From NCBI GenBank assembly GCA_963761285.1, contig CAVXGJ010000008.1, positions 86,062-150,061 of the forward strand: 64,000 bases of DNA, written 5' to 3'. Below the pieces are notes generated by a model, which had not been told where the DNA came from, made no database searches, and was given only the letters and a program-made list of their open reading frames with translations. This document shows positions 1 through 64,000 of the stretch, piece by piece; positions within the stretch are counted from its first letter, which is position 1; each line of letters opens with the position of its first letter. The DNA comes from an uncultured Actinomycetota bacterium (GTDB lineage Bacteria > Actinomycetota > Actinomycetes > Propionibacteriales > Nocardioidaceae). Made by a program: the position numbers and the translations under genes.

Positions 1-1389
1 GCGAGCGCGGCACCTGCCTTCGCCGCCAGTGGTCTGCCGTCGATCGTCGTGCTGTCGTCGCGGAGCGACTGCCGTCCCGGCGTCGGCTACGTCGCGGTCC
101 GTCTCGATCCCGATCCGCCGGTGGTGCCCAACCCGGTGGTGACCTACAGCGATCTCGGTGCGAGCACCGCTGGGTTCAGCCGCACCGGCACCGACGGTGC
201 GGCGGGCCTCTTCCAGCTCCACTTCACGACCACCACGCGCCCGGTGCCCGCGACGATCACCGCCACGATCAACGTCGCCGGCTACGGCTCGGACGTCGCC
301 GTCGTCACGATGAAGACCCCGGGCACGATCGACACGACGCTCGCCGACGGCCAGCTCACCAACGGCGGCTTCACCAGCGTGCAGGCGATCCTCGTCCAAC
401 CTGACGGGAAGATCGTGGTCGGCGGCAACTTCACCAGCGCCCGCGGCGTGGCCCGTCGACGCCTGGCCCGCCTCAACGCCGACGGCACGCTCGACACGAC
501 CTTCGCCGACCCCGACCTGAACGGCGACTGCTACGCGCTGGCGATCCAGCCGGACGGCAAGATCCTCGCGGCGGGAGCCTTCACCCAGGTCGGCGGTGTC
601 GCGCGCGGTCGCCTGGCCCGGATCACCAGCACGGGCACCCTCGACACCGGGTTCGCCGACCCCGAGCTCGACGAGGCCGCTCACGCGATCGCGGTGCAAA
701 GTGATGGCAAGGTCCTCGTCGGCGGCAACTTCACCGCCGCCGGCGCCACCGCGCGGGCCTACGTGGCTCGCTTCGACGCCGCCGGAGCGCTCGACTCGTC
801 CTTCCAGGACCCGGCGTTGGACGCTCGGTGCTACGACGCAGTGCTCCAGTCGGACGGCAAGGTCGTCGTCTGCGGTGACTTCGCGGCGGTCGGTGGGGTG
901 ACCCGCACCCGCCTGGCGCGGCTGCTGCCGAGCGGGGCCCTGGACACCGCTTTCGTCGACCCCGTCCTCAGCGCGCGCGCCTATCGGGTCGCCCTCCAGC
1001 CGGACGGCAAGATCCTGGCGACGGGTGAGTTCACCTCGGTCGGCGGCGTCACGCGTGCCCACCTGGCCCGGCTCGACACCACGGGCAGCCTGGACACCGG
1101 GTTCCCCAACACGTTCCTGGGCGCCCGCGGGCGCTCGGTCATGGTGCAGCCCGACGGGGCGATCGTCGTCACCGGCGACTTCGCGGCCGTCGCGGGCGTG
1201 TCCCAGCGACGTCTCGCTCGCTTCAGTACGGCGGGCGTCATCGATCCGTGCTTCGACGACTCGGCGATCACCGCTCCGTGTCTCGACGCCGCGCTCCAGA
1301 GCGACGGCAAGATCGTCGTGTGCGGCGAGTTCGTCCAGGCCGGCGAGGGCAGCACTGCTCGCGGACGGGTCGCACGCTTCCACGGCTAG
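1..1389 (+). CDS. Delta-60 repeat (beta-propeller-like) secreted/surface protein, 5' end outside window
   Basis: Frame is open from base 1. About six repeats of LxxxGxLDxxF..D...AxQxDGKIxxxGxFxxxxGxxRxRLAR. Confidence 0.8.
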   Translation, partial: ASAAPAFAASGLPSIVVLSSRSDCRPGVGYVAVRLDPDPPVVPNPVVTYSDLGASTAGFSRTGTDGAAGLFQLHFTTTTRPVPATITATINVAGYGSDVAVVTMKTPGTIDTTLADGQLTNGGFTSVQAILVQPDGKIVVGGNFTSARGVARRRLARLNADGTLDTTFADPDLNGDCYALAIQPDGKILAAGAFTQVGGVARGRLARITSTGTLDTGFADPELDEAAHAIAVQSDGKVLVGGNFTAAGATARAYVARFDAAGALDSSFQDPALDARCYDAVLQSDGKVVVCGDFAAVGGVTRTRLARLLPSGALDTAFVDPVLSARAYRVALQPDGKILATGEFTSVGGVTRAHLARLDTTGSLDTGFPNTFLGARGRSVMVQPDGAIVVTGDFAAVAGVSQRRLARFSTAGVIDPCFDDSAITAPCLDAALQSDGKIVVCGEFVQAGEGSTARGRVARFHG

Positions 1390-1416
1390 GCACCAGGCCC
1401 GAGCCGGTCACTGCCT

Positions 1417-1614
1417 TCATGATCGCTCGACCCTCAGCGCCAGGCGGGGGCACGCGCGCGCTGCGGCACGAGCCTCGGACAGGCGGACGTCGTCGACTTC
1501 GCCGACGACGAGCGGGTAGCCCCACTCGTCGAGGTCGATGATCTCGGGCAGCAGCTCATGGCACAGTCCGTGCGCTTCGCACGCGGGCCAGTCGATCCGG
1601 ATCCGGTGGGTCAT
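1417..1614 (-). CDS. Small ferredoxin (3Fe-4S type)
   Basis: IDWPACEAHGLC...CPRLAL; ATGA overlap with the upstream gene. Confidence 0.85.
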   Translation of the reverse strand: MTHRIRIDWPACEAHGLCHELLPEIIDLDEWGYPLVVGEVDDVRLSEARAAARACPRLALRVERS

Positions 1615-2870
1615 GACGCACCCACTCGAGCTGCGATGCATGATCCGGCGGCATGAGCAGCCAGCTCGTCGGCAAGCGCGACCAGGGCCGAGCGGACCAG
1701 TCGGCTGGTGCCATCAGGGTGCGCGCAGGCGCCGCGCCGTTCGACCAGACCCACCAGCTCCTCGGCTCGTCGCCGAGCGATCAGGTCGCCGTCGACCAGG
1801 CCACGGACGGCGTGGGCCAACGCCGGCAGCCCGTTGAAGCAGGGACCGCAGCGCCCCGCGCTGCTGGCGGCGAGATGCGCCACGATCTCCGCAGTCAGCT
1901 CCAACGGGCAGCCTCCGGGGCCGGGGGCGTGCACCACCCCGGCGCCGAGGGTCGAGCCGAGGGCGCGCAGTCCGGGCACGGAGATCGGGGCGTGCCGCAG
2001 CTGCTCGGGAGTCAGCCAGGTGCCGTGGAAGCCGCCGACGAGCACCGGGTGGTCTGCCTGACCGTCGCGCAGCACGCGCCGCAGCGGGGTGCCGAAGGCC
2101 ACTTCGTGCACCTGGGGCCGTTGCCCCGGAGCGCTGAGGGTCAGCAGGGTGGTGCCCGGCTCGTCGGTCGTGCCCAGACCGTCGTACGCCGCCGGGCCGC
2201 GGAGCGCGAGCAGGCCGACGTGGGCCCAGGTCTCGGCGTTGGAGAGCAGGGTGGGTCGACCGTTGAGGCCGGCCACGGCGTCGGGTTGCCACGCGGTCAC
2301 GGGGAGCCCGGGACGTCCTGACAGCAGCTCGAGGACGGCTTTGGACTGCCCCGCCACGAAGCGGGCCTCGGCCGTGACGACGTGCCATCGCAGGCGGGAG
2401 CCGGGCTCGGATCCGCGCTCCGCGATCGCGCGGGTCATCGCGTGCTGGGCTCGAGGACGGTCTCCAGGAAGGACCACGTGGAGGTCGCGCGCGCCGATGG
2501 CCAGCGCCGCTGCCTGCGCGCCGTCGAGCACCAGGTGCGGAGACACCATCAGCAGCGCGGCGTCCTTCGCGCTGGCGGGCTCACCCTCGGCGGCGTTGAC
2601 GACCACGACCGGACGACGTCGTCCCGAGATGCCGCGACCCTGCGCGACCACCGTCTCCAACTTGGTGGCGAAGGGGAAGGCGGCCCCGCCCCGCCCGCGA
2701 ACTTCTGCGGCCCCGACGACGCGGGTGAGCTGATCGAGACCCGCGTCGAGCAGCGCTCCGTGACGCCGGCGGTGTGCCGCGAGGCCTGGACCGTCGACCA
2801 GGCCTGCGAGCAGCGCCGGCCCGGGGCGGATGTCGAGATCATCGGTGGGCTGGACGGGGGAGAGGGTCAT
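1611..2870 (-). CDS. NuoF-like NADH:flavin/Fe-S oxidoreductase
   Basis: GRGGAAFP, VVVNAAEGEPASAKD, SNAETW and the 4Fe-4S motif SAGRCGPCFNG...CAHPDG; start at MTLSPVQ from ATGA overlap. Confidence 0.85.
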   Translation of the reverse strand: MTLSPVQPTDDLDIRPGPALLAGLVDGPGLAAHRRRHGALLDAGLDQLTRVVGAAEVRGRGGAAFPFATKLETVVAQGRGISGRRRPVVVVNAAEGEPASAKDAALLMVSPHLVLDGAQAAALAIGARDLHVVLPGDRPRAQHAMTRAIAERGSEPGSRLRWHVVTAEARFVAGQSKAVLELLSGRPGLPVTAWQPDAVAGLNGRPTLLSNAETWAHVGLLALRGPAAYDGLGTTDEPGTTLLTLSAPGQRPQVHEVAFGTPLRRVLRDGQADHPVLVGGFHGTWLTPEQLRHAPISVPGLRALGSTLGAGVVHAPGPGGCPLELTAEIVAHLAASSAGRCGPCFNGLPALAHAVRGLVDGDLIARRRAEELVGLVERRGACAHPDGTSRLVRSALVALADELAAHAAGSCIAARVGAS

Positions 2871-3475
2871 CTGGTGCTCCGCTGCAAGAGTGCGACCGGC
2901 TCGCGCCGACCACGGAGGAGGCGATAGCCGAGAGCAGCCGCCACGACGCCGATCGAGGCCAGGGTCGGCACGGTGGCCCAGGTTGCCCAGGTGCTCGGTT
3001 GACGCAGATCGGTGCCGATGCCGATGCCGTGGACGACCCCGCTCAGCCAAGCGCCCCAGGAGGCGTAGTGGACGGTGCGCCAGGTCCGCTGCCCGAGACG
3101 GCCGCGCAGCATGGTCGTGATCACGACGACGAGGACGAGATCGAGCGAGACCGCGCCCAGGCCCAGCCAGAGGGGCTCGTACGTAGCGCCGAACGGCACG
3201 ATCGCTTGCCACCAGCGGATGTCCACATAGGTGTCGACCACGGCGGTGAGGACGTGGACGACGAGCGCCACGATCGAGAGCAGTGCGAGGTTGCGGTGCA
3301 GCTTCTGGGACACGAAGCGAGGTAGCCGGGAGCCGCCCTTGCCGCCGACGCGCCCGCCCAGGGCCAGGACGCCCAGGGCCGTGCTGGCGCTGAGGAGGAC
3401 CATCAGCGTGATACCGGTGCCGCGGTTGAGGAACCACAGAAGCGGGCCGTCGAGGACCGCGCCGGTGGCGGTCAC
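2867..3475 (-). CDS. Ferric reductase-like transmembrane (haem b) protein
   Basis: Multiple TM helices with LHRNL, VHVL, WRTVHYASW and HGIGIGTD His motifs. Confidence 0.85.
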   Translation of the reverse strand: MTATGAVLDGPLLWFLNRGTGITLMVLLSASTALGVLALGGRVGGKGGSRLPRFVSQKLHRNLALLSIVALVVHVLTAVVDTYVDIRWWQAIVPFGATYEPLWLGLGAVSLDLVLVVVITTMLRGRLGQRTWRTVHYASWGAWLSGVVHGIGIGTDLRQPSTWATWATVPTLASIGVVAAALGYRLLRGRREPVALLQRSTR

Positions 3476-4422
3476 CGCCCGGCACCGTCAGGAGCGGATG
3501 CGGGCCACGAGCCGACGGTGCTGACCTCGCCGTCGCGAGCGACCAGGCGGGCGGCCAGGCCAGGCATGGTGCGGGCCGCGAGCCAGTCAAGAGCGTCGTG
3601 ACCGAGCACGACCGCTGCGGTGCTGGCGGTGTTGGCCGCCACGCAGGAGGGGGCAGCGACAGTGACCGTGCGCCAGACCTCCCGTGAGGGCTCGCCGGTG
3701 CGGGGGTCGAGCAGGTGGTGACGGTGGTGTCCTCCCCGGGTCCAACGGCGGACCCGGGTGCTGGAGGTGGCCAGCGCGCCACCCCGCAGCTCCACCTGCT
3801 GGGCGAGCGGACCGTCGGGCTGCTCGGAGATGTCGACCAGCCAGGCCGCGTCGCCGACCGTGGCCAGGTCGCCGCCGACGCTCACGACGGCGCCGTGGTC
3901 GAGGTGCTCCTGCAGCGCGGTGGCAGCCAGGTCGGCGCACCAGGCCTTGCCGGTCGCTCCCAGGTCCAGGGCGGTCCCTGCAGGGATCCGAAGGGCGCCG
4001 CCGGGGTCGAGGTCGATCTCCCGCCATGACGACCGACTGGGCGGGGCCGTCTCGAGGACGCCGCCTGAGGGCAGAGCCACGAGGGCTCCGAAGTCCCGGT
4101 CGTAGCCGAGCTCGACCAGCGCCTGACCCAGGAGCGGGTGCACGAGACCGTCGGTGTCGGCAGCAGCGGTGCAGGCGACCATCACCGCACGCACCAGGAG
4201 GGGGTCGACCTCGACCCACGTGCCGGCCATGGCGTTGACGCGGCTGAGGTCCGAGTCGGTCCGGAATCTGCTGGCGACGTCGTCGACGTCGCGCAGGACC
4301 TGTTCGGTGAGGCCTCGGGCCATGTCGAGCTCAGCCGCCTCCTCGACGCCGACATGCACGAGGCACCCGAGCGCCTCGAAGCGAACGGCGTCGCGCGATC
4401 GCGCCGACGGCTCCGTGAACAC
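3472..4422 (-). CDS. apbE: FAD:protein FMN transferase (ApbE family)
   Basis: SRFRTDSDLSRVN, LDLGATGKAWCAD, SVGGDL, ALATSS, HHLLDPRTG, ANTASTAA. Confidence 0.9.
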   Translation of the reverse strand: MFTEPSARSRDAVRFEALGCLVHVGVEEAAELDMARGLTEQVLRDVDDVASRFRTDSDLSRVNAMAGTWVEVDPLLVRAVMVACTAAADTDGLVHPLLGQALVELGYDRDFGALVALPSGGVLETAPPSRSSWREIDLDPGGALRIPAGTALDLGATGKAWCADLAATALQEHLDHGAVVSVGGDLATVGDAAWLVDISEQPDGPLAQQVELRGGALATSSTRVRRWTRGGHHRHHLLDPRTGEPSREVWRTVTVAAPSCVAANTASTAAVVLGHDALDWLAARTMPGLAARLVARDGEVSTVGSWPASAPDGAGR

Positions 4423-4423
4423 G

Positions 4424-4937
4424 TCAGGAACCGCTCGAAGGGGCCGGCTGCGGGGCCGGTTGCGGGGCCGGTTGCGGCGCGGGTGGGGGCGGGTTGGGGT
4501 GCGGGTTGGGGTGCGGGCTGGGCGGGTTGCCGGACCGGGGCCGGCTGGACCGGTGGTCGGGACGGCGCGCTCACGCTCGGCGTGGAGGTCGGGGCGCTCG
4601 ACCCGGCCGCCGCGGCTCCGGTGATGTAGCGAGTGGTCGTGCGGGTCTCTGTCGGGCGCTGCTTGAGCCTGGTTCCAGTCGCCTTCCTGGTCTTCCTACC
4701 CGGGGCCGTCTTGACCTGCGTCGAGAGTCGTGGGTCGACCGCTGTGCCGGCGTCCGCCTCCTGGTCCGCGCCAGAGATGACCTGCACCTCCGCCTGCTGA
4801 TCCTGCTGCACCGCCAAGGCCCGCGCCGCGTTGCCGGCCATCAGTCCGGTCGCCGCCACTGAGCTCGCCGCCACGATGCCCGTCGTGGCCGCGACAGCGA
4901 GGCGGTAACGGTCTCGGGTGCTGGAGGTGTAGGTCAT
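4424..4937 (-). CDS. Membrane-anchored Pro/Ala-rich protein, first gene of the apbE operon (one frameshift near 4470)
   Basis: N-terminal hydrophobic helix and PAPQ repeats. An alternative frame ends PAPQPAPSSGS-TGA 1 nt before the apbE GTG. Confidence 0.65.
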
Positions 4938-5018
4938 GACCGGAGCCTGACGGGACCGACGCCATGAGCACCTCAGGAGCGGGTCAAGCCCACGTCAAAA
5001 AAGTTCTTGACCTCGAAT

Positions 5019-5046
5019 TGAGGTTCTCACGAGGTGCGGCTGAGGT
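5019..5046 (+). promoter_or_regulatory. Three YGAGGT direct repeats at 11-bp period, candidate OmpR-family binding site
   Basis: TGAGGT 5019, CGAGGT 5030, TGAGGT 5041; reverse copies at 5010 and 4970; lies in a divergent promoter region. Confidence 0.55.
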
Positions 5047-5068
5047 GCCGGGGGCCAGGGTGTCGACC

Positions 5069-5704
5069 ATGCCCCGACCCCACAGGTTGTCCTTCGTCCG
5101 CCGCACGGCCTGGCTCACCGCCGGGATCGCGACCACCTCGCTCGCTGTAGGCCTGGTCGGTGCGACCATCGCCTATCGCGCTGCCGTGGGTCCGCCGGTC
5201 AGCGCCACCAGGTCGACAGCATCGCTGCCGCTCGCGGACGCTGCCGCAACACCGGTGGCGAGCCAGTCGCCCGCTGCGACGACCCGACGCCAGGACGTAC
5301 GAGCCCGAGCCAAGGTCCGGTGGGCGCCTTGCGCACCGACCGCGGTGCTGGAGAAGGGGGTCTGTGTCACCGACGTCGTGCGCACCGTCGTCCTGCCACC
5401 TACGCCCTCGTCCGTGCCCTCGTCCGTGCCCCCGGTTGCGCAGCCGGTGGTGCAGGCGCCGGCTCCGTCGACCCCCGCGGCTCCTTCCCCGCCGCCTGTG
5501 CGCCACGACAGCCCGGCGGCCTCGACCGGTCAGGCCGGCGATCACGGCGACGATCACGGAGATGACCGCGGCGACGACCACGACGACGACCAGGACGACG
5601 ACCAGGACGACGACCAGGACGACGACCACGGGGATGACGACGAGGATGACGACGGGGACGACGACCACGGGGATGACGACGAGGATGACGACGAGGACGA
5701 CTGA
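5069..5704 (+). CDS. Membrane-anchored protein with His/Asp-rich C-terminal tail
   Basis: N-terminal TM, Cys pair (CAPT...GVCV), Pro-rich linker, tail DHGDDHGDDRGDDHDDDQ...EDD. Confidence 0.7.
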   Translation: MPRPHRLSFVRRTAWLTAGIATTSLAVGLVGATIAYRAAVGPPVSATRSTASLPLADAAATPVASQSPAATTRRQDVRARAKVRWAPCAPTAVLEKGVCVTDVVRTVVLPPTPSSVPSSVPPVAQPVVQAPAPSTPAAPSPPPVRHDSPAASTGQAGDHGDDHGDDRGDDHDDDQDDDQDDDQDDDHGDDDEDDDGDDDHGDDDEDDDEDD

Positions 5705-5705
5705 G

Positions 5706-7022
5706 TCAGGCCTCCGCGACCGGCAAGGTCACCTGCACCCGCGCACCGCCCTGGCTCGGGGAGTCCCGCTCCAGCCGGCCGCCGGCCGCGGTCGCCGTAC
5801 GCGATGCGATGTCGAGCCCGAGACCGGTGCTGCCGGGCCGGTGGTGCTCGACCGTCGCTCGGTCGGGGAAGCCGGGGCCTTCGTCGGCGACGACGAGGAC
5901 GGCGACATGGGGTTCCGTGCGCAGCTCGATGGAGAGGGCAGTGCCTTCGGTGGTGTGGGCGAAGACGTTGTCGATCAAGATGTCGACGAGGTCGCGCAGG
6001 TCGTCGTCGGCCAACGACACGGTCAACGGTCCGGCGGCCAGGCTCGTGCTCAAGGTGCGGCCCTGGTCCTCCGCGAGTGGGCGCCAGAAGTCCAACCGTG
6101 CAGTGACTCCTGCCGCCAGGTCGCTGGAGGCCGCGAGGTCGGTTCGCACCGGCCGGCGAGCCTCGCGCACGATGGCATCGATGGTCCGCTGGAGGACGGC
6201 GATGTGCTCGCCCAGTCGCTGCGCAAGCATCGGGTCGCTCACTGCTTCGGCGTCCAGGCGGAGCGCCGTGACCGGTGTCCGCAAGCGGTGCGACAGGTCC
6301 CCGACGGCTGCCCGTTCGCTGATGAGAAGCTCGGAGGTGCGCTCGGCCAAGCCGTTGAGGGCGCGAGCCAGCTCCTGGGTCTCTGCGGTGCCCACCACCG
6401 GGGCCCGTGCCGCGAGGTCACCTTCCCGGAGCCGGTGGGCGGTCTCGGAGACACCTCGCAAGGGGTCGCTGATCCGCTTGCCGAGTCGCAGGGCGACGAC
6501 GGTGGCCAGCGTCATGAGGAGCAGCCCCAGACCGATGATGCCGATCCACGCCGCCGTCACGCCTGCTCGCAGCTCATCACCGTCGACGGTGCTGCGGACC
6601 ACCGCGGTGCCGTCGTTGACGATGACGGGCAGCAGGACCCTCCCGCTGCCGCCGGTGACGCTCCGGAAGGCTTCGCCGTCGAGGGCGCGAGCGACGTCGG
6701 GATCAGTGGACATGTCCGGGCCGCCGCCGATCTGTGCCCCATCGGGGGTCAGGACCGAGGTGGTCGGCTCCTGCTCGACCGAGATCCCGGCGAGCAGCTC
6801 CGCCAGCTGGTCATCGTTGCTGACGCCGGAGACCAGGATCGCGACGTTGCGAGCCTCCTGATCGGCCGTGGCCATGGCCCGGTCCTCCGCCAGCGTCCGG
6901 ACCAACAGGCACAGCGGGATCACGAATGAGACCACCACGCTCGACGTCGTTGCCACGACCAGCCAGGAGATCCGGTGGCGCATCATGCCTGGCCCTCGAC
7001 CGGCCCGCCACGGTCGAGTCAT
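5706..7022 (-). CDS. Sensor histidine kinase (2 TM, HAMP, HisKA, HATPase)
   Basis: DLSHRLRTPVTALRL H-box, DILIDNVFAH, VADEGPGF, GLGLDI; ATGA overlap with the regulator stop. Confidence 0.92.
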   Translation of the reverse strand: MTRPWRAGRGPGMMRHRISWLVVATTSSVVVSFVIPLCLLVRTLAEDRAMATADQEARNVAILVSGVSNDDQLAELLAGISVEQEPTTSVLTPDGAQIGGGPDMSTDPDVARALDGEAFRSVTGGSGRVLLPVIVNDGTAVVRSTVDGDELRAGVTAAWIGIIGLGLLLMTLATVVALRLGKRISDPLRGVSETAHRLREGDLAARAPVVGTAETQELARALNGLAERTSELLISERAAVGDLSHRLRTPVTALRLDAEAVSDPMLAQRLGEHIAVLQRTIDAIVREARRPVRTDLAASSDLAAGVTARLDFWRPLAEDQGRTLSTSLAAGPLTVSLADDDLRDLVDILIDNVFAHTTEGTALSIELRTEPHVAVLVVADEGPGFPDRATVEHHRPGSTGLGLDIASRTATAAGGRLERDSPSQGGARVQVTLPVAEA

Positions 7023-7708
7023 GTCGGGTCCACGAGCCGCACGCCGACGCCGCGCACGCTCACCAGGTAGCACGGGTTCGCGGCCGTCTCGCCGAGCTTG
7101 CGGCGCAGCCACGACAGATGTACGTCGACGGTGCGGTCCGAGCCGCCGTACGCCTGCTGCCAGACCTCGGCCAGGAGCTCGTTCTTGGTCACGACCTCGC
7201 CGGCCCGCGTCGCCAGGAGGTAGAGCAGGTCGAACTCCTTGCGGGACAGCTCCAAGGGCTCGCCGCGCAGAGTCGCCTCGCGGGTGCGCTCGTCGATCGA
7301 CAGCTCTCCCACCCGCACGGGCGGCACCGGCTCGACGTCCCGACCCGGGCCGCCGCGGCGCAGCACCGCACGGATGCGGGCGGCGACCTGGTCGGTGCCG
7401 AAGGGCTTGACCACGTAGTCGTCGGCACCGTTGTCGAGCGCCGAGATCATCGTCGGGTCGTCGTCCTGGGCGGTGATCACGATGATCGGCACCTGGCTGG
7501 CGGCGCGGACCATGGAGATCAAGGTGAGCCCGCCGATGTCGGGAAGGCCGAGGTCCAGCAGCATCACGTCGGGGTGGTTCGCGAGCACCTGCTCGAGCCC
7601 GGCCAGCCCGGTGCTGACGGAGGCCACCGCGAAGCCACGCTCGCTCAGCCCACGATGGACGGCGCCACGGATCGCCGCATCGTCCTCCACCAGCAGGATG
7701 CTCGCCAC
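7019..7708 (-). CDS. OmpR-family response regulator
   Basis: ILLVEDD, LLDLGLPD, GADDYVVKPF, winged helix RTVDVHLSWLRRKLG. Confidence 0.95.
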   Translation of the reverse strand: MASILLVEDDAAIRGAVHRGLSERGFAVASVSTGLAGLEQVLANHPDVMLLDLGLPDIGGLTLISMVRAASQVPIIVITAQDDDPTMISALDNGADDYVVKPFGTDQVAARIRAVLRRGGPGRDVEPVPPVRVGELSIDERTREATLRGEPLELSRKEFDLLYLLATRAGEVVTKNELLAEVWQQAYGGSDRTVDVHLSWLRRKLGETAANPCYLVSVRGVGVRLVDPT

Positions 7709-7763
7709 GTCTCGACCTTAGCCATCGCGCGACGACGCTTGGCCGAGGTAGGAGAATGAAGAC

Positions 7764-8450
7764 ATGCTGAGTGGTTACCGACCGGTGGTGCTCGGCCTCG
7801 TCGCCTGGCTCGCCGTGGTGCTGGTGGCGTCAGGGTTGGTCTGGACGGTGATCTCGCGCGCCGGCGCCGACGTGATCGCCGGCGGCACGTCGCTGCCGCC
7901 CCACGCGACCGGTGCGGTGGGGCCGGCAGAGGTGTCGCCGGCCACGCCGACCCGGAGCGGTGCGCGAGACCGCAGTCGGGATCGCGACCAGCAGCCCGGC
8001 TCGACATCGCCCCCCTCGACCACGGCGACCGCGCCCGACTCGAGCTCGCCACCGTCGAGTGCGCCCACCCCGCTCCCGCAGCCCTCGAGCACGGCTGGGC
8101 CAAGTGCATCGGCAACGTCGCCGAGCAAGACCCCGGCGGCGACGCCCACACAAGCGCCGTCTGGCGCGTCGAACCCACCGTCCTCGTCCTCGTCCTCGTC
8201 GAAGAGTCAGCAGCGCACCTGGTCGGGAGCAGCCGGGGTGGTGACTGCCGAGTGCCGGGGATCGGCGATCTCGCTGGTGGGGGTCAACCCGTCGGCCGAC
8301 GGCTACGCCGTCGAGGTGAACAACCGCGGGCCGGAGGAGCTCGAGATCCACTTCGAGGGCCGAGGAGACGAGGACGGCAAGGAGACCGAGCTCCGGGCCG
8401 AGTGTCGGGGCGGTGTGCCGGCCTTCGATGTCTCCGTGGGCGACGACTGA
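7764..8450 (+). CDS. Membrane-anchored protein with Ser/Pro/Thr linker and small Cys-pair C-terminal domain, divergent from the two-component system
   Basis: TM helix, low-complexity linker, domain VTAECRG...GYAVEV...RAECRGG; RBS AGGAGA. Confidence 0.7.
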   Translation: MLSGYRPVVLGLVAWLAVVLVASGLVWTVISRAGADVIAGGTSLPPHATGAVGPAEVSPATPTRSGARDRSRDRDQQPGSTSPPSTTATAPDSSSPPSSAPTPLPQPSSTAGPSASATSPSKTPAATPTQAPSGASNPPSSSSSSSKSQQRTWSGAAGVVTAECRGSAISLVGVNPSADGYAVEVNNRGPEELEIHFEGRGDEDGKETELRAECRGGVPAFDVSVGDD

Positions 8451-8566
8451 CGGTGCACGGCTGGTGCGGGCACTCCCGTGAAGTAAAGAATGTGGCATCC
8501 GGGTCCTCGTGGTCGGAGTCTTCTCTAGCCTCGAGAAGGTCCTGTTCGTCCAGCGAAGGATCTGTC

Positions 8567-9241
8567 ATGACTCAGTCCACCTGGCGCGCGTTCGGCGCAG
8601 CCCTGCTCGCGATCTGTCTGCTCGGTACCGTCGGCTCGGTGTCCTACGCCGCCGGATCCAAGGTGGTCGCCCTCGGCACCGCCAACAAGTCGTCGAAGGC
8701 GACCACGCTGCAGACCAAGAAGGGCCCAGCGTTGGTCCTCAAGACGAAGAAGTCCTCACCGCCGCTGAAGGTGAACTCCAAGAAGCGCGTAGCCAAGCTC
8801 AACGCCGACCAGGTCGACGGACTGGACGCCGAGCAGCTCGCTCCCGCGACGACGACGTACACGTTCGGTGAAGCCGGCGATCGGGGCAACGCAGACACCT
8901 TCCTCGTCGAGAACTCAGGGACCGGGACCTACCGCATGGACGTCAACGCGTCGCTGGTGCCCGCAGGCCCCGCATCGAAGATCGGGTTCTGTGGTCTGGG
9001 GGTGTTCGAGGCCGGAGAACACAGGTACGTAGCCGGTTCGTCTGCGCCGATGGATGAGGCTGTGGGTTGGCGCGCCAACGTCAGTGCATCCAAGATCGTC
9101 ACGCTCGCGCCTGGCGAGCGGTTGTCCGTCAGTTGTCTGGTGGACCAGGGCACGTTCAGCTACTACGACGCCTACCCGCTGACGGTCTCGCTGACGCCGG
9201 TGCTCGAGGAGTCCTTCGCCACGTTGACCGAGTTCGATTAG
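8567..9241 (+). CDS. Secreted hypothetical protein
   Basis: Signal peptide ending SYA; Lys-rich segment and NADQVDGLDAEQL motif; RBS GAAGGA. Confidence 0.7.
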   Translation: MTQSTWRAFGAALLAICLLGTVGSVSYAAGSKVVALGTANKSSKATTLQTKKGPALVLKTKKSSPPLKVNSKKRVAKLNADQVDGLDAEQLAPATTTYTFGEAGDRGNADTFLVENSGTGTYRMDVNASLVPAGPASKIGFCGLGVFEAGEHRYVAGSSAPMDEAVGWRANVSASKIVTLAPGERLSVSCLVDQGTFSYYDAYPLTVSLTPVLEESFATLTEFD

Positions 9242-9268
9242 CAGCACCGAGGCGCGCCGTGCAGGGGG

Positions 9269-9323
9269 TCGTCCACAGCCACGCCGCAGCCATGTGCCGT
9301 GCGTCGGCCCCCGCCGTTAGGGT
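9269..9323 (+). promoter_or_regulatory. dinG promoter: DnaA-box variant plus PafBC-like element and -10 (leaderless)
   Basis: TCGTCCACA 9269; CGTCGG-N10-TAGGGT 9302-9323; GTG 6 nt after the -10. Confidence 0.5.
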
Positions 9324-9329
9324 GCTCTG

Positions 9330-11348
9330 GTGCCTGACGCCCCCAGCCCCGAGACCACCGCCGACTCCGCGGTGCACACGGTGCTGGCCACGGCTGTCGC
9401 CGCCCTCGGCGGGGCCGAGCGCTCCGGGCAGGTCGCGATGGCCGATGCCGTCGGCAACGCGTTCCGGAAGAAGGAGCACCTGCTGGTGCAGGCCGGCACC
9501 GGCACCGGCAAGTCGTTGGCCTACCTCGTGCCCGCACTGGTGCACGACAAGCGGGTCGTGGTCGCGACGGCCACGCTCGCGCTGCAGCACCAGCTCGTCG
9601 AGCGTGACCTTCCGCGGCTGGTCGAGGCGGTCAAGGGCTCGCCGGGCGTCGACACCTCCTACGCCGTGCTCAAGGGCCGCTCCAACTACGCCTGTCTGCA
9701 CCGCATCCGCGAGGGCGTCCCCGACGACCAGGGGGTGCTGGTCGACGTGCCCCAGGGCTCGATGGCCGAGAAGGTGCTCGAGCTGCGTTCGTGGGCCGAG
9801 AAGGAAGCCACCGACAAGGGCTCGGGGGAGCGCGACGCCGCGCCCCGCCATACCGACCGGGAGTGGCGCCAGGTCAGCGTGGGCCACCGCGACTGCCTGG
9901 GTGCCACCAAGTGCCCCTTCGGCCAGGAGTGCTTCGCCGAGGTCGCCCGCGAGAAGGCCCAGCGCTCCCACCTGATCATCACCAACCACTCGCTGCTCGC
10001 GATCGACGCGATCGAGGGCATCCCGATGATCCCCGAGTACGACGCCGTGGTGATCGACGAGGCCCACGAGCTGACCGCGCGGGTCACCCAGGCCGCCACC
10101 GACGAGCTGACCTCGGCCGACGTCGAGCGGGCCGCGCGCCGGTCGGTGCGCCACGTCGAGGGCAACGAGGCCGACGACCTCGCCGATGCCGGCGATGCGC
10201 TGCGCGATGCGATGGCCGAAGCCCGACCGGGCCGGATGGAGCGACTGCCTCCCGAGCTCTCCGACGCCCTGGTGCTGGTGCGCGACGCCGCCCGCGCCTG
10301 CCTGTCGGCCTACCCGAAACCGTCCGACGCCAAGGGCAAGGACGGGGAGGCCGATCCCGGCCTCACCCAGGCCAAGGGCACCGTGCAGGACGTCTTCGCG
10401 GTCGCCGAGCGGATGGCGGCCTGCGCGGCGACCGACGTGCTGTGGCTCAACGAAGGCGGCACCGGCGAGCGCAGCCGGATCCCCCCGCGCCTGGCCATCG
10501 CTCCGCTCGAGGTGTGGGGGCCGATGCGCGACAAGCTCCTGACCGACAAGACCGTGGTGATGACCTCGGCGACGCTGATGCTCGGAGGCGACTTCTCCTC
10601 GCTCGCCACCAACGTCGGGCTCAAGCCGACCGAGCGCGTCGGGCGCACCGACGACGCCGACTTCGGCGAGGACGCCCAGCCGTGGGTCGGCCTCGACGTC
10701 GGTTCGCCGTTCGACTACGCCCAGCAGGGCATCCTCTACGTCGCCCGCCACCTGCCGCCGCCGGGCCGCGACGGTCTGGTCAAGGCCCAGCTCGACGAGA
10801 TCGTCGAGCTCGTCGATGCCGCCGAGGGCCGCACGCTCGGGTTGTTCTCGAGCCGGCGCGCCGCCGAGGCCGCGGCCGAGGAGGTCCGCACCCGGCTGCC
10901 CCACCTGACGACGCTCGCGCAGGGCGAGGCGCAGCTGCCCGAGCTCGCCAAGCAGTTCGTCAGCGATCCCCACACCTGCCTCTTCGGGACCCTCAGCCTC
11001 TGGCAGGGTCTCGACGTGCCGGGGGAGACCTGCCAGCTGGTGCTCATCGACAGGATCCCGTTCCCCCGCCCCGACGACCCGTTGATGAGCGCGCGGCAGA
11101 AGGCCGCCGACGCGGCCGGCGGCAACGGCTTCATGCAGGTCGCGGCCACCCACGCCGCGCTGCTGCTCGCCCAGGGCTCCGGCCGGCTGATCCGCACCAC
11201 CACCGACCGCGGGGTGGTCGCCGTACTCGACCCGCGGCTCGCGACGGCCCGCTACGGCTCGTTCCTCAAGGCCTCGCTGCCGCCGATGTGGACCACCACC
11301 GACCCGGCGATCGTGCGCAAGGCGCTGGCCCGGCTGGCGGCCGGCTGA
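9330..11348 (+). CDS. dinG: ATP-dependent DNA helicase, DinG family
   Basis: QAGTGTGKS, KGRSNYAC Fe-S cysteines, DEAH, GVDVPG-like GLDVPG, QGSGRLIR. Confidence 0.93.
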   Translation: MPDAPSPETTADSAVHTVLATAVAALGGAERSGQVAMADAVGNAFRKKEHLLVQAGTGTGKSLAYLVPALVHDKRVVVATATLALQHQLVERDLPRLVEAVKGSPGVDTSYAVLKGRSNYACLHRIREGVPDDQGVLVDVPQGSMAEKVLELRSWAEKEATDKGSGERDAAPRHTDREWRQVSVGHRDCLGATKCPFGQECFAEVAREKAQRSHLIITNHSLLAIDAIEGIPMIPEYDAVVIDEAHELTARVTQAATDELTSADVERAARRSVRHVEGNEADDLADAGDALRDAMAEARPGRMERLPPELSDALVLVRDAARACLSAYPKPSDAKGKDGEADPGLTQAKGTVQDVFAVAERMAACAATDVLWLNEGGTGERSRIPPRLAIAPLEVWGPMRDKLLTDKTVVMTSATLMLGGDFSSLATNVGLKPTERVGRTDDADFGEDAQPWVGLDVGSPFDYAQQGILYVARHLPPPGRDGLVKAQLDEIVELVDAAEGRTLGLFSSRRAAEAAAEEVRTRLPHLTTLAQGEAQLPELAKQFVSDPHTCLFGTLSLWQGLDVPGETCQLVLIDRIPFPRPDDPLMSARQKAADAAGGNGFMQVAATHAALLLAQGSGRLIRTTTDRGVVAVLDPRLATARYGSFLKASLPPMWTTTDPAIVRKALARLAAG

Positions 11349-11378
11349 GCCTCACGGCTTGCCCGCCGACAGCACGAA

Positions 11379-11403
11379 CCCCCCGAGACGGCGTCTCGAG
11401 GGG
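11379..11403. terminator. Hairpin between convergent genes
   Basis: CCCCGAGACG/CGTCTCGAGGGG inverted repeat with one bulge. Confidence 0.4.
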
Positions 11404-11426
11404 CCCGTGGCGGGTGGATCAGTCGA

Positions 11427-13130
11427 TCACTTCAGGACGCGTGCGCTGAGCTTCTGCTTGAGGCCGTCATCCTTGGGGATGCCGGAGCAGGAGTAGGGCG
11501 AGTTGTCGTCCTGGTAGCAGTTGGTGCGAGCGCTGGCGTTGGCCAACGTCACCTCGACGCGCTTGATCTTCTTGGAGCTGAACGACACGCGCTTGGTGCC
11601 GTCGCCCTTCTTGTTCAGCTTGATCTCGTAGACCTTGGTCTTGCCCGACTTCGGCACGACGGTCACCGCGGCGCGCGAGCCCTTGAACTTGTACGCCATG
11701 TCGACGGTGAGCTTGAGCTTGGTCTTCGGCTTCTTCAGGCTCTTCGGGATGATCCGGTAGGTCGCGGAGGTGAGGTGGTCGATCGTGATCAGCTTGTCGA
11801 TGCTGGTCTTCTTCGACGAGAGCTTCGACCGGCCGGCCAACGGCCCGGTGGGGTACTTCTGCGCCTTGCCCTCCTCGTAGGTCTCGCGCGGGCGACGGTT
11901 GGCGACCGAGAAGTCGAGGAACTGCTTCTCCGCGGTGGTGGAGTGCTGGCTCAGGACGGTGCTGATCGCCTGGTAGGAGTACTGGTCCGGACCGCCGGCA
12001 GCCCCGTCGGCCATCGTGAAGAAGTCGAGGATCAGCTTGGGCATCGTGCCCTGAAGCGTGTCGTACTTCTCGGTGAGGAAGCGGAAGTAGGTCCAGGTGC
12101 CGTAGTGGAAGCCGGTCTGGCCGATGAAGGAGTCCATCGGGGTGTACGGCTGGGTCAACGGGCTGTTCGCCAGGTACTGGAGGTTGTCGTTGACGCTGTC
12201 GAAGACGATGTCCTCGGCCCAGGCAGCGGTGGCCTCGAGGAACCAGAGGTCCTCGAAGGCGTCGTAGGCGTACTGGGTGGCGTGGAAGTACTCGTGGGCA
12301 GCGGTGACCGCGATGTTCTCCAGCTGGGTGTTGTCGTCGAAGCCCGCGTAGTCGTCGTCGAGGACGCAGTAGGCCCACCGGTCGAAGGTGCCCGGCTCGG
12401 CCGACGAGTTGGGCTGGTCGGGGGCGCAGTAGCCGTAGAGGCCGAGGCTGCCGATCTCGGCGAGGTAGATGTCGATGCGGTCGTCGCCGCCGCGGGTGCC
12501 GTCGGCACGCGGCTCGCGGTAGCCGGCGTCGAGGTAGGTGTCGTGCACGAGGACCATCACGCGCAGGACGGTGTCGACGTAGTCCGGGATGCCGTTGGGG
12601 CCGGCGTCGCCCGCGGCGTCGTTCAGGTCGGCCAGCGGCGGGGCATCCTTGGAGCTGGCGACGTAGTGCACGCACAGGTCGGGCGAGCAGGCCGGGGCGG
12701 CCTCGTCGACGGTGTACTCGATGGTCGTGCCACCGCCCTGCGGGTCGCCGCCCTCATCGGTGGGTCGTGCCAGGTAGCGGGCGGCCTCCTCACGGTCGGC
12801 TCCACTGAGGGAGTCGATACGCAGCGCGAGCTCGCGCAGCGGCATCGAGGCATCGACCTTGCCACCGGCCACGGCTGCGCGTGCCGAGGTGGTCGAGGAG
12901 TCGGCGAAGACCGAGCGGACCGACGACAGGGCGCTCTGAGCAGCGCTGGTGTCGCGCGTGGTCACCGCCTGCTTGAGGGTGGTCCCGGCGGTGTCGATGG
13001 GCTTGGGGTCGGATACGGCAGCGGCAGCGTCAGCAGAGATTCCAGCCGAGAACGCGGTCACCGAAGCGAGAGCACATGCGGCCGCGAATGCGGAGGCACG
13101 CCTGATAGGGGTCAATATCACCCCGCGCAC
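11427..13130 (-). CDS. Secreted zinc metalloprotease (MXAN_6640-like family)
   Basis: Signal peptide; TAAHEYFHATQYAY HExxH motif; WFLEATA third ligand. Confidence 0.8.
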   Translation of the reverse strand: MRGVILTPIRRASAFAAACALASVTAFSAGISADAAAAVSDPKPIDTAGTTLKQAVTTRDTSAAQSALSSVRSVFADSSTTSARAAVAGGKVDASMPLRELALRIDSLSGADREEAARYLARPTDEGGDPQGGGTTIEYTVDEAAPACSPDLCVHYVASSKDAPPLADLNDAAGDAGPNGIPDYVDTVLRVMVLVHDTYLDAGYREPRADGTRGGDDRIDIYLAEIGSLGLYGYCAPDQPNSSAEPGTFDRWAYCVLDDDYAGFDDNTQLENIAVTAAHEYFHATQYAYDAFEDLWFLEATAAWAEDIVFDSVNDNLQYLANSPLTQPYTPMDSFIGQTGFHYGTWTYFRFLTEKYDTLQGTMPKLILDFFTMADGAAGGPDQYSYQAISTVLSQHSTTAEKQFLDFSVANRRPRETYEEGKAQKYPTGPLAGRSKLSSKKTSIDKLITIDHLTSATYRIIPKSLKKPKTKLKLTVDMAYKFKGSRAAVTVVPKSGKTKVYEIKLNKKGDGTKRVSFSSKKIKRVEVTLANASARTNCYQDDNSPYSCSGIPKDDGLKQKLSARVLK

Positions 13131-13243
13131 GCTATACCCAGTGAGGCATCGAATATGCGCGGATCTCGGTAAATGGTTGCCCTCGGGGTGAACTCGTTAA
13201 GAACAGCCGATTAACTCGCCATCGGCTTGGGTCGCACGTCGGT

Positions 13244-14611
13244 CTACAGCCGCGAGCGACCGTCGTACCCGCCCTTGGGCTGCTTGCGGATGCCGAAGAA
13301 GTCGGCCACGGTCGGCGCGACGTCGAGGGTGTGGGCCATCGCGGAGGAAGCCTTGCGCCGCGGGATGCGTGGGTGCCCGCCGGAGATGAAGAACGGGATC
13401 GGACGCGTCGCCGGGTGACCGTGGTTGCCGGGGATCGGGTTGGAGGAGACCGGGTCGGGGTCGCTGAAGCGCCAGCCCGACTTGCAGAAGACCACCAGGT
13501 CGCCGGCCTCGGGCCCGCACCGCATCCAGCGCGACTCGGGGTCCTTGCAGTTGAGGACACCGGGAGTGGCCCGAGCGATCTTCCGCATCTTCTTCAGCGC
13601 CTTGTCGCGCTCGGCAGCGGGCCCGGTCCAGTAGACGAGGTCGGCACCACCGTTGTCGGCGATGACGAACTTGCCCGCCAGATCGGCCTCGGCCTCGAAA
13701 GCGCTGGTCAGGGTGATGACCTTCTCGGGTCGCGACCAGTCCATCGAGTGGTCGGCGAGCACGATGAGCATCGAGTGCTCCCAGGTGCCGGAGTCCTTCA
13801 GGGCCGAGACGAAGCGGCCGACCTGGGCGTCGGTGGAGGCCAGCGCGGCGCGGCGCGCGGCCTTGATCCCGAGGGGGCCGGTGAAGTCGGAGTGACCGAC
13901 CCGGTCGACATCGCCGAGGTTGATGAACATCAGGTGGGGGTCGAGGTCGTCGAGCATCGCCAGGGCCGCCTCCATCGTGAACTCGTCCGGGGCGTGCTCG
14001 GAGATCGGGATGATCGGCGCCGGCTCCCAGCGGTCGGTGGCGCGGGTGCCGAAGATGCCGTAGAGGTACTCCTTGCTCAGCACCGTGCCCGTGCGCAGGC
14101 CCTTGCGGTTGAGCCGCTCGATGATCGTGTCGGCCTTGAGGTCCGAGGGCCGGTCGAGCGTGCGGATGACCTTCTCGGCGCGGTCGTAGATCGAGTTGGC
14201 CGGCACTCCCGAGCGGTCGGGGCGCACGCCGGTCATCATCATCGTGTGGTTGGGGATCGTCTCCATGATCGGCTTCGCCGCGGCCCGCGAGTAGCGGTAG
14301 CCGCCGGTGCGCAGGGCGTGCAGGTTGGGAGTCAGCCCGCTGTCGATCTCCTCGGGGATGCAGCCGTCGACGACCAGGACGTAGGCGCGCTTCTTGGTGC
14401 GCTTCGCTTTGGCCTTGGCCTTGCCCTTACCGGCGGCTGCTGCTGGGCTCGGGGCCAGCCCGGAGCCGGCCGCCGTCGCGGCGGAGGAGAAGAGCAGCCC
14501 GGCGCCGCCGAGCTTGAACAGGGTGCGGCGCCCTGCTGCGATCTCGCTCAGCCCGACGTCGTACGGCGTGGGCTCGTCGGGGTTGCGGCGGGAGGTGGCG
14601 TCACCACACAT
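13244..14611 (-). CDS. Alkaline-phosphatase-superfamily phosphodiesterase/nucleotide pyrophosphatase, Tat-type signal
   Basis: RRTLFK twin-Arg; VLVVDG, ETIPNH, DVDRVGH, ADH, GNHGH. Confidence 0.85.
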   Translation of the reverse strand: MCGDATSRRNPDEPTPYDVGLSEIAAGRRTLFKLGGAGLLFSSAATAAGSGLAPSPAAAAGKGKAKAKAKRTKKRAYVLVVDGCIPEEIDSGLTPNLHALRTGGYRYSRAAAKPIMETIPNHTMMMTGVRPDRSGVPANSIYDRAEKVIRTLDRPSDLKADTIIERLNRKGLRTGTVLSKEYLYGIFGTRATDRWEPAPIIPISEHAPDEFTMEAALAMLDDLDPHLMFINLGDVDRVGHSDFTGPLGIKAARRAALASTDAQVGRFVSALKDSGTWEHSMLIVLADHSMDWSRPEKVITLTSAFEAEADLAGKFVIADNGGADLVYWTGPAAERDKALKKMRKIARATPGVLNCKDPESRWMRCGPEAGDLVVFCKSGWRFSDPDPVSSNPIPGNHGHPATRPIPFFISGGHPRIPRRKASSAMAHTLDVAPTVADFFGIRKQPKGGYDGRSRL

Positions 14612-14612
14612 C

Positions 14613-16334
14613 TCAGACCACCGGCTTCGCGACGCGGAAGACGCTGTTGGTCCCGCTGAGGGTCCGGTAGCTGGTCTCGTGGGTGATCGCCGTGGCCTTG
14701 TCGGCGCGGTCGCCGATGACGAACCAGTCCATCTGGGCTCGTTTCGCGGTCAGGTCGAGCACGGAGAACCCGTGGTCGTCGAAGTTGAGGTACTTGATGT
14801 GCGGGTTGTCGACCTTGATGCCCTCCTCGACCGCGATGCTCGTGGTGCGCGAGGGGGTGCCGGTGATGTCCTTGAGGTTGTTGGACGTCACCGAGCTGCA
14901 CACGAACTCCACGCCCGCCGAGCCGCTGATCGGGTAGGTGGCCACGTCGTAGGGCAGGTCGCAGGCCCAGCCGGAGTGGATGTCGCCGGTGATGAAGAGG
15001 GCGTTCTCGACGTGGTGGTCCTTGATGAACTCGAAGACCTCACGCCGGTCGTCGGTGTAGCCGTCCCACTGGTCGACGTTGTAGGGCAGACCGTCGGCGG
15101 GCAGCAGCCCGGTGACGTCGTTGATCGGCCCGACGAGGTCTCCGGGCAGCTGGGCGAAGGTGACGGGGGTGATCATCACCGGGTTGCCGATCACCTTCCA
15201 CAGCGCCTTGCGTCGCTGCAACGACGTCTTCAGCCAGCGCAGCTGGCGGGCGCCGGTGATGGTGCGGTCGGGATCGCTGACCTCGCCGTCGGGCGTCGGG
15301 ACCGGGGCAGGGAAGGTGGTGCTGGCCTGCTCGGAGCGGTAGGTGCGCAGATCGAGCATGCTGATCTCGGCCAGCTTGCCGAAGCGCAGGCGCCGGTAGA
15401 GCCGGTCGCCGTCGCCGAGCTGGGTGGTGTTGTTGAGCTGGACGGGCATCCACTCGTCGTAGGCGCGGTGGGCGCGCGCGCGTCGGCGCAGGTAGTCGCC
15501 CTCGTCGGGCTGGTGGTTCTCGGCGCCGGTGTCGTACTGGTCGTTGGTGACCTCGTGGTCGTCCCACGTCACGATCCAGGGGAACTTCGCGTGTGCGGCC
15601 TGCAGGTCGGTGTCGCGCTTGTACTGCGCGTGGCGCTGGCGGTAGTCGGCCAGCGAGACCATCTCGCGGGGCGGCTCGTGCTCGCGGATGTCGACGTTGC
15701 TCTGCCCCATCCCGTAGTCGCCGGGGGCGTACTCGTAGAGGTAGTCACCGAGGTGGACGACGGCATGCAGGTCGTCGCGGGCTGCGATGCCGCGGTAGGC
15801 CGAGAACCAGCCGGCCTGCAGGTTGGCGCAGGAGACGATGCCGAAGCGCAGGTGACGCGGGTTGGAGCGGGGCCGGGGGGCGGTGCGGGTGCGGCCGACC
15901 TGGCTGTGCGCGCCGCGGTAGGTGAAGCGGTAGTAGTACCAGGTGGCCGGCTTCAGGCCGGTGGCGTCGAGCTTGACGGTGTGGTCACGGGCTGCGCTCG
16001 TGGTGAAGGTGCCGCGGGCCGCGATCTTGCGGAAGCCCTCGTCGGTCGCGACCTCCCAGCGCACCTGCACCTTCGGGCCCTTGCCCGAGCCCGGCGTGCT
16101 GGCCGGGGTGGGCGTCAGCCGGGTCCAGAGGATCACCTTCTTCGGGCGCGGGTCGCCCGAGGCGATGCCGTGCTGGAAGTAGCGCTTGGCGCGCGGACCG
16201 GCCGCAGCTGCGCCGGCGCCGGCCGGGAGGGTGGCGCCGGCCGCGACGCCCACCAGCCCGGCGGCGGTGCCGGAGGCCAGGACGGTACGACGGTCGAGGT
16301 GCGGGATCGTGGAAGTCGTCACATCAGGAGTCAA
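14613..16334 (-). CDS. phoD: Alkaline phosphatase D, Tat-exported
   Basis: RRTVL; FQHGIASGDP, HLGDYLYEY, WDDHEVTND, DQWDGY, TGDIHS. Confidence 0.93.
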   Translation of the reverse strand: MTPDVTTSTIPHLDRRTVLASGTAAGLVGVAAGATLPAGAGAAAAGPRAKRYFQHGIASGDPRPKKVILWTRLTPTPASTPGSGKGPKVQVRWEVATDEGFRKIAARGTFTTSAARDHTVKLDATGLKPATWYYYRFTYRGAHSQVGRTRTAPRPRSNPRHLRFGIVSCANLQAGWFSAYRGIAARDDLHAVVHLGDYLYEYAPGDYGMGQSNVDIREHEPPREMVSLADYRQRHAQYKRDTDLQAAHAKFPWIVTWDDHEVTNDQYDTGAENHQPDEGDYLRRRARAHRAYDEWMPVQLNNTTQLGDGDRLYRRLRFGKLAEISMLDLRTYRSEQASTTFPAPVPTPDGEVSDPDRTITGARQLRWLKTSLQRRKALWKVIGNPVMITPVTFAQLPGDLVGPINDVTGLLPADGLPYNVDQWDGYTDDRREVFEFIKDHHVENALFITGDIHSGWACDLPYDVATYPISGSAGVEFVCSSVTSNNLKDITGTPSRTTSIAVEEGIKVDNPHIKYLNFDDHGFSVLDLTAKRAQMDWFVIGDRADKATAITHETSYRTLSGTNSVFRVAKPVV

Positions 16335-16371
16335 CGACCCGAGCCCGTCGAGGTCATGGCCGGAGTCGATC

Positions 16372-16404
16372 CGTCACCCGTTGTTCACCACGGCGTCGCC
16401 GAGC
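16372..16404 (+). promoter_or_regulatory. Candidate PHO box (11-nt direct repeats) upstream of phoD
   Basis: CGTCACCCGTT / GTTCACCACGG / CGTCGCCGAGC at 11-nt period, resembling the Streptomyces GTTCACC repeat unit. Confidence 0.45.
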
Positions 16405-16418
16405 GCTCGTGACCTGCC

Positions 16419-17159
16419 TCAGAGCGAACGCAGCACCGCGGTCACGACCCCGAGGATGGTGGCGTGGGTGCCGTCGATCGGGTCGAAGGCCGGGTTGTGG
16501 GGGAGCAGCCACACCTGGTCGCCGGTGCGCTGGAAGGTCTTGACGGTGGCTTCGCCGTCGATCATCGCCGCCACGATCTGGCCGTTCGTGGCGGTCTGCT
16601 CCTGGCGGATGACGACGTAGTCGCCGTCGCAGATGGCGGCCTCGATCATCGACTCGCCGCTGACCTGGAGCAGGAACAGCTGGCCGTCGCCGACGAGCTG
16701 GCGCGGCAGCGGGAAGACGTCCTCGAAGGTCTCCTCGGCCAGGATCGGGCCACCCGCGGCGATCCGACCGATGAGCGGCACGTTGGTGGGGGTCTGGGCG
16801 ATGTCGCCGATGCCGGTCTCGTCATAGGAGGTCTCGTCGGAGCTCGACAGCGAGCGGCGAGCCGCCATCACCTCGGGCAGGAAGACCTCCAGGGCGCGGG
16901 GCCGGTTGGGGTCGCGCTTGATGTAGCCCTTCTCCTGCAGCACCTTGAGCTGGTGGGCGACGCTGGAGGTGCTGGTCAGCCCGACCGCGCCACCGATCTC
17001 GCGCATGCTCGGCGGGTAGCCACGCAGCTCGATGCTGTCCTTGATGTGGGTCAGCACCCGCTGCTGGCGCGGCGTCAACCCGGTCGCGTCGGGCGGGCCG
17101 TCGGGGAGCTCGGAGACCGAGCGCTTACGAGGAGCCGGGTTCTTGGGGGTCGAGGCCAT
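16419..17159 (-). CDS. lexA: SOS repressor LexA
   Basis: [22 protein letters not shown] cleavage site, GESM Ser, EATVK Lys. Confidence 0.97.
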
Positions 17160-17191
17160 GGCCTCAGCGTGCCAGAAGATCACCCCTGAGT

Positions 17192-17207
17192 TCAAACATG
17201 TGTTCGA
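17192..17207. promoter_or_regulatory. LexA (SOS) box
   Basis: TCAAAC-ATGT-GTTCGA, one mismatch to the actinobacterial TCGAAC-N4-GTTCGA. Confidence 0.85.
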
Positions 17208-17241
17208 ACGGCGTGTCGCGCTCGCCTGCCAGACTGCGCCC

Positions 17242-18078
17242 ATGAGCGACGAGAGAAGAACCCCGGTCAACAGTCAGAGTGTCTGCGTGGTCACCGGAGC
17301 GGCGCGGGGGATCGGCCGCGGGATCGCCGAACGGCTGATCCGCGACGGTCACCAGGTGGTCATCACCGACCTCGACGCCGCCGGAGTGGCGGCGACCGCT
17401 GCCGAGATCGGCGCGATCGCGGGGCTCGAGCAGGATGTCCGTGACCCGGCGTCGCACCGCGCCGTGGCACGCGAGGCGACGGCCCACGGCCCGCTCCGCG
17501 GTTGGTTCAACAACGCAGGAGTGGGCTGGGACGGCCCGCTGAGCGAGCTCGGCGACGAGCAGGTCCGCGGCCTGGTCGAGATCAACCTGCTCGGGGTGCT
17601 GTGGGGCATGCGGGCCGCGCTCGAGGTCTTCGAGGCCGGCGGGGCAGGCGGGGCCGATGGGGGAGGCGGGGGCGACATCGTCAACACCGCCTCGCTCTCC
17701 GGTCTGGGCCCGGTGCCCGGGCTGTCGGTGTACGCCGCGACGAAGGCCGCGGTCGTCTCGGCCACGATGTCGGTGGCCATCGAGGCGCCGAAGGGTGTCG
17801 GGGTGCACGCGATCCTCCCCGACGGCGTGGCGACGCCCATGGTGGAGGCGATGAATGCGGGCGGGCTGGCGAAGGCGCTGGTGTCGTCGGGAGGCCGACT
17901 GTTGAGTGTGGAGGAGATCGCCGACGCCGCGGTCGGGCTGATGGGCAGCCGCCGGGTCCTGCGCACGGTGCCCGCCTGGCGGGGCGCAGTGATGCGCGGC
18001 AGCTCGATGGCGCCGTCCCTCGCCGCCGGCGGGATGGCGGTCTTCGCGGCGCAGGGCAGGCGTGCGCTGAGGCGTTGA
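17242..18078 (+). CDS. Short-chain dehydrogenase/reductase
   Basis: [22 protein letters not shown]. Confidence 0.92.
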
Positions 18079-18107
18079 GCCGGGAGGCGGGGGACCCTAG
18101 TGGGCGG

Positions 18108-18192
18108 TCGAACAAATGTTCGCTCCAGGGGTTGTGCTCGTTCGAACACCTGATCTAGTCTCGTACATGTGTTCGATCGAACGTCTGATCGG
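18108..18192. promoter_or_regulatory. Cluster of 2-4 SOS boxes over a sigma70-type promoter
   Basis: TCGAAC-AAAT-GTTCGC 18108; TCGTAC-ATGT-GTTCGA 18161; weaker boxes at 18142 and 18177; TTGTGC-N18-TAGTCT. Confidence 0.8.
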
Positions 18193-18223
18193 ATTGCTCC
18201 GAAGCTCTAGTGGTCAGCGGCAC

Positions 18224-18245
18224 TGTCGGTGCCGGCCACTAGACA
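18224..18245 (+). promoter_or_regulatory. PafBC/RecA-NDp-like element
   Basis: TGTCGGTG-N8-TAGACA (last base differs from TANNNT). Confidence 0.45.
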
Positions 18246-18287
18246 TCGGGGCACACACCGAACGTCCTCTTCCCCAGGAGTTTTGCC

Positions 18288-18635
18288 ATGAGCGCCATCA
18301 CCGAGACCCGCATCGCCGACTTCGCTTTCGACTTCGAGGTCGACCGCACCCCCGACTACCGGCTCACCCGCCGCGGTCGCCTGGTCGTGCTCGTCACGGG
18401 GCTGCTGGTGCTGCTGGCGATCGGCGTTGCGTTCGCCGGGGTCTCGCTCGCCTCGGAGGAGCCGCAGCCCACCGAGACGATCACGGTCGGGCCCGGCGAC
18501 ACCCTCTGGGACATCTCCTCCGGTCTGACCGCCGGCGGCGACGTGCGCGACATGATGCGCCACATCGAGCAGCTCAACTCCCTCGACACCGTCGCCCTGG
18601 CCGTCGGCCAGCGCCTGCAGGTCCCCGCGGAGTAG
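18288..18635 (+). CDS. LysM-domain SOS cell-division inhibitor (ChiZ/DivS/YneA-like)
   Basis: RLTRRGR, TM helix, LysM TVGPGDTLWDI...LNSL...VGQRLQVP; position near lexA and nrdR. Confidence 0.85.
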   Translation: MSAITETRIADFAFDFEVDRTPDYRLTRRGRLVVLVTGLLVLLAIGVAFAGVSLASEEPQPTETITVGPGDTLWDISSGLTAGGDVRDMMRHIEQLNSLDTVALAVGQRLQVPAE

Positions 18636-18681
18636 GGCACCACAAGACGTCGTCAGCCGCCTCGACCCCGGCTGACGATCA

Positions 18682-18726
18682 CGAGGGCGGGGCCGTGGGA
18701 AGGCGTCCCCGCCCTCGCAGCATTTT
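18682..18726 (+). terminator. Intrinsic terminator-like hairpin
   Basis: CGAGGGCGGGG/CCCCGCCCTCG stem followed by CAGCATTTTT. Confidence 0.55.
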
Positions 18727-19215
18727 TCAGCCAGTGCTCGCGCGATAGACCACCCAGGCCAGCACGACCAGCAGGGTGACGGCGATCGCGACCATGCCGA
18801 GCAGCACGAAGTGATCGCGACCAAGGGCGTCCGAGGACTGCTCGGCGACGTGGCGTCGGTGGCGTGTGCGGGCCTGTTCCTCCGACTCCTGCGGCGTCTG
18901 GCCGCTCACCGCGATCTCCCAGTCGCAGGCGCACACGATCGAGCGGCGCCACGCGAAGCCCTCACGGACCGCGCCGCCCAGCGTGGCGACATGGCCGTGC
19001 GCGGGGGCCCGTGCGACCCGCGAGACGTAGTCGTGCTGATCGGGGTGGGCGTCGGCGAAGTGGTTGGCCTGGGCGCGCTCGGCCACCCGGGTGGCCATCT
19101 GCGTGGTGGCAGCCGCGGTCGTGAGTCGCCAGCCGCACGAGCACGAGCAGGTGGTCTCGTGACGTCCCGCGGCGGTGGTTGCGGTGACGACGTCGATCTC
19201 GAAGGGCGTCCGCAC
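18727..19215 (-). CDS. Hypothetical protein with two CxCxW...H-x3/4-H modules and a C-terminal TM helix
   Basis: RBS AAGGAAAGGA before GTG; CSCSCGW...HFADAH and CACDW...HRRH. Confidence 0.7.
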   Translation of the reverse strand: MRTPFEIDVVTATTAAGRHETTCSCSCGWRLTTAAATTQMATRVAERAQANHFADAHPDQHDYVSRVARAPAHGHVATLGGAVREGFAWRRSIVCACDWEIAVSGQTPQESEEQARTRHRRHVAEQSSDALGRDHFVLLGMVAIAVTLLVVLAWVVYRASTG

Positions 19216-19238
19216 GACGGTCCTTTCCTTTCTCTGGA

Positions 19239-19523
19239 TCAGGGCTGGTGGCGTTCGGGGTCGCCGGTGATGCCCAGGGCGCGAGCGGTCCGACTGATGA
19301 GGATCAGGCCGAGGAAGAGGCAGGCCACCGCACCGAGCGAGGCCACGGCGAGCAGCAACCAGGCGGTGCCGTTCCCGCCACGAGCCTCCTTGCCGAAGTC
19401 GATGGCGGCGAGGACCAGGTAGGCCCACGCGACGACCGACAGGGTCACCCCGAGCGCGAGCGCAAGCAGGACAGGGCGAAAGGTGCGCTTGCGCCGCGCG
19501 CCGACACGTTTGCCCTGAGCCAC
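19239..19523 (-). CDS. Small two-TM membrane protein
   Basis: Basic N-terminus, two hydrophobic helices, AAIDFG...G..W motif. Confidence 0.7.
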   Translation of the reverse strand: MAQGKRVGARRKRTFRPVLLALALGVTLSVVAWAYLVLAAIDFGKEARGGNGTAWLLLAVASLGAVACLFLGLILISRTARALGITGDPERHQP

Positions 19524-19658
19524 GCCCACATTCTCGCCGACCCGCCAAGAAGACGGCGACACGCCGCTCCGAGAGGCGGTGTTCGAGGCACTTCTCGCGG
19601 CTGACCTGCGACTTTACGAAGCCTGTGTTCTCGGTCTCACTCAAGTGGCCGGACGCTC

Positions 19659-19733
19659 TTGCGTCGTCACGACACCGGGCGTAGGGTCACCACTACATCT
19701 AGTAGTTACACGGATGTAGTTATCCACATCTAG
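19659..19733 (+). promoter_or_regulatory. nrdRJ promoter with tandem NrdR boxes
   Basis: TTGCGT-N17-TAGGGT; cores CTACATCTAG (19693) and CCACATCTAG (19724) 31 bp apart, matching acaCwAtATaTwGtgt. Confidence 0.85.
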
Positions 19734-19803
19734 TCCACAGATCGCGGCGGATGGCTAACAGATAGCTCGAGGTTCTCCACAGGGAGAGCCTCGGTCGTCC
19801 ACA
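19720..19803 (+). promoter_or_regulatory. DnaA box (perfect) plus three degenerate boxes in the nrdR leader
   Basis: TTATCCACA 19720; TAGTCCACA 19731; TTCTCCACA 19773; TCGTCCACA 19795. Confidence 0.6.
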
Positions 19804-19841
19804 GCCTGCCACGGTCTTCAGCGCGCGAAGGAGGCCCGCCA

Positions 19842-20372
19842 ATGCACTGTCCCTACTGCCGGGCCACCGACACCCGGGTGCTCGACTCCCGGGTCGCCGA
19901 CGACGGCGGCTCGATCCGGCGCCGTCGGATGTGCTCGGCTTGCGAACGACGCTTCACCACCGTCGAGCTCATGCAGCTGACGATCCTGAAGCGCTCGGGC
20001 GCCAGCGAGCCGTTCACCCGCGAGAAGGCCGTTGCGGGGGTCCGCAAGGCCTGCAAGGGCCGCCCGGTCACCGAGGACCAGCTCGCCCGCCTCGGTCAGG
20101 ACGTCGAGGACGCCCTGCGTCTGGCCGGCGCCGCCGAGATCGCTGCCCACGAGGTGGGCCTGGCGATCCTCGGTCCGCTGCGCGACCTCGACGAGGTCGC
20201 CTACCTCCGCTTCGCCAGCGTTTATCGCGCCTTCGAGAGCGCCGACGACTTCATTGCCGAGATCGCCGAGATGCACGCGGCTCCGAGCGCCCCGTCGGAG
20301 GTTGAGCAGCGAGCGCCAGCGAGCGTCGACGAAACCCCGCATGTCGCTCGCGTCCCCGTCAGCACCGGCTGA
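19842..20372 (+). CDS. nrdR: Ribonucleotide reductase repressor NrdR
   Basis: MHCPYC...[15 protein letters not shown] zinc ribbon; ATP cone [10 protein letters not shown]. Confidence 0.97.
20300..20336 (+). repeat. REP-like 37-bp repeat inside the nrdR C-terminal extension
   Basis: GGTTGAGCAGCGAGCGCCAGCGAGCGTCGACGAAACC; 33/37 identical to 23231-23267. Confidence 0.7.
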
Positions 20373-20381
20373 CCCAAAGAC

Positions 20382-20417
20382 CGCCCGGCAGGTAGTGGGG
20401 AAGCTGCCTGCCGGGCG
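20382..20417 (+). other. 14-bp RNA stem-loop in the nrdR-nrdJ spacer
   Basis: CGCCCGGCAGGTAG-TGGGGAAG-CTGCCTGCCGGGCG (one G-U pair). Confidence 0.7.
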
Positions 20418-20552
20418 CACCATCGTTCGTGTTCTCCCCCCAGCACGACCTGCACCACCCGCACCACCGGTGGACCGACGACTGTCGGCGGCCACCGCTT
20501 GACTCATATCTGCGCCAGCGCACAGCACCGGGACCACCCAGAGGAGACCCCC

Positions 20553-23453
20553 ATGACCGAGACCGTCAGCGGCACCGAGAGCACCACGAGCAGCGGTGGC
20601 GGAGGGCTCACCCTCGAACGGGTCTTCAGCACCCCTGGGGTCCACCCCTACGACGAGCTCACCTGGGAGCGTCGCGACGTCGTGCAGACCAACTGGAAGA
20701 CCGGCGCGTCCGTCTTCGAGCAGCGTGGAGTCGAGTACCCCACCACGTGGTCGGTCAACGCCTCGACGATCGTGACGACGAAGTACTTCCGCGGCGCGGT
20801 CGGGACCGACGTACGCGAGTGGAGCCTGAAGCAGCTCATCGACCGGATCGTGAAGACCTACACCAAGGCCGGCGCCGACCACGGCTACTTCGCCACCCCC
20901 GGCGACGCCGAGGTCTTCGAGCACGAGCTGACCTGGCTGCTGGTCAACCAGTACTTCTCCTTCAACTCCCCGGTCTGGTTCAACGTCGGTACGTCGTCGC
21001 CGCAGCAGGTCTCGGCCTGCTTCATCCTCTCGGTCGACGACTCGATGGACTCCATCCTCAACTGGTACAAGGAGGAGGGCTTCATCTTCAAGGGCGGCTC
21101 CGGCGCCGGCCTCAACCTCTCGCGCATCCGCTCCTCCAAGGAGCTCCTCTCCTCCGGTGGCACCGCCTCGGGCCCGGTCTCGTTCATGCGCGGCGCCGAC
21201 GCCTCGGCCGGCACCATCAAGTCCGGTGGCGCCACGCGCCGCGCGGCGAAGATGGTCGTGCTCGATGTCGATCACCCCGACATCGAGGAGTTCGTGATGA
21301 CCAAGGCCAAGGAAGAGGACAAGATCCGCGCCCTGCGCGACGCCGGCTTCGACATGGACCTCGGCGGCCACGACATCACCTCGGTCCAGTACCAGAACGC
21401 CAACAACTCGGTCCGCGTCTCCGACGAGTTCATGCGCGCCGTCGAGGACGGCACCGACTTCGCCCTGCGCGGTCGCAAGAACGGCGAGGAGATCGAGCGC
21501 GTCGACGCTCGCGAGCTGTTCCGCAAGATCAGCGAGGCCGCCTGGGCCTGCGCCGACCCGGGCCTGCAGTACGACGACACGATCAACGACTGGCACACCA
21601 ACCCCGAGACGGGCCGCATCACCGCGTCCAACCCGTGCTCCGAGTACATGTCGCTCGACAACTCCTCGTGCAACCTCGCCTCGCTCAACCTGCTGAAGTT
21701 CCTCAAGGACGACGACACCTTCGACGCCCCGCTGTTCGCCAAGGCCGTCGAGTTCATCATCACCGCGATGGACATCTCGATCTGCTTCGCCGACTTCCCG
21801 ACCGAGCCGATCGCCGAGACCACCCGCGACTACCGCCAGCTCGGCATCGGCTACGCCAACCTCGGCGCGCTGCTGATGGCCATGGGCCTGGGCTACGACT
21901 CCGACGGCGGCCGCGCGATGGCCGCGACCATCACCTCGCTGATGACCGGCCAGTCCTACAAGCGCTCGGCCGAGCTCGCCGCGATCGTCGGCCCCTACGC
22001 CGGCTACGCCCGCAACGCCGAGGCCCACAAGCGGGTCATGCGCAAGCACCAGGCGGCCAACGACACGATCCGCACCCTCGCGATCGCCGACAGCCAGGTG
22101 CACAAGCTCGCCACCCAGGCGTGGGCCGACGTGCAGAAGATCGGTGAGGCCAACGGCTTCCGCAACGCCCAGGCCTCGGTGCTCGCCCCGACCGGGACCA
22201 TCGGCTTCATGATGGACTGCGACACCACCGGCATCGAGCCGGACTTCTCGCTGGTCAAGTTCAAGAAGCTCGTCGGCGGCGGCTCGATGCAGATCGTCAA
22301 CCAGACGATCCCGCGTGCGCTGAAGAAGATGGGCTACCAGCCCGAGCAGGTCGAGGCGATCGTCGCCCACATCGCCGAGCACGGTCACGTCATCGACGCC
22401 CCGGGTCTGCGCACCGAGCACTACGAGGTCTTCGACACCGCCATGGGCGCGCGCTCGCTCAAGGCCATGGGCCACGTGCGGATGATGGGTGCCTGCCAGC
22501 CGTTCCTCTCGGGGGCCATCTCCAAGACGGTCAACCTGCCCGAGTCGGCCACGGTCGAGGAGGTCGAGGACGTCTACCTGCAGAGCTGGAAGCTCGGTCT
22601 GAAGGCGACCGCCATCTACCGCGATTCATGCAAGGTGGGCCAGCCCCTCTCGAGCGGCAAGGGCGACAACAAGGGTCAGGACTCCAACGCCAAGGTGGTC
22701 GAGCCCGGCGACGAAGGAGCCGGTGTCGAGACCAAGGTCATCGAGAAGATCGTCTACGCCCCGACCCGCAAGCGTCTGCCCAAGTCGCGCGCCTCGCGCA
22801 CCACGTCGTTCACCGTCGGCGGCGCCGAGGGCTACATGACCTCCGGTGCCCACGACGACGGCCAGCTCGGCGAGGTCTTCCTCAAGCTCGGCAAGCAGGG
22901 CTCGACCCTGGCCGGCGTGATGGATGCCTTCTCGATCGCCGTCTCCATCGGCCTGCAGTACGGCGTCCCGCTCGAGACCTACGTCGCGAAGTTCACCAAC
23001 CTGCGCTTCGAGCCCGCCGGCCTCACCGACGACCCGGACGTCCGGATGGCCCAGAGCCTGATGGACTACGTCTGGCGCCGCCTGGCCCTGGACTACCTGC
23101 CCTTCGAGGAGCGGGCCGCCATGGGCATCTACTCGGCCGGCGAGCGCCAGCGCCACCTCGAGACCGGCTCCTACGAGCTGATCGTCGAGGAGACCGGCTC
23201 CGCCTCCGAGCTCGTCGACGGCACCCCGGTGGCTGAGCAGCGAGCGCAAGCGAGCGTCGACGACGCCCCGGTCACGGCGGTCGTTGTCGAGACCGTGGAG
23301 CCCCGCAAGGCCCACACCTCCGCCGAGCTCCTCGAGCAGCTCACCGGCACCGCCGTCGACAGCCCGCTCTGCATGACCTGCGGCACCAAGATGCGCCCCG
23401 CCGGGTCCTGCTACGTGTGTGAGGGCTGCGGAAGCACCAGCGGCTGCAGCTGA
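20553..23453 (+). CDS. nrdJ: Vitamin B12-dependent class II ribonucleotide reductase
   Basis: FSFNSPVWFN, VSACF, ASNPCSEY, SCNL, APTGTI, GAISKTVN, C-terminal CxxC...CxxCG...GCS; RBS GAGGAG. Confidence 0.97.
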   Translation: MTETVSGTESTTSSGGGGLTLERVFSTPGVHPYDELTWERRDVVQTNWKTGASVFEQRGVEYPTTWSVNASTIVTTKYFRGAVGTDVREWSLKQLIDRIVKTYTKAGADHGYFATPGDAEVFEHELTWLLVNQYFSFNSPVWFNVGTSSPQQVSACFILSVDDSMDSILNWYKEEGFIFKGGSGAGLNLSRIRSSKELLSSGGTASGPVSFMRGADASAGTIKSGGATRRAAKMVVLDVDHPDIEEFVMTKAKEEDKIRALRDAGFDMDLGGHDITSVQYQNANNSVRVSDEFMRAVEDGTDFALRGRKNGEEIERVDARELFRKISEAAWACADPGLQYDDTINDWHTNPETGRITASNPCSEYMSLDNSSCNLASLNLLKFLKDDDTFDAPLFAKAVEFIITAMDISICFADFPTEPIAETTRDYRQLGIGYANLGALLMAMGLGYDSDGGRAMAATITSLMTGQSYKRSAELAAIVGPYAGYARNAEAHKRVMRKHQAANDTIRTLAIADSQVHKLATQAWADVQKIGEANGFRNAQASVLAPTGTIGFMMDCDTTGIEPDFSLVKFKKLVGGGSMQIVNQTIPRALKKMGYQPEQVEAIVAHIAEHGHVIDAPGLRTEHYEVFDTAMGARSLKAMGHVRMMGACQPFLSGAISKTVNLPESATVEEVEDVYLQSWKLGLKATAIYRDSCKVGQPLSSGKGDNKGQDSNAKVVEPGDEGAGVETKVIEKIVYAPTRKRLPKSRASRTTSFTVGGAEGYMTSGAHDDGQLGEVFLKLGKQGSTLAGVMDAFSIAVSIGLQYGVPLETYVAKFTNLRFEPAGLTDDPDVRMAQSLMDYVWRRLALDYLPFEERAAMGIYSAGERQRHLETGSYELIVEETGSASELVDGTPVAEQRAQASVDDAPVTAVVVETVEPRKAHTSAELLEQLTGTAVDSPLCMTCGTKMRPAGSCYVCEGCGSTSGCS
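23231..23267 (+). repeat. Second REP-like copy, inside the nrdJ linker
   Basis: GGCTGAGCAGCGAGCGCAAGCGAGCGTCGACGACGCC, same reading frame as the nrdR copy. Confidence 0.7.
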
Positions 23454-23483
23454 CATCAGCTAGCAACGCGGGCGCCGGGCCTC

Positions 23484-24005
23484 TTGTCCGGTCCCTGCCT
23501 CGTGCCTTCCGCTAGTCTCCTGCGCAATACCAAACAGATCTACGAGTCCTTCGGGCCGCTAGCGCCGAGTCGCATGGTCCCTCGCGGAGGCGACGGGGCG
23601 GCCGTGCGCTTCGTCGCGAGCAGTGTCGACGACGCGCTCGCGACAGCCGATGAACAGATCGACCTGTTGCTGGACGAGGGCTGGAAGGGTGGCAACATCT
23701 GTCTGATCACCACCGGTCACCGCCACCCAGTGCAGATCGAGCGGACCACCTTCCACGATCAGGAGGGCTACTGGAAGACGTTCTGGGACGACGATGACGT
23801 GTTCTACGGCCACGTCCTCGGTTGCAAGGGACTCGAGCGGCCGGTGGTGGTGCTGTGCGTCAACGATGACGGTGAGCGCGACCGTGCCCGCGAGCGGCTG
23901 TACGTCGGGATGTCGCGCGCTACCGACGTGCTCGTGGTCGTTGGCGACCCCGAGGTGATTCGGCGGGTGGGTGGCGACGACGTCGCGCGGCGGCTCGGGA
24001 TCTGA
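23484..24005 (+). pseudogene. 5'-truncated SF1-like helicase fragment (C-terminal UvrD-like part only)
   Basis: Starts at LRNTKQI; has KGLE and LYVGMSRA motifs but no Walker A/B and no RBS. Confidence 0.65.
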
Positions 24006-24091
24006 AGCCGCAGCGACTTCTTGCTTCTCGCGCCCGCACCGACCGGATCTCGCTCTAGCCTTCTGCTTCCCCCACATCTCGGAGATCCCCC

Positions 24092-25059
24092 ATGGCCGGA
24101 GAATCGGCAGAAACAGTCGCGCGCCGACAGCGCGAGAAGGCAGCCAGACTCGAACGTTCAGCTGAGCTCTGGCAACGCGGCGCGGACGGAGAGCGGGCAA
24201 CTGCCGCCGCACTCGACGCGTTGCCTCGTCAGTACTGGACTGTGCTGCACGACGTGGCCTGGCCAGGTCGCCCGCGCGCCAATATCGACCACGTCGCCGT
24301 GGGGCCGCCTGGCGTGTTCGTCATCGACTCCAAGAACTGGTCGGGCGCGGTCACTCTCGGCTCGGGAGTACTTCGACAATCCGGGCGGAGCCGCGCGTCT
24401 TCGGTCGCCGGGGTGGAAGAGGCAGCGCGAGCGGTGGCGGGGCTGCTGCTGCCGACTGGCGCCGCCGTGACTCGCGGCGTCCTGTGTCTCACCGGTGAGG
24501 CGCAGGTGTCAGGCACGGCGGGAGCCGTTGTCGTCTGCTCGGTCGGGGACCTTTCCGGCTACCTGCTGCGCCTGCCGCCGACAGTCCACGAAGCGTCCTT
24601 CCCGGCCTCGCGGAAGAGGTGAAGCGTCGACTCGAGCCTGCGGACGCAAGGACACCGGCCCCGTTCGCAGCCGGAGCTCCGACCGCCCCGGTGCCGGCGC
24701 CGACTGCGACGCTGCCAGCCGGTGACCGCAGTCGATCAGCGCGGGGCTCGAGTCGTTCGCCCGCCTCCCGCGCAACGGGGTCGAGCCGGGGCAAGTCGTC
24801 TGGCGTCTCCTGGGCACGCTTCCTCAAACCCGCTGCCGGCCTCGCCCTCGCGCTAGTCATGATCACCCAGCCGCAGATCATCACCGGAATCGCGAACGGC
24901 TTCTCCAGCCTGTTCGTCTCTCAGCTCGTCCCGGAGATTCAGACCCCGCCTCCAGTCGAGCCGAGCAGCGGTGGGGACATCAGCGAGACAGACAAAGAAG
25001 GAGCGCAGGAAGGAAAGGCGAGCTCAGCGCGAGGCCGGCTAGTCGTGCAGACCAGCTAA
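24092..25059 (+). CDS. NERD nuclease-related protein with C-terminal TM (frameshift near 24595)
   Basis: GADGE, LHDV, NIDHVAVGPPGVFVIDSKNW; the second frame reads VLPGLAEEVKRRLEP continuously. Confidence 0.75.
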
Positions 25060-25065
25060 CGCCGC

Positions 25066-25120
25066 TTATCCACAGATCCCTTGAACCCTCTGGCGCGAAG
25101 AGCTCCTCCGGTAGCAATCT
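25066..25120 (+). promoter_or_regulatory. DnaA-box-type motif plus -10 (leaderless)
   Basis: TTATCCACAGAT 25066; CAATCT 25115; ATG 25127. Confidence 0.65.
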
Positions 25121-25126
25121 CGTGGC

Positions 25127-26409
25127 ATGCCTTCATCTCGGAAACGGCGCAACCGCACCTCACGCCCCCACGCCACCACGACCGCCAACACCCCGCCAAC
25201 GAGGAGTGCCTCGACCTCAGCGGCCCGGAGTTCAACGCTCAGATCGACGAGCTCATGACCCCGGCCGACGTCGCCGCCTTCGGTGACTACGTCGACGCCG
25301 AGGCCGTCGGAGATCCGGTGCTGGCTGCCGAGTGCTTTCGCCGAGGCCTTCACATCCAGGGCACGCCGCACCTCCCGCATCTCGCTGACCTGATCGACCT
25401 GGGCGACGACGCCCCATCGTGGGCGCTCGCGCGTTGGGCTTCTCTCCAGGCCTACCGCTGGATGCTGCACGAGCGAGACCCGCGAACGGACAACGCAGTG
25501 ATCACCACGATGCTCGCGTGCTACCCGGACGTCGACCTCGACCGCCCTCTGGGGCTGAGCTTCACCGAGTTTGGCACTCGACTCGCCTCCGGGGACTGGA
25601 TCACCCGCCAGATCGCCGTCTACGAGGCCGACGGTCTGGCCGACTTCCTCGACGTCAAGATCGGCGACGGGCTGCTTGCCCGGTGCGGTCCGCTCGCCAC
25701 TTGGCCGGAAAGCGAGCTCGGTGGCTATCGGCTGCGGCCGGGGCGTGACGGGTTTCTCGACGTACGCGACCTCCGAGATGGCAGCAGGCTCCAGGTCCTC
25801 GACATCGGCGCTCTCAACGATCGCTCGCCGGGCTGCACAGTGCTGGGCAGGGTGGTGCCGATCGACGTCGAGCCGGGCTACCTCTTTGAGTCTCGTCCGA
25901 TCGACGTCGATGACGAGACTGCGCTCGGCGTTGCCCGGGCAGATGGCCCGGAGGAGTGGCTGCCCGTGCTTGACGAGGGACGCCGGTCGGGGCGGCTCCC
26001 ACTGTTCTTCAGCCGCAACGAGGCCACCCCGCTGACCAGCGACCTGGTGCCTCGGGACGGCTGGGGGCAGACGTGCTCGCACGACCTCGAACCCTCAGCG
26101 CGTTCGATGCCGCAGGCGCCAGGACTCCTCGACCTTCAGGACCAGGGGTTGGACTCGCTGCGGGCCAACAACATCGGCGTGTGCGACGTCGCGTTGATGG
26201 CGATCGAGGTCGCGCCCGACGCAGCGTCGACAGTTGCCAACCACGTGCAGGCGGTGCTGGTCGACCGCGCGACGTTCGAGGCGGCGAAGGTGCACCGCAC
26301 CCGACCCGAGCACGCCGAGGGATGGGCCGTCCTTGCGGGAGCAGTGCCGGAGCCGGTGCGTTCGCGCTGCCTCGAGCTGGCCGCCCTGAGTCGCCGGGAC
26401 GCTGCCTGA
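25127..26409 (+). CDS. Uncharacterised protein, paralogue A (frameshift in C-run near 25165)
   Basis: MPSSRKRRNRTSR start matches the basic N-termini of B and C; shared motifs DWITRQ, GGYRL, LDIG, LGRVVP, FESRP. Confidence 0.75.
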
Positions 26410-26465
26410 GCCAGCATCAGAGGACAGCCCGCTGGGTGCCTTGGCCTTCGTGCGAAAGTTCCCGC

Positions 26466-27000
26466 ATGGAGGTGCTGCCCGCCATCGTCGGCGACGACCC
26501 GGTCATCGTGTTCTGCGGGTTGGCCGGCGCCGAGAGCATCAAGAGTCGCGAGCACTACTACGCCTCGCCCGGCAACAGCTTCTGGCAGTCGCTGCACCTT
26601 TCGGGACTCACCCCGCGACAGCTGCGCCCCGATGAGGACGAGCAGATCGTGGAGCACGGCTTCGGCCTGACCGATCTCGTCGGCCACTGGGACCACGCAA
26701 CGGATCGCGGGTGGGTCGACATCGATCGGCTCGTGGCCGCAGGTCGAGCAGTGGGAGCCGGCGTTCGTCGCCTTCACGTCGAAGGGAGCGGCTGCGAAAG
26801 CCGCGAAGGCGCTCGGTCATCGGGCGCCAGGGCTCGGACTCGCGGGCTGGGGCATCGCGCGCTCGGAGGTGTTCGTGCTGCCCGGCACCAGCGGCGCCAA
26901 CCAGCGCCACGACTACGACGGGCGACCGACGCGGCTGGCGTGGTGGCAGGACCTGGCGATGATCGCCGCACCGGAGCTCGGCGCACGACGTACGGAGTGA
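26466..27000 (+). CDS. mug: Mismatch-specific uracil/thymine DNA glycosylase (Mug/TDG family; frameshift near 26740)
   Basis: VFCGLAG, HYYASPGNSFW, GFGLTDL, then FTSK...VLPGTSGAN in the next frame. Confidence 0.8.
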
Positions 27001-27028
27001 TGTCCCCGGTCGCACCTATTCTCGGCGC

Positions 27029-28075
27029 ATGCCCGCCGCGACTCACCTGCCTCTCAGCCCTGCTGCCCTCGATCGCGCCCACGGCGTCCTGCTCGCCACG
27101 GCTGCCGGCGACGCCCTCGGCGTGCCCTACGAGTTCGCCACCCCGCCCGCGCCCGGCGTCCTCGCCGAGATGACCGGCGGCGGACTGGGCAACTTCGCGC
27201 CGGGGGAGTGGAGCGACGACACCTCGATGGCGGTGGCGATCGCCGAGGTCGCGGCCACCGGAGCCGACCTGACGGACCCCCGAGGCGCTCGACGCCATCG
27301 CCGACGGCTTCCTGCGCTGGTACGACGGCGGCCCGGCCGACATCGGGATCCAGACGCAGCTCGGTGCTGGGCGCGACCCGGCGGCGGCTGGATGCGGGGG
27401 AGACGCCACGCGGGGCAGGTGATGGCGCAGGAGGCGCTCGCCTACGCCCGCGACCACCCGCACTCGGCCGGCAACGGCGCGCTGATGCGCACCGCCCCGG
27501 TCGCCCTCGCCCACCTGCACGACCGCGACGCTCTCGCCCAGGCGGCGCGCCTGGTCGCGGCCCTCACCCACGCCGACCCGCTCGCCGGGGACTCGTGCGT
27601 GCTCTGGTGCGAGGCGATCCGGGTCGCGGTGCTCGAGGAGCGGCTCGACGTGCGCGCCGGCCTGGACCTCGCTCGACGACGCCGCCCGCGCGCAGTGGAC
27701 TGGGTGGCTCGACGACGCGCTGCGAGCGCCGTCGACGGAGCCGTCCCCGGGGCACGGTTCAACCCCAACGGGTTCACCGTCACCGCCCTCCAGGCCGCCG
27801 TCGCCGCGATCACCGGCACGCCGGTCCCGAGCGACCAACCAGACCACCACCTCCAGGACGCGCTGCACAACGCCGTCCGCATCGGCAACGACACCGACAC
27901 CGTCGCCGCCATCGCCGGTGGGCTGCTCGGCGCCCGTTGGGGTGCCGCCGCGGTGCCTGGCGCCTGGCGTCGTGCCGTGCACGGCTGGCCCGGCCTGACC
28001 GGCGACGATCTGCTCACCCTCGCCGACCGTACGGTGGGCGAACGAGCCGGTTCGCGTACCCACCCGGAGCGCTGA
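27029..28075 (+). CDS. ADP-ribosylglycohydrolase (DraG/ARH family; internal compensating frameshifts)
   Basis: GDALG, WSDDT, GNGALMRTAP, THAD, GNDTDTVAAIAG. Confidence 0.88.
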   Translation: MPAATHLPLSPAALDRAHGVLLATAAGDALGVPYEFATPPAPGVLAEMTGGGLGNFAPGEWSDDTSMAVAIAEVAATGADLTDPRGARRHRRRLPALVRRRPGRHRDPDAARCWARPGGGWMRGRRHAGQVMAQEALAYARDHPHSAGNGALMRTAPVALAHLHDRDALAQAARLVAALTHADPLAGDSCVLWCEAIRVAVLEERLDVRAGLDLARRRRPRAVDWVARRRAASAVDGAVPGARFNPNGFTVTALQAAVAAITGTPVPSDQPDHHLQDALHNAVRIGNDTDTVAAIAGGLLGARWGAAAVPGAWRRAVHGWPGLTGDDLLTLADRTVGERAGSRTHPER

Positions 28076-28080
28076 CCCGG

Positions 28081-28135
28081 GTTATCCACAGATCGCTTCG
28101 ACCCCCTCGCAACGGCCGCCGAGGCGGCGCAGGCT
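28081..28135 (+). promoter_or_regulatory. DnaA-box-type motif plus -10 (leaderless)
   Basis: GTTATCCACAGATCGCTTCG 28081; CAGGCT 28130; ATG 28142. Confidence 0.7.
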
Positions 28136-28141
28136 CGGGTC

Positions 28142-29419
28142 ATGTCGAACCGTCGGAAACCTCGCAACCAGAAGTGTCGGTCACGCGCCCATGCGCCCGC
28201 AGACTTGCCCTGCAACCCGTACGCCGGGCTGGAGCCCTGGCTGGAGGCGATGCTCGAAGCGGATGCAGCCGAGAGCCGGGGCGACGCTGTCGGAGCGTTG
28301 AAGGTGATGCACCGGCGGCCCTTGGACCCCGACGGAAGGCCGTTCTGGCGGCCCTCGCGTGAGTTCCAGCTGGCTCAGATCGTCGAGCTGGGCCCCGACA
28401 TGCCCCGGTGGGCGGTGTCCCGCTGGATCCTCTGGCAGGCGCTCCATCACCTCTCAGAGCGAGAGCGGGGTTGCGGCCCTCGGACGCGGTTGAGCCGAGC
28501 CCTCCGGGCCGTGGCCGACCTGCACGGTAGGCCACCGTCCGGATCGCCCACCCTCGGTGGAAGCGAAGCCCATGAGCGGACCCAGGCCATCGATCACGAC
28601 TGGGTCTACCGACAGGTGCACCTCTTCGAGCTCGGCGGACTCGAGGCGTTCCTCGCCGACGGAGCCTCGGCCGACCTGATCGCCGGCGCCGACCGGGTCC
28701 GCGACTGGGCGCTGGCTCCCATGGGTGGCTTCACCTACGTCGGCGCCGGCAGCGCGACCCTGCTCTGGCGCGACCTGGCGACCCTCGAGACGGTGGTGAC
28801 GCCCAACATCGGGTCGGCCATCAACCTGGTGCCGGGAAGCACTGCGATCGGCCGGCTGGTGCCGGCCGGTGACGGGGTGATGTTCGAGAGCGCCCCGCTC
28901 GAGGTGCCCCGCGCCCTGGCACGGGCGGTCGCAGCGGACCCGGCGCAGTGGCTCGACCTGCTACGTGACTCCGGGCTGGTCGCCGACGGCACGATCTGCA
29001 CCGAGCATCGCGCTTGGACGACGGTGATGAGTGACGTGCCGCTGGTGCTCACCACCTTGGCGCTCGCGCGGCGCCCCGGCGAGCCTGAGCTCCCCGCGCA
29101 CGCTGCGCCGGCCGAATACGCCCGAGCCGCAATGGGTCTGGTGCGCGAGGCGATGGCCGACCTGCTCGTCGAGCCCCCTCACGACGCCGACTCGGACGAC
29201 GAGCACGAAGTCTGGGCCGACTGGGACTACGAACGGGAGTCCTGGCACGGCTGGCCCTACCTCCACGCCATCCTGCTCGATCCCTACGTCATCTCGGCTC
29301 TTGCCGGGGTGGTCACCTCTGAGGACTTGCCGCTGCTTGAGGAGGTGCGAGACATGCTCGCGGAGCCCGCGTCGACCTGGCTCGGTCGGCTCCTCGACGA
29401 GCGGGCTGCGGCGGCGTGA
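28142..29419 (+). CDS. Uncharacterised protein, paralogue B
   Basis: MSNRRKPR; DWVYRQ, LFELGGL, WALAPMGGF, NIG, IGRLVP, FESAP, PAQWL. Confidence 0.8.
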   Translation: MSNRRKPRNQKCRSRAHAPADLPCNPYAGLEPWLEAMLEADAAESRGDAVGALKVMHRRPLDPDGRPFWRPSREFQLAQIVELGPDMPRWAVSRWILWQALHHLSERERGCGPRTRLSRALRAVADLHGRPPSGSPTLGGSEAHERTQAIDHDWVYRQVHLFELGGLEAFLADGASADLIAGADRVRDWALAPMGGFTYVGAGSATLLWRDLATLETVVTPNIGSAINLVPGSTAIGRLVPAGDGVMFESAPLEVPRALARAVAADPAQWLDLLRDSGLVADGTICTEHRAWTTVMSDVPLVLTTLALARRPGEPELPAHAAPAEYARAAMGLVREAMADLLVEPPHDADSDDEHEVWADWDYERESWHGWPYLHAILLDPYVISALAGVVTSEDLPLLEEVRDMLAEPASTWLGRLLDERAAAA

Positions 29420-29463
29420 AGCCGTCGCCGACGAGGTGTGCGCAAAGTGCTACGTTTGGCTAC

Positions 29464-29724
29464 ATGGACTCGATCGCCTCCCGGGAGCTGCGCAACCACA
29501 CCGCAGCCGCCTTGGCCCGCGTGGCCGGCGGGGAGGTCCTCGCCGTCACGGTGCGCGGCGTCGCCGTCGCCGAGCTGCACCCACCGGGAGATCGGCGCCC
29601 GCGCTGCTTCACCGCCGCTGACGTCGACCGCATCGCGCGTACGCAGGCAGACCCGGGACTACGGGTGCAGCTTCGTGAGCTCGCCGGGGAGACGACCGAC
29701 GACCTCGGCGCGCCGTGGTCGTGA
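29464..29724 (+). CDS. vapB: Phd/YefM-family antitoxin
   Basis: IASRELRNHTAAALARVAGGEVLAVTVRGVAVAEL; overlaps the PIN gene (GTGA). Confidence 0.85.
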   Translation: MDSIASRELRNHTAAALARVAGGEVLAVTVRGVAVAELHPPGDRRPRCFTAADVDRIARTQADPGLRVQLRELAGETTDDLGAPWS

Positions 29725-30116
29725 CGCGGGGCCTGATGGACACCAGCGTTTTCATCGCCGCCGAGTCGGGGCGTGCCCTCGACCTGGGCAGCCTTCCTGC
29801 GGAGTCCTTGGTCTGCGTCATCACCCTGGCCGAGCTCGAAGCGGGCGTCTTGGCCGCACCCGACACCGCGAGCCGGCAGCGGCGACTCGCGACGCTCCAG
29901 ACCGCGGCGAGCCTGCAGCCCCTGACGATCACCTCCGACGTCGCATCGCACTGGGCCGGACTGCGGGTCCACCTTGCGCAGGCGCACCGGTCGATGGGTG
30001 CCAACGACCTGTGGATCGCTGCGGTTGCCGCAGCGCACCATCTGCCGGTGGTGACCCAGGACAACGACTTCGACGTCTTGGTCGAGCTGGGACTGATCGA
30101 GGTCATCCGGGTCTGA
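29721..30116 (+). CDS. vapC: PIN-domain toxin
   Basis: LMDTSVF, ITLAEL, NDLWIAA, VTQDNDF. Confidence 0.9.
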   Translation: MTRGLMDTSVFIAAESGRALDLGSLPAESLVCVITLAELEAGVLAAPDTASRQRRLATLQTAASLQPLTITSDVASHWAGLRVHLAQAHRSMGANDLWIAAVAAAHHLPVVTQDNDFDVLVELGLIEVIRV

Positions 30117-30127
30117 GGGCCTGCGGC

Positions 30128-30799
30128 TCAGGGGCCCTGCGGCTCGTCGAGGCACTCCACGACCAACCCGTCCTCGACCACGCACTGGTAGGGCGCTGCG
30201 CCCGGCGAGATGAAGAAGACGCCGTTGTCGTCGGGACCGCTCAGCGTGTAGTCGCCGTTGCCGTCATACGGATCGAAGAACGCGACTGCCCCCTCCACGG
30301 CGACCGCCTCCGCCGCGGCCCGGTCGCCGTCAAGGATCGCGTCGAAGAACCTTTGGACCGCCTCGGCGTTGGTGAGTGGGTCGTCGCCCTGCGGCTCGTC
30401 CTCACAGCGCTGCACCACGCCGCCCTCCACCAGACACTGGTACGGCGCTGCGCCCGGCGAGATGAAGAAGATGCCGTTCTCGTCCGGACCGCTCAGCGTG
30501 TAGTCGCCGTTGCCGTCATACGGATCGAAGAAGGCGACCGCCTCCTCGGTCGCCACCGCCTCCGCTGCGACGCGGTCACCCTCGACGACCGCGTCGAAGA
30601 AGAGCTGAACGGCAGCGGCGTCGTCGATGACAGCCGGGCTTGCCGGGTCCGCGGTCACGGTGACCGTCTCGGTGACGGTGGTCGTGGGCGTCGCGACGGG
30701 GGAGTCCTCGGCCGAACAACCCGTGCCCACAAGGGCGACACAGCAGAACGCGGCGGCGAGACGAACGGGATCGAAGCCGGCGAGGGTCGTCATGCCCAT
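30128..30799 (-). CDS. Lipoprotein with a tandemly duplicated approximately 84-aa domain
   Basis: Lipobox ...VGTGC; two copies of FFDPYDGNGDYTLSGPD...ISPGAAPYQC at 252-nt offset. Confidence 0.8.
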   Translation of the reverse strand: MGMTTLAGFDPVRLAAAFCCVALVGTGCSAEDSPVATPTTTVTETVTVTADPASPAVIDDAAAVQLFFDAVVEGDRVAAEAVATEEAVAFFDPYDGNGDYTLSGPDENGIFFISPGAAPYQCLVEGGVVQRCEDEPQGDDPLTNAEAVQRFFDAILDGDRAAAEAVAVEGAVAFFDPYDGNGDYTLSGPDDNGVFFISPGAAPYQCVVEDGLVVECLDEPQGP

Positions 30800-30860
30800 C
30801 GACGTTACGACGGTGCGGACGTTTCCGTGGCGATACGCCGACGCTCGCCGACGGACGCGG

Positions 30861-32162
30861 TCAGGCGTTCTGGTCGCTGTGGTCCGACCGACGAGTCACG
30901 ATGACCTGGCTGACGGCGATGATCGCCGCCACGCTCAATGACACCGCCAGCGTGAGGACGTCGTCGCGTGCCTTGATCGTGACGAAGGCACCGAGCACCA
31001 CGAGATCGAGCGCGATTGCGATCGCCGGGACAACGGGAGTCGCCTTGATGTCGATGCGCAGGTGCCGGATCACGCCCCAGTGGATGGCGATGTCCATGGC
31101 GAGGTAGAGGATCGCGCCCATCGAGGCGATCTGACCCAGGTCGAGAAACGCCGCGAGCACGATCGCCAGACCAGCGGTCACCACCAGCGACTGGTGGGGC
31201 ACGCGCGACGGCAGACCCGGCGCCTGCCCCATGTCGCGCAACATGTCGTAGAGCCGGGTGACCGAGTAGATGCTGGCCAGCAGGCCGGAGAAGGTCGCCA
31301 CGACGGCGAGGGCGATCGTGAGCCCCACGCCCCAGGACCCGAAGAGGGGTTCCGCTGCCGCGGCCAGCGCGTAGTCGCGGGCCTTGACGATCTCGTCGAC
31401 GCTGAGGCTGCCGGCCACGGCCACGGTCAGCACCAGGTACAGGACGGCGCAGAGCACGATCGAGATGGTGATCGAACGGGCCAGGTTCTTCTTCGGGTCC
31501 CTGATGTCACCGCCCTGGTTGGTGATGGTGGTGAAGCCCTTGTAGGCCAGGATGCAGAGCGTCGTCCCGGCGAGGAAGCCGAGCACTCCCTGGTCGCTGC
31601 TGCCGTTGTCGGCGCTTGCGAAGTCGAGCATCGACGACGGCCCGGTCGCGATGATCGCACCGATGGCCAGAGCACCGATGCCGAGGATCTTCAGGCCGGC
31701 CGTCACCGTGGCTGACCGCTCGACCCACTGGGTGCCGACCAGGTTGATGAGTGCAGCGACGACGATGACGCCCACGGCGAGCGCGGGCACCAGGACTGCG
31801 GAGTCCTCGAGCCCAAAGGGGCGCAGTGCGTAGGTGCCGAAGGTGCGGCCCAGCAGGCTCTGGGCCACCACCATCGAGACGTACATGAACAACGAGAACG
31901 TGCCGGCGATGACCCCCGGTCCGTACGCCGCCTTGAGCAGCATTGCGATGCCGCCGGAGGACGGATTGGTATCGGAGTAGCGCACGTAGGAGTAGGCGCT
32001 GAAGCCTACGACCACGGCGCCGGCGAGGAACGCCAGCGGCATCAGGGTGCCCGCCAGCTCGCTCACCTGGCCGACGAGGGCGAAGATGCCGGCCCCGATC
32101 ATCACGCCGGTGCCGAGGGAGACCGAGCCTGCCAGGGACAGCTTGTCGTCGTGCTCGGACAT
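30861..32162 (-). CDS. APC-family amino acid/polyamine permease
   Basis: GTGVMIGAGIF, GGIA, about 12 TM helices. Confidence 0.9.
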   Translation of the reverse strand: MSEHDDKLSLAGSVSLGTGVMIGAGIFALVGQVSELAGTLMPLAFLAGAVVVGFSAYSYVRYSDTNPSSGGIAMLLKAAYGPGVIAGTFSLFMYVSMVVAQSLLGRTFGTYALRPFGLEDSAVLVPALAVGVIVVAALINLVGTQWVERSATVTAGLKILGIGALAIGAIIATGPSSMLDFASADNGSSDQGVLGFLAGTTLCILAYKGFTTITNQGGDIRDPKKNLARSITISIVLCAVLYLVLTVAVAGSLSVDEIVKARDYALAAAAEPLFGSWGVGLTIALAVVATFSGLLASIYSVTRLYDMLRDMGQAPGLPSRVPHQSLVVTAGLAIVLAAFLDLGQIASMGAILYLAMDIAIHWGVIRHLRIDIKATPVVPAIAIALDLVVLGAFVTIKARDDVLTLAVSLSVAAIIAVSQVIVTRRSDHSDQNA

Positions 32163-32219
32163 GGCGCCGAACCTAGCCAGCCGAGCCCCGGACGCCCTAC
32201 ATCCGTGGGGATGGGGTCG

Positions 32220-32274
32220 GTTATCCACAGATCGCTCCGACCCCCTGGCGACGGACCCGTTCTCGGCGCAGGCT
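32220..32274 (+). promoter_or_regulatory. DnaA-box-type motif plus -10 (leaderless)
   Basis: GTTATCCACAGATCGCTCCG 32220; CAGGCT 32269; ATG 32281. Confidence 0.7.
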
Positions 32275-32280
32275 CGGGTC

Positions 32281-33468
32281 ATGTCTCGGTCTCGGAAGCG
32301 CCCCTCGTCCATCCCGCCCGCTCGGCCGTCCAGCGGCCGCTACCGCTCGGTCGCCAGCCAGATGACCCTCGATCACGAGCTCGCCGTCGCGGAGGCCAGT
32401 GCCGCCGAGCTCCGCGGCGACTGGGCCACCGCCTTGGCCCGCCACCGGTCCGTGCCGATGTTCGTGGAGTCGCACCACGGCGCGATGTTGTCGGCGCTGG
32501 CGACCTTCGGGGACGACGCGCCCCGATGGTGGGTCACGCGTTTCCTCACCGCAATGGCGCACCGCCACGAGCTCTACGCCCAGCCGACGCGTTCGAGCAG
32601 CGTGCTGCAGACCCTGGTGCCGCTGCTCTACCCCCACGGCATCGACATCGACGCCCTGGACTGCGACCACACCGAGCAGATCGCCTCGACGATCTTCGGC
32701 TGCGACTGGGTGGTCCGGCAGGCCGATGTCTTCGACCTCGGCGGGCTGCGCGATCTGATCGCGATGCCCGAGGCGCAGGGCGCGCTGGCGCAGGCCGAGT
32801 ACGTCGCGGAGTGGGCCGCGGCTCCGATGGGCGGCTATCGCGTGGTCGTCGCCGACGGCGAGGTCCTGACCATCGCCGACGCAGTCAGTGGTGAGGAGAT
32901 GGAGCTCCTCGACCTCGGCCTCACCTGCCAGCACGAGCCCGGCACCCACGTGCTGGGTCGCGTCGTGCCCACCGGCGCCGGACCCGGCCGACTCTTCGAC
33001 TGGGCGCCTCTCCCGGTGGACCAGCGCATCGCACGCGAGGTCGCCGGGCAGCCCGACCGCTGGCTCGCTGTCATCGCCTCGCGGACCAGGTCAGGGGCCA
33101 TGGCGCCGGGCTTCGCCCACCGCCCCGAGCTGTCGGTGCACGCCGACCTCCCGCAGTTCTCGTGGGCGCTGCTGCTGGGACACCCGATCGGCACGAGGCT
33201 GCCGCGCGCGCCGAGGACGATGGTCGCCGAGGCGCTCAAGGTCGCCCTCACGCTCCCCGTCGACGACCTCGAGCGGCACCGCCACCTGGTGGCCCAGCTC
33301 CTCCTCGACGAGCTCGTGCACGAGCGATTGCTAGAGCGCTTCGCATCACCGACCTACCGTGGCGCGTGGCAAGCGCTGGCGAAGATCCTGCCCACCCCCG
33401 CGCGCGGACGCTGCGAGCAGGCGCTCTGGCTGATCGACGCCGTGACCGGCGACGAGCTCGCGGGGTGA
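32281..33468 (+). CDS. Uncharacterised protein, paralogue C
   Basis: MSRSRKRP; DWVVRQ, VFDLGGL, WAAAPMGGY, LDLG, LGRVVP, PDRWL. Confidence 0.8.
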   Translation: MSRSRKRPSSIPPARPSSGRYRSVASQMTLDHELAVAEASAAELRGDWATALARHRSVPMFVESHHGAMLSALATFGDDAPRWWVTRFLTAMAHRHELYAQPTRSSSVLQTLVPLLYPHGIDIDALDCDHTEQIASTIFGCDWVVRQADVFDLGGLRDLIAMPEAQGALAQAEYVAEWAAAPMGGYRVVVADGEVLTIADAVSGEEMELLDLGLTCQHEPGTHVLGRVVPTGAGPGRLFDWAPLPVDQRIAREVAGQPDRWLAVIASRTRSGAMAPGFAHRPELSVHADLPQFSWALLLGHPIGTRLPRAPRTMVAEALKVALTLPVDDLERHRHLVAQLLLDELVHERLLERFASPTYRGAWQALAKILPTPARGRCEQALWLIDAVTGDELAG

Positions 33469-33476
33469 GCGAGGAC

Positions 33477-34043
33477 TCAGAGCAGCGCGATCATCACGTA
33501 GCCGTCGACAGGAGTGCCGTCGAGCTTCGTCAGGAACACGCCATGGCCGCCGTGCGGGTTGCACTGGCTGCCGTACTCGAGGTTGACCGTGGCGACGTAC
33601 TTGGTGAAGTCCTGGCCGTGGGCGGAGGCGATCACGGGTCCGTAGTTGCCGATCCCGGTCGAGTTGCCGTTGTTGCCGAGGCAGTAGACGCCGGTGGCCG
33701 GGTGCACGATGGTGAGGTTGGCGAAGGTGCCCTGCTGGTTGTAGAGGGTGCCGTTGGGCTGGATCATCGCGTAGCCCCGGGCGAGGCCGGCGTCGCCCTC
33801 GGGGCCCTGGGCACCCTCGGGGCCCTGCGGACCCTGCTCACCCGCCGCGCCGGTCGCTCCCTTCTTGCCCTTGAGAGCCTTGACGGTCGACTTCTTGAGG
33901 TCCACGACCTTGATCGTGTGGTCCTTGATCTGGGCGCTCGTCACCAGCGACCCGGCGACGGCCGAGCCTGCAGAGACGAGGACCAGGGCGAGCAGCGCGA
34001 CCACCATCGAGGGGGTCGGGACGAGTCTTCTGAGGATGCGCAT
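33477..34043 (-). CDS. Secreted protein with short collagen-like (Gly-X-Y) segment
   Basis: Signal peptide; GKKGATGAAGEQGPQGPEGAQGPEGDAG; RBS AGGAG. Confidence 0.8.
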   Translation of the reverse strand: MRILRRLVPTPSMVVALLALVLVSAGSAVAGSLVTSAQIKDHTIKVVDLKKSTVKALKGKKGATGAAGEQGPQGPEGAQGPEGDAGLARGYAMIQPNGTLYNQQGTFANLTIVHPATGVYCLGNNGNSTGIGNYGPVIASAHGQDFTKYVATVNLEYGSQCNPHGGHGVFLTKLDGTPVDGYVMIALL

Positions 34044-34231
34044 GGCGTGCTCCTAGGGGTCTGGGTCCAAAGACACATGAATCTCATCGTGAACCCGGCC
34101 CGGGGGACCCGCCATGACCCGTTCTGACCACCCGTCCATAGCCCGCCCGGGTGATCTCGCGCGAGGGTTCGATCGTTGGTCGCGTGCGGGGCCGAACCGG
34201 TGTTGCGGCGCCACTTACTAGCCTGGACACC

Positions 34232-35689
34232 GTGAGCCCTCGCGACCCCCGCCTGCCCGACAACGTCCGAGCGCTGCGACCGGCCGACGCCGAGCGGCTC
34301 CTGCAGGACCTCGTCGGGCATGCTGCGGCACCCTCCTTCGGCCAGCTGCCCGAGCGCACGCCACCGGAACCGTGGGCGGCGCCCTCGCAGGCCCGGCTGT
34401 TCACTGTGATGCTCGCCCTCGACGACCTGGAGCCGCTCATCTGGCGCCGGCTCGCGGTGGCGGGCGACGTCACCCTCGACGAGCTGCACGGCGTCCTGCA
34501 GGAGGCGATGGGGTGGACCGACTCGCACCTGCACCGCTTCGTGATGGGTCCCGGTGAGCGCGACCACGGTCGGCTGCCCTTCGTGGAGCCCTACGCCGAG
34601 TCCGAGGGCGACGACGGCATCGTCGAGCGCGACATACGACTCGATCAGGTGCTCGCCGAGGAGGGCGACCGGCTCTACTACGACTACGACTTCGGCGACG
34701 GGTGGGAGCACACGATCACGGTCGAGGCAGTGAAGCCGCTCGAGGACGACTCGCCGCGAGCGACGTGCCTGGACGGCGCCCGCGCCTGCCCGCCGGAGGA
34801 CGTCGGCGGGGTCCCGGGCTACGAGGAGGTGCTCGAGGCGCTGGAGCGCCCCGGCGCCCCCGTCTCGGACTGGATGCGGCAGGTCCTCGACTGGCTGCCG
34901 GAGGGCTTCTATCCGTCGAAGTTCGACCTGGCCCGGACCGACGAGCTCGTACGTCGCGCCGCCGTGCCCACCCCCGAGCTGCCGCCGGCGCACCTGCTGC
35001 CCGCGCCGCTGGTCGAGGTGGTGGCCGGGCTCGACGACCGAGGTGCCGCCATGGTGGCGCACTGGTGCGTCGACGCGCTGGCACCCGTGGCGCTCGACGC
35101 CGAGGCGGCCACCGCGATCACCGCCCCCTGGCGGATGCTCCTCGACACCGTCGGCGACGGGATGGCGCTCACCGGCGCGGGCTACCTGCCGCCGGCCGTG
35201 GTCTCAGCCCTGATCGCCGGGTTGCCGGTGCGCAACCTGTGGGGCAAGGGCAACCGGGAAGAGCACACGCCGCCGGTCGCCGACCTGCACCAGACCGCTC
35301 GCACCCTCGGCCTGGTCCGCAAGGCGAAGGGCCGCCTGCTGCCCACCACCCTCGGCACCCGGCTCCGCCAGGATCCCGACGCGCTGGTCCGGCACCTGGC
35401 CGCTCGCCTGACGCCCGGCAAGAAGCCGAACCAGCGCGAGGCTGAGTGGCTGGTCGTGCTGGCGGCGGCCGCCGGGGTCATCGAACCGTACGACGACGTC
35501 GCGCAGGCTCTCTCGGGGATGGGCTGGCGTCAGAGCAACGGCGCACTGCTGCGCCGAGACCACCCCTACCACTGGGCGCACCATCCCCGAGCCGTGCTCG
35601 GCCTCGCCGGCTGGAACCCTGGGAAGTACGACGATCTCTCGCACGACCCGCGCGCCAGGATCCTGGCCCAGCTCGCGGTGCAGACCTGA
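34232..35689 (+). CDS. pRiA4b ORF-3-like domain protein with C-terminal extension
   Basis: IWRRL, LHGVLQEAMGWTDSHLHRF, YDYDFGDGWEH, CPPEDVGG. Confidence 0.85.
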   Translation: MSPRDPRLPDNVRALRPADAERLLQDLVGHAAAPSFGQLPERTPPEPWAAPSQARLFTVMLALDDLEPLIWRRLAVAGDVTLDELHGVLQEAMGWTDSHLHRFVMGPGERDHGRLPFVEPYAESEGDDGIVERDIRLDQVLAEEGDRLYYDYDFGDGWEHTITVEAVKPLEDDSPRATCLDGARACPPEDVGGVPGYEEVLEALERPGAPVSDWMRQVLDWLPEGFYPSKFDLARTDELVRRAAVPTPELPPAHLLPAPLVEVVAGLDDRGAAMVAHWCVDALAPVALDAEAATAITAPWRMLLDTVGDGMALTGAGYLPPAVVSALIAGLPVRNLWGKGNREEHTPPVADLHQTARTLGLVRKAKGRLLPTTLGTRLRQDPDALVRHLAARLTPGKKPNQREAEWLVVLAAAAGVIEPYDDVAQALSGMGWRQSNGALLRRDHPYHWAHHPRAVLGLAGWNPGKYDDLSHDPRARILAQLAVQT

Positions 35690-35757
35690 CCCAAGGCGCT
35701 CGCAACTCTGCTTGACTGTGGCCCCGTCGGACGGCGGACCACCGTCAGGGGGAGACG

Positions 35758-36652
35758 ATGAACGACTCGGCGCTGATCAGCATCGGCCTACCGATCGCGC
35801 TGGCGATCATCATGTTCGGCCTCGGTCTCTCCTTGACCGTCGACGACTTCCGGCGGGTCGCCCGCACCCCGCGCGCGGTCGCCGTCGCGCTGGTGCTGCA
35901 GGTGCTGGTGCTGCCGGTCATCGCGTTCGGCCTGGTCGTGGCCTTCGACCTCGACCCGCTCCTGGCCGTCGGGGTGATGCTGCTGGCGGCCTCGCCCGGC
36001 GGCACGACCGCCAACCTGTTCAGCCACCTCTTCCACGGCGACGTCGCCCTCAACGTCAGCCTCACCGCGATCAACTCGGTCCTGGCCGCCTTCACGATCC
36101 CGCTCATCACCAACCTCGCGATCGACTACTTCGACGCCGACGGCGAGCTGGGGCTCCAGGTCGGCAAGGTGCTGCAGGTGATGGCGATCGTGCATCGTGC
36201 CGGTCGTGGTCGGGCATGGTCGTGCGCAGCCGCTCGGCAGCTTCGCGGCGCGCGCCGACCGCCCGGTGCGGATCTTCTCGATCGTGGTGCTCGTCATCGT
36301 CGCCGTCGGTGCCCTGCTGGGGGAGCGCGACAACATCGGCGGCTACCTCCAGCAGGTCGGCCTCGTCACCGGGATCTTCTGCGCCGCCAGCCTCACCCTC
36401 GGCTACGTCGGCGCCCGGGTGATGCGCCTCGACGAGCCGCAGGCCATCGCCAGCTCGATGGAGGTCGGCATCCACAACACCACCATCGCGCTCACCATCG
36501 CGCTGAGCGTCCTCGACAGCACCGAGGTCGCCATCCCGGCGGCCGTCTACTCGGTGCTGATGTACGTGCTCGCGACCGCCTTCGGGTTCCTGATCACCCG
36601 CGGCCGCCGCTCGTCGCGCTCGGCCGGGACCACTGTCGGTGGTCACCCCTAA
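35758..36652 (+). CDS. Bile acid:sodium symporter family transporter (frameshift near 36190)
   Basis: IMFGLGLSLT, SPGGTTAN, GDVAL, MEVGIHN. Confidence 0.88.
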
Positions 36653-36687
36653 CGTCTCTCCCATCGGGACGAGAGGTAGGGGTGAGG

Positions 36688-37953
36688 ATGAGCGAGAGCA
36701 CGGATCTGGAGGCTGCCACCGAGGCGGCGTGGCTGACCTTCCGCGGCCGGCTGGCCGACCACATCGCGGTGATGGACGACGACGACGTGTTGTTCGTCGA
36801 GTTCAGCGGTGTGGTCGACCCGGGTGCCGTCGGCAGCAACCCCTACGTGCAGGTGTGCGCCTTCGACGGTGACCTGGTGCAGGTCGAGGCGGCGAGCAAC
36901 TGCTTCCTGGACGACCGGTGTCTCCTGGGCGCCGATGACCACGCAGCCCTGCTCGCCCTGGGGTGGGACGAGCCCGGCGAGGAGCCCGGCTGGGAGAACT
37001 ACCACCTCACCTTCGAGCAACGCTCCGCCGACGAGGTCGCGGTCCTGCTCGTCGCCACGCTGCGTGAGGTGTACGCCGTCCCGCACCCCGCGTTCGTGCG
37101 CGCCGACGCCCTGGCGCCCGAGGCCGGTGCCCCGGCGCCGGTGGTCGGACCGACGCCGGCCGACGACCCCGAGGAGACCGAGGAGACCGAGCTCGAGGGG
37201 ATCCCCAACGGTCCCGAGCACCTCCAGCTCATGGTCGACGCCGCGCTGACGACGATGCTGCCCGACCTCAAGCACGACCACGACGGCGACATCTCGATCG
37301 TGGCCGGCTCCAGCCTGGTCTTCGTGCGGGTCATCACCGACCGGCCGTGCGTCGAGCTCTACGCCGAGATCGTCATCGGCCCGCAAGACCTCGAACGCCT
37401 CGACACCGAGCTGGTGCTGCTCAATGCGGCCTACCCGCTCTGGAAGTTCGCCCGACGTGACGAGCTGGTCGTGATGACCCACGAGATGATGGCGCTGCCG
37501 TTCGCGTCGTTCGGGTTGCGCACCCTGGTGACGCGGTTCGTCGCGGAGGTCGACCGGATCGCTGCCGACCTGTCCGCCCGGGTCGGCGGACGTCTCTTCC
37601 TCGACGAGGAGCCGGTCGAGGACGAGCGCGACGTGCTGCTGACCGGGCTCCTCGAGCTGCTCCACCTCGAGCGGGTCCGACCGGCGACGGTCGCCGGGCT
37701 CTTCGGCCACGACCGGCTCGAGATCATCCGCCAGATCGTCCGCATCCGCAGCGGCCGGCAGTCGTGCGACGACCTCGATGAGGACGTCGTGCTGACCGCG
37801 CTGCGCAAGGCGCTGCGCTTGGTCTCCGACGGCGAGCCGGTCGCGACGGTGGTGCCGCCGAAGCCGCGTCGGCGCTCGGTGCAGGAGCCGCTGCTCGACG
37901 GGCTCGACGGGCTCGGGGCCGATGGGTCGTTCGACCTGGGGTGGTCTGCCTAG
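36688..37953 (+). CDS. Multi-domain T3SS-chaperone/YbjN-like (TY-Chap) protein
   Basis: PYVQ..., SNCFL...LGW N-terminal domain; DHDGD...GSSLVFVRV...LN...WKF YbjN-like domain (recognised from memory). Confidence 0.55.
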   Translation: MSESTDLEAATEAAWLTFRGRLADHIAVMDDDDVLFVEFSGVVDPGAVGSNPYVQVCAFDGDLVQVEAASNCFLDDRCLLGADDHAALLALGWDEPGEEPGWENYHLTFEQRSADEVAVLLVATLREVYAVPHPAFVRADALAPEAGAPAPVVGPTPADDPEETEETELEGIPNGPEHLQLMVDAALTTMLPDLKHDHDGDISIVAGSSLVFVRVITDRPCVELYAEIVIGPQDLERLDTELVLLNAAYPLWKFARRDELVVMTHEMMALPFASFGLRTLVTRFVAEVDRIAADLSARVGGRLFLDEEPVEDERDVLLTGLLELLHLERVRPATVAGLFGHDRLEIIRQIVRIRSGRQSCDDLDEDVVLTALRKALRLVSDGEPVATVVPPKPRRRSVQEPLLDGLDGLGADGSFDLGWSA

Positions 37954-38372
37954 CTAACGGTAATGGGGACCGCGTGATCGCGTAGGCCGTTGGCGTCGCT
38001 GAGCTTCGCAGGGCCGTTCGTTGGCTGTCGCTGTCGCTGTCGCACCGCCTTCGGGGCCACCGCTGAGCCGGTATCGCATCGCAAGTTGGGTGATCTGGGG
38101 AAGAGCGACAACGGTCGTTCGACGAATAATGCCAAATAGTTCTGACGTCTATTTACACAGGCGGCCGCGCAGGAGTAAGTTTTCTTTACGCCCGGATCGT
38201 GAGTTGGGCAGGTCAGATCTCTCGTGGTCGGACTTTCTCGGCTCCCATCGCGGTGCGTATCCCCGAGGGGGATCTGTTGCAGGTCTCGCGTCGGCCGGTG
38301 ATTCAGAGCATCGGTCGTCGGACGGCGTGAGCAATTCACGCAAGACTAGGCACCAATCTGAGGGAGAAGCAC

Positions 38373-38711
38373 ATGCCTAGCGTCGAAGTAAAGGGAAATC
38401 TCAACAAGTTCTATGAGCAGGTCTCGGCCGATCTGCCAAAGCTCCTTGAGGGCGCCGCAATCGGCAGCGCCATCATCTTCAACAACACCGACAAAGCGGT
38501 GAACTTCTACGTCTACAACTACATCGACAACATCTACCTGGTGTCAGCGATGCACACGTTGGTGGCGCCCGGGAAGGCCGGAAGGGTTGCGGCTTCCGGC
38601 AAGAGCTACAAGGTGCACCCCAACGACGACAAGCGCCAAGAGTTTCTTGTCGACCCCAACAAGGCCTACGTGTATGGGGGCCCTGGCGACATCGAGAACG
38701 TGTCGTCGTAA
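38373..38711 (+). CDS. Small hypothetical protein in a lower-GC islet
   Basis: RBS GAGGGAG; Asn/Tyr/Lys-rich 112 aa. Confidence 0.75.
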   Translation: MPSVEVKGNLNKFYEQVSADLPKLLEGAAIGSAIIFNNTDKAVNFYVYNYIDNIYLVSAMHTLVAPGKAGRVAASGKSYKVHPNDDKRQEFLVDPNKAYVYGGPGDIENVSS

Positions 38712-38824
38712 GACCGTCCACACCGCCAAGACGCAGATGGTCTGGTGCCGGGCACCCCTTGTCACCGGCCCCTGCGTGAGCAGCGATCACCCGCTTGGTG
38801 ACTGACTGAGGGCTCGCTGTCGCA

Positions 38825-38861
38825 GGATTCCCACGTGCTGGCGCCGGCACGTGGGGCATCC
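38825..38861. terminator. Hairpin between the two islet genes
   Basis: GGATTCCCACGTGC...GCACGTGGGGCATCC imperfect inverted repeat. Confidence 0.4.
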
Positions 38862-38955
38862 TGGCGTATTCACATGCGCAGCAAACAATTGATCGAGACT
38901 TCTTTTGATGCGTCGCGTGTTGCACGTGTGCAGTTGTGAGGTGGAGGGAGCCGCC

Positions 38956-39246
38956 ATGAATTGGAAAGATATCAACAAGAGAAACCTCGAACGCATCGAT
39001 GAGGGAGGCAAGCTGTACTACATGCAGGCCGTAAAGCTGGTCCTCATCGGGCCAGGGCACGCAGACCCCGATGTGGAACGCGTCCGCGACTCCTTCAATC
39101 GAGCGGAAGGCGGGCTGGTCAAGATAGAAAATGGCACGCGTTGGGACTTCTTGGCTGATGGCGTAAGGGATCGCCGGGAGTTCGAAGACGCAATCCAAGA
39201 ATGCGGGGGCCGCTACAAGAAATCCAAAGTAACTTACCTGAATTGA
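38956..39246 (+). CDS. Small hypothetical protein in a lower-GC islet
   Basis: RBS GGAGGGAG before ATG; 96 aa; several A/T-ending codons. Confidence 0.7.
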   Translation: MNWKDINKRNLERIDEGGKLYYMQAVKLVLIGPGHADPDVERVRDSFNRAEGGLVKIENGTRWDFLADGVRDRREFEDAIQECGGRYKKSKVTYLN

Positions 39247-39416
39247 GAGCACGGTGCGGCGCTCGTTGGGTCCACCTGGCCGGCCTGACAGACCCGTTGA
39301 CCACGAACTACTGCTGTACCTCCGGAGTGTCTTCCAGACCAGGGGTGGCGGGCCGGTTACGGGGGTTCTTGGCTCGCAAGCTCGCACCTCAACGAGCGTG
39401 TGGCTCGGCGCGCACC

Positions 39417-40597
39417 TCAACCAGCGTTGGACTTGGGTTTACGGACGCCGCCGTAGATGCCGCGGCGCACGATCAGCGGCTGGAGGATCGAGTTGATGGT
39501 CCAGGCCGGGAAGCGGAAGGCGCGGCCGTTGGCGGCGAAGACCTCCAGGCCGTCGGGCTGCACTCCCAGCACCGAGCCCCAGCGTCGCTTCGGCGGTTGG
39601 TAGGCCTTCGGCGCCTTGCCGGCCAGCACCGCACGGACGTTGCGGGCCAGGAGCTTGTCGGCGCGGTTGCGGGCCGAGGTGCGCAGCGGGTCGGTGGCGG
39701 CCACGTCGCCGACCGACCACACCCCGGGCGCCCCCGGCACCCGCAGCTCCGGGTCGACGGTGACGAAGCCGTGCTCGTCGAGCAGGTCGGCCGGCAGCCA
39801 CCCGGTGTTGGGGTGCACCCGACCGATCGCCCACAGCACCGCGTCGGCCCGGGTCGGCGGCTGCCCGGTGCTCCACGCGACCGGGTCGGCGGTGATCGCG
39901 TCGCACCCGAAGCCCTCGGGCACCACCGCGCGATGCTCCGGGTGCAGGGTCACCCCGGCGGCGTCGAGGCGGCGCTGCACCTGCCGCCAGACGCGATGGT
40001 GGTGCTGGGGGAGGGCCCGCTCGCCCAGGGAAGTAGAGGTGCACCCGGCTGTCCGGCCAGGCGAGCGCGAGGTTGAGCGCACTGCTCACCGCCGCCGCCC
40101 CGCCGCCCACGACGGCGATCGACGACGCTGCGGCGAGGCGCTCGTGTGCTTCCTGCAGGTCGGCCCCGACCTGGTCCGGGGACTGGAGGTCCGGGCGGCG
40201 CCAGAAGCCGTTGGTGACGCCGGTCGCGATCACCAGGACGTCGTACGGCTCGGCGTGCAGGAACCCGTCGGGGTCGGTGACCAGGACGGTGCGTCCGTCG
40301 AGGTCCAGCCCGGTGAGGCTGCCATGCACGCGCTTGACCCGGTCGAGCCCGCGGAAGCGGTCGAGGGAGATCCAGTAGTCGCGCGCCCAGTCGTCGGGCC
40401 GGGCCAACCGCACCCCGAGCTCCTGGCCGCTGACCAGCGACTGCTTCGCCGACACCCCGACGACCTCGCCGACCGCACGCGGAGCGCGCGAGGTGCACGG
40501 CGCACAGCAGCCCGCTGTCGCCGAGGCCCGCGACGACGACCTTGGCCTTCTGCTTCTTTGGGCTTCTTGGGTTTTTGCTGGGCTCGGGCTCGCTCAC
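39417..40597 (-). CDS. FAD/NAD(P)-dependent oxidoreductase (frameshifts near 40030 and 40470)
   Basis: VVVAGLGDSG, YDVLVIATG, VVGGGAAAV, VWSVGDV across three frames. Confidence 0.8.
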
Positions 40598-41474
40598 CCG
40601 CGCACCCGACGGGGCGGGCGCGGCATCAGCATCGGCACCCGGTCGATCACCTCCTGGTAGTGCGGGCGCCGCTCGAGGCTGCGCTCCTCCATCAGCGGGA
40701 TGCTGGCTCCGAGGAACATCGCCAGCATCGCCGCGACGCCGATCGAAGAGCCACCAGAAGTCGCCGGGGGCAGCCGCGATCCCGAACAGCGCGAGCGAGA
40801 CCCAGAACATCAGCTCGCCGAAGTAGTTGGGGTGTCGCGACCAGGACCACACGCCCCGGTCCATGACCTGGCCCGGCTGGCGGTCGCGCACGAAGCGGTG
40901 CATCTGCAGGTCGGCGACCAGCTCGAGGGCCACCGCGCCCACGCCGACGACGACGGCGAGGACGTCGATGAGGCCGACGTCGCGACCGGAGCGGGTGACG
41001 GCGACATACATCGGCAGGCAGCCGAGGAAGACCTGGATCGTCGGGATCAGGTGGATCCCGAACAGGTCGGCGACGACGTCGAACCGTCCGGCGCGCTCGC
41101 GCAGCAGCGGGTAGCGCCAGTCCTCGTGGTGCAGCCCCGGCCAGGCGTAGGCCCAGTTGGCGGTCAGGCGCACCGCCCACAGCAGCACGACCAGCGCGAC
41201 CAGCCAGAAGCGCACCGGATCGATGCCGTCGCTCTGGCTCCACCAGTAGAAGAGCAGCAGCGGGGGGACCACGCTCCAGTAGGCGTCGTAGAAGCTGGAG
41301 TTCCGGTGGACCCGGCTGAAGCCGAAGATGACGAGGGTCGCCAGCAGGTCGGCGATGAGCGCGTCGAGCCAGAGCGTAGGCGGTGGTGGGGCCGAGCGCG
41401 AGCCACAGGACGGCCACCGCGAGCGCGGCGACGTAGGCCTGGGCCACCCGGAGGAGAGAGGCGTTCTTGGTCAC
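40594..41474 (-). CDS. DUF1295 / steroid 5-alpha-reductase-like membrane protein (frameshifted)
   Basis: NSSFYDAYWS, WAVRLTANW, EDWRY, GVWSWSRHPNYFGE. Confidence 0.85.
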
Positions 41475-41621
41475 GGGAACCGAACCTAGTGACTCCAGGT
41501 TTGGGGCGCAGGAGAATGATGTGAGCGAGAGGACCTCGGGACGCTCAAGTTGTTGCATGTCGGCGCCGATACATGGGTACAGCGCCATGTGAGGGCAGCG
41601 TTCCGAGGAGGGTTGAAGACG

Positions 41622-42188
41622 GTGGAGACGACGAGCGAGGTCGCCGAACGCTACGGCGACCGCGGAGCGGTTCTCGCGCGGCTGTCCTTCGAGTGGACCG
41701 TCCTGCACCGGATGCCCTGGCCCGGTCGCAACGACTCCTTCCTCGACCACGTCGCCATCGGACCCACCGGGGTCTACGTGATCGTTGTCGGCGACGACAT
41801 CCGTGAGGCCGCCGCCGGCGCCGAGGCCATCGCGGGCTACCTGCCCGGGCTGCCCCGCGACAGCGTGCACGGAGTCCTCGTGGGTCCGGACAACCCCGCG
41901 CCCTGGATCGAGGAGGACGGCGCGCTGCGCTGCGAGACCGTCGACCTGGTCCGGGTGCTGCGCTCGCGTCCCAAGACGCTGACCAACGAGCAGGTGGCCG
42001 GCATCGTCGGTGTCGTCCACGTCGGCCTCGAGCGCAGCGAGCGCGCCCGAGCCGCCGCCGAGCTGGCCGCGCGCGACGCGATCGCCGCTGCCGAACGAGC
42101 TGAGGCGGCTGCGGCTGCGGCCAGGGTGCGCCAGGAGTCCCGGCACCGGGCCCCGGCGATCCGCTGGTGGAACCGACACCCGGCCTGA
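41622..42188 (+). CDS. Degenerate NERD-like protein
   Basis: WTVLH, DHVAIGPTGVYVI but lacks the D-x-K of the copy at 24092; RBS GGAGGG. Confidence 0.6.
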   Translation: METTSEVAERYGDRGAVLARLSFEWTVLHRMPWPGRNDSFLDHVAIGPTGVYVIVVGDDIREAAAGAEAIAGYLPGLPRDSVHGVLVGPDNPAPWIEEDGALRCETVDLVRVLRSRPKTLTNEQVAGIVGVVHVGLERSERARAAAELAARDAIAAAERAEAAAAAARVRQESRHRAPAIRWWNRHPA

Positions 42189-42219
42189 TCCGGCCCACCG
42201 ACCCTGCGAGGCTGCTCTC

Positions 42220-43401
42220 ATGAGCACCGCCCGCACCTACGACCTCGTCCTGCTCGGCGCCACCGGTTTCACCGCGCGTCTCGCCACGGCTCACCTGGCC
42301 GCGCACCGTCCCGCCGACCTGCGTTGGGCGCTGGCCGGTCGCTCCCGCGAGCGCCTCGAGCAGGCGCGCGACGCGGCGGCCGAGCTCGACCCGCGACTGG
42401 CCGAGCTGCCGATCGAGATCGTCGAGCTCACCGATGCCGCGGGCCTGGCCGACCTCGCCGCCTCGACCGCGGTGCTCGTCAACGCGACGGGCCCCTACCT
42501 GGTGCACGGCGAGCCTGTCGTGCGCGCCTGCGCCGAGAGCGGCACCGACTACGTGGACCTGACGGGCGAGCCCGAGTTCGTCGACCGGATGTATGCCCTG
42601 CACCACGCGACCGCGGTCCGCACCGGGGCGCGGCTCGTGCATGCGTGCGGCTTCGACTCCGTGCCCCACGACCTCGGCGCGCTGCACGCCGTACGGCAGG
42701 TGCCCGCCCAGCACCGTGCGGGGCCGATCGCGCTGCGCGGCATCGTGCGCGCGACCGGGGGCGTCAGCGGCGGCACCGTCGCATCGATGCTCAACGCGGT
42801 CTCGCGACTCAAGCCGATGAAGGAGGCCGCCGCGGCGCGCGGCCGGCTGGAGGCACCACCTGTCGGGCGTACGTCGACCGCCGTCACCGGTCGCCCGCAC
42901 CGCGACCCGGTCACCGGCTCGTGGCTGCTGCCGCTGCCGGCGATCGACCAGCAGATCATCGCCCGCTCCGGAGCAGCCCTGGCCGACTTCGGTCCTCAGG
43001 TCACCTACTCCCACTACGCCGGCATCAAGCGGTTGCCGGTGCTCGTCGGCGCGCTCGCCGGTGTCGGGGTCGGCCTCGGTGCCGCCCAGATCGGGCCCGT
43101 ACGTCGCGCCGTCGCCAAGCGGCTGCCGCAGGGCACCGGTCCCGACGATGCGACCCGGGCGGCGGCCTCGTTCACGGTCGACTTCGTCGCCGAGCACCGG
43201 GGCGGCACCACTCACACCCAGGTCCGCGGACCCGACCCTTACGACGTGTCCGGCATCGCCCTCGCCGAGGCGGCGCTGAGCCTGGCCTTCGACGACAACC
43301 CGGCCGTCCTGGGCCAGGTGACGACCGCTCAGGCGATGGGCGACCGCCTCACCGCGAGACTCGAGCAGCACGGGATCAGCTTCGCCGTCGTGTCTGCCTG
43401 A
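42220..43401 (+). CDS. Saccharopine dehydrogenase-like / trans-acting enoyl reductase family
   Basis: LLGATGFT, LAGRS, NATGPY, YVDLTGE, CGFDSVPHDLG. Confidence 0.88.
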   Translation: MSTARTYDLVLLGATGFTARLATAHLAAHRPADLRWALAGRSRERLEQARDAAAELDPRLAELPIEIVELTDAAGLADLAASTAVLVNATGPYLVHGEPVVRACAESGTDYVDLTGEPEFVDRMYALHHATAVRTGARLVHACGFDSVPHDLGALHAVRQVPAQHRAGPIALRGIVRATGGVSGGTVASMLNAVSRLKPMKEAAAARGRLEAPPVGRTSTAVTGRPHRDPVTGSWLLPLPAIDQQIIARSGAALADFGPQVTYSHYAGIKRLPVLVGALAGVGVGLGAAQIGPVRRAVAKRLPQGTGPDDATRAAASFTVDFVAEHRGGTTHTQVRGPDPYDVSGIALAEAALSLAFDDNPAVLGQVTTAQAMGDRLTARLEQHGISFAVVSA

Positions 43402-43427
43402 CCACAACCTGCAGTCGATCCACGCTC

Positions 43428-43481
43428 CTGTCCACAGGCTCGGAATTCGAGGTTTTGGCGGCTCGTCGTAGCGGTGAGCGT
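43428..43481 (+). promoter_or_regulatory. DnaA-box variant plus -10-like hexamer (leaderless)
   Basis: CTGTCCACAG 43428; GAGCGT 43476; ATG 43489. Confidence 0.4.
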
Positions 43482-43488
43482 TGGGGGC

Positions 43489-46167
43489 ATGACCTCCACC
43501 CGACGCCTTTCGCGTTCCCTCCGTCGTCCCTTCCGCCGTCCCCTCCTGGCCACGCTCTGCGCGCTCGTCCTGGTGCTCGCCACCTTCAGCCTCGTCGTCG
43601 CCCCGCCCGGTGGGCCGCCCCCGGCTGCGGCGGCGACGCGGGTCGCGAAGGACGACTGCCGCAGGATCGACCCCAACCTCGTCAACGGCGTCTGCCTGCG
43701 CTTCGCGACGCCGCGAGGCAGCGCGCTGACCTGGATCGGCACCTATCGGGCACCCGAACGGGCGGGTGTTCTTCTGCATCGACTACCTCTACGACTCCCG
43801 GTTGCCGGCGCAGGCCGAGTCGGTCTCGACCCGCGACCTGGTCAACCAGCTCGGTCAGGGCGTCGGCGACCGTGAGGTGGCCGCCCTCAACTACGTCATC
43901 TCGACCTGGGCCGGGCGCGGCTCGACCGGCAGCGACGAACGCGACGCCGCGATCGCGCTCATCGTGCGCGAGGTGATGGACGACGGCACCCGTCCGGGCG
44001 GGGTGGTCGTCTACCCCGGCGGCCTCGAGGTGGGCGAACGGGTGCGCCCGCCGATCGGCGGGCTCGGGCGGTGAGGTGATGCGCCTGGCTCGCACGATGT
44101 GGCGGGAGGCGTCGCGCGCCTACGGTCCGTGGCGGCTGAGCCTGCGCAAGACCTCCGACGGGCCGATGCGGCTCGGCCGCAGCCGCACCTACCGGGTCGA
44201 GGTCACCAGCGCCGCGGGGCGTCCGGTCAAGGGCGTCCGGGTGCGGCTGGCCTGCCGTGGCCCGATCACCTGCCCGGACGGCGTGCGCACCACCCGCCGC
44301 GGTGCGCCGCTGCGGGTGCGTCCCACCGAGACCGGTCGGTTCCGGATCCGCGCGCGGGTGTCCGGGCCGGACTCCGACGGGCTGCTCTACCGCGAACGCG
44401 GGTGGAGCACGCACGGCGGCGCCACCGCCCGGGCGCTCGGAGTCCAGCGTGGATGGATCGCGCAGGACAACCGGGCGCGAGCATCTGCGACGGCGCGCAC
44501 CACCATCAAGAAGGCTCGCCCGGAGGTGGTCACCCGCACGTCGCACCCGGTGGTGAAGCCCGGGGCCGACCTCCACGACGTCGTCACGGTCACCGGACTT
44601 CCCGAGGGCTACGCCGCCACCGTGGTCGCCACCCTGCACGGTCCGTATGACGAGCGCCCCGGCCGCGACGACGTGCACCGACGCCAGCCGCGCCGGTCGG
44701 GTGCGCTTCGAGGTCGACGGCAACGGCACCTTCACCACCCCCTCCGTCACCGTGGCCGCGGTGGGCTACTACACCTGGGTCGAACGCTTCCCCGGCGACC
44801 GCTTCACGGTGCCGTTGACCACTCGTTGCGGGATCGTCGAGGAGACCACGCTGGTGGAGCCCTTCACCCCGGCCCTGATCACCGAGGCCTCGCGGCAGCG
44901 AGCCGAGGTCGGCGACGCGATCCACGACTCCGTCGAGGTCACCGGTCTGGCCGACACCGCGGCGACCCTCGAGTGGGCGCTGCACGGGCCGCGCCGTCCT
45001 GTCGACGGGTCGTGCGGCGAGGTCCGCTGGGGTGCGGCGGAGGTGGCAGATCAGGGCAGCCTGGCGATCAGCGGCGACGGCACCTACCGCACGCCGGCCA
45101 CGCGGCTGGCGCGCGCCGGTTGCTACACCTACTCCCAGCGGCTCGCCCCCACCGCCCTCAGCTCCGAGGCGCTCAGCCCTCCGGGCCTGGCGCTCGAGAC
45201 GACGCTGGTGCGGCGTCGTACGCCCGAGGTGACGACGGTGGTCTCCGACCAGCGCGCGCTGGTCGGCGACAAGATCCGCGACACGGTGCGGCTGCGAGGA
45301 CTGTGGTCGGGTGACCGGGTCCGGGTGTCGTGGCGGCTGCACGGTCCGCTCGCACCGCAGCGGGGCACGTCGTGCCGCGGGTTGGACTGGTCGGACGCGC
45401 CGGTCGTCGACGAGGGCGAGTTCGGGGCGCGCGGCAACGGGCGCCACCACACCCGCTGGACCACGGTGCGGGCGCCGGGGTGCTTCACCTACTCCGAGAC
45501 GGTGGCCGCGACCGATGCCACCGACCGGGTCGCCACCAGGCCCGGGATCCCGCTCGAGACCTCACTGGTGACCCGGCCGGTGACCCCGATCGTGCCGGAG
45601 ATCCCGTCGGGCTTCGCGATCGCTGCCGGCGACGCCTGGGACCGGCCTGCAGAGCGGACGACGCCGCGCTACCTCGAGCGCCGCTACGTCGCACCCGAGT
45701 CACCCGACCTGCTGCGCGGGGCGGCTTCGCCCGCCGAGCTGCGGATCCCGCGGTTGGGGATCCGGGCCGGGGTCAGCAGCGTCGGGCTCGACGCCGGCAC
45801 GATGGCGATCCCCAACGACACCGGCCGGCTCGGGTGGCTCTCCACGACCGCGGCGGCCACCGACCTGATCGGGGCGAGCCTCATCTCGGGCCACGTCTCC
45901 GACCGCCGCGACCGTCCGGGGGCGTTGTGGCGGCTGCGTGAGGCGCGGGTGGGCGACGCGGTGCGGTGGACCGACGCGAGCGGCGCGACGCAACGCTTCG
46001 TCGTACGTCGGGTCCAGCGGTTCCCGCGCAGCACCGGGGTGCCGGCGCGGCTGCTGCGCACCACCGGGCCTCACACCCTGCACCTGGTGACCTGCGCCGA
46101 CCGGCGCCGCACGAGCACCGGCTTCCACTACGTCGACAACCTCGTCGTGACCGCGGTGCTTCCGTAG
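43489..46167 (+). CDS. Secreted multidomain adhesin-like protein fused to a C-terminal class F sortase (three apparent frameshifts)
   Basis: Signal peptide; FFCIDY domain; three repeats of ..DxVxVxGL...LHGP...GC/YYT.S/VE...ETTLV; sortase LRIPRLGI, ISGH, LHLVTC, YVDN. Confidence 0.75.
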
Positions 46168-46227
46168 TGGACCCGGGGTGTGCGAGTCTCGCAAGAGCTC
46201 ACCGATGGACGGTGGAGAGGAGTTGGC

Positions 46228-46449
46228 ATGGCCAACGATGGATTCGGGTCCGATCTCTGGAAGAACCTCCAGGCGGTCCGGCTGGACAAGGACGGCGTGA
46301 TGCACGCTCCCGTCAACGTAGACGGGAAGGACGGCATCGTCGTCGGGGTCGATGCGATCGCGAAGAACGAGGCGGCCACCACGGCCGACTCCACCGACGT
46401 CCCCGTGCGGCGCCCGTGGTGGAAGCGGATCGGCCGCGCCCAGAGCTGA
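46228..46449 (+). CDS. Small hypothetical protein
   Basis: RBS GAGAGGAG; ends RRPWWKRIG. Confidence 0.55.
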   Translation: MANDGFGSDLWKNLQAVRLDKDGVMHAPVNVDGKDGIVVGVDAIAKNEAATTADSTDVPVRRPWWKRIGRAQS

Positions 46450-46467
46450 CCGCTCGGTCGGGATGAG

Positions 46468-47088
46468 TCAGACGAGGACCTCGATCTCGTTGCCCAGGGT
46501 GGCGCCCTGCTCGAGATCGAGGTCGTCGCCGGACCAGAACTTGCCGGGGTCGTAGTAGTTGGTGGGCTTCTTCGTGTCGAGCAGTCCCATGGACTGGTAG
46601 GTCGAGGCCACCACCTCGGCGCAGTAGGTCATCTCGACGCCGGCCTGGCGGCGGGCCCGGCCCTTGACCCACCGGCCGGCGAGGGCCGCGGTGGCAGGGA
46701 ACGGGGTGCCGTCGAGGCGGGCCACGCTCTGCAGCGCGGCATCCTCCATCTCGCGGGTGACCGCGGGGGAGAGCTGGCGCAACCAGGCCCGCTGCTCGTA
46801 GCGGCCGCACCACTGCACCACCGCCTCGCGCAGGTCGTGGAGCTGGACCCCGCGCTGGTGCTGGCCCGACCAGACGTCGAGCAGGCCCTTGCCGAGCTCG
46901 GCGTGCCACATCAGTGGGGGCAGGTCGTCGACGACGATCGCCATGCCGACGTGGTTGACCGGCGCGTTGGTCAGCACCCGGATAGCGTGGTCGGCGGCGG
47001 AAGCGCCACGGAACAGCCAGAGGTCGCCGGTGCGGGTCAGCTCGACCGCAGCATCGAGCGGCAGGCGGTCTCGGGTCATCGGGGTCAT
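46468..47088 (-). CDS. Permuted papain-like (YaeF/YiiX, NlpC/P60) protein
   Basis: GDLWLFRG, NHVGM His near the N-terminus, YCAEVVA Cys near the C-terminus. Confidence 0.7.
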   Translation of the reverse strand: MTPMTRDRLPLDAAVELTRTGDLWLFRGASAADHAIRVLTNAPVNHVGMAIVVDDLPPLMWHAELGKGLLDVWSGQHQRGVQLHDLREAVVQWCGRYEQRAWLRQLSPAVTREMEDAALQSVARLDGTPFPATAALAGRWVKGRARRQAGVEMTYCAEVVASTYQSMGLLDTKKPTNYYDPGKFWSGDDLDLEQGATLGNEIEVLV

Positions 47089-47311
47089 CGACGTGGGCCC
47101 TCCAGGGCTCATCAGGGGAACGGGAGTGCGGATGAAGCTGAGCGTGTGGAAGCTGCTTGGGTGTCGCCGGCGTGGCCGGTGTCGCCGCCACGGGGGTCAT
47201 CATCGCGCGCGACCAGCGCTCCCGCGCCGACCTCACCCCCGACGAGGTGCGCGAGCGGCTTCACGAGCGGCTCGCCGAAGTCGGCGAGTCCGGCGAGTCG
47301 GCGCCTGGCGG

Positions 47312-47615
47312 CTAGTCGCCGAGGTGGACGCGGACCCGGCGGGCGATCTCCTCAGCCAGCCGCGGTAGCCGCCGGGGGTCTCGTCCAGGTAGACGTAGCT
47401 GCCCATCGCGTCGAGCAGCGCGTCGAGCTCGGCCTCGGTAGAGCGGGGTCGGTCAGGACGGCGTCGAGCTCGACCAGCAGCCTGCGGTTGTCCTCCGGCG
47501 GGCTCGTCGGCGAGGTACTCCTCGAGCCCGCTCCAGAGGGTCTCGAAATCCTCGTGGTAGTAGCCCATCAGCTGCTGCTCAGCTCCGAGTCCTGCATGCG
47601 GTCAGTCTCCCTCAT
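47312..47615 (-). CDS. CdiI-like immunity protein (frameshifted)
   Basis: GYYHEDF motif, acidic, about 100 aa; ATGA-coupled to the toxin stop; reconstructed end WLEEIARRVRVHLGD-TAG. Confidence 0.65.
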
Positions 47616-49002
47616 GGCTTCACGTAGGCGGTGATGATGCGGTAGCCGTCCGGCATGGAGCGTGTCCTTCTTCAGGTAGAGGTGCACCGACGTGCCCTCG
47701 AAGACGTCGCCGGCCCGGTTCATGATCCGGCCCGGATTGGCGACGGGTGCCTCGAAGGCAGTGGACCGCCTGGGGCTGGCGAGGAACCGGGCCAGGGTCC
47801 GGCTCCGTCAGCGCCAGTACGGTCTGGATGGAGCGCTCCGCGGTGGCCTCGTCGGTGAAGGTGGACACCAACTTCTTGCCAGGCTCGTCGATCAACCGCT
47901 GCCTCAAGAAGTCGTCCGACTTGCCGACATGCTTCCCGATCGTGTGCGCCCCCAGCGCCCACCCTCGTGCGCCGCACAAGAACGACCTGGCCCGCCCGCC
48001 GCTCGACCCAGCCTTCCCCACCTCAGCGGTCATCAGCAGCCGCGCCTCGCTCATCGGGCGCAACCGCGCCCCGACGCCGGCCGCGGCGACGCGGGTGCCG
48101 GAGAGGGCCTGGGCGGCTTCGTCGGCGTAGCGCCGCACGAGGTCGAGCATCCGCTTGAAGCGGGGCGCGGCGGCCGCGATCTTGGCGAGGTTGACGGCGA
48201 CGGCGCCACCGTTGGCGGTGCCGAAGCTGACGAAGCCGAGCGCGAAGCCGGCGGCCTGGATGAGGGCGGCGTCGCGGAGCAGGTCGCGGACCAGGTCGAG
48301 GATCGCCGCGCGCTGGGCCTCGACTGCGGCGGCGTACCCCTCGCAGAGGGCGCCCAGATCGCGGCACTGGTCGGCGAGGTCGCCGATCGCGATCACCGCG
48401 CGGCCGATGGCTGCCGTCGCCGGGAGGACCTCGGGGGAGCACTCGGTCCAGAGCTCGTTGATCGCGCGGCGCGGGTGGCCGGCGATCTCGTCGAGACCGT
48501 CGCCGGCGCGGCGCCAGGTGGCGGCGGCACTCCGCAGCCGGTCGAGGTCGGCGTCGGGCCACACGAAGCCCTCGACGTGGTCGAGGATCATGTTGGCCCA
48601 GCCGGGCAGCGACGAGGAGTCCCCGCCCAGCGACCCCGGGGGTGTCGGGGCGAGCACGTCGACCCAGTCGTCGGTGCCGAGCGAGACTCCGTCGACCAGG
48701 CGCACCTCGCCGAGGGTGGAGGCGAGCTCGGCGCGGGTGTGGTTCTCCAGCGAGGCACGCGAGTAGCGGCCCAGGGTGCCCAGGGCGCCGACCACGTCGG
48801 CGAGGGCGGCGCACGCCGCGGCGGCCGCGGCGTCGTACTCCTCGGCCCACCGATCGGCGAACGAGGAGTCGCCGGCCATCGCTGCGGTGTCGACGAGGTC
48901 GTCGGCGAGCCGGCCGACGAGCCGGGCCGCCCACACGTTGGCGAAGTGCAGGAGCCCCGAGGCCTCGCGGTAGCCGCCCCCGGCGATGTCGAGCCGGGTC
49001 AC
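47612..49002 (-). CDS. CpnT-like type VII secretion polymorphic toxin with RNase-A-like C-terminal domain (frameshifts in toxin domain)
   Basis: N-terminal MAGD...YD..A...N..AE and VWPDADLDRLRSAAATWR; C-terminal HE.G..GAHTIGKHVGKSD...STF...SMPDGYRIITAYVKP. Confidence 0.8.
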
Positions 49003-49301
49003 AGGCGCTCCCACATCGCCAGGTTGGCGCGCACCGCCGCGCCGTAGTTGGTGCGTGCGGTGCTCGCCGCCGTACGCATCGCCGCCAGGCCCTCGCGCAT
49101 CGTCGCGAAGCCGGTCTCCCACCGCGCCTGCGCCTCGAGCTGGGCAGCAGCTGCCTGTCCCTCCCAGGTCAGGTGCAGCCGACCTACTTGGCGCACGACG
49201 TCGTCCAGCGCCCGGTCGCACTCCTCCTCGCAGGCGACGAGGCTCTCGATGGTCTGCGCGAGCAGGTCCAGGTCCACGGCGTACGCCGCCGGGTGGCTCA
49301 T
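48999..49301 (-). CDS. esxE: WXG100 protein, EsxE-like
   Basis: 100 aa; RLHLTWEGQAAAAQLEAQARW...NYGAAVRANLAMW. Confidence 0.8.
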   Translation of the reverse strand: MSHPAAYAVDLDLLAQTIESLVACEEECDRALDDVVRQVGRLHLTWEGQAAAAQLEAQARWETGFATMREGLAAMRTAASTARTNYGAAVRANLAMWERL

Positions 49302-49627
49302 CCGAGGCGCTCCACGAGCCGGCGGGTCAGCGAGACCAGGGCGGTGCGCGCGGAGTCGTCGGCGCCGTCGGCCTCGGCGCCGGCGTCGACGATCAGTGCC
49401 GTCAGGCTCCGCAACGCGCCCAGGACCTCGTCGCAGCCGAGGCGCCACTCCTCCCAGCCCTCGAGGTAGGAGCGCGCCGCGGCGCCGGACCAGCCGCCGT
49501 CGAGGAGCACGTCGACCTGGCGCTCGGTGACCCGTCGGCGCCGCTCGAGGTCGTCGCTCACCCGCTGCAGGGCTGCGACGGTGGCGGCGAGGTCAGGGTG
49601 GCTGAGCTGGAGGAGGGGGTGGGTCAT
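49298..49627 (-). CDS. esxF: WXG100 protein, EsxF-like
   Basis: 109 aa; GGWSGAAARSYLEGWEEWRLG; RBS GGGAG. Confidence 0.75.
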   Translation of the reverse strand: MTHPLLQLSHPDLAATVAALQRVSDDLERRRRVTERQVDVLLDGGWSGAAARSYLEGWEEWRLGCDEVLGALRSLTALIVDAGAEADGADDSARTALVSLTRRLVERLG

Positions 49628-49662
49628 GGGAGCTCCCGAGTGAGTCCGTGGGTGACGCCTCC

Positions 49663-49717
49663 AGCCTGACCCGGATCGAGGGCTCGGAAGCGGCCCGCGG
49701 AGCAATCTGTGGATAAC
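49663..49717 (-). promoter_or_regulatory. DnaA-box-type motif plus -10 for the esx operon
   Basis: Minus strand GTTATCCACAGATTGCTCCG (from 49717); CAGGCT starts at 49668, 48 nt from the box. Confidence 0.7.
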
Positions 49718-49747
49718 TCCGGACTTCGTCCTGGCACACTGACCCCC

Positions 49748-50725
49748 ATGCCGGACGACTTCGTCATCGCCCGCAACCCCGACGGCGACTCAGCGCTGCC
49801 CTACCTGCTGCGGATCCCGCTCGGCGACGACGGGATCGTGCTGAAGTCGCGCGAGACCTGGCCGCGCACCACGAAGGTCTACTGCCATCGTGTCGAGGCC
49901 TGGCCCGAGGACGCCGAGGTGATCGAGCGGGTGCCGGTGCGCAGCTGCATCCGACGCGGGGCCTCGATCGACCTGGTGCTCGACCGGGGCCGGGAGAACC
50001 GGTCGCAGCTCGTGATGACCCGGATCCGTGGTGGCCGGCAGGCGATCTTCTGGCAGACCGCGCGCACCGCCAAGCAGGCTCGCCCGGCGGTGGCGGTGCC
50101 GCGCGCTCGCGCGTCGGGGCTCACCGGGCAGGCAGGCCTCGAGATCGTCGTCGACTCCCACGAGCGCTACGCCTACAGTTTCGCCGACCAGCAGGTCGTC
50201 ACCCGCAAGGCGGGGCTCTCGGCCGGTGACTACGGGGTGGTGCGCGACGAGGTGCTCATCGCCTCGGTCGAGCGCAAGAGCCTGGTCGACCTCGTCTCGT
50301 CGCTGACCTCCGGCAAGCTGAAGTACCAGCTCGCCGACCTGTCCAGCGTCCCGCGGGCAGCCGTCGTGGTCGAGGAGCGCTACTCGGCGATCTTCAAGCT
50401 CGACCGGGTGCGGCCGGCGGTGGTGCTCGACGGCCTCGCCGAGTGTCAGGTGCGCTGGCCGCAGGTGCCGATCCACTTCTGCGAGACCCGCAAGCTCGCC
50501 GCCGAGTGGACCTACCGCTTCCTGGCCGCCGCCTCGGTCGCGGCGGGGGAGGACGACCACGGCGCGGAGGTCGTCTCCACCCTCAGCACCCCGCCGCCGC
50601 TGGCCGCCGCCCCGGCGACGCCGGCGGAGATCAGGAGCTGGGCGGCGAGCAACGGCTACGAGGTCTCCGACCGGGGGCGGGTGCGCCGCGAGGTCGTCGA
50701 GGCCTTCGAGCGCTCGCGCGGCTGA
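49748..50725 (+). CDS. ERCC4-type nuclease with C-terminal Lsr2-like DNA-binding domain
   Basis: VVDSHE, AGDYG, VERKSLVDL; AEIRSWAASNGYEVSDRGRV; CACACT -10 7 nt before ATG. Confidence 0.85.
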   Translation: MPDDFVIARNPDGDSALPYLLRIPLGDDGIVLKSRETWPRTTKVYCHRVEAWPEDAEVIERVPVRSCIRRGASIDLVLDRGRENRSQLVMTRIRGGRQAIFWQTARTAKQARPAVAVPRARASGLTGQAGLEIVVDSHERYAYSFADQQVVTRKAGLSAGDYGVVRDEVLIASVERKSLVDLVSSLTSGKLKYQLADLSSVPRAAVVVEERYSAIFKLDRVRPAVVLDGLAECQVRWPQVPIHFCETRKLAAEWTYRFLAAASVAAGEDDHGAEVVSTLSTPPPLAAAPATPAEIRSWAASNGYEVSDRGRVRREVVEAFERSRG

Positions 50726-50755
50726 CCGCTCACCAGCCCTCCGGATAATGGGGAC

Positions 50756-51424
50756 GTGCTCCCTTCTCGCTCCACGACCTCACCCACCGGCGCCCGACTG
50801 GTCGCGGTCGCCCGCCCCACCACGCCGAGCGGCGTGGTGCTCGTCCTGCACGGCGGCGCCCAGCGTCAGGTGCCGACCCCGGTGCGATCGACCCAGCTCT
50901 CGGTGCTGCGGATGATCCCGATCGCGCGCGCGATAGCCCGAGCGGGCCGCGGACGGCTGGCGGTGCACCGGCTCCTCAACTCCCGCCGCGGGTGGGACAG
51001 CGAGCAGCAGCCCACCGGTGACGTCGACTGGGCGTTGGCTGAGCTCCACGCTGCGTACGGCGACGTGCCCGTCGTGCTCGTCGGGCATTCGTTGGGCGGC
51101 CGAGCCGCGCTGGTGGCCGCCGCAGCAGACCCCGTCGTCACCGGGGTGGTGGCGCTGAACCCCTGGCTCTACCCCACCGACGATGCGCCCCTCGAAGGAC
51201 GCTCGGTGCTGATCGTGCACGGCGACGCCGATCGCATCGCGCCGCTGGAGCGCGCCCGCTCCGTGGCCCGCCGCCTCGCCGGGCGCACCGACGTCGACCT
51301 CGTCGTCGTACCCGGTGGCAAGCACGCGATGCTCAGCCACGCGGGCGCCTTCACGCGGCCCACGACCGACTTCGTGACCCGCACGCTGCTCGGTGACCAC
51401 GACGAGACGGGCGTACGACGATGA
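50756..51424 (+). CDS. Alpha/beta hydrolase
   Basis: LHGG, GHSLGG, VHGDADR, GGKH. Confidence 0.85.
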   Translation: MLPSRSTTSPTGARLVAVARPTTPSGVVLVLHGGAQRQVPTPVRSTQLSVLRMIPIARAIARAGRGRLAVHRLLNSRRGWDSEQQPTGDVDWALAELHAAYGDVPVVLVGHSLGGRAALVAAAADPVVTGVVALNPWLYPTDDAPLEGRSVLIVHGDADRIAPLERARSVARRLAGRTDVDLVVVPGGKHAMLSHAGAFTRPTTDFVTRTLLGDHDETGVRR

Positions 51425-51903
51425 GGGTCGTGGTCGGCGGGGTGTCGGGCTCGGGCAAGTCGACCGTGGGCGCTGCCCTGGCCGAGCGCCTCGGCGTGCC
51501 GTTCTGCGACGGCGACGACCTGCACCCGCGCGCCAACGTCGAGAAGATGCGCTCGGGCGTGCCGCTCGACGACACCGACCGCAAGCCCTGGCTGATCGCG
51601 ATCGGTGCGTGGTTGGCCGAGCACGACGGGGTGGTGGCCTCCTCGGCGCTGCGCCGGGCCCACCGCGACCTCATCCGGGCGCAGGCTCCGGATGTCGAGA
51701 TGCTGCTCCTGCACGGCGACCCGGACCTGATCCGGGAGCGCCAGGCCGCTCGGGGCCAGCACTTCATGCCGACCGGGCTGATGGGGTCGCAGTTCGCGAC
51801 CTTCGAGCCGCTCGAGCCCGACGAGGCCGGCACCACCCTCGACGTGGCGAACGACATCGAGAGCCTGGTGACGGCCGGTGTCGAAGCGCTGGGTCAGGCC
51901 TGA
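51421..51903 (+). CDS. Gluconokinase (GntK/IdnK family)
   Basis: GVSGSGKST, DGDDLHP, PLDDTDR, HFMP..L..SQFATFE. Confidence 0.9.
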   Translation: MRVVVGGVSGSGKSTVGAALAERLGVPFCDGDDLHPRANVEKMRSGVPLDDTDRKPWLIAIGAWLAEHDGVVASSALRRAHRDLIRAQAPDVEMLLLHGDPDLIRERQAARGQHFMPTGLMGSQFATFEPLEPDEAGTTLDVANDIESLVTAGVEALGQA

Positions 51904-52685
51904 CAGACCGGGCACCAGAAGAGCGTGCGCGCCTCCATGGCAGCGCTCGCGACGGCGGTCCCGCAACGCCGGCACGGAGATCCGGCGCGACCGTAGACGT
52001 AGGAGGCATCGACGCGGCGCGGGCGACCGGCGGGACGTTCGCGGTCGTCGGGCTCGGTCGTGATGATCCGCCCCGAGCGGGCGCCGGCTCGCATCAGGAC
52101 GACGAGGTCCTCCCACAGGGCGTGCCAGACCTCCACGGGCAGGTCGCGACCTGCGAGGAACGGGCTCACCCCGTGGCGGAACAGGATCTCGGCGCGGTAG
52201 ACGTTGCCGACGCCGGCGAGCACGGCCTGGTCCATCAGCAGCCCGCCGATGGCCCTCCGGCTCCGCGCGATCCGGGCGAAGGCAGGGGAGGGGTCGGTGC
52301 CCGGTCGGAGCGGGTCGGGGCCGAGTCGGGCCAGGACCAGGTCGCGTTCGGCGTCGGAGAGCACCTCGCAAGCGGTCGGGCCGCGCAGCTCGAGCCAGCG
52401 GCCCGGGGCCAGGAGGCGCAGACGCAGCGCTCCGACGGGTTCGGGGGCCTCGCCCGTGCCGTCGCGGAACTTCCCGTAGAGCCCGAGGTGGACGTGCAGC
52501 CACAGGTCGCCGTAGCGGTGGAAGAGGTGCTTGCCCCACGCCTCCGTGGCATCGAGGGTCTGCCCGTCGATGAGGGCAGCTCCTTCGGCGAAGCGGCCCT
52601 GCGGGCTCGAGGCCCGCACCCGTAGCCCTACCAGCTCACGCCGGTGCCGGCGGGCGAGCCGGTGGATCGAGTGGCCTTCGGGCAT
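51894..52685 (-). CDS. Fpg/Nei-family DNA glycosylase/AP lyase
   Basis: MPEGH start, GKHLF, HLGLYG, AGVGNVY, CxxC...CxxCQ zinc finger. Confidence 0.92.
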   Translation of the reverse strand: MPEGHSIHRLARRHRRELVGLRVRASSPQGRFAEGAALIDGQTLDATEAWGKHLFHRYGDLWLHVHLGLYGKFRDGTGEAPEPVGALRLRLLAPGRWLELRGPTACEVLSDAERDLVLARLGPDPLRPGTDPSPAFARIARSRRAIGGLLMDQAVLAGVGNVYRAEILFRHGVSPFLAGRDLPVEVWHALWEDLVVLMRAGARSGRIITTEPDDRERPAGRPRRVDASYVYGRAGSPCRRCGTAVASAAMEARTLFWCPVCQA

Positions 52686-52764
52686 GGCGTCATCCTGCTC
52701 GATCGGCGAGTCCCCGAACGGGTGATGTGCTGGGTCCCGGGTGAGGCGGGACACGGTGGGGCCG

Positions 52765-52800
52765 TGTCGGTGAGGCTGTGTCGGTGGGGGCCTCTAGCGT
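52765..52800 (+). promoter_or_regulatory. PafBC / RecA-NDp promoter (leaderless)
   Basis: TGTCGG-N10-TAGCGT (52779-52800), second TGTCGGTG at 52765, ATG 7 nt after the -10. Confidence 0.75.
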
Positions 52801-52807
52801 GGCGAGC

Positions 52808-53503
52808 ATGGATCTGGGAGATGCCTTCGCGCTGGCCGAGGACCTTCTCGAGCACCACGGACTGACGTCGTGGACCGTGGCGTACGACGGAGCCAAGCGG
52901 CGCGCGGGCATCTGCCGGTTCGGCCCGCGCGTGATCGGGCTCAGCGCGCCGCTCACCCTGCTGCACCCCGAGGAGGAGGTGCGCGACACGATCCTGCACG
53001 AGATCGCCCACGCCCTCGCCGGACCGCGCCACGGCCACGACGAGACCTGGCGTCGGATCGCCCGCGAGATCGGGTGCAACGGCGCGCGCTGCGTCTCCGA
53101 GGATGCGCCCACGCTCGAGACCCCCTGGCTGGGCAGCTGCTCGGCCGGCCACACGGTCGGGCGCCACCGACGACCCGAGCGGGTGCTGGCGTGTCGGCAG
53201 TGCTCGCGGACCTTCCACCTCGACCACGCCTTCAGCTGGACCCACCACGGTCGACCTGCGCAGATGCATCCCAACTACGACGCCGAGCTCGACCGGCTCC
53301 GCTCCGGGCGCCGCCTCGTGGTCCTGCGCGTCGGCAGCCGCGCCCGGGTCACGCTCGCGGGTGAGCACCACGGGCTCGTCGGCAAGATCGTGAAGGTCGG
53401 CCGGACCAGCTATCAGCTGCGCGTGGGGCGCTCGCTGCTGCTGAGGGTGCCGTTCGCGGGCGTCGAGGCCGTGGCGCCGGCGCGGGCGAAGCGCCTCGCC
53501 TAG
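52808..53503 (+). CDS. SprT-like zinc metalloprotease
   Basis: KRRAGIC, TILHEIAHA, HDETW, Cys-rich segment, C-terminal KOW-like segment. Confidence 0.88.
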   Translation: MDLGDAFALAEDLLEHHGLTSWTVAYDGAKRRAGICRFGPRVIGLSAPLTLLHPEEEVRDTILHEIAHALAGPRHGHDETWRRIAREIGCNGARCVSEDAPTLETPWLGSCSAGHTVGRHRRPERVLACRQCSRTFHLDHAFSWTHHGRPAQMHPNYDAELDRLRSGRRLVVLRVGSRARVTLAGEHHGLVGKIVKVGRTSYQLRVGRSLLLRVPFAGVEAVAPARAKRLA

Positions 53504-53587
53504 AGCTGCGTCGGGCCAGGTCAGGAGGTGTCGTGCACATCTGTGGAAACGGGCATAGTTGCTTGGTCGCCGGGGTACGGACGGGTC

Positions 53588-54073
53588 GTGACGCAGCCAT
53601 CCCCACAGCCGGCGTCGATGAACCTCGATCCACCCCTTGTGGGCAGCGAGATCGAGTTCCTCGCCGGTTTCTCCTCCCGCGGACTCATCCGCCGCGTCTG
53701 GCCCGGGCAACCCAGCGCTCACTGCCCGTGGGTCGTCGCTTCGGATGGACGAAGCCTCGAGCTCGACGTCGACCTGATCGGGGAGGACCTCTCCGAGGTA
53801 GCCGCCTGGTTGCGGTTCCTGTGCCAGGAGTTCCTGGCCCCCAGCTCGCTCGATTCCCTGCACACCGCGCTGGCTCACCGGCTGCGCGGTGGACACGTGG
53901 TCTCGGGCCGGGTCGTCATGGGCGGGGTGCTCGAGGTCAGTGCCGAGGACAACCGCATCGCCGAACGGGTGCTCGTGCCCGAGCACGACGCGATCGTGCT
54001 GCCGTTCGGTGGGCCCCGCAGTGCCTCAGTCGGAGCCGGCAGCTTGCGTCAGAGCCGGCTGGCCAAGCGGTAG
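53588..54073 (+). CDS. Hypothetical protein
   Basis: Open frame with PGQPSAHCPW...WLRFL...FL...GH motif; start uncertain. Confidence 0.55.
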   Translation: MTQPSPQPASMNLDPPLVGSEIEFLAGFSSRGLIRRVWPGQPSAHCPWVVASDGRSLELDVDLIGEDLSEVAAWLRFLCQEFLAPSSLDSLHTALAHRLRGGHVVSGRVVMGGVLEVSAEDNRIAERVLVPEHDAIVLPFGGPRSASVGAGSLRQSRLAKR

Positions 54074-55242
54074 ACCTCGCGGGTCTGCTCCGCGATGGCG
54101 GTCCAGGCGAAGGACTCGATCGCTCGCTCGCGCCCGGCCCGACCGTACGACGCCGCGCGGTCGGGGTCGGCGACCAGCTCGTTGAGGGCGTTGGCGAAGT
54201 CGGCCACGTAGCCCTCGGGGTCGAGCGGGGTGCCGGTGCCGTCGTCGGACTGCTCGATCGGGACGAGGAGACCGGTGGAGCCGGGCACCACGACCTCCGG
54301 GATGCCGCCGGTCGCGGTCGCGACGACGGCGGTCTCGCACGCCATCGCCTCGAGGTTGACGATGCCGAGCGGCTCGTAGATCGAGGGGCAGGCGAAGACG
54401 GTCGCCGCGGTGAGCAGGGCGACCACGTCGGGTCGGGGGAGCATGTCGCGGATCCACACGACGCCGGTGCGGGTAGCGGCGAGGGCCTCGACCAGGGTCA
54501 CGACCTCGGCTTCGATCTCCGGGGTGTCGGGGGCGCCGGCGCAGAGCACGATCTGCACCTCCGGCGGCAGCTGGGCGACCGAGCGCAGGAAGAGCGGCAA
54601 CCCCTTCTGGCGGGTGATCCGACCGACGAACACGACCGAGGGCCGGTCCGGGTCGACCCCGAGCTCGCGCACCCGGTCGGGTGCGTGCAGCGGCGCCCAG
54701 TCGACGGTGTCGATGCCGTTGTGCACGACCTGGACCCGCTCGGGATCGATCGCGGGGTAGGACGCCAGGACGTCGTCGCGCATGGCCGCGGAGACCGCGA
54801 TCACCGCAGCCGCGGACTCGTAGGCGGTGCGCTCGGCCCAGGACGACACGGCATACCCGCCGCCGAGCTGCTCGGCCTTCCACGGGCGCAGCGGCTCGAG
54901 GGAGTGCGCGGTGACGACGTGGGGGATGCCGTGCAGCAGGCCTGCGAGGTGGCCGCCCATGTTGGCGTACCAGGTGTGGGAGTGCACGAGGTCGGCCCCA
55001 CCGCACGCATCGGCGATCCGCAGGTCGACGCCGAGCGTCGCCAGCGCCGGGTTGGCTCCTGCGAGCTCGGCCAGGTCGGCGTACGCCGTGGTGCCGGGCT
55101 CGTCACGAGCCGCGCCGAATGCGCGGACCCGGGCATCGAGCCCGTCGAGTCCGCGAAGGGCTCGCACCAGCTCGGCGACATGCACCCCCGCTCCGCCGTA
55201 GACCGCGGGTGGGTATTCCTTGCTCAGGACGTCGACTCGCAC
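54049..55242 (-). CDS. glgA: GT4 glycosyltransferase GlgA (actinobacterial, alpha-maltose-1-phosphate synthase type)
   Basis: KEYPP.VYGGAGVH, HSHTWY, GRITRQKG, YEPLGIVNLEAMAC; divergent from glgC. Confidence 0.93.
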   Translation of the reverse strand: MRVDVLSKEYPPAVYGGAGVHVAELVRALRGLDGLDARVRAFGAARDEPGTTAYADLAELAGANPALATLGVDLRIADACGGADLVHSHTWYANMGGHLAGLLHGIPHVVTAHSLEPLRPWKAEQLGGGYAVSSWAERTAYESAAAVIAVSAAMRDDVLASYPAIDPERVQVVHNGIDTVDWAPLHAPDRVRELGVDPDRPSVVFVGRITRQKGLPLFLRSVAQLPPEVQIVLCAGAPDTPEIEAEVVTLVEALAATRTGVVWIRDMLPRPDVVALLTAATVFACPSIYEPLGIVNLEAMACETAVVATATGGIPEVVVPGSTGLLVPIEQSDDGTGTPLDPEGYVADFANALNELVADPDRAASYGRAGRERAIESFAWTAIAEQTREVYRLASRL

Positions 55243-55318
55243 CCGATGAGGCTACCGCCGGAACGCGGATCGCGCTTGATGGCTGACGCGGACCCGTCAA
55301 AGGGCGTACGTTGACGGG

Positions 55319-56557
55319 GTGAGCGCGCGCCCGAAGGTCCTGGCCATTGTCCTTGCTGGTGGAGAGGGAAAGCGGCTGATGCCGCTTACCGCCGATCGAG
55401 CCAAACCCGCGGTGCCGTTCGCCGGCATCTACCGCCTGATCGACTTCGCCCTCTCGAACGTCGTCAACTCCGGCTACCTCCAGGTCGTCGTGCTGACGCA
55501 GTACAAGTCGCACAGCCTCGACCGGCACGTCACCCAGACCTGGCGGATGTCGTCGATGCTGGGCAACTACGTCACGCCGGTGCCGGCCCAGCAGCGCGTC
55601 GGGAAGCACTGGTACCTCGGCTCGGGCGATGCGATCTTCCAGTCCCTCAACCTCATCAAGGACGAGAAGCCCGACATCGTGGTGGTCGTCGGGGCCGACC
55701 ACGTCTACCGGATGGACTTCTCCCAGATGGTCGACCAGCACGTCGAGAGCGGCGCCGCGTGCACGGTGGCGGCGATCCGGCAGCCGATCGAGATGGCCGA
55801 CCAGTTCGGCGTCATCGACGTCATGCCCGACGACCCGCGCCGCATCCGCGACTTCCTCGAGAAGCCCACCAACCCGGCCGGGCTGCCCGACAGCCCCTCC
55901 GAGGTGCTCGCCTCGATGGGCAACTACGTCTTCGACGCCGACGCCCTGGTGGAGGCCGTCACCCGCGACGCGACGACCGAGGGCTCCAAGCACGACATGG
56001 GCGGCGACATCGTGCCGGCGTTCGTGCGACGCGACCAGGCGGCCGTCTACGACTACCAGGACAACGTGGTGCCCGGGACCACCGAGCGCGACAAGGGCTA
56101 CTGGCGTGACGTGGGGACCCTCGGGTCCTACTACGCCGCCCACATGGACGTCGTCTCACCGTTGCCGATCTTCAACCTCTACAACTTCGACTGGCCGATC
56201 TACACCTCCTACGGACCTCAGCCGCCGGCCAAGGTCGTGGCCTCCGGTGGCCACCAGTCGGAGATCGACGAGGCCGTGCTCTCACCCGGTGTGGTCGTCA
56301 GCGGCGGTCGGGTCAAGCGCTCGGTCCTGTCGCCGGCGGTACGGGTCGGGGAGGGTGCCACGATCGATGGCTCGGTGCTGATGAACGGTGTGATCGTGGG
56401 TGCCGGCGCGGTGGTGCGCAACGCGATCCTCGACAAGAACGTCGTCGTGCCGCCCGGCGCGCAGATCGGTGTCGACGCGGACGCCGACCGGGCGCGGGGG
56501 TTCCTCGTCGAGGACGGGTTGACCGTGCTGGGCAAGGACCAGGAGTTCCCGGGCTGA
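55319..56557 (+). CDS. glgC: Glucose-1-phosphate adenylyltransferase
   Basis: [35 protein letters not shown], left-handed beta-helix tail. Confidence 0.96.
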
Positions 56558-56562
56558 CGGGT

Positions 56563-56646
56563 GGTCGAAACGGCACAATTGTGCCGTTTGGACGAGGTTT
56601 TAGGGCCGCCAACCTGTCAGAACTCCACAATTGTGCCGTTCTGACC
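56563..56646. repeat. 84-bp REPIN/MITE-like element of two palindromes
   Basis: Perfect AAACGGCACAATTGTGCCGTTT (56568-56589); TCAGAACTCCACAATTGTGCCGTTCTGA (56617-56644); 21-bp near-perfect terminal inverted repeats. Confidence 0.75.
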
Positions 56647-56708
56647 GGCCCGACCCACCCCAACCGCTGCCCTCGGAACCGCTCGGCGCGCAGTACCGTC
56701 CCATCACC

Positions 56709-57236
56709 ATGCGAACTCTCGGAACCACCCTCGCCCTGACCGTGCTCTCCGCTGCGCTGCTCGTCGGCTGCGGCTCGGACGCCGACGACCAGCTGCCCGC
56801 GGACGCCACCGGGAGTGATCCCGCCGCGTCGTCGGCGCCGTCGCCCACGACGGATCCCGACCAGCCCGACCAGACCGACGGCGACGCCGAGGCGCCGGTC
56901 GACTACGAGGTGGTCGCGCTGGTGCACGAGACGGCAGCCGGCGGGCGGACCTCGCCGATGTTGACGTCGGTGGAGGAGCCGGCCGAGCTGGAGACCTTCG
57001 CCGCGCAGTTCCGCGGTGACGCCTTCGGGGAGGAGATCAGGGCCGCCGCCGACAGCTCGTATGACGGACAGCTCTGGGCCGCGGTGGTCTCGGTCGGGTG
57101 CGACGTGCCTCCGGACGTCTTCGTCGAGGAGGGCGAGGCCGGCTACCTCATCACGCCCGGCAAGGTCGTCGACCCGCTACCGGAGTGCCTGGCCGCCGTC
57201 ACCACCGTCGCGCTGGTCGCGATCGAGACGTCCTGA
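56709..57236 (+). CDS. Lipoprotein
   Basis: Lipobox LLVGC; Cys pair GCDVPP...PEC. Confidence 0.8.
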   Translation: MRTLGTTLALTVLSAALLVGCGSDADDQLPADATGSDPAASSAPSPTTDPDQPDQTDGDAEAPVDYEVVALVHETAAGGRTSPMLTSVEEPAELETFAAQFRGDAFGEEIRAAADSSYDGQLWAAVVSVGCDVPPDVFVEEGEAGYLITPGKVVDPLPECLAAVTTVALVAIETS

Positions 57237-57262
57237 CCCTGCCCTGAGCTGCCCTCGCGGAT

Positions 57263-57339
57263 CGTCAGGAATCCCCGGATATCCGGGGATTCCTGACGTT
57301 CTCAGGGAAAGCTCCCCCTGAGAACGTCAGGAGTTCCCT
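57263..57339. repeat. Interlocked palindromes (REP-like)
   Basis: Perfect 36-bp CGTCAGGAATCCCCGGAT|ATCCGGGGATTCCTGACG; overlapping GACGTTCTCAGGG/CCCTGAGAACGTC stem. Confidence 0.75.
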
Positions 57340-57364
57340 GGTCGCGGTGACAGGTGGGGCGCCT

Positions 57365-57443
57365 GGGCCAACCGGGCCAGCCGGGCCAGCCGGGCCAACC
57401 GGGCCAACCGGGCCAACCGGGCCAACCGGGCCAACCGGGCCAG
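57365..57443. repeat. 9-bp tandem repeat (VNTR), about 8.8 copies
   Basis: GGGCCA(A/G)CC units. Confidence 0.9.
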
Positions 57444-57448
57444 CGCTG

Positions 57449-58707
57449 TTACTTGGCGTAGACGCCGATGGCGTTGGCGACCTTCCGCTCGGCGCCGTCG
57501 GAGGGTGAGTTGGTGATCTTCACCTTGCCGTTGGGCCGGCGGGCCAGCATCGTCGAGGAGCCGCCGCCGTCGAGGTTGAGCGCCTCGTCGGCGCCGAGCT
57601 CGATCATCAGCTCGGCCAGCTCGACCATCGTGTAGCCGCGGCTGAAGTCCTGTCGTCCGTCGATGACGAGCAGCAGCAGCCGGTGGGTGTCGCGGTCGAT
57701 GCCGATGGCGGTGCGTGGGTGGAGCTCGCGGTCGTCGACGACCTTCACGACCCCGTCGTCGATGAGGAACTGGTTGCCGGTGATCGCCATTCTGGGGGAG
57801 TCGGCCAACCGTGAGACCAACGAGACCCGCGAGCCCTTCTTCAGCCGGCGCAGCGCCTCGGCTCCGGGGCCCCGACCGATGAGCATCCGACCCTCGAGGA
57901 GCTTGCCCGACGTCAGCTTGGTCCGGTTGCGGATCACCACGCCGTTGCGCAGCAGCACCATCCGCACGTCGCGGGTCTGCCCGTCGACGACCCGGTAGCC
58001 GGAGGTCCTGCCCCACGAGGGCGAGTAGACGCCGATCCCGCCGATCGCCACCGACGGTGAGTTGACGTTGGTGATCTCCACCCCCGGCCGCTGCTTGATC
58101 GTCGTGACGACCTCGAGGGTGCCGATCTGCGGGACCCCGCGGCGGCCGAGGTAGAACGCGGAGTTCCAGCCGCTGAGCCGGCCGTGGAGCAGTCCTCGCT
58201 GGCGGTCGCGTCCGATCCCCAGCGGCGCACCGGTGTCGCCGATGTCGAAGAAGTCGCCGTTGACCCCGGCGATCGCACCGTCGCTCTTGAGCATCCTGCT
58301 CGTGGTCGCGGTCCGGGCGACGTGGCCGGTGTTGGCGTAGTCGAGGCTGAGCCCGTTCTGCTTCCAGTCGACGCTCAGCAGGTGGGCGCGGACCGGTCCT
58401 CGTTGGTCCGTCTGGTCCCACGAGGTGGCGATGATGCCGGGGGCCACCTCCCACTGCTTGCGGATCGACACGTCGCGGGCCACGTCGCCCGAGCCGTTGC
58501 CGGACCCGCGCGCAGCCGTCGATCGCGGTCGCGCGATGGCGCCCACCACGCCGTCACTGGTCTGGGGCACGTCGTCGGCGGTGCGCACCCGCGAGGCGGG
58601 GTCGCCCGACGGATCTGGGTCGGCGGGAAGGGGGAAGGCACGGCCAAGGCAGCCGGTGCGATGAGCACGGGCAGGCAGGCAAGGACGAGCGAGGGGAAGG
58701 TTCGCAC
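57449..58707 (-). CDS. Secreted phosphodiester glycosidase (NAGPA/DUF2233 family; frameshift near 58600)
   Basis: GVNGDFF, HPRTAIG, VIDGRQ, ALNLDGGGSS; signal peptide in the adjacent frame. Confidence 0.88.
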
Positions 58708-58725
58708 TACCTCAGAGTAAGGAAC

Positions 58726-60321
58726 TCAACGCGCGAGCACCGGGAGATGCACGACCGTGTCGTCGATCGTGATGAGCCCGGGGCTGCGCGAGCTCATCGC
58801 CACGAAGGTGTCGCTGATGGGCGAGACGAGCAGGTAGAGGCGCTGGCCCTCCGGCACCTGCACCGCGACCGACGGCAGGTCGACGCGGCGCTCGACGCCC
58901 GCGACCGGCAGCGTCTCCGAGAGCGGCAGCACGTTGTTCTGCACCAGCCGCGCATCGAGCGGGGAGGTGCCGATGGCCAGACCGTAGAAGGCACGGTTCT
59001 GCACGCCCAGAGCCGTCACGGCGCCGGTGAGGTACGGCGTACCGGCCACGGTCAGCGGGCCCTCAGCGATCTCGTAGGGCAGCGGGGCGCCGGCGGCCGT
59101 GGTGCTCGCGACGGTGCCGAGGTCGATGCGCTGGGTCGCCTTGACCGAGCGCACGGTGAGGCAGGTGGAGTCCGCGGTGGCCAGGTGGATCCGGCCGTAG
59201 CCCCCGAGGCCGCGGTCGTGGCCCTTGAGCTGCTCGTCGAAGAACCGGATCGAGAGCTGCTCGAAGTCGCCGCCGGCGAGCCGCGCGCTGCACGGGTCGG
59301 AGGTGATGTTGACACCCTGCGGGAAGACCGCGGGCAGCACGTGTCCGCCGTTGTAGCCCACGAAGATGCTCTGCTTGCGCGCCCGCTTCGTGATCGCGGT
59401 GCGCCAGTTGGTCAGGCCCTGCTCGAGGGGGAAGAGCCCGTCGGTCGTGCCCTGGCCGAACAGCACCGGGATCGCGAGTCGGCGGCCCTGCCCGACGTGC
59501 CACTTCGGGCCGTTCTTCTTGAAGAACGACACCAGGTCCTCGGTGCCGGGGAGCGAGCCGTCGGGGTAGGTGCCGGTCACGGCGCCCTCGACGAGGGCCT
59601 TGTAGACCGGGGTCGGCAGTGCGTCAGCGGGCACGGAGGCGGCGCTCAGGGCGGCGGCCCACTCGGTGCGGACGACGCCCTCGGGCGCCAGGCTGTCGGA
59701 GACGTCGTTCCAGGTGATCTCGGGGGCGAGGGCATCGAAGACGGGCCGACCCTTGAGCCGCAGCTCCTCGAACGCGCCGACGAACTGGTAGCCGCCCCCG
59801 TAGGAGCCGCCGATCGCGCCGAGGCGCGGGTCGCCGGGGCGGTCCTGCTGCACCCAGCGCAGGGTGCTGACGTGCTGCACGAGCTTGCGTACGTCGGTCC
59901 CCTCGAGGCGGGGGTTCTCGACGTGGGCGTGGCCACCGGTCTCACCCCAGCCGCGCTGGTCGAAGGAGATCACGCCGTACCCGGCGTCGGTGAAGGCCTT
60001 GAACGCCGCCTTGTCGGTGGTGCGCGAGCCGCCCCACCCGTGACTGTGCATGATCATCGGCACCGGGCGCTTGCGGGTCGCCCCGACCGGCCTGAAGGTG
60101 GAGTAGCAGACGTCGATCTTGGTCGACGAACCCGGCTCGGGCCTGCTCTTCACGCAGCCGTCGGTGACCCGCACAGCGGGCTTCGACGCGGTGACAGCGG
60201 TCGCTGCAGCGGTCGTGACGGCGGGGGTAGCAGTGGTCGTGGCGGTGGCGGCGCCGCCGACGGCAGTCAGAGCAGAGGCCAGCAGGGCGGCGCTGAGCAG
60301 GCGCGCGGTACGGGTGGGCAT
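58726..60321 (-). CDS. Secreted CocE/NonD (peptidase S15-like) hydrolase
   Basis: Signal peptide; HSHGWGG, FDQRGWGET, GGSYGGG, GTTDGLF, GGH. Confidence 0.82.
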   Translation of the reverse strand: MPTRTARLLSAALLASALTAVGGAATATTTATPAVTTAAATAVTASKPAVRVTDGCVKSRPEPGSSTKIDVCYSTFRPVGATRKRPVPMIMHSHGWGGSRTTDKAAFKAFTDAGYGVISFDQRGWGETGGHAHVENPRLEGTDVRKLVQHVSTLRWVQQDRPGDPRLGAIGGSYGGGYQFVGAFEELRLKGRPVFDALAPEITWNDVSDSLAPEGVVRTEWAAALSAASVPADALPTPVYKALVEGAVTGTYPDGSLPGTEDLVSFFKKNGPKWHVGQGRRLAIPVLFGQGTTDGLFPLEQGLTNWRTAITKRARKQSIFVGYNGGHVLPAVFPQGVNITSDPCSARLAGGDFEQLSIRFFDEQLKGHDRGLGGYGRIHLATADSTCLTVRSVKATQRIDLGTVASTTAAGAPLPYEIAEGPLTVAGTPYLTGAVTALGVQNRAFYGLAIGTSPLDARLVQNNVLPLSETLPVAGVERRVDLPSVAVQVPEGQRLYLLVSPISDTFVAMSSRSPGLITIDDTVVHLPVLAR

Positions 60322-60389
60322 GCCTGCTCAACGAGCAGGAGTGGAGGAGGTCACACCGGGCACGACAGAAAATTGACGCGTGTCAGGAC

Positions 60390-61139
60390 TCAACGACACG
60401 GGATGGCGCCGAGCAACGACAACCCCTGCAGGTCACCCGGGCCGTACGCCGTCATGCTCGTCGCCGTCGGAAACATCAGCTCGTTGCTGTCGTCGACGTG
60501 GTCGAGGCCGACGAGGTGGCCGAGCTCGTGGAGCAGCAGCCCGAGCTGGGCGTTGGTGCCGCCGATCTGGCGGTCGAGCCGATCGGTGATGTCGGTGTCC
60601 ATGACGACCGAGCCGCTCACATAGCTGCGCTGCGGTCCGAGCCGCACCTGGGTGGGTCCGCCGACCCCGGCCACGTCGTCGGCGAGGGCGTCGACCTCCT
60701 GGTCGTCGGCCCAGGCGATGATCACCGGCAGGGCGTCGCCCGAGCGGTCGATGCGCTCGGAGAAGGCCCGGTCGTCGGTGGTGCCGGCATCGGTGAACCC
60801 CAGCCCGGTCGCATCACCCAGCTCGCCGATCGCCGTCTCGACGAGCGACTCCCAGTCGTCCGGCGCACCCGACGGGTTCACGACGTACTCGATCTCGCGG
60901 CAGGGGTTGAACCCGACCGGTCGGCCGTCGGAGTGGGTGGAGAGGAAGGCGTAGGCGCCGTTGACGTCGGCCGTCACCGCCGGTCGCAGCCGGTCCTCGA
61001 CCCCCAGGAGGGAGCGCACCGTCATGCTCACCGGACTGTTGCCGAACGTGATGTAGCCACCCACCGCGATCAGGGTCACCACGATCGAGAGCACCGTGAT
61101 GGTGCGTTCACGTTCGCGGGCGAGGGCCATGTCGTCCAT
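60390..61139 (-). CDS. Matrixin-like (M10/metzincin) metalloprotease, membrane-anchored
   Basis: HELGHLVGLDH plus Met-turn ELMFP; N-terminal TM. Confidence 0.88.
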   Translation of the reverse strand: MDDMALARERERTITVLSIVVTLIAVGGYITFGNSPVSMTVRSLLGVEDRLRPAVTADVNGAYAFLSTHSDGRPVGFNPCREIEYVVNPSGAPDDWESLVETAIGELGDATGLGFTDAGTTDDRAFSERIDRSGDALPVIIAWADDQEVDALADDVAGVGGPTQVRLGPQRSYVSGSVVMDTDITDRLDRQIGGTNAQLGLLLHELGHLVGLDHVDDSNELMFPTATSMTAYGPGDLQGLSLLGAIPCR

Positions 61140-61184
61140 GATGGCGCGGTGGTGGGAGCCGAAAGTAGGGCGGGTGCGCCGGCA

Positions 61185-62351
61185 GTGCGCCGCGACCCGG
61201 TCTGGAACAGCTTCGTCGAGGGCGACAACCTCGACGTGCTCGCGGGGCTGCCCGCGTCGTCGTACGACCTGATCTACCTCGATCCGCCCTACAACACCGG
61301 CAACGACTTCGTGTATGTCGACACCGTGCGCGCTGCCGCGGGTGGCGACCGGCACGCGGCGTGGACGGCGATGATGCGCCCGCGCCTGGAGGCGGCCCAT
61401 CGGGTGCTCGCCGAGACCGGGGCCATCTTCGTGAGCATCGACGACAACGAGGTCGCCCACCTGCGGCTCCTGATGGACGAGGTGTTCGGCGAGGCCAACC
61501 TGCTCGCGACGATCGTGGTCAACCTCAACGCCAAGGGACGCCAGCTGGGCAACGGGTTCGCGACCAATCACGAGTACCTCCTGGCCTATGCCCGCGACGC
61601 CGCGACCTGCGTGCTCGAGCCGTCGAGCCCCGACGGGGTGGACCCGCGCGACTTCCCGCTCGAGGACCCCGGCGAGCCGCGCCGCTACCGGCGCCTGCCC
61701 CTGCGCAACACCAACAAGAAGTTCAACCCGATCACGGCGCCGACCATGCACTACCCGCTCCACGGCGATCCCGACACCGGCGAGGTGCGCTCGACGGCCT
61801 TCGCCGGCGCCCACGAGATCCTGCCCGTCTTCGGCGACGCGACCTCGGCGGTGTGGCGCTGGAGCGCTCCGCTGGTCGATGCCCGCCCCGACGACCTCGT
61901 GTGCCGGCGGGTGAAGTCACGCGCTGGGGACCGGGTCGACGTCTTCCAGAAGGACTGGCTCGAGCCGGGGCGGCGCAAGAAGCTGCGCACGATCTGGTTG
62001 TCCGACGAGATCGGGTCGACCGACACCGCGGTCGCCGAGCTCAAGGCCCTGGTGGGGCACCTCTTCGAGTCACCGAAACCGACCGGCCTCATCCGGCGCA
62101 TCCTGACCACGATGCCGTCCGACGCCCGGGTCCTCGACTTCTTCGCCGGCTCCGGCACCACCGGTCACGCGGTCGCGCTCGCCAACGTCGCCGACGGCGG
62201 CAGCCGCACCTGTCTGAGCATCAACTCCGCCGAGCCGACGCGGCGCGGGTCCAACGCCGCCAACGCCGGCTACGCCACGGTCGCCGACATCACCCGCGCG
62301 CGGCTGCGGGCCGTGGCGGCGACGTACGGCGGGGGACTCGTCGAGCGCTGA
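61185..62351 (+). CDS. Orphan beta-class amino-DNA methyltransferase (Mod-like)
   Basis: GDNL, LIYLDPPYNTG, SIDDNE, FESPKP, LDFFAGSGTTGHA; start uncertain. Confidence 0.88.
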   Translation: MRRDPVWNSFVEGDNLDVLAGLPASSYDLIYLDPPYNTGNDFVYVDTVRAAAGGDRHAAWTAMMRPRLEAAHRVLAETGAIFVSIDDNEVAHLRLLMDEVFGEANLLATIVVNLNAKGRQLGNGFATNHEYLLAYARDAATCVLEPSSPDGVDPRDFPLEDPGEPRRYRRLPLRNTNKKFNPITAPTMHYPLHGDPDTGEVRSTAFAGAHEILPVFGDATSAVWRWSAPLVDARPDDLVCRRVKSRAGDRVDVFQKDWLEPGRRKKLRTIWLSDEIGSTDTAVAELKALVGHLFESPKPTGLIRRILTTMPSDARVLDFFAGSGTTGHAVALANVADGGSRTCLSINSAEPTRRGSNAANAGYATVADITRARLRAVAATYGGGLVER

Positions 62352-62361
62352 GCCGCCGGCT

Positions 62362-63768
62362 TCAGATCCCGGCAGCCTTCTCCAACGCCTTCACCTCGTC
62401 GTCGAGGTGGGTCAGCAGCCGCTGCAGGTGGGGGACCGTACGTCGGCAGCCGGTGAGGCCGAAGCCCATCTTGCCGTCGTAGGAGGTGCAGGTGATGTTG
62501 AGCGCCATCCCGTTGATCGGGATCGACAACGGGTAGTGGCCGTTGAGCTCGGCACCGTTCCAGTAGTGCGTCGACTTGGGGCCCGGCACGTTGCTGATGA
62601 TGAGGTTGTAGGGCGGCCGGACGATGCCGTTCATGCGCAGCATCGGGGTGAGGATCGCCGGCGCCTGGCCGATGGCGCTCATCGCGAGGATCTGCATCGG
62701 CGTCATCGACGAGAGCGCCTCCTTGCCGTCCTTCATGGAGCGGTGGATGGCGCTGAGGCGTCGCGCCGGGTCGTGCAGGTCGGTGGCGAGGCGCACCATC
62801 ACCGCGCCCACGGCGTTGCCACCCTCGGCCGAGGCGATGTGGGACTGCTTGGCGTTGAGGCCGACCGGGACCATCGCCACGAGGGGGGCTTCGGGGAGCG
62901 CGTCGAGCTCGAGCAGGTAGGCGCGCATCGCGCCGGCACACATCGCCAGCACGACGTCGTTGATCGTGGTGCCGGTGGCCTTCCCGATGGCGCGCAGCCG
63001 CTCGACCGGCCAGTCCTGGGCGGCGAAGCGTCGTGAGCCGGTGATGGGCTGGTTGAGGATCGTGTGGGGCGCGTGCAAGGAGACCGCCGAGGTCTCGTTG
63101 CGCAGGCTCTTGGTGATGGTCTTGACGAGGGCTCCGGGCATGCCGGCGGCCTCGGCGGTGAGACCGAGGGCGCTGCGCAGCGCCGTCATCGGGATGTCGG
63201 CGAGGCTCGTCTCGGGCGGCGCGGGCTTGCGCGTCGTCGGGGCGCGGTAGGCCCAGGGGGCCGGCATGTTGCGCTCGGTGGGGTCGGTGCTCAGGGTGCT
63301 GGCCATGAGCCGCATCGCCGAGATCCCGTCGACCAGCGAGTGGTGGATCTTGGTGTAGAGGGCGACCCTGCCGTCGCGCAGCCCCTCGATGACGTGGGCC
63401 TCCCAGAGGGGGCGCTCCCAGGCCAGCCGGGTGCTGTGCAGCCGCGAGCTGAGCTCGAGGAGCTCGCGCACGCGCCCCGGCTTGGGCAGGGCGCTGTGGC
63501 GCAGGTGGTGATCGATGTCGAACTGCTCGTCGGGCTTCCACACCAGCTGGGCGCCGGTCCGCACCGAGCGGTGCGGGTGCTTGAGGAACAAGGGCGAGAC
63601 CTCGTTGCCGTCGCGCATCTGCTCGAACATGTCACGCACGAAGGTGCGCCCGGCGCCCTCCGGCTTCTTGAAGAGCTGCAGTCCACCGACGTGCATCGGC
63701 ATGTTGCGGTTCTCGGTGAGCAGGAAGGCAGCAGAAGTCGGGTCGATCGGAGTAACCAAGGGAGTCAC
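62362..63768 (-). CDS. Wax ester synthase / diacylglycerol acyltransferase
   Basis: PMHVGGL, KIHHSLVDG, ISNVPGP, LNITCTSY. Confidence 0.93.
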   Translation of the reverse strand: MTPLVTPIDPTSAAFLLTENRNMPMHVGGLQLFKKPEGAGRTFVRDMFEQMRDGNEVSPLFLKHPHRSVRTGAQLVWKPDEQFDIDHHLRHSALPKPGRVRELLELSSRLHSTRLAWERPLWEAHVIEGLRDGRVALYTKIHHSLVDGISAMRLMASTLSTDPTERNMPAPWAYRAPTTRKPAPPETSLADIPMTALRSALGLTAEAAGMPGALVKTITKSLRNETSAVSLHAPHTILNQPITGSRRFAAQDWPVERLRAIGKATGTTINDVVLAMCAGAMRAYLLELDALPEAPLVAMVPVGLNAKQSHIASAEGGNAVGAVMVRLATDLHDPARRLSAIHRSMKDGKEALSSMTPMQILAMSAIGQAPAILTPMLRMNGIVRPPYNLIISNVPGPKSTHYWNGAELNGHYPLSIPINGMALNITCTSYDGKMGFGLTGCRRTVPHLQRLLTHLDDEVKALEKAAGI

Positions 63769-63931
63769 CTTTCGTCATGGTGATCCTTGCGTGCTGTGAA
63801 GGCGATCACAAGGCTCCCCGTCCGGCGGACCGAGGGTTTGCCCTTGCATCGCGTCGAATCCCTTGTGGCCGATGGGATCGAGGGCGCACGCTCAGTGCGC
63901 CCCACGTCAGCCACCCTCCGGGAGTCAACCC

Positions 63932-64000
63932 ATGCTCGCCATCCGCCGCCGTCTGCTCGCTCTCGTGGTGCTCGGCGTCGGGCTCTCCTCCACGCTCGTG
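63932..64000 (+). CDS. Start of a probable exported protein (runs off window)
   Basis: ATG after GGGAG; MLAIRRRLLALVVLGVGLSS signal-like sequence. Confidence 0.55.
   Translation, partial: MLAIRRRLLALVVLGVGLSSTLV

Follow-up and report, generated by a model that had tools for sequence, protein, structure and literature searches.

The closest described systems are the 'MsrQ-like' flavinylation-associated gene clusters, among which those with NuoF-like proteins (PF10589) number 31 of 1797 and are mostly actinobacterial (Meheust et al. 2021, PMC8238504; Huang et al. 2024, PMC11334425). For these NuoF-like clusters, a flow of electrons from NAD(P)H to the outside has been proposed (Meheust et al. 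2021, PMC8238504). The definition used in the 2021 survey comprised a PF01794 gene within five genes of an ApbE or FMN_bind gene, and also one or more predicted signal peptides or lipoboxes on an ApbE, FMN_bind, DUF2271 or DUF3570 protein. In our study, a locus within a window of 64,000 nucleotides (the whole stretch of DNA analysed) from an uncultured Nocardioidaceae bacterium was compared with these systems, and it is a rare NuoF-like subtype of them. As a class the module has been catalogued before, such clusters being listed by Meheust et al., and by this membership its NAD(P)H-to-outside chain is a published, proposed model. In common with the described clusters, an ApbE gene stands beside that of a PF01794 two-haem protein, NAD(P)H entry through a NuoF-like protein is presumed and a cytosol-to-outside flow is proposed. 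Typical clusters carry an FMN_bind protein, which is missing here, a tail devoid of domains being the candidate acceptor instead; the ApbE is without a signal and has Asn in place of the catalytic Asp, and a ferredoxin and a two-component system with a candidate operator are absent from the published description. The adjacency of the survey definition is found at this locus but the signal is not, the ApbE being unsignalled and the other three families absent, and the locus would probably not have passed the filter of the survey.

The flavin-based extracellular electron transfer (EET) system of Listeria (Ndh2/EetAB/PplA/FmnB) also pairs an enzyme of ApbE type with a flavinylated protein tethered at the surface, which is the last carrier bound to the cell, the part proposed here for the tail. 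PplA of Listeria is lipid-anchored and contains folded FMN_bind domains, FmnB is a secreted protein and electrons travel via quinones, whereas the module would rely on a haem protein fed by the NuoF-like protein. A further comparison is offered by contig C19 of the same genome, where a canonical actinobacterial MsrQ-FNR fusion accompanies the genome's only FMN_bind protein and a second ApbE. In this locus too, a membrane protein of the ferric-reductase fold occurs together with the gene of an anchored flavin acceptor, which lies directly upstream of ApbE and is coupled to it, and the ApbE lacks an obvious signal peptide. On the other hand, a fused FAD/NAD-binding domain takes the place of a NuoF-like protein and a ferredoxin as the donor, the acceptor is an FMN_bind domain, folded and with the canonical DMVSGAT, and the Asp is retained in this second ApbE.

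Gene order and predicted electron-carrying proteins

The sequence-only reading had described one coupled operon for an anchored Pro-rich protein, ApbE, a haem-b membrane protein, a NuoF-like protein and a ferredoxin, flanked by a His/Asp-tail protein, a kinase/regulator pair and a second anchored protein. This observation was confirmed, all of the listed genes being present where they had been placed, as judged from Pfam domain matches and the exact junction letters (Table 1). The operon lies on the minus strand of a Nocardioides-type genome and its five genes, for the tail protein, ApbE-like, MsrQ-like and NuoF-like proteins and ferredoxin, are translationally coupled. The junctions read TGAcGTG (tail/ApbE), GTGA (ApbE/MsrQ-like) and ATGA (MsrQ-like/NuoF-like); ATGA again joins the NuoF-like stop to the ferredoxin start and the regulator stop to the kinase start. 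The likeliest true starts are 1614 for the ferredoxin, 2870 for the NuoF-like protein, 7022 for the kinase and 5069 for the His/Asp-tail protein, the longest ORF of which begins at 4964. No Pfam or NCBIfam matches were found for the Pro-rich, His/Asp-tail and second anchored proteins, which are nonetheless kept in same-genus loci. The sequence-only reading was to fall if the genes were not co-conserved; the ApbE, MsrQ-like, NuoF-like and ferredoxin genes were found to be syntenic in 6 of 18 same-genus genomes, and the synteny extends to other Actinomycetota, Dormiibacterota and Chloroflexia.

Table 1. Features of the locus, in positions of the window
Feature	Position	Strand	Basis
Ferredoxin, 65 aa, single cluster, CxxHxxC...CP	1417..1614	-	Pfam Fer4_15, 1.6e-12
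NuoF-like flavo/Fe-S protein, 419 aa	1611..2870	-	Pfam Complex1_51K and NADH_4Fe-4S
MsrQ-like/ferric-reductase-domain membrane protein, 202 aa	2867..3475	-	PF01794 match, four invariant His
ApbE-like protein, 316 aa, no signal peptide or lipobox	3472..4422	-	PF02424, 5.8e-47
Small tail protein (Pro-rich, anchored), frameshifted in the assembly	4424..4937	-	Translations and intact orthologues
Candidate regulator operator, 11-bp-phased hexamer repeats	4972..5022	.	Conserved promoters
His/Asp-tail protein: N-terminal anchor/signal, conserved WAPCxPxxV..GxCV, long Asp/His-rich tail	5069..5704	+	Same-genus conservation
Sensor kinase: TM, ~130 aa extracytoplasmic domain, TM, HAMP, HisKA, HATPase	5706..7022	-	Pfam
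OmpR/PhoB-family response regulator, 229 aa	7019..7708	-	Response_reg and Trans_reg_C
Second anchored protein: TM helix, Ser/Pro-rich linker, ~80 aa C-terminal beta domain	7764..8450	+	Same-genus conservation

The NuoF-like protein was rejected as complex I NuoF, with a TIGR01959 score of 157.9 bits against a cut-off of 558.65 and no nuoE or nuoG neighbours; the real NuoF of this genome is on contig C3 and is 30% identical. Its FMN loop, GRGGAxFP, is invariant across homologues and reads GRGGAAFP here as against GxGGAGFP in NuoF. The NADH site has GQSK instead of GEET, and the N3 motif has Ala at the first Cys position, while C326, C346, C349, C387 and C416 are invariant, C326 and C416 being Cys residues beyond the N3 set. 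In the ferredoxin, three Cys are invariant across 11 orthologues and the closest solved structures are the P450-type ferredoxins 6mcw and 4id8. The NuoF-like protein and the ferredoxin form one fused gene in loci of four genera (Herbidospora, Streptomyces, Actinomadura and Streptosporangium), which argues for a direct coupling of both proteins.

The MsrQ-like protein matches Pfam Ferric_reduct (PF01794) at 26.6 bits, under the gathering score of 28. The bis-histidine pairs H60/H74 (H-x13-H) and H136/H149 (H-x12-H) are invariant in 21 MsrQ-like sequences, and the protein is probably a di-haem b cytochrome. Its AF2 model (pLDDT 84) has five long helices, as against the six of the ferric reductase domain, and the best Foldseek matches were STEAP4, STEAP1, STEAP2 and SpNOX, with probability 1.0 and a TM-score of about 0.6. 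A predicted fold of this kind and both histidine spacings are shared with the STEAP metalloreductases, NOX/SpNOX (ferric reductase domain superfamily) and E. coli MsrQ. In comparison to these proteins, the module cytochrome has five predicted helices, no fused dehydrogenase domain and no MsrP partner, and its electron donors are the separate NuoF-like and ferredoxin proteins.

The tail protein and its ApbE-like partner

In the tail protein the N-terminus is basic, there is a single mild hydrophobic segment, the linker is Pro-rich and of low complexity, and the C-terminus reads ...PAPSSGS. Its gene is frameshifted in this assembly, the N-part being in the frame of the ATG at 4937 and the C-part, which stops at 4426-4424, in the +1 frame; the frame switch lies between about 4571 and 4480 and may be either real or an assembly error. 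A 251-aa Pro-rich ORF overlapping the ApbE gene was set aside as an artefact, because the tail gene is frameshifted and its conserved ...PAPSSGS end, followed by the stop, is in the +1 frame. The anchored Pro-rich protein of the sequence-only reading is present, though frameshifted, and its role as a probable flavin acceptor had been missed.

Intact orthologues of the tail end in SSGS, STGS, TSGS or SNGS, and all ten homologues from public data end in P[ST][SN]GS. Every module with ApbE (21/21), and none without it (0/12), encodes a small protein of low complexity that bears a signal and ends in [ST]-x-[G/A]-S-COOH. In the genome control, [ST]xGS ends made up 0.14% of genes, and GS ends 0.8-1% of genes or coupled genes. 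From this pattern of sequences, the C-terminus of the tail protein is likely to be the flavin acceptor, with the last Ser as the site. As flavin-tag work shows (Tong et al. 2021, as reviewed in PMC12052999), 7-residue tags are labelled best by ApbE when they stand at protein termini, and Ser is accepted; for FMN_red proteins, experiments have shown that an unstructured extension at the C-terminus becomes flavinylated (Huang et al. 2024, PMC11334425). As in these flavin-tags and FMN_red extensions, a short unstructured terminal peptide would suffice for ApbE in the tails and Ser could be the acceptor. The known motif of those proteins is D-x-x-[ST]-G-A-[ST], whereas the module tails have [ST]-x-G-S at the very end, with Gly, not Ala, at -1 and no Asp at -6; moreover, FMN_red has a folded flavin site into which the flavin docks back, whereas the tails are devoid of any folded domain. 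Neither a canonical D-x-x-[ST]-G-A-[ST] nor an FMN_bind protein was found at the locus, which thus offers no acceptor other than the tail, a point in its favour.

Regarding topology, the strongly basic n-region and the acidic residues after the hydrophobic segment predict either an N-in/C-out orientation or a cleaved signal, as do the RR motifs and AxA sites of many tails outside Nocardioides. RR stands immediately before the h-region in 14 of 15 tails outside this genus, whereas Nocardioides tails mostly have RDRYR, as here (RRRD in L013). TatC is present in the genome; since RDRYR is not a twin arginine, it is doubtful that a Nocardioides tail is flavinylated first and then exported by Tat.

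The ApbE-like protein scores 160.9 bits against PF02424 (cut-off 25.6) and gives full-length alignments to 1vrm and 4xdt. It reads ...AANTASTA... where these structures read ...ADALATA..., with Asn for the conserved catalytic/Mg-binding Asp, and all 20 module ApbEs have AN, TSS and HHxxDP. Ser241, His257 and Asp285 (V. cholerae numbering) are given as conserved ApbE residues in a review (PMC12052999); here the Ser (ATSS) and the His (HHLLDP) are kept and the Asp is Asn, so transferase activity is not assured in this clade. No export signal or lipobox was found by eye in any of the 20 module ApbEs, the N-terminus leading directly into the first conserved strand. The premise of the sequence-only reading that ApbE flavinylates extracytosolic proteins is thus unsafe for a clade with no export signal and with Asn for the catalytic Asp.

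The two-component system and flanking genes

The receiver and winged-helix domains of the regulator and the HAMP-HisKA-HATPase arrangement of the kinase are those of an OmpR/PhoB-type two-component system. The best named model of the regulator was CseB (188.8 bits, under its cut-off of 350), the kinase gave generic EnvZ/BaeS/MtrB-like matches, and none of the named equivalogs CseB, MtrA, BaeS and CopS reached its cut-off. Regulators with 60-78% identity adjoin the module in L013-L018, L020, L029 and L036, and a kinase orthologue (at least 52% identity) occurs in exactly those same-genus genomes which have the module and in no others of the genus.

Between the operon and the His/Asp-tail gene, hexamer repeats with 11-bp phasing form a candidate operator. 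TTTGAC (4999-4994), CTTGAC (4988-4983) and CCTGAG (4977-4972) face the operon on the minus strand, and CTTGAC (5006-5011) and ATTGAG (5017-5022) face the His/Asp-tail gene on the plus strand. Phased CTTGAC repeats were found in all 11 module promoters with an adjacent orthologous two-component system (10 loci), namely seven of Nocardioides and those of L018, L020 (twice) and L036. They also occur at L019 and L023, in a family where the orthologous system is not adjacent, and are absent from 10 modules lacking it. The background is 0.012 per 200 nt, and three of the 23 best genome-wide matches lie at this locus. No repeats were found at the regulator's own promoter, in the region between its gene and that of the second anchored protein. 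The two-component link of the sequence-only reading is supported by the strict phyletic co-occurrence of the kinase and by these conserved repeats, through which the neighbouring sensor-regulator pair seems, on sequence grounds, to control the operon. Operators of PhoB/OmpR type such as pho boxes have a similar design, their direct hexamer repeats, three to four in number, being phased at 11 bp shortly upstream of the regulated genes and beside an OmpR-family regulator gene; in contrast, the CTTGAC sequence and the candidate regulon are specific to the module.

The His/Asp-tail protein has the same architecture in all same-genus loci, and its divergent gene has the candidate operator region in common with the operon. 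The second anchored protein is encoded divergently from the regulator and has two invariant Cys in its beta domain; AF2 gave this domain seven strands with pLDDT >90, and its lone weak match in the fold search was the hypothetical protein lmo2686.

A proposed electron chain and its alternatives

From the motifs described, an accessory transmembrane electron-export module with a flavin-bearing tail, regulated by the two-component system, may be proposed, and it is judged slightly more likely than not, CTTGAC-based activation included. The cytoplasmic NuoF-like protein (FMN and one Fe-S cluster) would oxidise NAD(P)H and pass single electrons to the small CxxHxxC..CP ferredoxin, and from there they would enter the inner haem of the five-helix, four-histidine ferric-reductase-fold cytochrome b. 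The outer haem would then reduce a flavin on the outer side; this is most likely FMN, joined as an ester to the last Ser of the tail protein by the ApbE-like enzyme translated with it, and the disordered Pro/Ser/Gly-rich chain of the tail would make a domain-less 'flavin on a tether'. The acceptor may be O2, a metal ion bound close to the co-regulated His/Asp-tail protein, or some other oxidant of the envelope; metal reduction is a guess, hinted at by the STEAP-like fold and the His/Asp-tail protein. The kinase would sense an extracytoplasmic signal and phosphorylate the regulator, which would bind the phased CTTGAC repeats and activate both the operon and the divergent His/Asp-tail gene. The mini chain of the sequence-only reading stands in so far as the cofactor motifs fit a cytoplasm-to-outside route, but its ApbE premise is unsafe and it overlooked the tail as probable acceptor. 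A number of findings count against the proposed module: the frameshifted tail gene, the non-canonical tail motif, the sub-threshold PF01794 score, the altered NADH site with the first N3 Cys lost, an ApbE with Asn for the conserved Asp and without export signal while the tail is predicted outside, the regulator promoter devoid of repeats, and the absence from the locus of a transporter, metal-regulator box or reductase partner as a clue to the acceptor.

The same chain could run with ApbE and its target in the cytoplasm, either through an N-out/C-in tail whose flavin shuttles electrons between the NuoF-like protein/ferredoxin and the inner haem, or through covalent FMN on the NuoF-like protein. 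The 20 unsignalled module ApbEs favour this, and other ApbEs are known to be cytoplasmic, e.g. with the K. pneumoniae fumarate reductase. However, ApbE-less modules retain the NuoF-like, ferredoxin and MsrQ-like genes, whose products hence do not need ApbE; the presence of ApbE follows that of the tail protein and not of the other genes, neither NuoF-like nor MsrQ-like proteins have a conserved [ST]GA[ST]-like motif, and the predicted tail topology is the opposite one, making the arrangement unlikely. More doubtful still is a NOX-like oxidase producing superoxide or H2O2 from O2 on the outer side, whether or not the tail flavin takes part, as a regulated redox weapon or signal. SpNOX and DUOX did appear beside the STEAPs in the fold search and a review names O2 as a possible acceptor for multi-flavinylated proteins, but the STEAP metalloreductases score higher, a fused FAD/NADPH dehydrogenase domain is missing, catalase and SOD genes are absent from the unit, and cations are suggested by the co-regulated His/Asp-tail protein.

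Lower again in probability is a repair system of MsrPQ type, in which the cytochrome would feed a reductase that is secreted and encoded elsewhere, either a molybdoenzyme like MsrP or a thiol/disulfide system, and the tail would be only a scaffold or assembly factor. It draws on the homology to MsrQ-type proteins and on the resemblance of the two-component system to envelope-stress systems (best models CseB, MtrA and BaeS), yet no MsrP-like or thioredoxin-like gene was seen in about 30 loci inspected, and ApbE and the invariant terminal Ser would be left with no role. The least probable explanation, already disfavoured, makes the GS end of the tail a by-product of translational coupling (SD-like GGN GGN with a TCR-TGA overlap), ApbE having another target or serving to hydrolyse or bind FAD. 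In many loci the junction has GGAGG-like codons and GTGA/ATGA overlaps, which agrees with it, as does the Asn in ApbE. On the other hand, Ser at the tail end is encoded by TCC, TCG and TCA and Gly by all four codons, synonymous usage which places the motif at the protein level, and the terminal Ser is kept also where the stop/start overlap is absent. In L018 and L020 the tail gene lies away from ApbE and its product still ends in SSAS, and of 501 coupled gene pairs in the genome only 4 have a GS end.

Coupled operon and its distribution

As the G+C content of the window is about 72%, most of its long open reading frames (ORFs) are spurious, and the real genes were singled out among the window ORFs by domain searches. 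These searches and the coordinates bear out the gene set described in the sequence-only reading, and the single coupled operon claimed there is literally so, the junctions being TGAcGTG, GTGA, ATGA and ATGA in order. Pfam and NCBIfam gave no meaningful match for the tail protein (the Pro-rich product of the first operon gene), the His/Asp-tail protein or the second anchored protein, and a fold search with the beta domain of the last returned one hypothetical protein only.

Features of the module locus in window coordinates
Feature	Position	Strand	Remarks
Pro-rich small protein (tail protein)	start ATG 4937	-	one hydrophobic segment; first in transcription order
ApbE-family protein	4422-3472	-	PF02424, 160.9 bits
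202-aa membrane protein (MsrQ-like cytochrome)	3475-2867	-	Ferric_reduct 26.6 bits, slightly below the gathering score of 28
NuoF-like protein	2870-1611	-	Complex1_51K and NADH_4Fe-4S; TIGR01959 158 bits against a cut-off of 559
Ferredoxin, 65 aa	1614-1417	-	Fer4_15; last in transcription order
His/Asp-tail gene	probable start 5069	+	upstream of the operon
OmpR-family response regulator	7708-7019		upstream of the operon
Histidine kinase	7022-5706		HAMP/HisKA/HATPase; ATGA-coupled to the regulator
Second anchored protein gene	7764-8450	+	divergent

The NuoF-like orthologue, ApbE, the cytochrome and the ferredoxin were found in the same order in 6 of the 18 genomes from this genus as well as in further families of the order. 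In a wider scan of one genome per species, the matches listed, which are a sample, place the four-gene set at least in Kibdelosporangium, Symbioplanes, Gaiellaceae, Solirubrobacteraceae, one Dormiibacterota MAG and one Chloroflexia MAG, and a three-gene version lacking ApbE was found in Streptosporangiales and a Streptomyces. Relatives at E <= 1e-38 were present in 34 of 301 genomes and 20 of 199 genera in an even sample of the phylum. Judged from these sequence matches, the module is patchy and accessory, yet clearly one unit.

The ORF starting at 4937 extends 241 nt into ApbE in another frame. This overlap of the 251-aa ORF was rejected as real, because the conserved C-terminus sits in another frame and the ORFs of the relatives are separate. 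In five same-genus loci the tail homologue is a separate ORF with its stop at the ApbE start and the C-terminus ...PPPAPSSGS, STGS or DSSGS, and all ten public tail homologues (131-158 aa) are intact, ending in P[ST][SN]GS. The ending PAPQPAPQPAPQPAPSSGS is present in the window with its stop at 4426-4424, but in the +1 frame; from the sequence, the frame must change somewhere from about 4571 to 4480, within a C-rich PAPQ repeat, and the shift may be an assembly error or a real lesion. A reading of the Pro-rich ORF as a membrane anchor of ApbE split by the frameshift was also discarded, as two separate ORFs are found in every relative and the tail's own stop falls right at the ApbE start. Among the relatives, ApbE is split across two frames in G009 (locus L013, 8151-9112), the NuoF-like gene is split in G002 (L016, 3415-4887) and it carries in-frame TGA and TAA stops in G020 (L023, 9301-10254). 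Together with the frameshifted tail gene of the window, these suggest frequent decay or assembly indels in the GC-rich module genes.

Several variants and neighbours of the module were also observed. The ApbE-less loci (L030, L031, L032 and L034, about 8000-10500 in each, from Herbidospora, Streptomyces, Actinomadura and Streptosporangium, respectively) encode a NuoF-like-ferredoxin fusion (485-504 aa) together with a divergent MsrQ-like protein. Their neighbours include DUF4142, DUF1996 and a secreted BBE-type FAD oxidase in Herbidospora, a BBE-type oxidase in Streptosporangium and a Lipoprotein_15 repeat protein in Streptomyces, and no common theme hinting at an acceptor was seen among these. 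Two tandem cytochrome/NuoF-like modules lie behind a single regulator-kinase pair in L020 (4256-10501, genome G021), each preceded by its own phased CTTGAC repeats, with the tail gene (ending in KSSAS) between the copies. In two Solirubrobacteraceae MAGs (L040, 5904-6641, and L067, 4711-5385) an extra membrane protein of 224-246 aa is encoded between the divergent two-component system and the tail gene; the L040 copy, the one scanned, gave a faint cytochrome b561 match (Ni_hydr_CYTB, 17 bits against a cut-off of 30.1), and the protein may be a second haem protein in this version of the module. In the window, a DUF5122 (delta-60-type) beta-propeller repeat gene, present with its 3' part (1-1389, +; seven repeats, 283 bits), is convergent with the ferredoxin gene and is not kept beside the module in relatives. 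The second anchored protein gene is followed by a 672-aa gene (9330-11348, +) which we take to encode a DinG-like helicase; its position is kept in the same-genus loci L014 and L015, and therefore the island of two-component system and module appears to have been inserted beside a conserved housekeeping gene.

Proposed electron-transfer chain and its possible outlet

In the cytochrome, H60, H74, H136 and H149 are invariant among 21 orthologues, and their H-x13-H and H-x12-H spacing is the same as in NOX/FRE/STEAP proteins. The AlphaFold model (pLDDT 84) has five long helices, of which helices 2 and 4 bear the His pairs, and the structures closest to it are STEAP4, STEAP1, STEAP2 and SpNOX, a bacterial NADPH oxidase. 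The basic loops predict an outside N-terminus and an inside C-terminus, and therefore one inner and one outer haem site would be expected. The NuoF-like protein has kept the FMN loop GRGGAAFP and most acidic residues of the NADH site, where GQSK stands in place of GEET, and in its N3 cluster Ala has replaced the first Cys, five other Cys being invariant; it is distinct from the complex I subunit NuoF, which is encoded elsewhere in the genome and shares 30% identity with it. The three Cys of the CxxHxxC...CP motif are invariant in the ferredoxin, which resembles P450-type 3Fe/4Fe ferredoxins. Fusions of the two proteins in Herbidospora, Streptomyces, Actinomadura and Streptosporangium argue that the NuoF-like protein and the ferredoxin would work together.

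Electrons would then flow from NADH through the NuoF-like protein and the ferredoxin to the haem membrane protein and the outside, as proposed in the sequence-only reading. This chain agrees with a published model and so is not new as a class, because Meheust et al. 2021 (PMC8238504) have described "MsrQ-like" flavinylation-associated clusters (n=1797, mostly actinobacterial), of which 31 contain a NuoF-like protein, and have put forward NAD(P)H as the donor and, for some, iron reduction.

As regards the outlet, the STEAP-like fold of the cytochrome and the cation-binding tail of the probably co-regulated His/Asp-tail protein would favour metal reduction. The module has neither a transporter nor a partner reductase nor a metal-regulator box, and it may serve O2 reduction or envelope repair instead of metal reduction. 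A literature search found no characterised member of the module; the iron-limitation phenotype of the B. breve apbE::Tn5 mutant belongs to a different system, and the VIT1 association in Meheust et al. 2021 (PMC8238504) concerns other systems.

Tail protein as candidate flavin acceptor

In all 20 module ApbEs the first conserved strand follows within a few residues of the N-terminus, so that no export signal is present, and all 20 carry Asn at the conserved Asp position (AANTAST vs ADALATA) with Ser and His kept, the catalytic reference being Ser241/His257/Asp285 of V. cholerae ApbE. Every ApbE-containing module also encodes a small protein of 81-177 aa with a common plan, in which a basic n-region is followed by one mild hydrophobic segment (Kyte-Doolittle 1.3-2.2), often with an AxA site, a Ser/Gly/Thr/Pro-rich stretch and a C-terminal [ST]-x-G-S. 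The endings seen are SSGS, SGGS, TGGS, TAGS, SNGS and SHGS, with two GGSG(R); in two loci of family f4 (L018 and L020) the tail gene lies after the ferredoxin gene and ends in SSAS. None of the 12 ApbE-less modules has a tail-type gene.

The terminal GS could have been a product of Shine-Dalgarno or overlap coupling constraint, and a genome-wide control speaks against this. The terminal Ser is encoded by TCC, TCG or TCA and Gly by all four codons, the Ser is kept even where stop and start do not overlap, and GS endings are rare in the source genome (1.0% of about 3600 crude gene calls, [ST]xGS 0.14%; 4 of 501 four-base-overlap gene pairs), so coupling does not account for the ending. A review (PMC12052999) gives the ApbE motif as seven residues, D-x-x-[ST]-G-A-[ST], best on terminal tags, and describes tolerance of Asp loss and acceptance of Ser. 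In FMN_red proteins, an unstructured extension at the C-terminus has been shown by experiment to be flavinylated (Huang et al. 2024, PMC11334425). The locus has no FMN_bind acceptor, the sole copy of the genome lying on contig C19 with the other ApbE. Co-occurrence with ApbE, an ending not due to coupling, the terminal-tag preference of ApbE and the FMN_red precedent make the tail protein the best candidate acceptor, which would then be a flavoprotein lacking any flavin-binding fold.

The topology poses a problem for this reading, as the tail is predicted outside and ApbE inside. An Arg-Arg pair lies directly ahead of the h-region in 14 of the 15 tails outside Nocardioides, which would fit export by Tat once the tail has been modified, and TatC is present in the source genome. 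Most Nocardioides tails, including that of the window, have an RDRYR n-region (RRRD in L013), for which reason export after modification can only be supposed. We tentatively propose, as a possibility falling somewhat short of probable, a domain-less natural flavoprotein, disordered and signal-bearing, of which the C-terminal [ST]-x-G-S is the sole functional element. The clade of signal-less Asn-type ApbEs would load FMN on its terminal Ser, possibly in the cytoplasm before export. Carrying FMN, the tail would then act as a flavin shuttle, either tethered or released, where electrons leave the haem conduit, and the whole unit would be switched on by its own two-component system through the phased CTTGAC repeats.

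How Gram-positives bring electrons from cytoplasmic NAD(P)H out of the cell when neither quinones nor multihaem cytochromes take part is understood only in part. The five-gene module presents a compact, testable wire in which a NuoF-like donor is joined by a ferredoxin, a cytochrome of STEAP/NOX fold and possibly a fold-less flavin carrier. If the tail is truly flavinylated, the substrates of ApbE would include a bare terminal peptide in addition to folded domains, the engineered flavin-tag would have its counterpart in nature, and an Asn-type signal-less ApbE clade would be defined.

Meheust et al. 2021 (PMC8238504) retained only clusters in which ApbE or an FMN_bind/DUF2271/DUF3570 protein has a signal peptide or a lipobox, and the window locus differs from their MsrQ-like clusters in having none of these features. 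A second locus of the same genome (C19:94293-97139; L028, 4293-7139) has the canonical flavinylation set: a ferric-reductase transmembrane domain fused to an FAD/NAD-binding domain (MsrQ-FNR, 495 aa), the genome's only FMN_bind protein, which is membrane-anchored and carries DMVSGAT, and a coupled second ApbE which retains the catalytic Asp and is also devoid of an obvious signal peptide. The module is real, conserved and probably regulated and its class is already catalogued; it is new as a variant, in which an Asn-type ApbE has no signal, the candidate acceptor has no domain, the donor is a NuoF-like/ferredoxin pair and the two-component system has a dedicated candidate operator.

Two-component system and candidate operator

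The response regulator (60-78% identical) and the kinase adjoin the module in all same-genus loci and also in L018, L020 and L036, and a kinase orthologue (at least 52% identity) was found in 6/6 module-bearing same-genus genomes and in 0/12 without the module. Just upstream of the operon lie three to four hexamers with 11-bp phasing, (T/C)TTGAC-N5-CTTGAC-N5-CCTGAG(-N5-CTTGCC). These repeats are kept in seven Nocardioides promoters and in L018, L020 (both copies), L036, L019 and L023, and are absent from ten modules without the orthologous two-component system. The two-repeat pattern with up to two mismatches has a background of 0.012 per 200 nt in the source genome, and 3 of its 23 best genome-wide matches fall within the promoter of the operon. 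Adjacency, phyletic pattern and the conserved operator thus link the two-component system to the operon, and we infer that the regulator controls it through the CTTGAC repeats as candidate operator.

The His/Asp-tail protein is conserved in its anchor, its WAPCxPxxV..GxCV motif and its Asp/His-rich tail, and its gene is probably co-regulated with the operon because in Nocardioides the repeats also face this divergent gene. The conserved regulator, candidate operator and this protein together offer a direct handle on the inducing signal and the physiological acceptor of the module. The repeats were not found in the regulator's own promoter, in the intergenic region between the regulator and second anchored protein genes or upstream of the regulator in other families. 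A genome-wide search for further regulon members found the composite site to be unique, and the exact two-repeat matches elsewhere in the genome (4 vs 1.4 expected) look unconvincing. A lipoprotein gene (MRIARLRPLAAGFAFLLVTSGCAG...) is found about 30 nt downstream of one exact GTCAAG-N5-(C)TCAAG pair in the source genome (G000 C12:257261-257276); it may also belong to the regulon, or the match may be due to chance. A -10-like hexamer (TAGCGT, TAGGTT or TAAGGT) about 7-9 nt before the start codon of the regulator was observed in five genomes (window 7709-7763, L029, L014, L015 and L017), and its position suggests that the regulator-kinase transcript may be leaderless.

Follow-up and report, generated by a model that had tools for sequence, protein, structure and literature searches.

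Class I promoters, for example those with CRP centred at -61.5, combine a single upstream site on a fixed helical face with a weak core promoter, and PafBC promoters carry a tTGTCRgtg motif followed after 8 nt by TAnnnT. DnaA regulons are known from Bacillus subtilis, where they cover the replication-stress response and sda, and from Caulobacter crescentus, with gcrA, ftsZ and nrd as targets. The nrd operons are classical DnaA targets (PMC8203912), and nrdA and nrdD are among those of Escherichia coli, where DnaA in vivo prefers boxes 2-3 bp apart (PMC11317965). The DnaA box consensus is TT(A/G)TCCACA, in the form TTATCCACA in E. coli and TTGTCCACA in Mycobacterium and Streptomyces (PMC4285127). 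For Actinobacteria, the sole entry in a review of regulation by DnaA is dnaA autoregulation (PMC8203912).

Here we describe promoters from a 64-kb stretch of DNA (the window), which is part of the genome of a Nocardioides soil bacterium, and from its relatives. They share with the E. coli DnaA promoters (nrdAB, nrdD, polA, dnaA) the recognition sequence, including its flanking G's, and ribonucleotide reductase as a target, and the 2-3 bp spacing of the E. coli 'double DnaA box' recurs at Nocardioides nrdR (PMC11317965; PMC8203912). They differ in having a single box in a rigid -61 position and orientation, mostly before predicted leaderless genes; tens of such promoters are predicted in about 1 Mb of Nocardioides DNA, compared with 16 ChIP-seq-bound regions genome-wide in E. 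coli. As in B. subtilis and C. crescentus, the initiator would double as a global regulator, partly alongside LexA (PMC8203912), but the Nocardioides set consists of polymorphic toxins/WXG100, DUF222-HNH proteins and a genus-specific family, and it has a single positioned box where B. subtilis targets have clustered boxes. The likeness to class I activator promoters, with a site about 60 bp from the start, is one of working and not of membership, as the Nocardioides site is asymmetric, its protein presumably monomeric and an alpha-CTD contact of DnaA in Actinobacteria hypothetical.

Box-anchored promoters in the window

The window (GC content 0.67-0.74) contains five exact copies of TTATCCACA, at 19720, 25066, 28082 and 32221 on the plus strand and at 49708-49716 on the minus strand, against 0.03 expected, and none of 100 shuffles gave five. 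An earlier note on this DNA had counted five perfect DnaA boxes against an estimated 0.05 chance copies, and the recount bears this out; the three extended copies that it mentioned were also found again, as GTTATCCACAGATYGCTYCG at 28081 and 32220 (plus) and 49717 (minus). The copies at 25066, 28082, 32221 and 49716 (minus) have in common G-TTATCCACA-G, a weak -10 48/49 bp 3′ and a predicted transcript start about 60 bp 3′; the one at 19720 is followed by T, not G, and lacks a -10 at +48. The -10-like hexamers at +48/49 could be re-located (CAATCT at 25115-25120; CAGGCT at 28130-28135, 32269-32274 and 49668-49663), as could five start codons at +60/61 (ATG at 25127, 28142, 32281 and 43489; GTG at 9330). 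One orphan near-match, GTTTCCACAGAT (53539..53550, minus), lies between a SprT-like gene and the next gene, with neither a -10 nor a gene that fits the box geometry.

Three of the copies precede paralogous genes of family X, which are genus-specific 400-aa proteins. At paralogue 2 (gene 28142-29419) the box, G-TTATCCACA-G-ATCGC (28081..28096, plus), is followed by its -10 at +48 and a putatively leaderless ATG at +60, and orthologues of this promoter keep box, spacing and ATG alike. Paralogue 3 (box 32220..32235, plus; gene 32281-33468) has the same two offsets and a putatively leaderless ATG, and at paralogue 1 (exact-match box, 25065..25080, plus) they are +49 and +61, with an ATG that is again putatively leaderless. 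The frame of paralogue 1 is shifted relative to its orthologues after about 15 codons, and an ADP-ribosylglycohydrolase gene (26963-28075) comes after it, a gene pair that appears again with the same box in L002 at 5088.

The minus-strand copy, contained in GTTATCCACAGATTGCTCCG (49698..49717, minus), belongs to an operon of a WXG100 gene (49627-49298, minus) and a WXG100_2/RNase_A_bac toxin gene (49221-47620, minus). The WXG100 gene is leadered, with its ATG at +89, a predicted transcript start near 49656 and a 5′ UTR of about 29 nt that includes a GGGAG ribosome-binding site, yet the -10 stays at +48. The box is found at orthologous WXG100/toxin operons in L007, L014, L026, L040, L050, L012 and L058. 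A degenerate box, CTGTCCACAG (43428..43437, plus; CTGTCCACA at 43428), stands before a surface-protein gene 5′ of the sortase gene, with the -10 GAGCGT at 43476-43481 (+48) and a putatively leaderless ATG at +61; the gene carries a frameshift in the window, and its orthologues have CCATCCACAG with ATG at +61 (L006, 12880) and TTCTCCACAG with ATG at +62 (L055, 17690). An unchanged box offset in their orthologues confirms the membership of the three paralogues, the toxin operon and the gene of the surface protein, all of which the earlier note had named.

A double box in the nrdR-nrdJ leader and a PafBC-type promoter at dinG

The copy at 19720 lacks the -61 geometry. Together with a second box it forms the pair TTATCCACA-tc-TAGTCCACA-G (19720..19740, plus), a double DnaA box in the nrdR-nrdJ 5′ leader that overlaps NrdR box 2 (19721-19736). 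The -10 of the nrdR promoter, TAGGGT (19682-19687, plus), is followed by two 16-bp palindromic boxes, NrdR box 1 (19690-19705, plus) and, 31 bp 3′ of it, box 2. Pairs of NrdR boxes that overlap the transcription start, with a distance of about three helical turns, have been described, and Streptomyces coelicolor nrdRJ likewise has a pair of 16-bp palindromes, spaced 31 bp, directly 3′ of the nrdR -10 (PMC9110341); in Nocardioides, by contrast, a DnaA box is fused with NrdR box 2, and TCCACA does not occur in the NrdR oligonucleotides of S. coelicolor. Two further plus-strand boxes, TTCTCCACAG (19773-19782) and TCGTCCACAG (19795-19804), sit between the nrdR promoter and ATG 19842, with TCCACA cores 42 and 64 bp after the core of the double box's second box, which corresponds to about 4 and 6 helical turns. 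The double box, a pair 2-3 bp apart, is kept in L001, L022, L023, L026, L043, L059 and L060. Cooperative binding of DnaA to the double box and the helically phased boxes may repress or tune ribonucleotide reductase, as in E. coli.

The helicase gene dinG, which had also been counted into the regulon, does not belong to it. Its box-like TCGTCCACAG at 9269-9278 (TCGTCCACA at 9269) lies 61 bp before a putatively leaderless GTG (9330), but a box at -61 is missing from four of the six species compared (L058, L059, L061 and L062), and apart from the window only L060 has one, which is degenerate. Conserved within this promoter (9269..9332, plus) are a PafBC-type -26 element, CGTCGGCC (9302-9309), the -10 TAGGGT (9318-9323) and the GTG, and tGTCsGnG-N8-TAGGGT is found in all six dinG promoters. 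We took the definition of PafBC promoters from PMC8635444. With its GTC-containing -26 element, 8 nt and canonical TAnnnT, without a -35, the window's dinG promoter falls into this PafBC (RecA-NDp) group, and we rejected it as a box-class promoter. PafBC-dependent promoters resemble the box promoters in their hybrid make-up, a canonical -10 without a -35, their DNA-damage genes and their often leaderless transcripts (PMC8635444), and in metagenome contigs PafBC-type promoters, including that of recA, have a DnaA-type box at -61. They differ in their element, tGTCRg at -26 as opposed to TTRTCCACAG at -61, and no -26 element is present before family X genes, the WXG100 operon or the surface-protein gene.

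Conservation across Nocardioides and metagenomes

In a Nocardioides sample of 1.14 Mb from about 60 species, TT(A/G)TCCACA occurs 65 times against about 3.7 expected from base composition, and eight composition-matched control 9-mers occur 0-6 times each. At least 58 of these 65 strict boxes are promoter-placed and correctly oriented, a count that, like the others here, overstates independent events because many of the counted promoters are homologous to each other. Family X genes follow 38 of the 65, the nrdR-nrdJ leader accounts for 10, and the remaining promoter boxes belong to WXG100/RNase-toxin operons, DUF222-HNH nucleases, a sortase-linked surface protein, an Rhs toxin and others.

The positional peak for which the earlier note had proposed to scan relatives is present for nANNNT, at +48/49, and ATG also peaks, at +60/61 (36 of 61 strict boxes, with weak boxes peaking too). 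At 79 non-family sites, nANNNT stands at +48/49 in 24 (mean 2) and TANNNT at +49 in 8, against an average of 0.19 per offset, and leadered genes retain the -10 at +48. The geometry is the same in independent families (WXG100/toxin, two DUF222/HNH groups, 'MGYTTDF', the surface protein, the Rhs toxin, 'MDEE' and DUF6318), and orthologous upstream regions keep the box at a fixed distance from the start, with diverged flanks. An independent sample of 43 non-oriC high-GC metagenome sites, picked solely for carrying two boxes and including recA, has TANNNT at +47 to +49 in 16 and at any other offset in at most 1, and the +48 spacing is seen before recA and PafBC-type promoters in these contigs. The shared box-anchored architecture that had been suspected from the window is thus conserved for non-homologous genes across about 60 Nocardioides species, far beyond chance.

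When 45 family X promoters are compared, only the box (-1 to about +14), CTGG at +24 to +27, the -10 and a CATG start are conserved, and information content outside these blocks is about zero. The third base of the box is either A or G, as in the DnaA consensus of E. coli and of actinobacteria (PMC4285127), and the motif runs past the 9-mer with R-Y-C/T-G-C at +10 to +14, an extension absent from the textbook DnaA box. The box is paired with a -35-like CTGG(C/T)G in family X promoters, with LexA SOS boxes at DUF222-HNH genes and with PafBC -26 elements (recA) in related high-GC bacteria, and therefore behaves as a separable module.

Likeness to replication-origin boxes

The promoter boxes fit TT(A/G)TCCACA at all nine positions, and a G comes right after the box in 53 of 61 Nocardioides copies. 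Boxes R1 and R4 of E. coli oriC both read GTTATCCACAG, E. coli DnaA ChIP-seq sites mostly end ...TTATCCACAg (PMC11317965), and in dnaA-dnaN spacers of high-GC metagenome contigs a G follows the box in 23 of 31 cases, one box being TTGTCCACAGATCG. The flanks equal those of strong oriC boxes, the comparison being with E. coli and the high-GC metagenome contigs, and with its flanking G's the promoter box cannot be told apart from such DnaA boxes (PMC11317965; PMC4285127). Judging from the other high-GC contigs, it would also be identical with the boxes of the genus' own oriC.

A probable role for DnaA

We think it probable that Nocardioides employs a high-affinity DnaA box, G-TT(A/G)TCCACA-G, as an upstream element of these promoters, with DnaA most likely activating. 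The box would lie, always in one orientation, at about -61 to -52 from the transcript start, with a degenerate sigma-A-type -10 (T-12, A/T-11, T-7) 48/49 bp after its first base, and the transcript would start about 60 bp after that base, in most cases at the first base of a leaderless ATG. T at -7 and C-1/A+1 fit such a leaderless sigma-A-type geometry, and -11 is T as often as A. DnaA on a single box may work like a class I activator, contacting RNA polymerase from a fixed helix face and compensating for the weak core promoter. Whereas motif, geometry, conservation, gene set and likeness to oriC boxes can be read directly, we infer that DnaA binds, in which direction it regulates and to which physiological signal it answers. 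What may count against DnaA is that the conserved motif is longer than the textbook box, that the promoters have single boxes (none of the 45 aligned family X promoters has a second box 2-3 bp away), whereas E. coli in vivo prefers pairs and often leaves single consensus boxes unoccupied (PMC11317965), and that polymorphic toxins, HNH nucleases and an unknown family make no obvious replication regulon.

It is unlikely, though still a serious alternative, that DnaA represses, with the strong box nucleating a DnaA-ATP oligomer that spreads 3′ over the -35/-10, so that genes would be off at high DnaA-ATP and released after initiation or on DnaA titration. That the box always faces the promoter in one direction would suit directional oligomer growth, the layout at nrdR looks like one for repression, a cell would be expected to keep toxins and nucleases off, and E. 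coli DnaA mostly represses (dnaA; nrdAB at high DnaA-ATP; PMC8203912). However, the stretch from +11 to +47 shows no recognisable weak box in the 45 family X promoters, the poor core promoters (-10 often TTGGCT or CAGGCT) suggest a need for help, and the rigid 48/49 bp spacing is predicted by face-of-helix activation and unneeded for occlusion.

We also doubt, a little more strongly, that DnaA has no role at these promoters and that another, possibly lineage-specific, factor with DnaA-box-like specificity binds them, such as an MtrA-like response regulator, an AraC/AdpA-type monomeric activator or a DNA-damage regulator. The conserved motif exceeds 9 bp, the fixed -61 position is typical of dedicated activators, the regulon holds mostly accessory, toxin and DNA-damage genes in combination with SOS boxes and PafBC-like elements, and the reported mycobacterial MtrA site, GTCACAGCG, resembles GTCCACAG(C/A) save one base (PMC4285127). 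Yet the direct repeat needed by an OmpR-type dimer is missing, the DnaA consensus is matched 9/9 with exactly DnaA's known A/G variation, and the flanks equal those of oriC boxes from E. coli, a Deinococcales contig and actinobacterial-looking oriCs, the first two without MtrA. The family X protein itself shows no DNA-binding fold, and from established biochemistry DnaA would be expected to bind a perfect DnaA box in any case.

Very improbable is a non-transcriptional role, as DnaA-titrating or recycling sites (datA/DARS-like) or as promoter-duplication relics among paralogues: three of the five window copies do stand at paralogous genes and many high-affinity boxes would titrate DnaA, as is established for E. 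coli datA, but titration needs no fixed geometry, and the positional statistics already disfavour this reading, with at least 58 of 65 strict boxes promoter-associated and correctly oriented and the same -10/start spacing in at least eight non-homologous families whose box-to--10 sequences are dissimilar.

With DnaA as activator, expression would track how much DnaA is present or its nucleotide state, and in this way the status of replication or replication stress. The architecture points to an undescribed set of otherwise unrelated genes, encoding toxins, nucleases, an unknown protein family and ribonucleotide reductase, that may be wired to the replication state of the chromosome.

DnaA boxes stand at a fixed distance from −10 elements

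The DnaA-box 9-mer TTATCCACA occurs five times in the window (GC 67–74%), at 19720, 25066, 28082 and 32221 on the plus strand and at 49716–49708 on the minus strand, against 0.03 copies expected from dinucleotide-preserving shuffles, which bears out the excess over chance claimed in an earlier note on this DNA. Three copies extend to the 20-mer GTTATCCACAGATYGCTYCG (28081 and 32220 on the plus strand, 49717 on the minus strand). Downstream of the boxes lie nrdR (19842–20372), followed by the class II ribonucleotide reductase gene nrdJ (to 23453), three paralogous genes for ~400-aa proteins without a Pfam domain, which we call family X (25127–26409, 28142–29419 and 32281–33468), and the esx operon on the minus strand, a WXG100 gene (49627–49298) followed by a WXG100_2/RNase_A_bac toxin gene (49221–47620). 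Counted from the first base of the box, the −10 hexamer of the first paralogue starts at +49 (CAATCT, 25115) and its ATG at +61 (25127), and those of the other two start at +48 (CAGGCT, 28130 and 32269) and +60 (28142 and 32281). In the esx operon CAGGCT again stands at +48 (49668–49663, minus strand), and the WXG100 ATG follows at +89 behind a GGGAG ribosome-binding site. All positions that the note had claimed for −10-like hexamers and start codons were verified in the window sequence, and the degenerate boxes at 9269, before dinG, and at 43428 are likewise present. A near-copy, GTTTCCACAGAT, with one mismatch to the extended motif, lies on the minus strand at 53539–53550 between an SprT-like gene and the next gene; no fitting promoter or gene was found around it.

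The esx-operon box also lies, in reverse orientation, 32 bp upstream of the ATG of a divergent gene that fuses an ERCC4 nuclease to an Lsr2 DNA-binding domain (49748–50725). We rejected this gene as a target because a box is missing before its orthologues in six other species. DNA-metabolism genes are abundant nearby, including dinG, lexA (16419–17270, minus strand), NERD and UvrD fragments, the ERCC4-Lsr2 fusion, Nei/Fpg and SprT. An SOS-box-like site lies in the lexA start region (17192–17207), and four more are clustered at 18108–18192, just upstream of a LysM-domain gene (18243–18635); we take this pair to resemble the lexA/LysM (chiZ-like) pair of mycobacteria.

The promoter pattern is conserved across Nocardioides

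The window belongs to a Nocardioides (Nocardioidaceae) genome obtained from metagenomes of soil type: named homologues of the three paralogues, NrdR and DinG were all from Nocardioides, and the sequence of the window itself was matched in metagenome DNA runs only. An alignment scan with family X, restricted to one genome per species, yielded 54 loci, all from Nocardioides or Nocardioidaceae, to which we added two from exact-protein look-ups and five from DinG orthologues, for a total of 1.14 Mb including the window (loci outside the window are designated L001 onwards, with positions in that locus). TT[AG]TCCACA occurs 65 times in this set, compared with ~3.7 copies predicted by base composition and 0–6 copies for each of eight composition-matched control 9-mers. 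Thirty-eight copies precede family-X genes with ATG at +60/61, ten lie in the nrdR leader, and other genes account for five leaderless and five leadered cases. The remaining seven were not placed by our script; three of these precede leadered genes when judged by eye, another forms the upstream member of a pair, and in two no G follows.

Base counts at each position of 45 family-X promoters revealed four blocks of information: the box itself, G(−1) T T R T C C A C A G(+9), with a weaker R-Y-C/T-G-C extension; a −35-like CTGG at +24 to +27 that is specific to family X; the −10 element (T−12, A/T−11, T−7); and the start, C−1 A+1 T G. The sequence between these blocks is not conserved; the pattern is a phylogenetic footprint rather than residual similarity from duplication. 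It also speaks against an RNA element in place of a promoter, a reading that we rejected because Rfam had no match in the window and conserved pairing between box and start was not seen by eye. Gene callers set several family-X starts 90–150 bp downstream of the predicted leaderless ATG, and the box-anchored promoters correct these calls.

Family X is restricted to Nocardioides and has a basic N-terminus (MPKSRK...). Its AlphaFold model is confident (pLDDT 88), and a PDB fold search with the model found nothing beyond a small central SH3/OB-like barrel; neither these results nor Pfam speak for or against family X as a DNA-binding factor at the boxes. Downstream of one paralogue there is regularly an ADP-ribosylglycohydrolase gene (window 26963–28075; L002, L003), and conserved neighbors include a PRiA4_ORF3 gene and a TY-Chap1/TY-Chap3 (YbjN-like chaperone) gene (window 34151–37953; L002 17773–20611; L004, L006), whose window copy has the chaperone domains fused to, or running into, an SBF transporter-like N-terminus. 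Relative to orthologues, paralogue 1 changes frame after ~15 codons (25127–25200) and the surface-protein gene behind the degenerate box at 43428 after ~88 codons (43489–44074), reflecting either pseudogenes or indel errors of metagenome assembly.

Unrelated genes share the architecture

After strict and degenerate boxes alike, the ATG or GTG of real ORFs peaks at +59 to +62. The genes concerned belong to independent families, which we defined by clustering the downstream proteins and by Pfam annotation: WXG100 proteins with RNase-type toxins (window, L007, L014, L026, L040, L050, L012, L058); two groups of DUF222/HNH endonucleases, several of which have a LexA SOS box (TCGAAC-N4-GTTCGA) placed between the DnaA-type box and the −10; an unannotated ‘MGYTTDFIGHI’ family; a signal-peptide surface protein encoded upstream of a sortase gene (window 43428, L006, L055); a 1,496-aa protein with Rhs/YD-like repeats (L044); a ‘MDEE’ family (L024, L046); an antitoxin-like gene (L041); and DUF6318 (L058). 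In leadered mRNAs the start codon shifts and the −10 remains at +48 (window esx, L050 4368, L034 5579, L012 15299, L048 7489), indicating that the constraint runs from box to −10 and is thus a promoter constraint. Among 79 YYVTCCACAG sites outside family X, nANNNT is found at +48/49 in 24, compared with a mean of 2; the stricter TANNNT is found at +49 in eight of the 79 (mean per offset 0.19), and its peak is absent from a mirror-image control. Taken as a pattern of sequence and position, these data argue that a box-anchored regulon exists in Nocardioides and is larger than could be seen from the window.

Two small protein families (~140 and ~150 aa) are encoded divergently from a box, with a leaderless ATG 38–40 bp on its other side (L012 15259, L041 6085, L048 9695 and L056 9864; L030 14807, L034 5579 and L048 7489). 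A single box may thus act in both directions, lying at −61 of one promoter and at about −40 of its divergent partner.

The dinG and nrdR promoters are built differently

The dinG promoter, counted in the earlier note as a member of the box class, does not belong to it. The arrangement tGTCsGnG-N8-TAGGGT-N6-GTG is kept in all six Nocardioides species compared (window 9302–9332; L058–L062, ~9940–10003), whereas a box at −61 is confined to the window and to L060, in which it is degenerate. The spacing of the conserved elements is that of the PafBC motif. They correspond to the −26 element and canonical −10 of PafBC-dependent promoters (PMC8635444), and dinG is therefore an ordinary PafBC-type leaderless gene.

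The copy at 19720 does lie upstream of nrdR, as the note had stated, but as part of a double box over an NrdR box in the 5′ leader, and it probably works differently from the −61 promoters. Downstream of the nrdR −10 (19682–19687) lie NrdR box 1 (19690–19705) and, 31 bp after it, NrdR box 2 (19721–19736), the same arrangement as in Streptomyces (PMC9110341). The double DnaA box consists of TTATCCACA (19720), overlapping NrdR box 2, and, after 2 bp, TAGTCCACA-G; two further boxes follow at 19773 and 19795, with TCCACA cores 42 and 64 bp downstream of that in the double box's second box, or ~4 and ~6 helical turns. All of these lie within the nrdR 5′ leader, and the arrangement is kept in seven other species, the NrdR homologue search having returned Nocardioides only. 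We rejected the idea that the 19720 box is an inherent part of NrdR boxes because S. coelicolor NrdR operators lack TCCACA, which suggests that the fusion of DnaA box and NrdR box 2 is a Nocardioides feature. Nrd operons are classical DnaA targets (PMC8203912; PMC11317965), and a double box with 2–3 bp spacing is the arrangement preferred by E. coli DnaA in vivo (PMC11317965). DnaA binding cooperatively at the double box and at the phased boxes, across NrdR box 2 and the leader, could tune or repress ribonucleotide reductase.

The box resembles DnaA boxes of replication origins

From established biochemistry, DnaA is expected to bind a perfect box of oriC quality even where another factor binds too. 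The 9-mer matches either the E. coli consensus or that of Mycobacterium and Streptomyces (PMC4285127), and the two types alternate among orthologous promoters. Of 61 Nocardioides copies, 53 have a G directly after the box; likewise, E. coli oriC R1 and R4 each read GTTATCCACAG, and the E. coli DnaA ChIP-seq sites, including datA, DARS1/2, mioC and nrdD, mostly end TTATCCACAg (PMC11317965). A metagenome scan for two TTGTCCACA within 30 bp recovered several dnaA–dnaN regions, four of them on contigs with an actinobacterial-looking DnaA and one (L097) from Trueperaceae/Deinococcales. In the spacers a G follows 23 of 31 boxes and precedes many, and one box reads TTGTCCACAGATCG. The box is thus of DnaA type, and the consensus 9-mer, the flanks shared with E. 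coli and metagenome oriC boxes, and the nrd target with its double box make DnaA the most likely binder at the Nocardioides promoters.

The interpretation in the earlier note therefore stands in part: the regulon and the DnaA-type box are upheld, with the toxin operon, the surface protein and the three paralogues as members, whereas dinG drops out and the nrdR copy is arranged differently.

Similar spacing beyond the genus

From the same metagenome scan we took 43 non-oriC high-GC matches, selected solely for having two boxes. Counted from the box nearest the promoter, 16 of the 43 have TANNNT at +47 to +49, and every other offset has at most one; ~15 also carry a PafBC-like GTC element at +31 to +34. 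Downstream genes include recA (L153, L091), UPF0102/YraN, CpaB, an M23 peptidase and DUF222-like genes. Because several of these sites are mutually homologous, they show no more than that the spacing rule did not arise as an artefact of sampling family X, and that PafBC-type core promoters can be combined with the box.

The two recA genes (L153 41–170; L091 minus strand, ~4340–4480) are preceded by two TTGTCCACA, a PafBC-like GTC element and TAGCGT, with the −10 at +48/49 from the proximal box. Conserved and apparently non-coding transcripts in two groups also stand behind promoters with a double box and PafBC-like elements, one group beginning GGGCACTGGGCCGCCCCCGGGATCGGGTGGGGG and the other GGGGGCCGGAGGCCAC (L082 7122–7260, L154 1745–1880, L075, L080 and L181; L085, L103, L135 and L151), and their downstream genes differ. 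They are candidate small RNAs; 6C RNA and other known sRNAs were rejected, as Rfam gave zero matches even at E ≤ 1.

Discussion

The promoters described here carry a 10–15 bp asymmetric site in a single orientation at −61 to −52, separated by a rigid 48/49 bp from a poor −10 and combined in modular fashion with different core-promoter types. We infer class-I-like activation as the most likely action, in which DnaA at the box would help RNA polymerase from a fixed helical face; the genes would then respond to the level or nucleotide state of DnaA and so to replication status or stress. Some points count against DnaA as activator: these promoters have one box, where pairs are preferred by E. coli DnaA; the conserved bases at +10 to +14 lie outside the textbook DnaA box; and the oriC comparison drew on E. 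coli and metagenome contigs, the genus' own oriC not being among them. Less probably, DnaA might instead repress, spreading from an anchoring box, or another factor with the same specificity might bind. Titration sites without a transcriptional role are disfavored by the fixed geometry.

Transcriptional control by DnaA has been described in a few model bacteria. A review of DnaA lists for Actinobacteria only dnaA autoregulation (PMC8203912), and our literature search, with subscription journals outside its scope, found no paper on TTRTCCACAG at −61, on an actinobacterial DnaA regulon beyond dnaA autoregulation or on DnaA boxes at PafBC promoters. What is new is a genus-wide class with a single positioned box, mostly leaderless, that includes toxins, nucleases and family X.

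Activation by DnaA invites a wider generalization that we regard as doubtful: that DnaA would be a general, positionally fixed co-activator in Nocardioides and probably other high-GC Actinobacteria, and would act alongside LexA and PafBC as a third branch of the response to replication stress and DNA damage. One box of oriC grade at −61 would then join sigma-A, SOS-repressed and PafBC ‘sigma-adaptation’ promoters, that of recA too, coupling polymorphic-toxin/type VII secretion operons, HNH nucleases and a genus-specific family to DnaA-ATP level, while the many high-affinity boxes would also buffer free DnaA.

If the class is indeed built on DnaA, its module of box, 38 bp and −10 would be a portable means of probing the contact between DnaA and RNA polymerase, at leaderless and PafBC-type promoters included, and would offer a handle on family X, a conserved and structurally novel family for which regulation is the only property known so far. 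The class would also amount to a large DnaA regulon that can be defined by computation, the first described in its phylum, and would directly link replication status to inter-bacterial toxins (type VII secretion substrates), HNH nucleases and ribonucleotide reductase.

Follow-up and report, generated by a model that had tools for sequence, protein, structure and literature searches.

Identity and paralogy of genes A, B, and C

Analysis of the window, a 64,000-nt stretch of DNA from an uncultured member of the Nocardioidaceae, raised the question of what connects three diverged genes that lie apart from each other and are preceded by similar upstream regions. The three genes are as follows:

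25127..26409, plus strand: gene A, representing a third type of paralogue and 86% identical to its orthologue P0034, frame broken in the window
28142..29419, plus strand: gene B, encoding 425 aa that begin with MSNRRKPR; its orthologue takes second place in the tandem pair of other genomes
32281..33468, plus strand: gene C, encoding 395 aa that begin with MSRSRKRP; its orthologue opens the tandem pair (N. dokdonensis I601_1807, N. rubriscoriae)

Judged by sequence comparison, A, B, and C are true paralogues of an uncharacterised family. Homology of the three ORFs, claimed in an earlier sequence-only reading, is supported by family alignments and by pairwise BLASTP identities of 33% for B-C (E 6e-26), 32% for A-B (1e-19), and 29% for A-C (1e-36), or 26-30% overall. 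The collinear motifs noticed in that reading are invariant or near-invariant in the family alignments (W83, R87, DW..RQ, W178, GR.VP, P243, and P..WL), and the Arg/Lys-rich N-terminus is a family-wide trait: M[PS]xSRxR is present in 51 of the 143 near-full-length representatives, whose first 25 residues carry a mean net charge of +8. The paralogues are interleaved, as described, with an ADP-ribosylglycohydrolase gene, a PhdYefM/PIN pair, and an amino-acid permease gene. The supposed Mug gene does lie between the paralogues and belongs to the UDG superfamily, but it is detectable solely by reading through a frameshift.

Gene A is also frameshifted. Its ATG at 25127 (MPSSRKRR) is out of frame with its long ORF in the window sequence: the frame is lost after codon 13, in the C-run at 25165-25169, where one nucleotide is missing, and the main ORF, now in the -1 frame, ends with the stop codon at 26409. 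Since sister short-read contigs have either an extra A after 25166 or 2 nt fewer there, and either variant restores the frame, the frameshift at 25166 is likely an assembly error. The restored product reads MPSSRKRRNRTSRHPRHHDR, as in the intact orthologue P0034.

Predicted fold of the family proteins

No relative of A, B, or C was found in Pfam, NCBIfam, PADLOC (no PADLOC-DB model at E<=0.01), PHROGs, or PDB, the last including a PDB-profile search with the family, and no conserved catalytic motif was recognised in it. The suggested resemblance to SEC-C-motif proteins (PF02810, a C-terminal zinc-binding motif) found no support, as hmmscan of the three proteins against Pfam-A at E<=1 detected no SEC-C, the sole match being a sub-threshold HTH_29 in B.

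The AlphaFold models of C (pLDDT 88.9, pTM 0.86) and B (pLDDT 88.8, pTM 0.87) have an identical architecture that includes (i) a basic disordered N-tail, (ii) a helical domain of ~150 residues, (iii) a small OB/SH3-like beta-barrel of five to six strands bearing the invariant GR(V/L)VP, and (iv) a second helical domain. The OB-fold-like central region expected from sequence is thus seen in two independent models as a small barrel. The Foldseek matches are confined to small barrels (EF-P/eIF5A, cold-shock domains, Rrp40 S1, HypC, and the RuvA N-terminus) and are weak, with E of 0.1-2, which is not statistically significant, probabilities up to 0.98, and rmsd of 2.5-4 A over 55-70 residues. The basic tail suggests that the family may bind nucleic acids.

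Distribution, pairing, and neighborhood

A search among 1.84 billion proteins yielded 385 representative clusters of the family at E<=1e-3, and every named member comes from Nocardioides or Nocardioidaceae. A tblastn search with C against 50,697 phage and 72,556 plasmid records gave no match.

In nine other loci (L002, L005, L006, L007, L008, L009, L132, L133, and L135) a C-type gene is directly followed by a B-type gene, with a TGATG overlap or a 6-7 nt gap at the junction; the box described below precedes the first gene only, and none occurs between the two. The description of the family as dispersed rather than tandem therefore applies to the window but not to these loci, where the two genes form a unit, and the layout of the window is derived. 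The island neighbors include Wadjet JetABCD, a PLD-DEAD-DUF3427 helicase, SIR2_2, NERD/UvrD_C, VapBC, a CBASS E2-like gene, PycTM, and DUF222. This neighborhood, as the sole line of evidence, suggests a role in defence or conflict.

A conserved promoter module

The upstream regions share a module with a conserved box, TTNTCCACAGAT, at -60 to -49. The following sites were found in the window:

25065..25077, plus strand: box upstream of gene A, CTTATCCACAGAT, containing the 9-mer TTATCCACA and beginning 6 nt past the stop of the preceding ORF
25091..25120, plus strand: putative core promoter of gene A, -35-like TGGCGC (25091-25096), 18-nt spacer, -10-like CAATCT (25115-25120), with its T 7 nt ahead of the A of the ATG
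28081..28093, plus strand: box upstream of gene B, GTTATCCACAGAT, beginning 6 nt past the stop of the ADP-ribosylglycohydrolase gene
28107..28135, plus strand: putative core promoter of gene B, -35-like TCGCAA (28107-28112), 17-nt spacer, -10-like CAGGCT (28130-28135)
32220..32232, plus strand: box upstream of gene C, GTTATCCACAGAT
32246..32274, plus strand: putative core promoter of gene C, -35-like TGGCGA (32246-32251), 17-nt spacer, -10-like CAGGCT (32269-32274)
43427..43491, plus strand: fifth, looser module, box CCTGTCCACAGGC, -10-like GAGCGT (43476-43481), ATG at 43489 of a signal-peptide protein
47620..49627, minus strand: WXG100-toxin operon behind the fourth module, WXG100 (49627-49298), WXG100 (about 49301-48999), toxin-like ORF (to 47620)
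49656..49717, minus strand: fourth module, box GTTATCCACAGAT (49717-49705), -10-like CAGGCT (49668-49663)

At no more than two mismatches, the box GTTATCCACAGATC has four sites in the window (25065, 28081, 32220, and 49717 on the minus strand) against 0.11 expected, and none of the 100 shuffles reached four. Upstream identity is 78% for B-C, 66% for A-C, and 56% for A-B, the copy of gene A being clearly more diverged, whereas the aligned coding DNA of the three genes is merely 44-47% identical; the upstream regions of B and C are thus alike despite the divergence of the proteins.

The box also recurs with the family: orthologues from N. dokdonensis, N. rubriscoriae, and metagenomes have it at the same distance of 61-62 nt from their ATG. 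An alignment of 14 family promoters shows TCCACAG, T27, A52, T56, and CATG to be invariant; G11 is invariant and A12 and T13 are nearly so, positions 14-19 vary, and a second conserved element, GACCCC, lies at about -42 to -37. The position of the box is rigid and its orientation single. High-GC DNA totalling 259 kb contains 68 TCCACAG sites; nAnnnT occurs at offset 48-50 in 20-22 of them, compared with 1-10 at other offsets. Selection on the upstream module, postulated from the window alone, is corroborated by the spacing and invariant positions retained in other species and by the sharing of the module with non-homologous genes.

In the same 14 promoters, A-11 and T-7 are invariant, with T-7 located 7 nt ahead of the ATG's first base, as suits a transcript that begins with the start codon, and a Shine-Dalgarno sequence is absent. 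The module can be read as a leaderless sigma-A-type promoter with a weak -35-like TnnCGn, a 17-18 nt spacer, and a -10 nAnnnT, and the ATG itself is likely the transcription start, judging from spacing alone. The TnnCGn element resembles the mycobacterial -35 consensus TTGCGA. The family -10 starts with C or G, not T, which counts against this reading. Genes A, B, and C show no sign of belonging to the LexA (SOS) or PafBC (RecA-NDp) DNA-damage regulons: neither TCGAAC-N4-GTTCGA nor TGTCGGTG-N8-TAnnnT occurs in their promoters, and both occur elsewhere in the window.

Other genes preceded by the module

The box stands ahead of each of the three paralogues, as had been claimed, but the module is not family-specific and also precedes the WXG100-toxin operon. 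There, the spacing between the box and the -10 equals that of B and C and is followed by a ~30 nt leader with a GGGAG Shine-Dalgarno; the toxin-like ORF ending at 47620 combines a WXG100_2 domain with an RNase A-like CdiA-CT domain. The same spacing was observed ahead of WXG100 genes in L008, L009, L034, and L021, of DUF222 genes in L007 and L009, and of a DUF559-like gene in L095, and a related box precedes the DUF222 gene of L008. Ahead of the DUF222 genes in L007, L008, and L009, LexA-type and PafBC-type motifs occur together with the box. Because the shared promoter also drives neighboring toxin-secretion genes, the module, common to the family, WXG100/type VII toxin operons, DUF222-HNH, and DUF559/AbiEi-like genes, looks like a small unrecognised regulon.

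Candidate factors and alternative explanations

The box contains a DnaA box. The consensus 9-mer TT(A/G/C)TCCACA (PMC4285127) is present as TTATCCACA at A, B, C, and the fourth module, and orthologue promoters bear the variants TTGTCCACA and TTCTCCACA; actinomycete DnaA boxes have the form TT(G/C)TCCACA (PMC4285127). TTATCCACA matches the perfect E. coli DnaA box at 9/9 positions, which makes DnaA the best named candidate, although we consider this assignment less likely than not. Each family promoter has one good box, and no second cooperative DnaA box was found, the next 9-mer at 2-3 bp spacing in register matching at ~4-6/9 positions. Stable DnaA binding usually involves clusters of boxes. 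G11, A12, T13, and GACCCC are conserved yet outside the DnaA consensus, and these flanks fit another factor at least as well. Four TCCACA boxes were also seen upstream of nrdR; they give DnaA weak support, since some of their sequence is shared with a putative second NrdR box.

Alternatively, a different regulator may bind the box in place of DnaA, for example an MtrA/PhoP-type response regulator or a monomeric HTH protein, with a regulon unrelated to replication status, a realistic possibility that falls short of an even chance. Conservation beyond the 9-mer is consistent with such a regulator, as are the rigid position and single orientation, which would be expected of a polymerase-contacting activator, and the reported MtrA site GTCACAGCG has the core CACAG in common with the box (PMC4285127). 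However, the match to MtrA is poor beyond CACAG, no second direct-repeat half-site is conserved at the variable positions 14-19, and the 9/9 match is accompanied by third-position A/G/C variants exactly as described for DnaA boxes. It is distinctly unlikely that the family consists of accessory or immunity-type proteins of a type VII (WXG100) polymorphic-toxin system, co-regulated to neutralise or escort toxins. The WXG100-WXG100-toxin operon does share the promoter module, in L007, L008, and L009 no more than ~5 kb separates the pair from such an operon (16 kb in the window), and the family shares with immunity families its multiple copies, fast divergence, and restriction to one lineage; but the retrieved flanks of L001, L002, L132, L133, and L135 contain no WXG100 operon, proteins of ~400 aa with a basic tail and an OB-like barrel are unlike typical immunity proteins, and unrelated genes are also driven by the module.

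Two further explanations concern the module itself. Boxes that begin 6-8 nt past the stop of the upstream gene resemble cassette boundaries, and a CCCY-N9-RGGG hairpin with compensatory changes occurs in a subset of orthologue promoters, as if the module were a transcribed 5' leader acting as an RNA regulatory element or a recombination/attachment site of a mobile cassette. With no Rfam match, no RNAalifold consensus structure (-0.07 kcal/mol), conserved A and T at -11 and -7 relative to the ATG, no integrase or tRNA and no flanking repeats found, and the plasmid and phage records lacking a match to C, this explanation appears highly improbable. The 78% identity upstream of B and C could likewise come from a recent copying of the promoter onto B, so that the similarity would be a mere remnant of duplication or gene conversion without regulatory meaning. 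We give this almost no credence, as it is already contradicted by the orthologues of other species, which keep the module at the same spacing; the module also stands ahead of non-homologous genes, and the positions that never vary coincide precisely with the box, A-11, T-7, and the ATG.

Proposed model and its significance

We give an even chance to the overall explanation in which a paralogous Nocardioidaceae family, normally present as a pair in conflict islands, belongs to a box-controlled leaderless regulon. The C-type and B-type genes normally form one two-gene unit in variable islands rich in defence and conflict genes; in the window, the pair has been pulled apart, gene B has gained a promoter copy for itself, and the third type, A, is present as well. 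The analysis itself establishes the paralogy, the restricted taxonomy, the predicted fold, the pairing with its island context, and the conservation and spacing of the promoter, while the transcription start, the factor at the box, and the biochemical function are inferred. A sequence-specific protein at the box may contact RNA polymerase and set the activity of these promoters; if this protein is DnaA, replication status would influence how the island genes are expressed. The B-type and C-type proteins may act jointly on nucleic acid via the barrel and basic tails, in defence, conflict, or stress. That DnaA or a DnaA-box-reading factor switches on leaderless conflict-island promoters across a Nocardioidaceae regulon, comprising type VII toxins and a nucleic-acid-targeting two-protein OB-barrel module, and so couples replication status to inter-bacterial or anti-mobile-element conflict, is rather unlikely.

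The family is confidently foldable and has no sequence or structural relative. Its confinement to a single actinobacterial family, together with its repeated occurrence as a gene pair in defence islands, is what usually marks an undescribed conflict system. Independently of this, its promoter is unusually legible: a DnaA-box-like site keeps a constant distance to a putative leaderless -10, an arrangement common to functionally unrelated genes. If DnaA reads the box, the module would clearly exemplify control by the replication initiator over accessory or conflict genes in Actinobacteria; if another factor does, the regulon would be new and its regulator recoverable with the box as bait.

Comparison with known systems

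Comparison with DnaA-box-regulated promoters (E. coli dnaA and nrdAB; DnaA-box clusters by regulated genes in B. subtilis) reveals the same promoter-proximal box in a fixed orientation, with a 9/9 match and, in orthologues, the actinomycete forms; the differences are a single box instead of a cluster, the rigid position, and the conserved flanks, G-A-T and then GACCCC. To our knowledge, no such DnaA-box regulon has been described for Actinobacteria. Actinobacterial leaderless sigma-A promoters, with a -10 TANNNT ~7 nt before the start codon, share the invariant A-11/T-7 and the lack of a Shine-Dalgarno sequence but differ in the first base of the -10 and in having no added conserved upstream site.

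At the protein level, SEC-C-motif proteins bear no demonstrable likeness to the family, which has no Pfam or NCBIfam match. The central 60-70 residues superpose on OB-fold/SH3-like small barrels (cold-shock domain, S1, EF-P/eIF5A N-domain, and RuvA domain I) within the rmsd range given above; in contrast to these, the family barrel has no sequence-profile match, reaches only the Foldseek E values already quoted, and is embedded between two helical domains without structural relatives. Finally, the pair resembles two-gene modules of defence islands in being tightly abutting or overlapping, lineage-restricted, fast-evolving, and situated among Wadjet, SIR2, NERD-helicase, VapBC, and CBASS-type genes. 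It differs from them in lacking a PADLOC model match and a recognisable effector (nuclease, NADase, or pore), and in that the B-type and C-type genes are each other's paralogues.

Three paralogues of a lineage-restricted family

Three genes in the window, here called A, B, and C, encode paralogous proteins of one uncharacterised family:

25081/25127-26409, plus strand: A, long ORF
28142-29419, plus strand: B, long ORF
32281-33468, plus strand: C, long ORF, frame open from 32047

Their homology, proposed in an earlier sequence-only reading, was borne out by pairwise BLASTP (B and C, 33% identity, E 6e-26; A and B, 32%, E 1e-19; A and C, 29%, E 1e-36), and the motifs picked out in that reading show little or no variation when orthologues and distant relatives are aligned (W83, R87, D142-W143..R146-Q147, W178, G226-R227-x-V-P230, P243, and P258..W261-L262). 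The genes said to be interleaved with them were all found: an ADP-ribosylglycohydrolase, a PhdYefM/PIN pair, an amino-acid permease, and a putative Mug, which belongs to the UDG superfamily (PF03167, 7.7e-9, once read through a frameshift). In the same region, a predicted lipoprotein without a Pfam match (30128-30799, minus strand) consists of a ~95-aa module that occurs twice in tandem (…FFDPYDGNGDYTLSGPD.NG.FFISPGAAPYQC…), and a PRiA4_ORF3 (MM3350-like) protein (34151-35689, plus strand) adjoins gene C.

A match to a characterised family was looked for in Pfam-A, NCBIfam, PADLOC, and PHROGs with the three proteins and among PDB sequences with the family profile, and none was obtained. When 1.84 billion representative proteins were searched with a profile, 385 clusters were obtained at E<=1e-3, of which 196 reached E<=1e-30. 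All organism-named members belong to Nocardioides or Nocardioidaceae, namely N. dokdonensis (FR1436, I601_1807), N. rubriscoriae, N. panaciterrulae (WP_179664736.1), and MAGs. The family was not found by tblastn in collections of sequenced phages and plasmids, and the set from a profile-based homologue search stayed limited to orthologues of C. A basic N-terminus is a trait of the family: M[PS]xSRxR opens 51 of the 143 near-full-length representatives, with a mean net charge of +8 over 25 residues, and in many of the remaining entries the start was called at a downstream Met.

AlphaFold2 models of C (pLDDT 88.9, pTM 0.86) and B (pLDDT 88.8, pTM 0.87) agree in architecture: behind a disordered tail come two helical domains, which enclose a five-to-six-stranded barrel (predicted at residues 184-246 of C and 195-255 of B). 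Foldseek searches of PDB and BFVD gave no match below E 0.1; locally, small barrels alone came up repeatedly, namely the EF-P/eIF5A N-domain, cold-shock, Rrp40 S1, HypC, RuvA domain I, and the PAN N-domain. For this reason the suggestion of an OB-like central region is plausible, at matches of E >=0.1, and the proposed link to SEC-C proteins found no support. The family could not be assigned to any of the families tested, be it SEC-C, the OB families, PADLOC systems, or those of phages and plasmids.

Frameshifts in A and the UDG-like gene

The ATG of A at 25127 (MPSSRKRR...) is out of frame with the long ORF, the break falling at a C-run (25165-25169). An intact orthologue, P0034, 86% identical to A, reads MPSSRKRRGRTPRHPRHHDR... 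Short-read contigs X2 and X4 from the same metagenomes have an extra A after 25166, or alternatively, in X4, lack 2 nt at 25165; either variant restores the frame, and the extra A yields ...RTSRHPRHHDR. The UDG-like gene is likewise frameshifted near 26740 (26739-26740), and one nucleotide near 26740 is missing in four of four runs. Because the two indels lie within 1.6 kb and both are absent from sister contigs, they are probably errors of the window assembly and the genes are probably not pseudogenes; strain-specific mutation may also account for them. Programmed frameshifting in A was rejected, as the site has no slippery heptamer and the sister contigs differ there by an indel.

Just upstream of A (23484-24622, plus strand), a UvrD_C_2 fragment is followed by a separate NERD-domain ORF. 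At the equivalent position in L133, one of the related loci retrieved from other genomes and metagenomes (L numbers), an intact 549-aa NERD/UvrD_C gene stands before the family genes, pointing to gene decay in the window or to additional assembly errors.

The usual form is a gene pair in conflict islands

A search of genome contigs with degenerate patterns for related loci returned at least six. In nine loci, a B-type gene lies directly 3' of a C-type gene (L002 from N. rubriscoriae, L005, L006, L007, L008, L009, L132, L133, and L135). The two genes overlap at TGATG in L002, L005, L006, and L133, are separated by 6-7 nt in L132 and L135, and by a short gap with a Shine-Dalgarno sequence in L008; no box of the kind described below occurs between them. 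We read this layout as a putative translationally coupled operon. L133 carries an additional third copy, which has a box of its own; in L010 the two copies are separate and each is preceded by a box; and N. dokdonensis has a single copy within the retrieved region.

The neighbours of the family are typical of defence or conflict islands. They include Wadjet JetABCD, a PLD-DEAD-DUF3427 helicase, and DUF222 (L132 and L135), VapBC directly 3' of the pair (L132), SIR2_2 and the NERD/UvrD_C gene (L133), and a CBASS E2-like gene, PycTM, and HNH (L002). A DUF2786 protein is encoded upstream of family genes in L002, L005, L006, and L135, and a DUF4262-like protein adjoins them in L002, L009, and L010; a literature search on these two domains and on the motif yielded nothing useful.

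Remnants of this synteny persist in the window, with NERD and the UvrD_C fragment on the 5' side of A and VapBC following B, and on these grounds B and C are the two members of the usual pair, here pulled apart, with A as a third type. The private promoter of B is a derived feature. The dispersed, non-tandem arrangement that had been reported thus holds in the window and not in the nine loci with abutting or overlapping pairs.

One promoter layout, with an upstream box at a set distance

Four copies of the box GTTATCCACAGATC are present in the window when <=2 mismatches are allowed, against 0.11 expected, and none of 100 shuffles reached that number. A, B, and C each have a copy 61-62 nt before the ATG; the remaining one is on the minus strand, at 49717. 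The upstream regions are 78% (B and C), 66% (A and C), and 56% (A and B) identical, compared with 44-47% for aligned coding DNA; the similarity noted earlier between the upstream regions of strongly diverged genes is therefore real.

The box accompanies the family beyond the window: 14 family promoters, drawn from the window and from seven loci elsewhere, align readily. Invariant positions are T5-C6-C7-A8-C9-A10-G11, C23, T27, G47, A52, T56, and C-A-T-G. A52 and T56 are bases 2 and 6 of a hexamer nAnnnT (CAGGCT, CAATCT, CACGCT, CAGGGT, or GAGCCT), and T27..C30-G31 form a -35-like TnnCGn (TGGCGA in C) 17-18 nt from the -10. The box, TTNTCCACAG(A/G)(T/C), spans -60 to -49 and in many copies is followed by GACCCC at about -42 to -37. 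No Shine-Dalgarno sequence precedes the ATG in the family promoters. An RNA structure was rejected: RNAalifold gave no consensus fold for the module (-0.07 kcal/mol) and an Rfam scan of the whole window at gathering thresholds gave no match, which places the conservation at the DNA level. A tRNA scan of the whole window was also negative.

In one subgroup of promoters, positions 21-37 read CCCY-N9-RGGG with compensatory changes (CCCT/AGGG, CCCC/GGGG, and GCCC/GGGC):

L002, 5894-5912
L005
L006, 4254-4272
L133, 7890-7908

The module precedes unrelated genes

The fourth box of the window, with CAGGCT at the same distance as in the family, precedes a type VII polymorphic-toxin operon:

47620-49627, minus strand: WXG100, WXG100, and a 533-codon toxin ORF

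The toxin combines a WXG100_2 domain with an RNase A-like CdiA-CT domain, and the operon has a leader of ~30 nt with GGGAG after the -10. A divergent gene (49709-50725, plus strand), whose annotated GTG start overlaps the box, encodes an ERCC4 nuclease domain and a C-terminal Lsr2 DNA-binding domain in one protein.

Equivalent arrangements were found before WXG100 genes (L008, L009, L034, and L021; a related box in L007), DUF222-HNH genes (L007 and L009; a related box in L008), a DUF559/AbiEi-like gene (L095), a signal-peptide protein in the window (43427), and genes that we name Tad/Flp-like from their sequence (L069 and L092). High-GC DNA totalling 259 kb holds 68 distinct TCCACAG sites. In 20-22 of these, nAnnnT starts at offset 48-50, against 1-10 per offset elsewhere; the sample is partly biased, because some loci were fetched using the box itself. 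A promoter module common to the three paralogues, as originally claimed, is confirmed for all three genes, and the module is not private to the family.

In the DUF222-HNH promoters, the box is joined by PafBC-type (TGTCGG-N8-TAGAAT) and LexA-type (TCGAAC-N4-GTTCGA) motifs. Both are absent from the promoters of A, B, and C, and SOS or PafBC control of these genes was rejected. Putative DNA-damage regulons are recognisable in the organism: the window has perfect RecA-NDp/PafBC-type motifs (TGTCGGTG-N8-TAnnnT) at 36634 and 52779 (plus strand) and LexA-type boxes at 17192, 18108, and 18161. In L009, a PRiA4_ORF3 homologue (~8080, minus strand) adjoins the pair, and upstream of it a TCTCCACAGG box and another box are arranged as an inverted pair.

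A metagenome scan for the 18-mer TTATCCACAGATYGCTCC mainly picked up one conserved element, located between genes in contigs of ~0.6 GC:

L012, L013, L014, and ~50 further metagenome loci, GC ~0.6: conserved intergenic element

In this element, highly conserved in unrelated bacteria, the 18-mer TTATCCACAGATTGCTCC continues as ...ACAGTATTTGTGCGCAAG; an oriC was rejected, as the flanks in L012 and L032 contain neither dnaA nor dnaN. By sequence reading of high-GC contigs (L069/L120 and L092/L123), TTATCCACAGATTGCTCC also precedes genes resembling those for a Tad/Flp pilin-like protein and an Ssd/TadZ-type ATPase. A viral scan gave one unrelated match, in a ParB-like gene in 0.53 GC DNA.

The original observation is a real finding. 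It is larger than first thought, because the module appears to mark a regulon rather than a private promoter, and in one respect less peculiar, because a standard pair has here been locally rearranged into dispersed genes. We infer that a factor bound at the box would touch RNA polymerase and control the regulon, and that the two proteins of the pair may act jointly on nucleic acid.

Comparison with known regulatory sites

The module has the geometry of a leaderless actinobacterial promoter: the hexamer ends in a T placed 7 nt ahead of the ATG, whose A would itself be the transcription start. A search for RNA-seq runs containing the sequence found none.

The nrdR gene is preceded by four TCCACA boxes (19720, 19731, 19773, and 19795), but they lend DnaA little weight, since two of them overlap an apparent second NrdR box. 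The region concerned (19690-19800, upstream of nrdR, ATG 19842, and nrdJ) holds a palindromic box of the NrdR type (CCACTACATCTAGTAG), whose core recurs once more (ACATCTAGT), and the TCCACA boxes overlap or follow these.

With an MtrA-like site (GTCACAGCG) the box has only CACAG in common. It contains TTATCCACA, a perfect DnaA box of E. coli; perfect DnaA boxes of actinomycetes are TT(G/C)TCCACA (PMC4285127), and the third-position variants observed here (A, G, and C) are compatible with DnaA-box forms. This match to the 9-mer and its variants makes DnaA the best named candidate on sequence grounds, yet we consider it doubtful that DnaA is the actual reader: each promoter has a single box rather than a cluster, the conserved positions extend past the 9-mer, and a second conserved element is present. 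These features would fit another factor at least as well, itself a tentative reading and rated only slightly likelier than DnaA, acting at a site that fits the sequence definition of a DnaA box.
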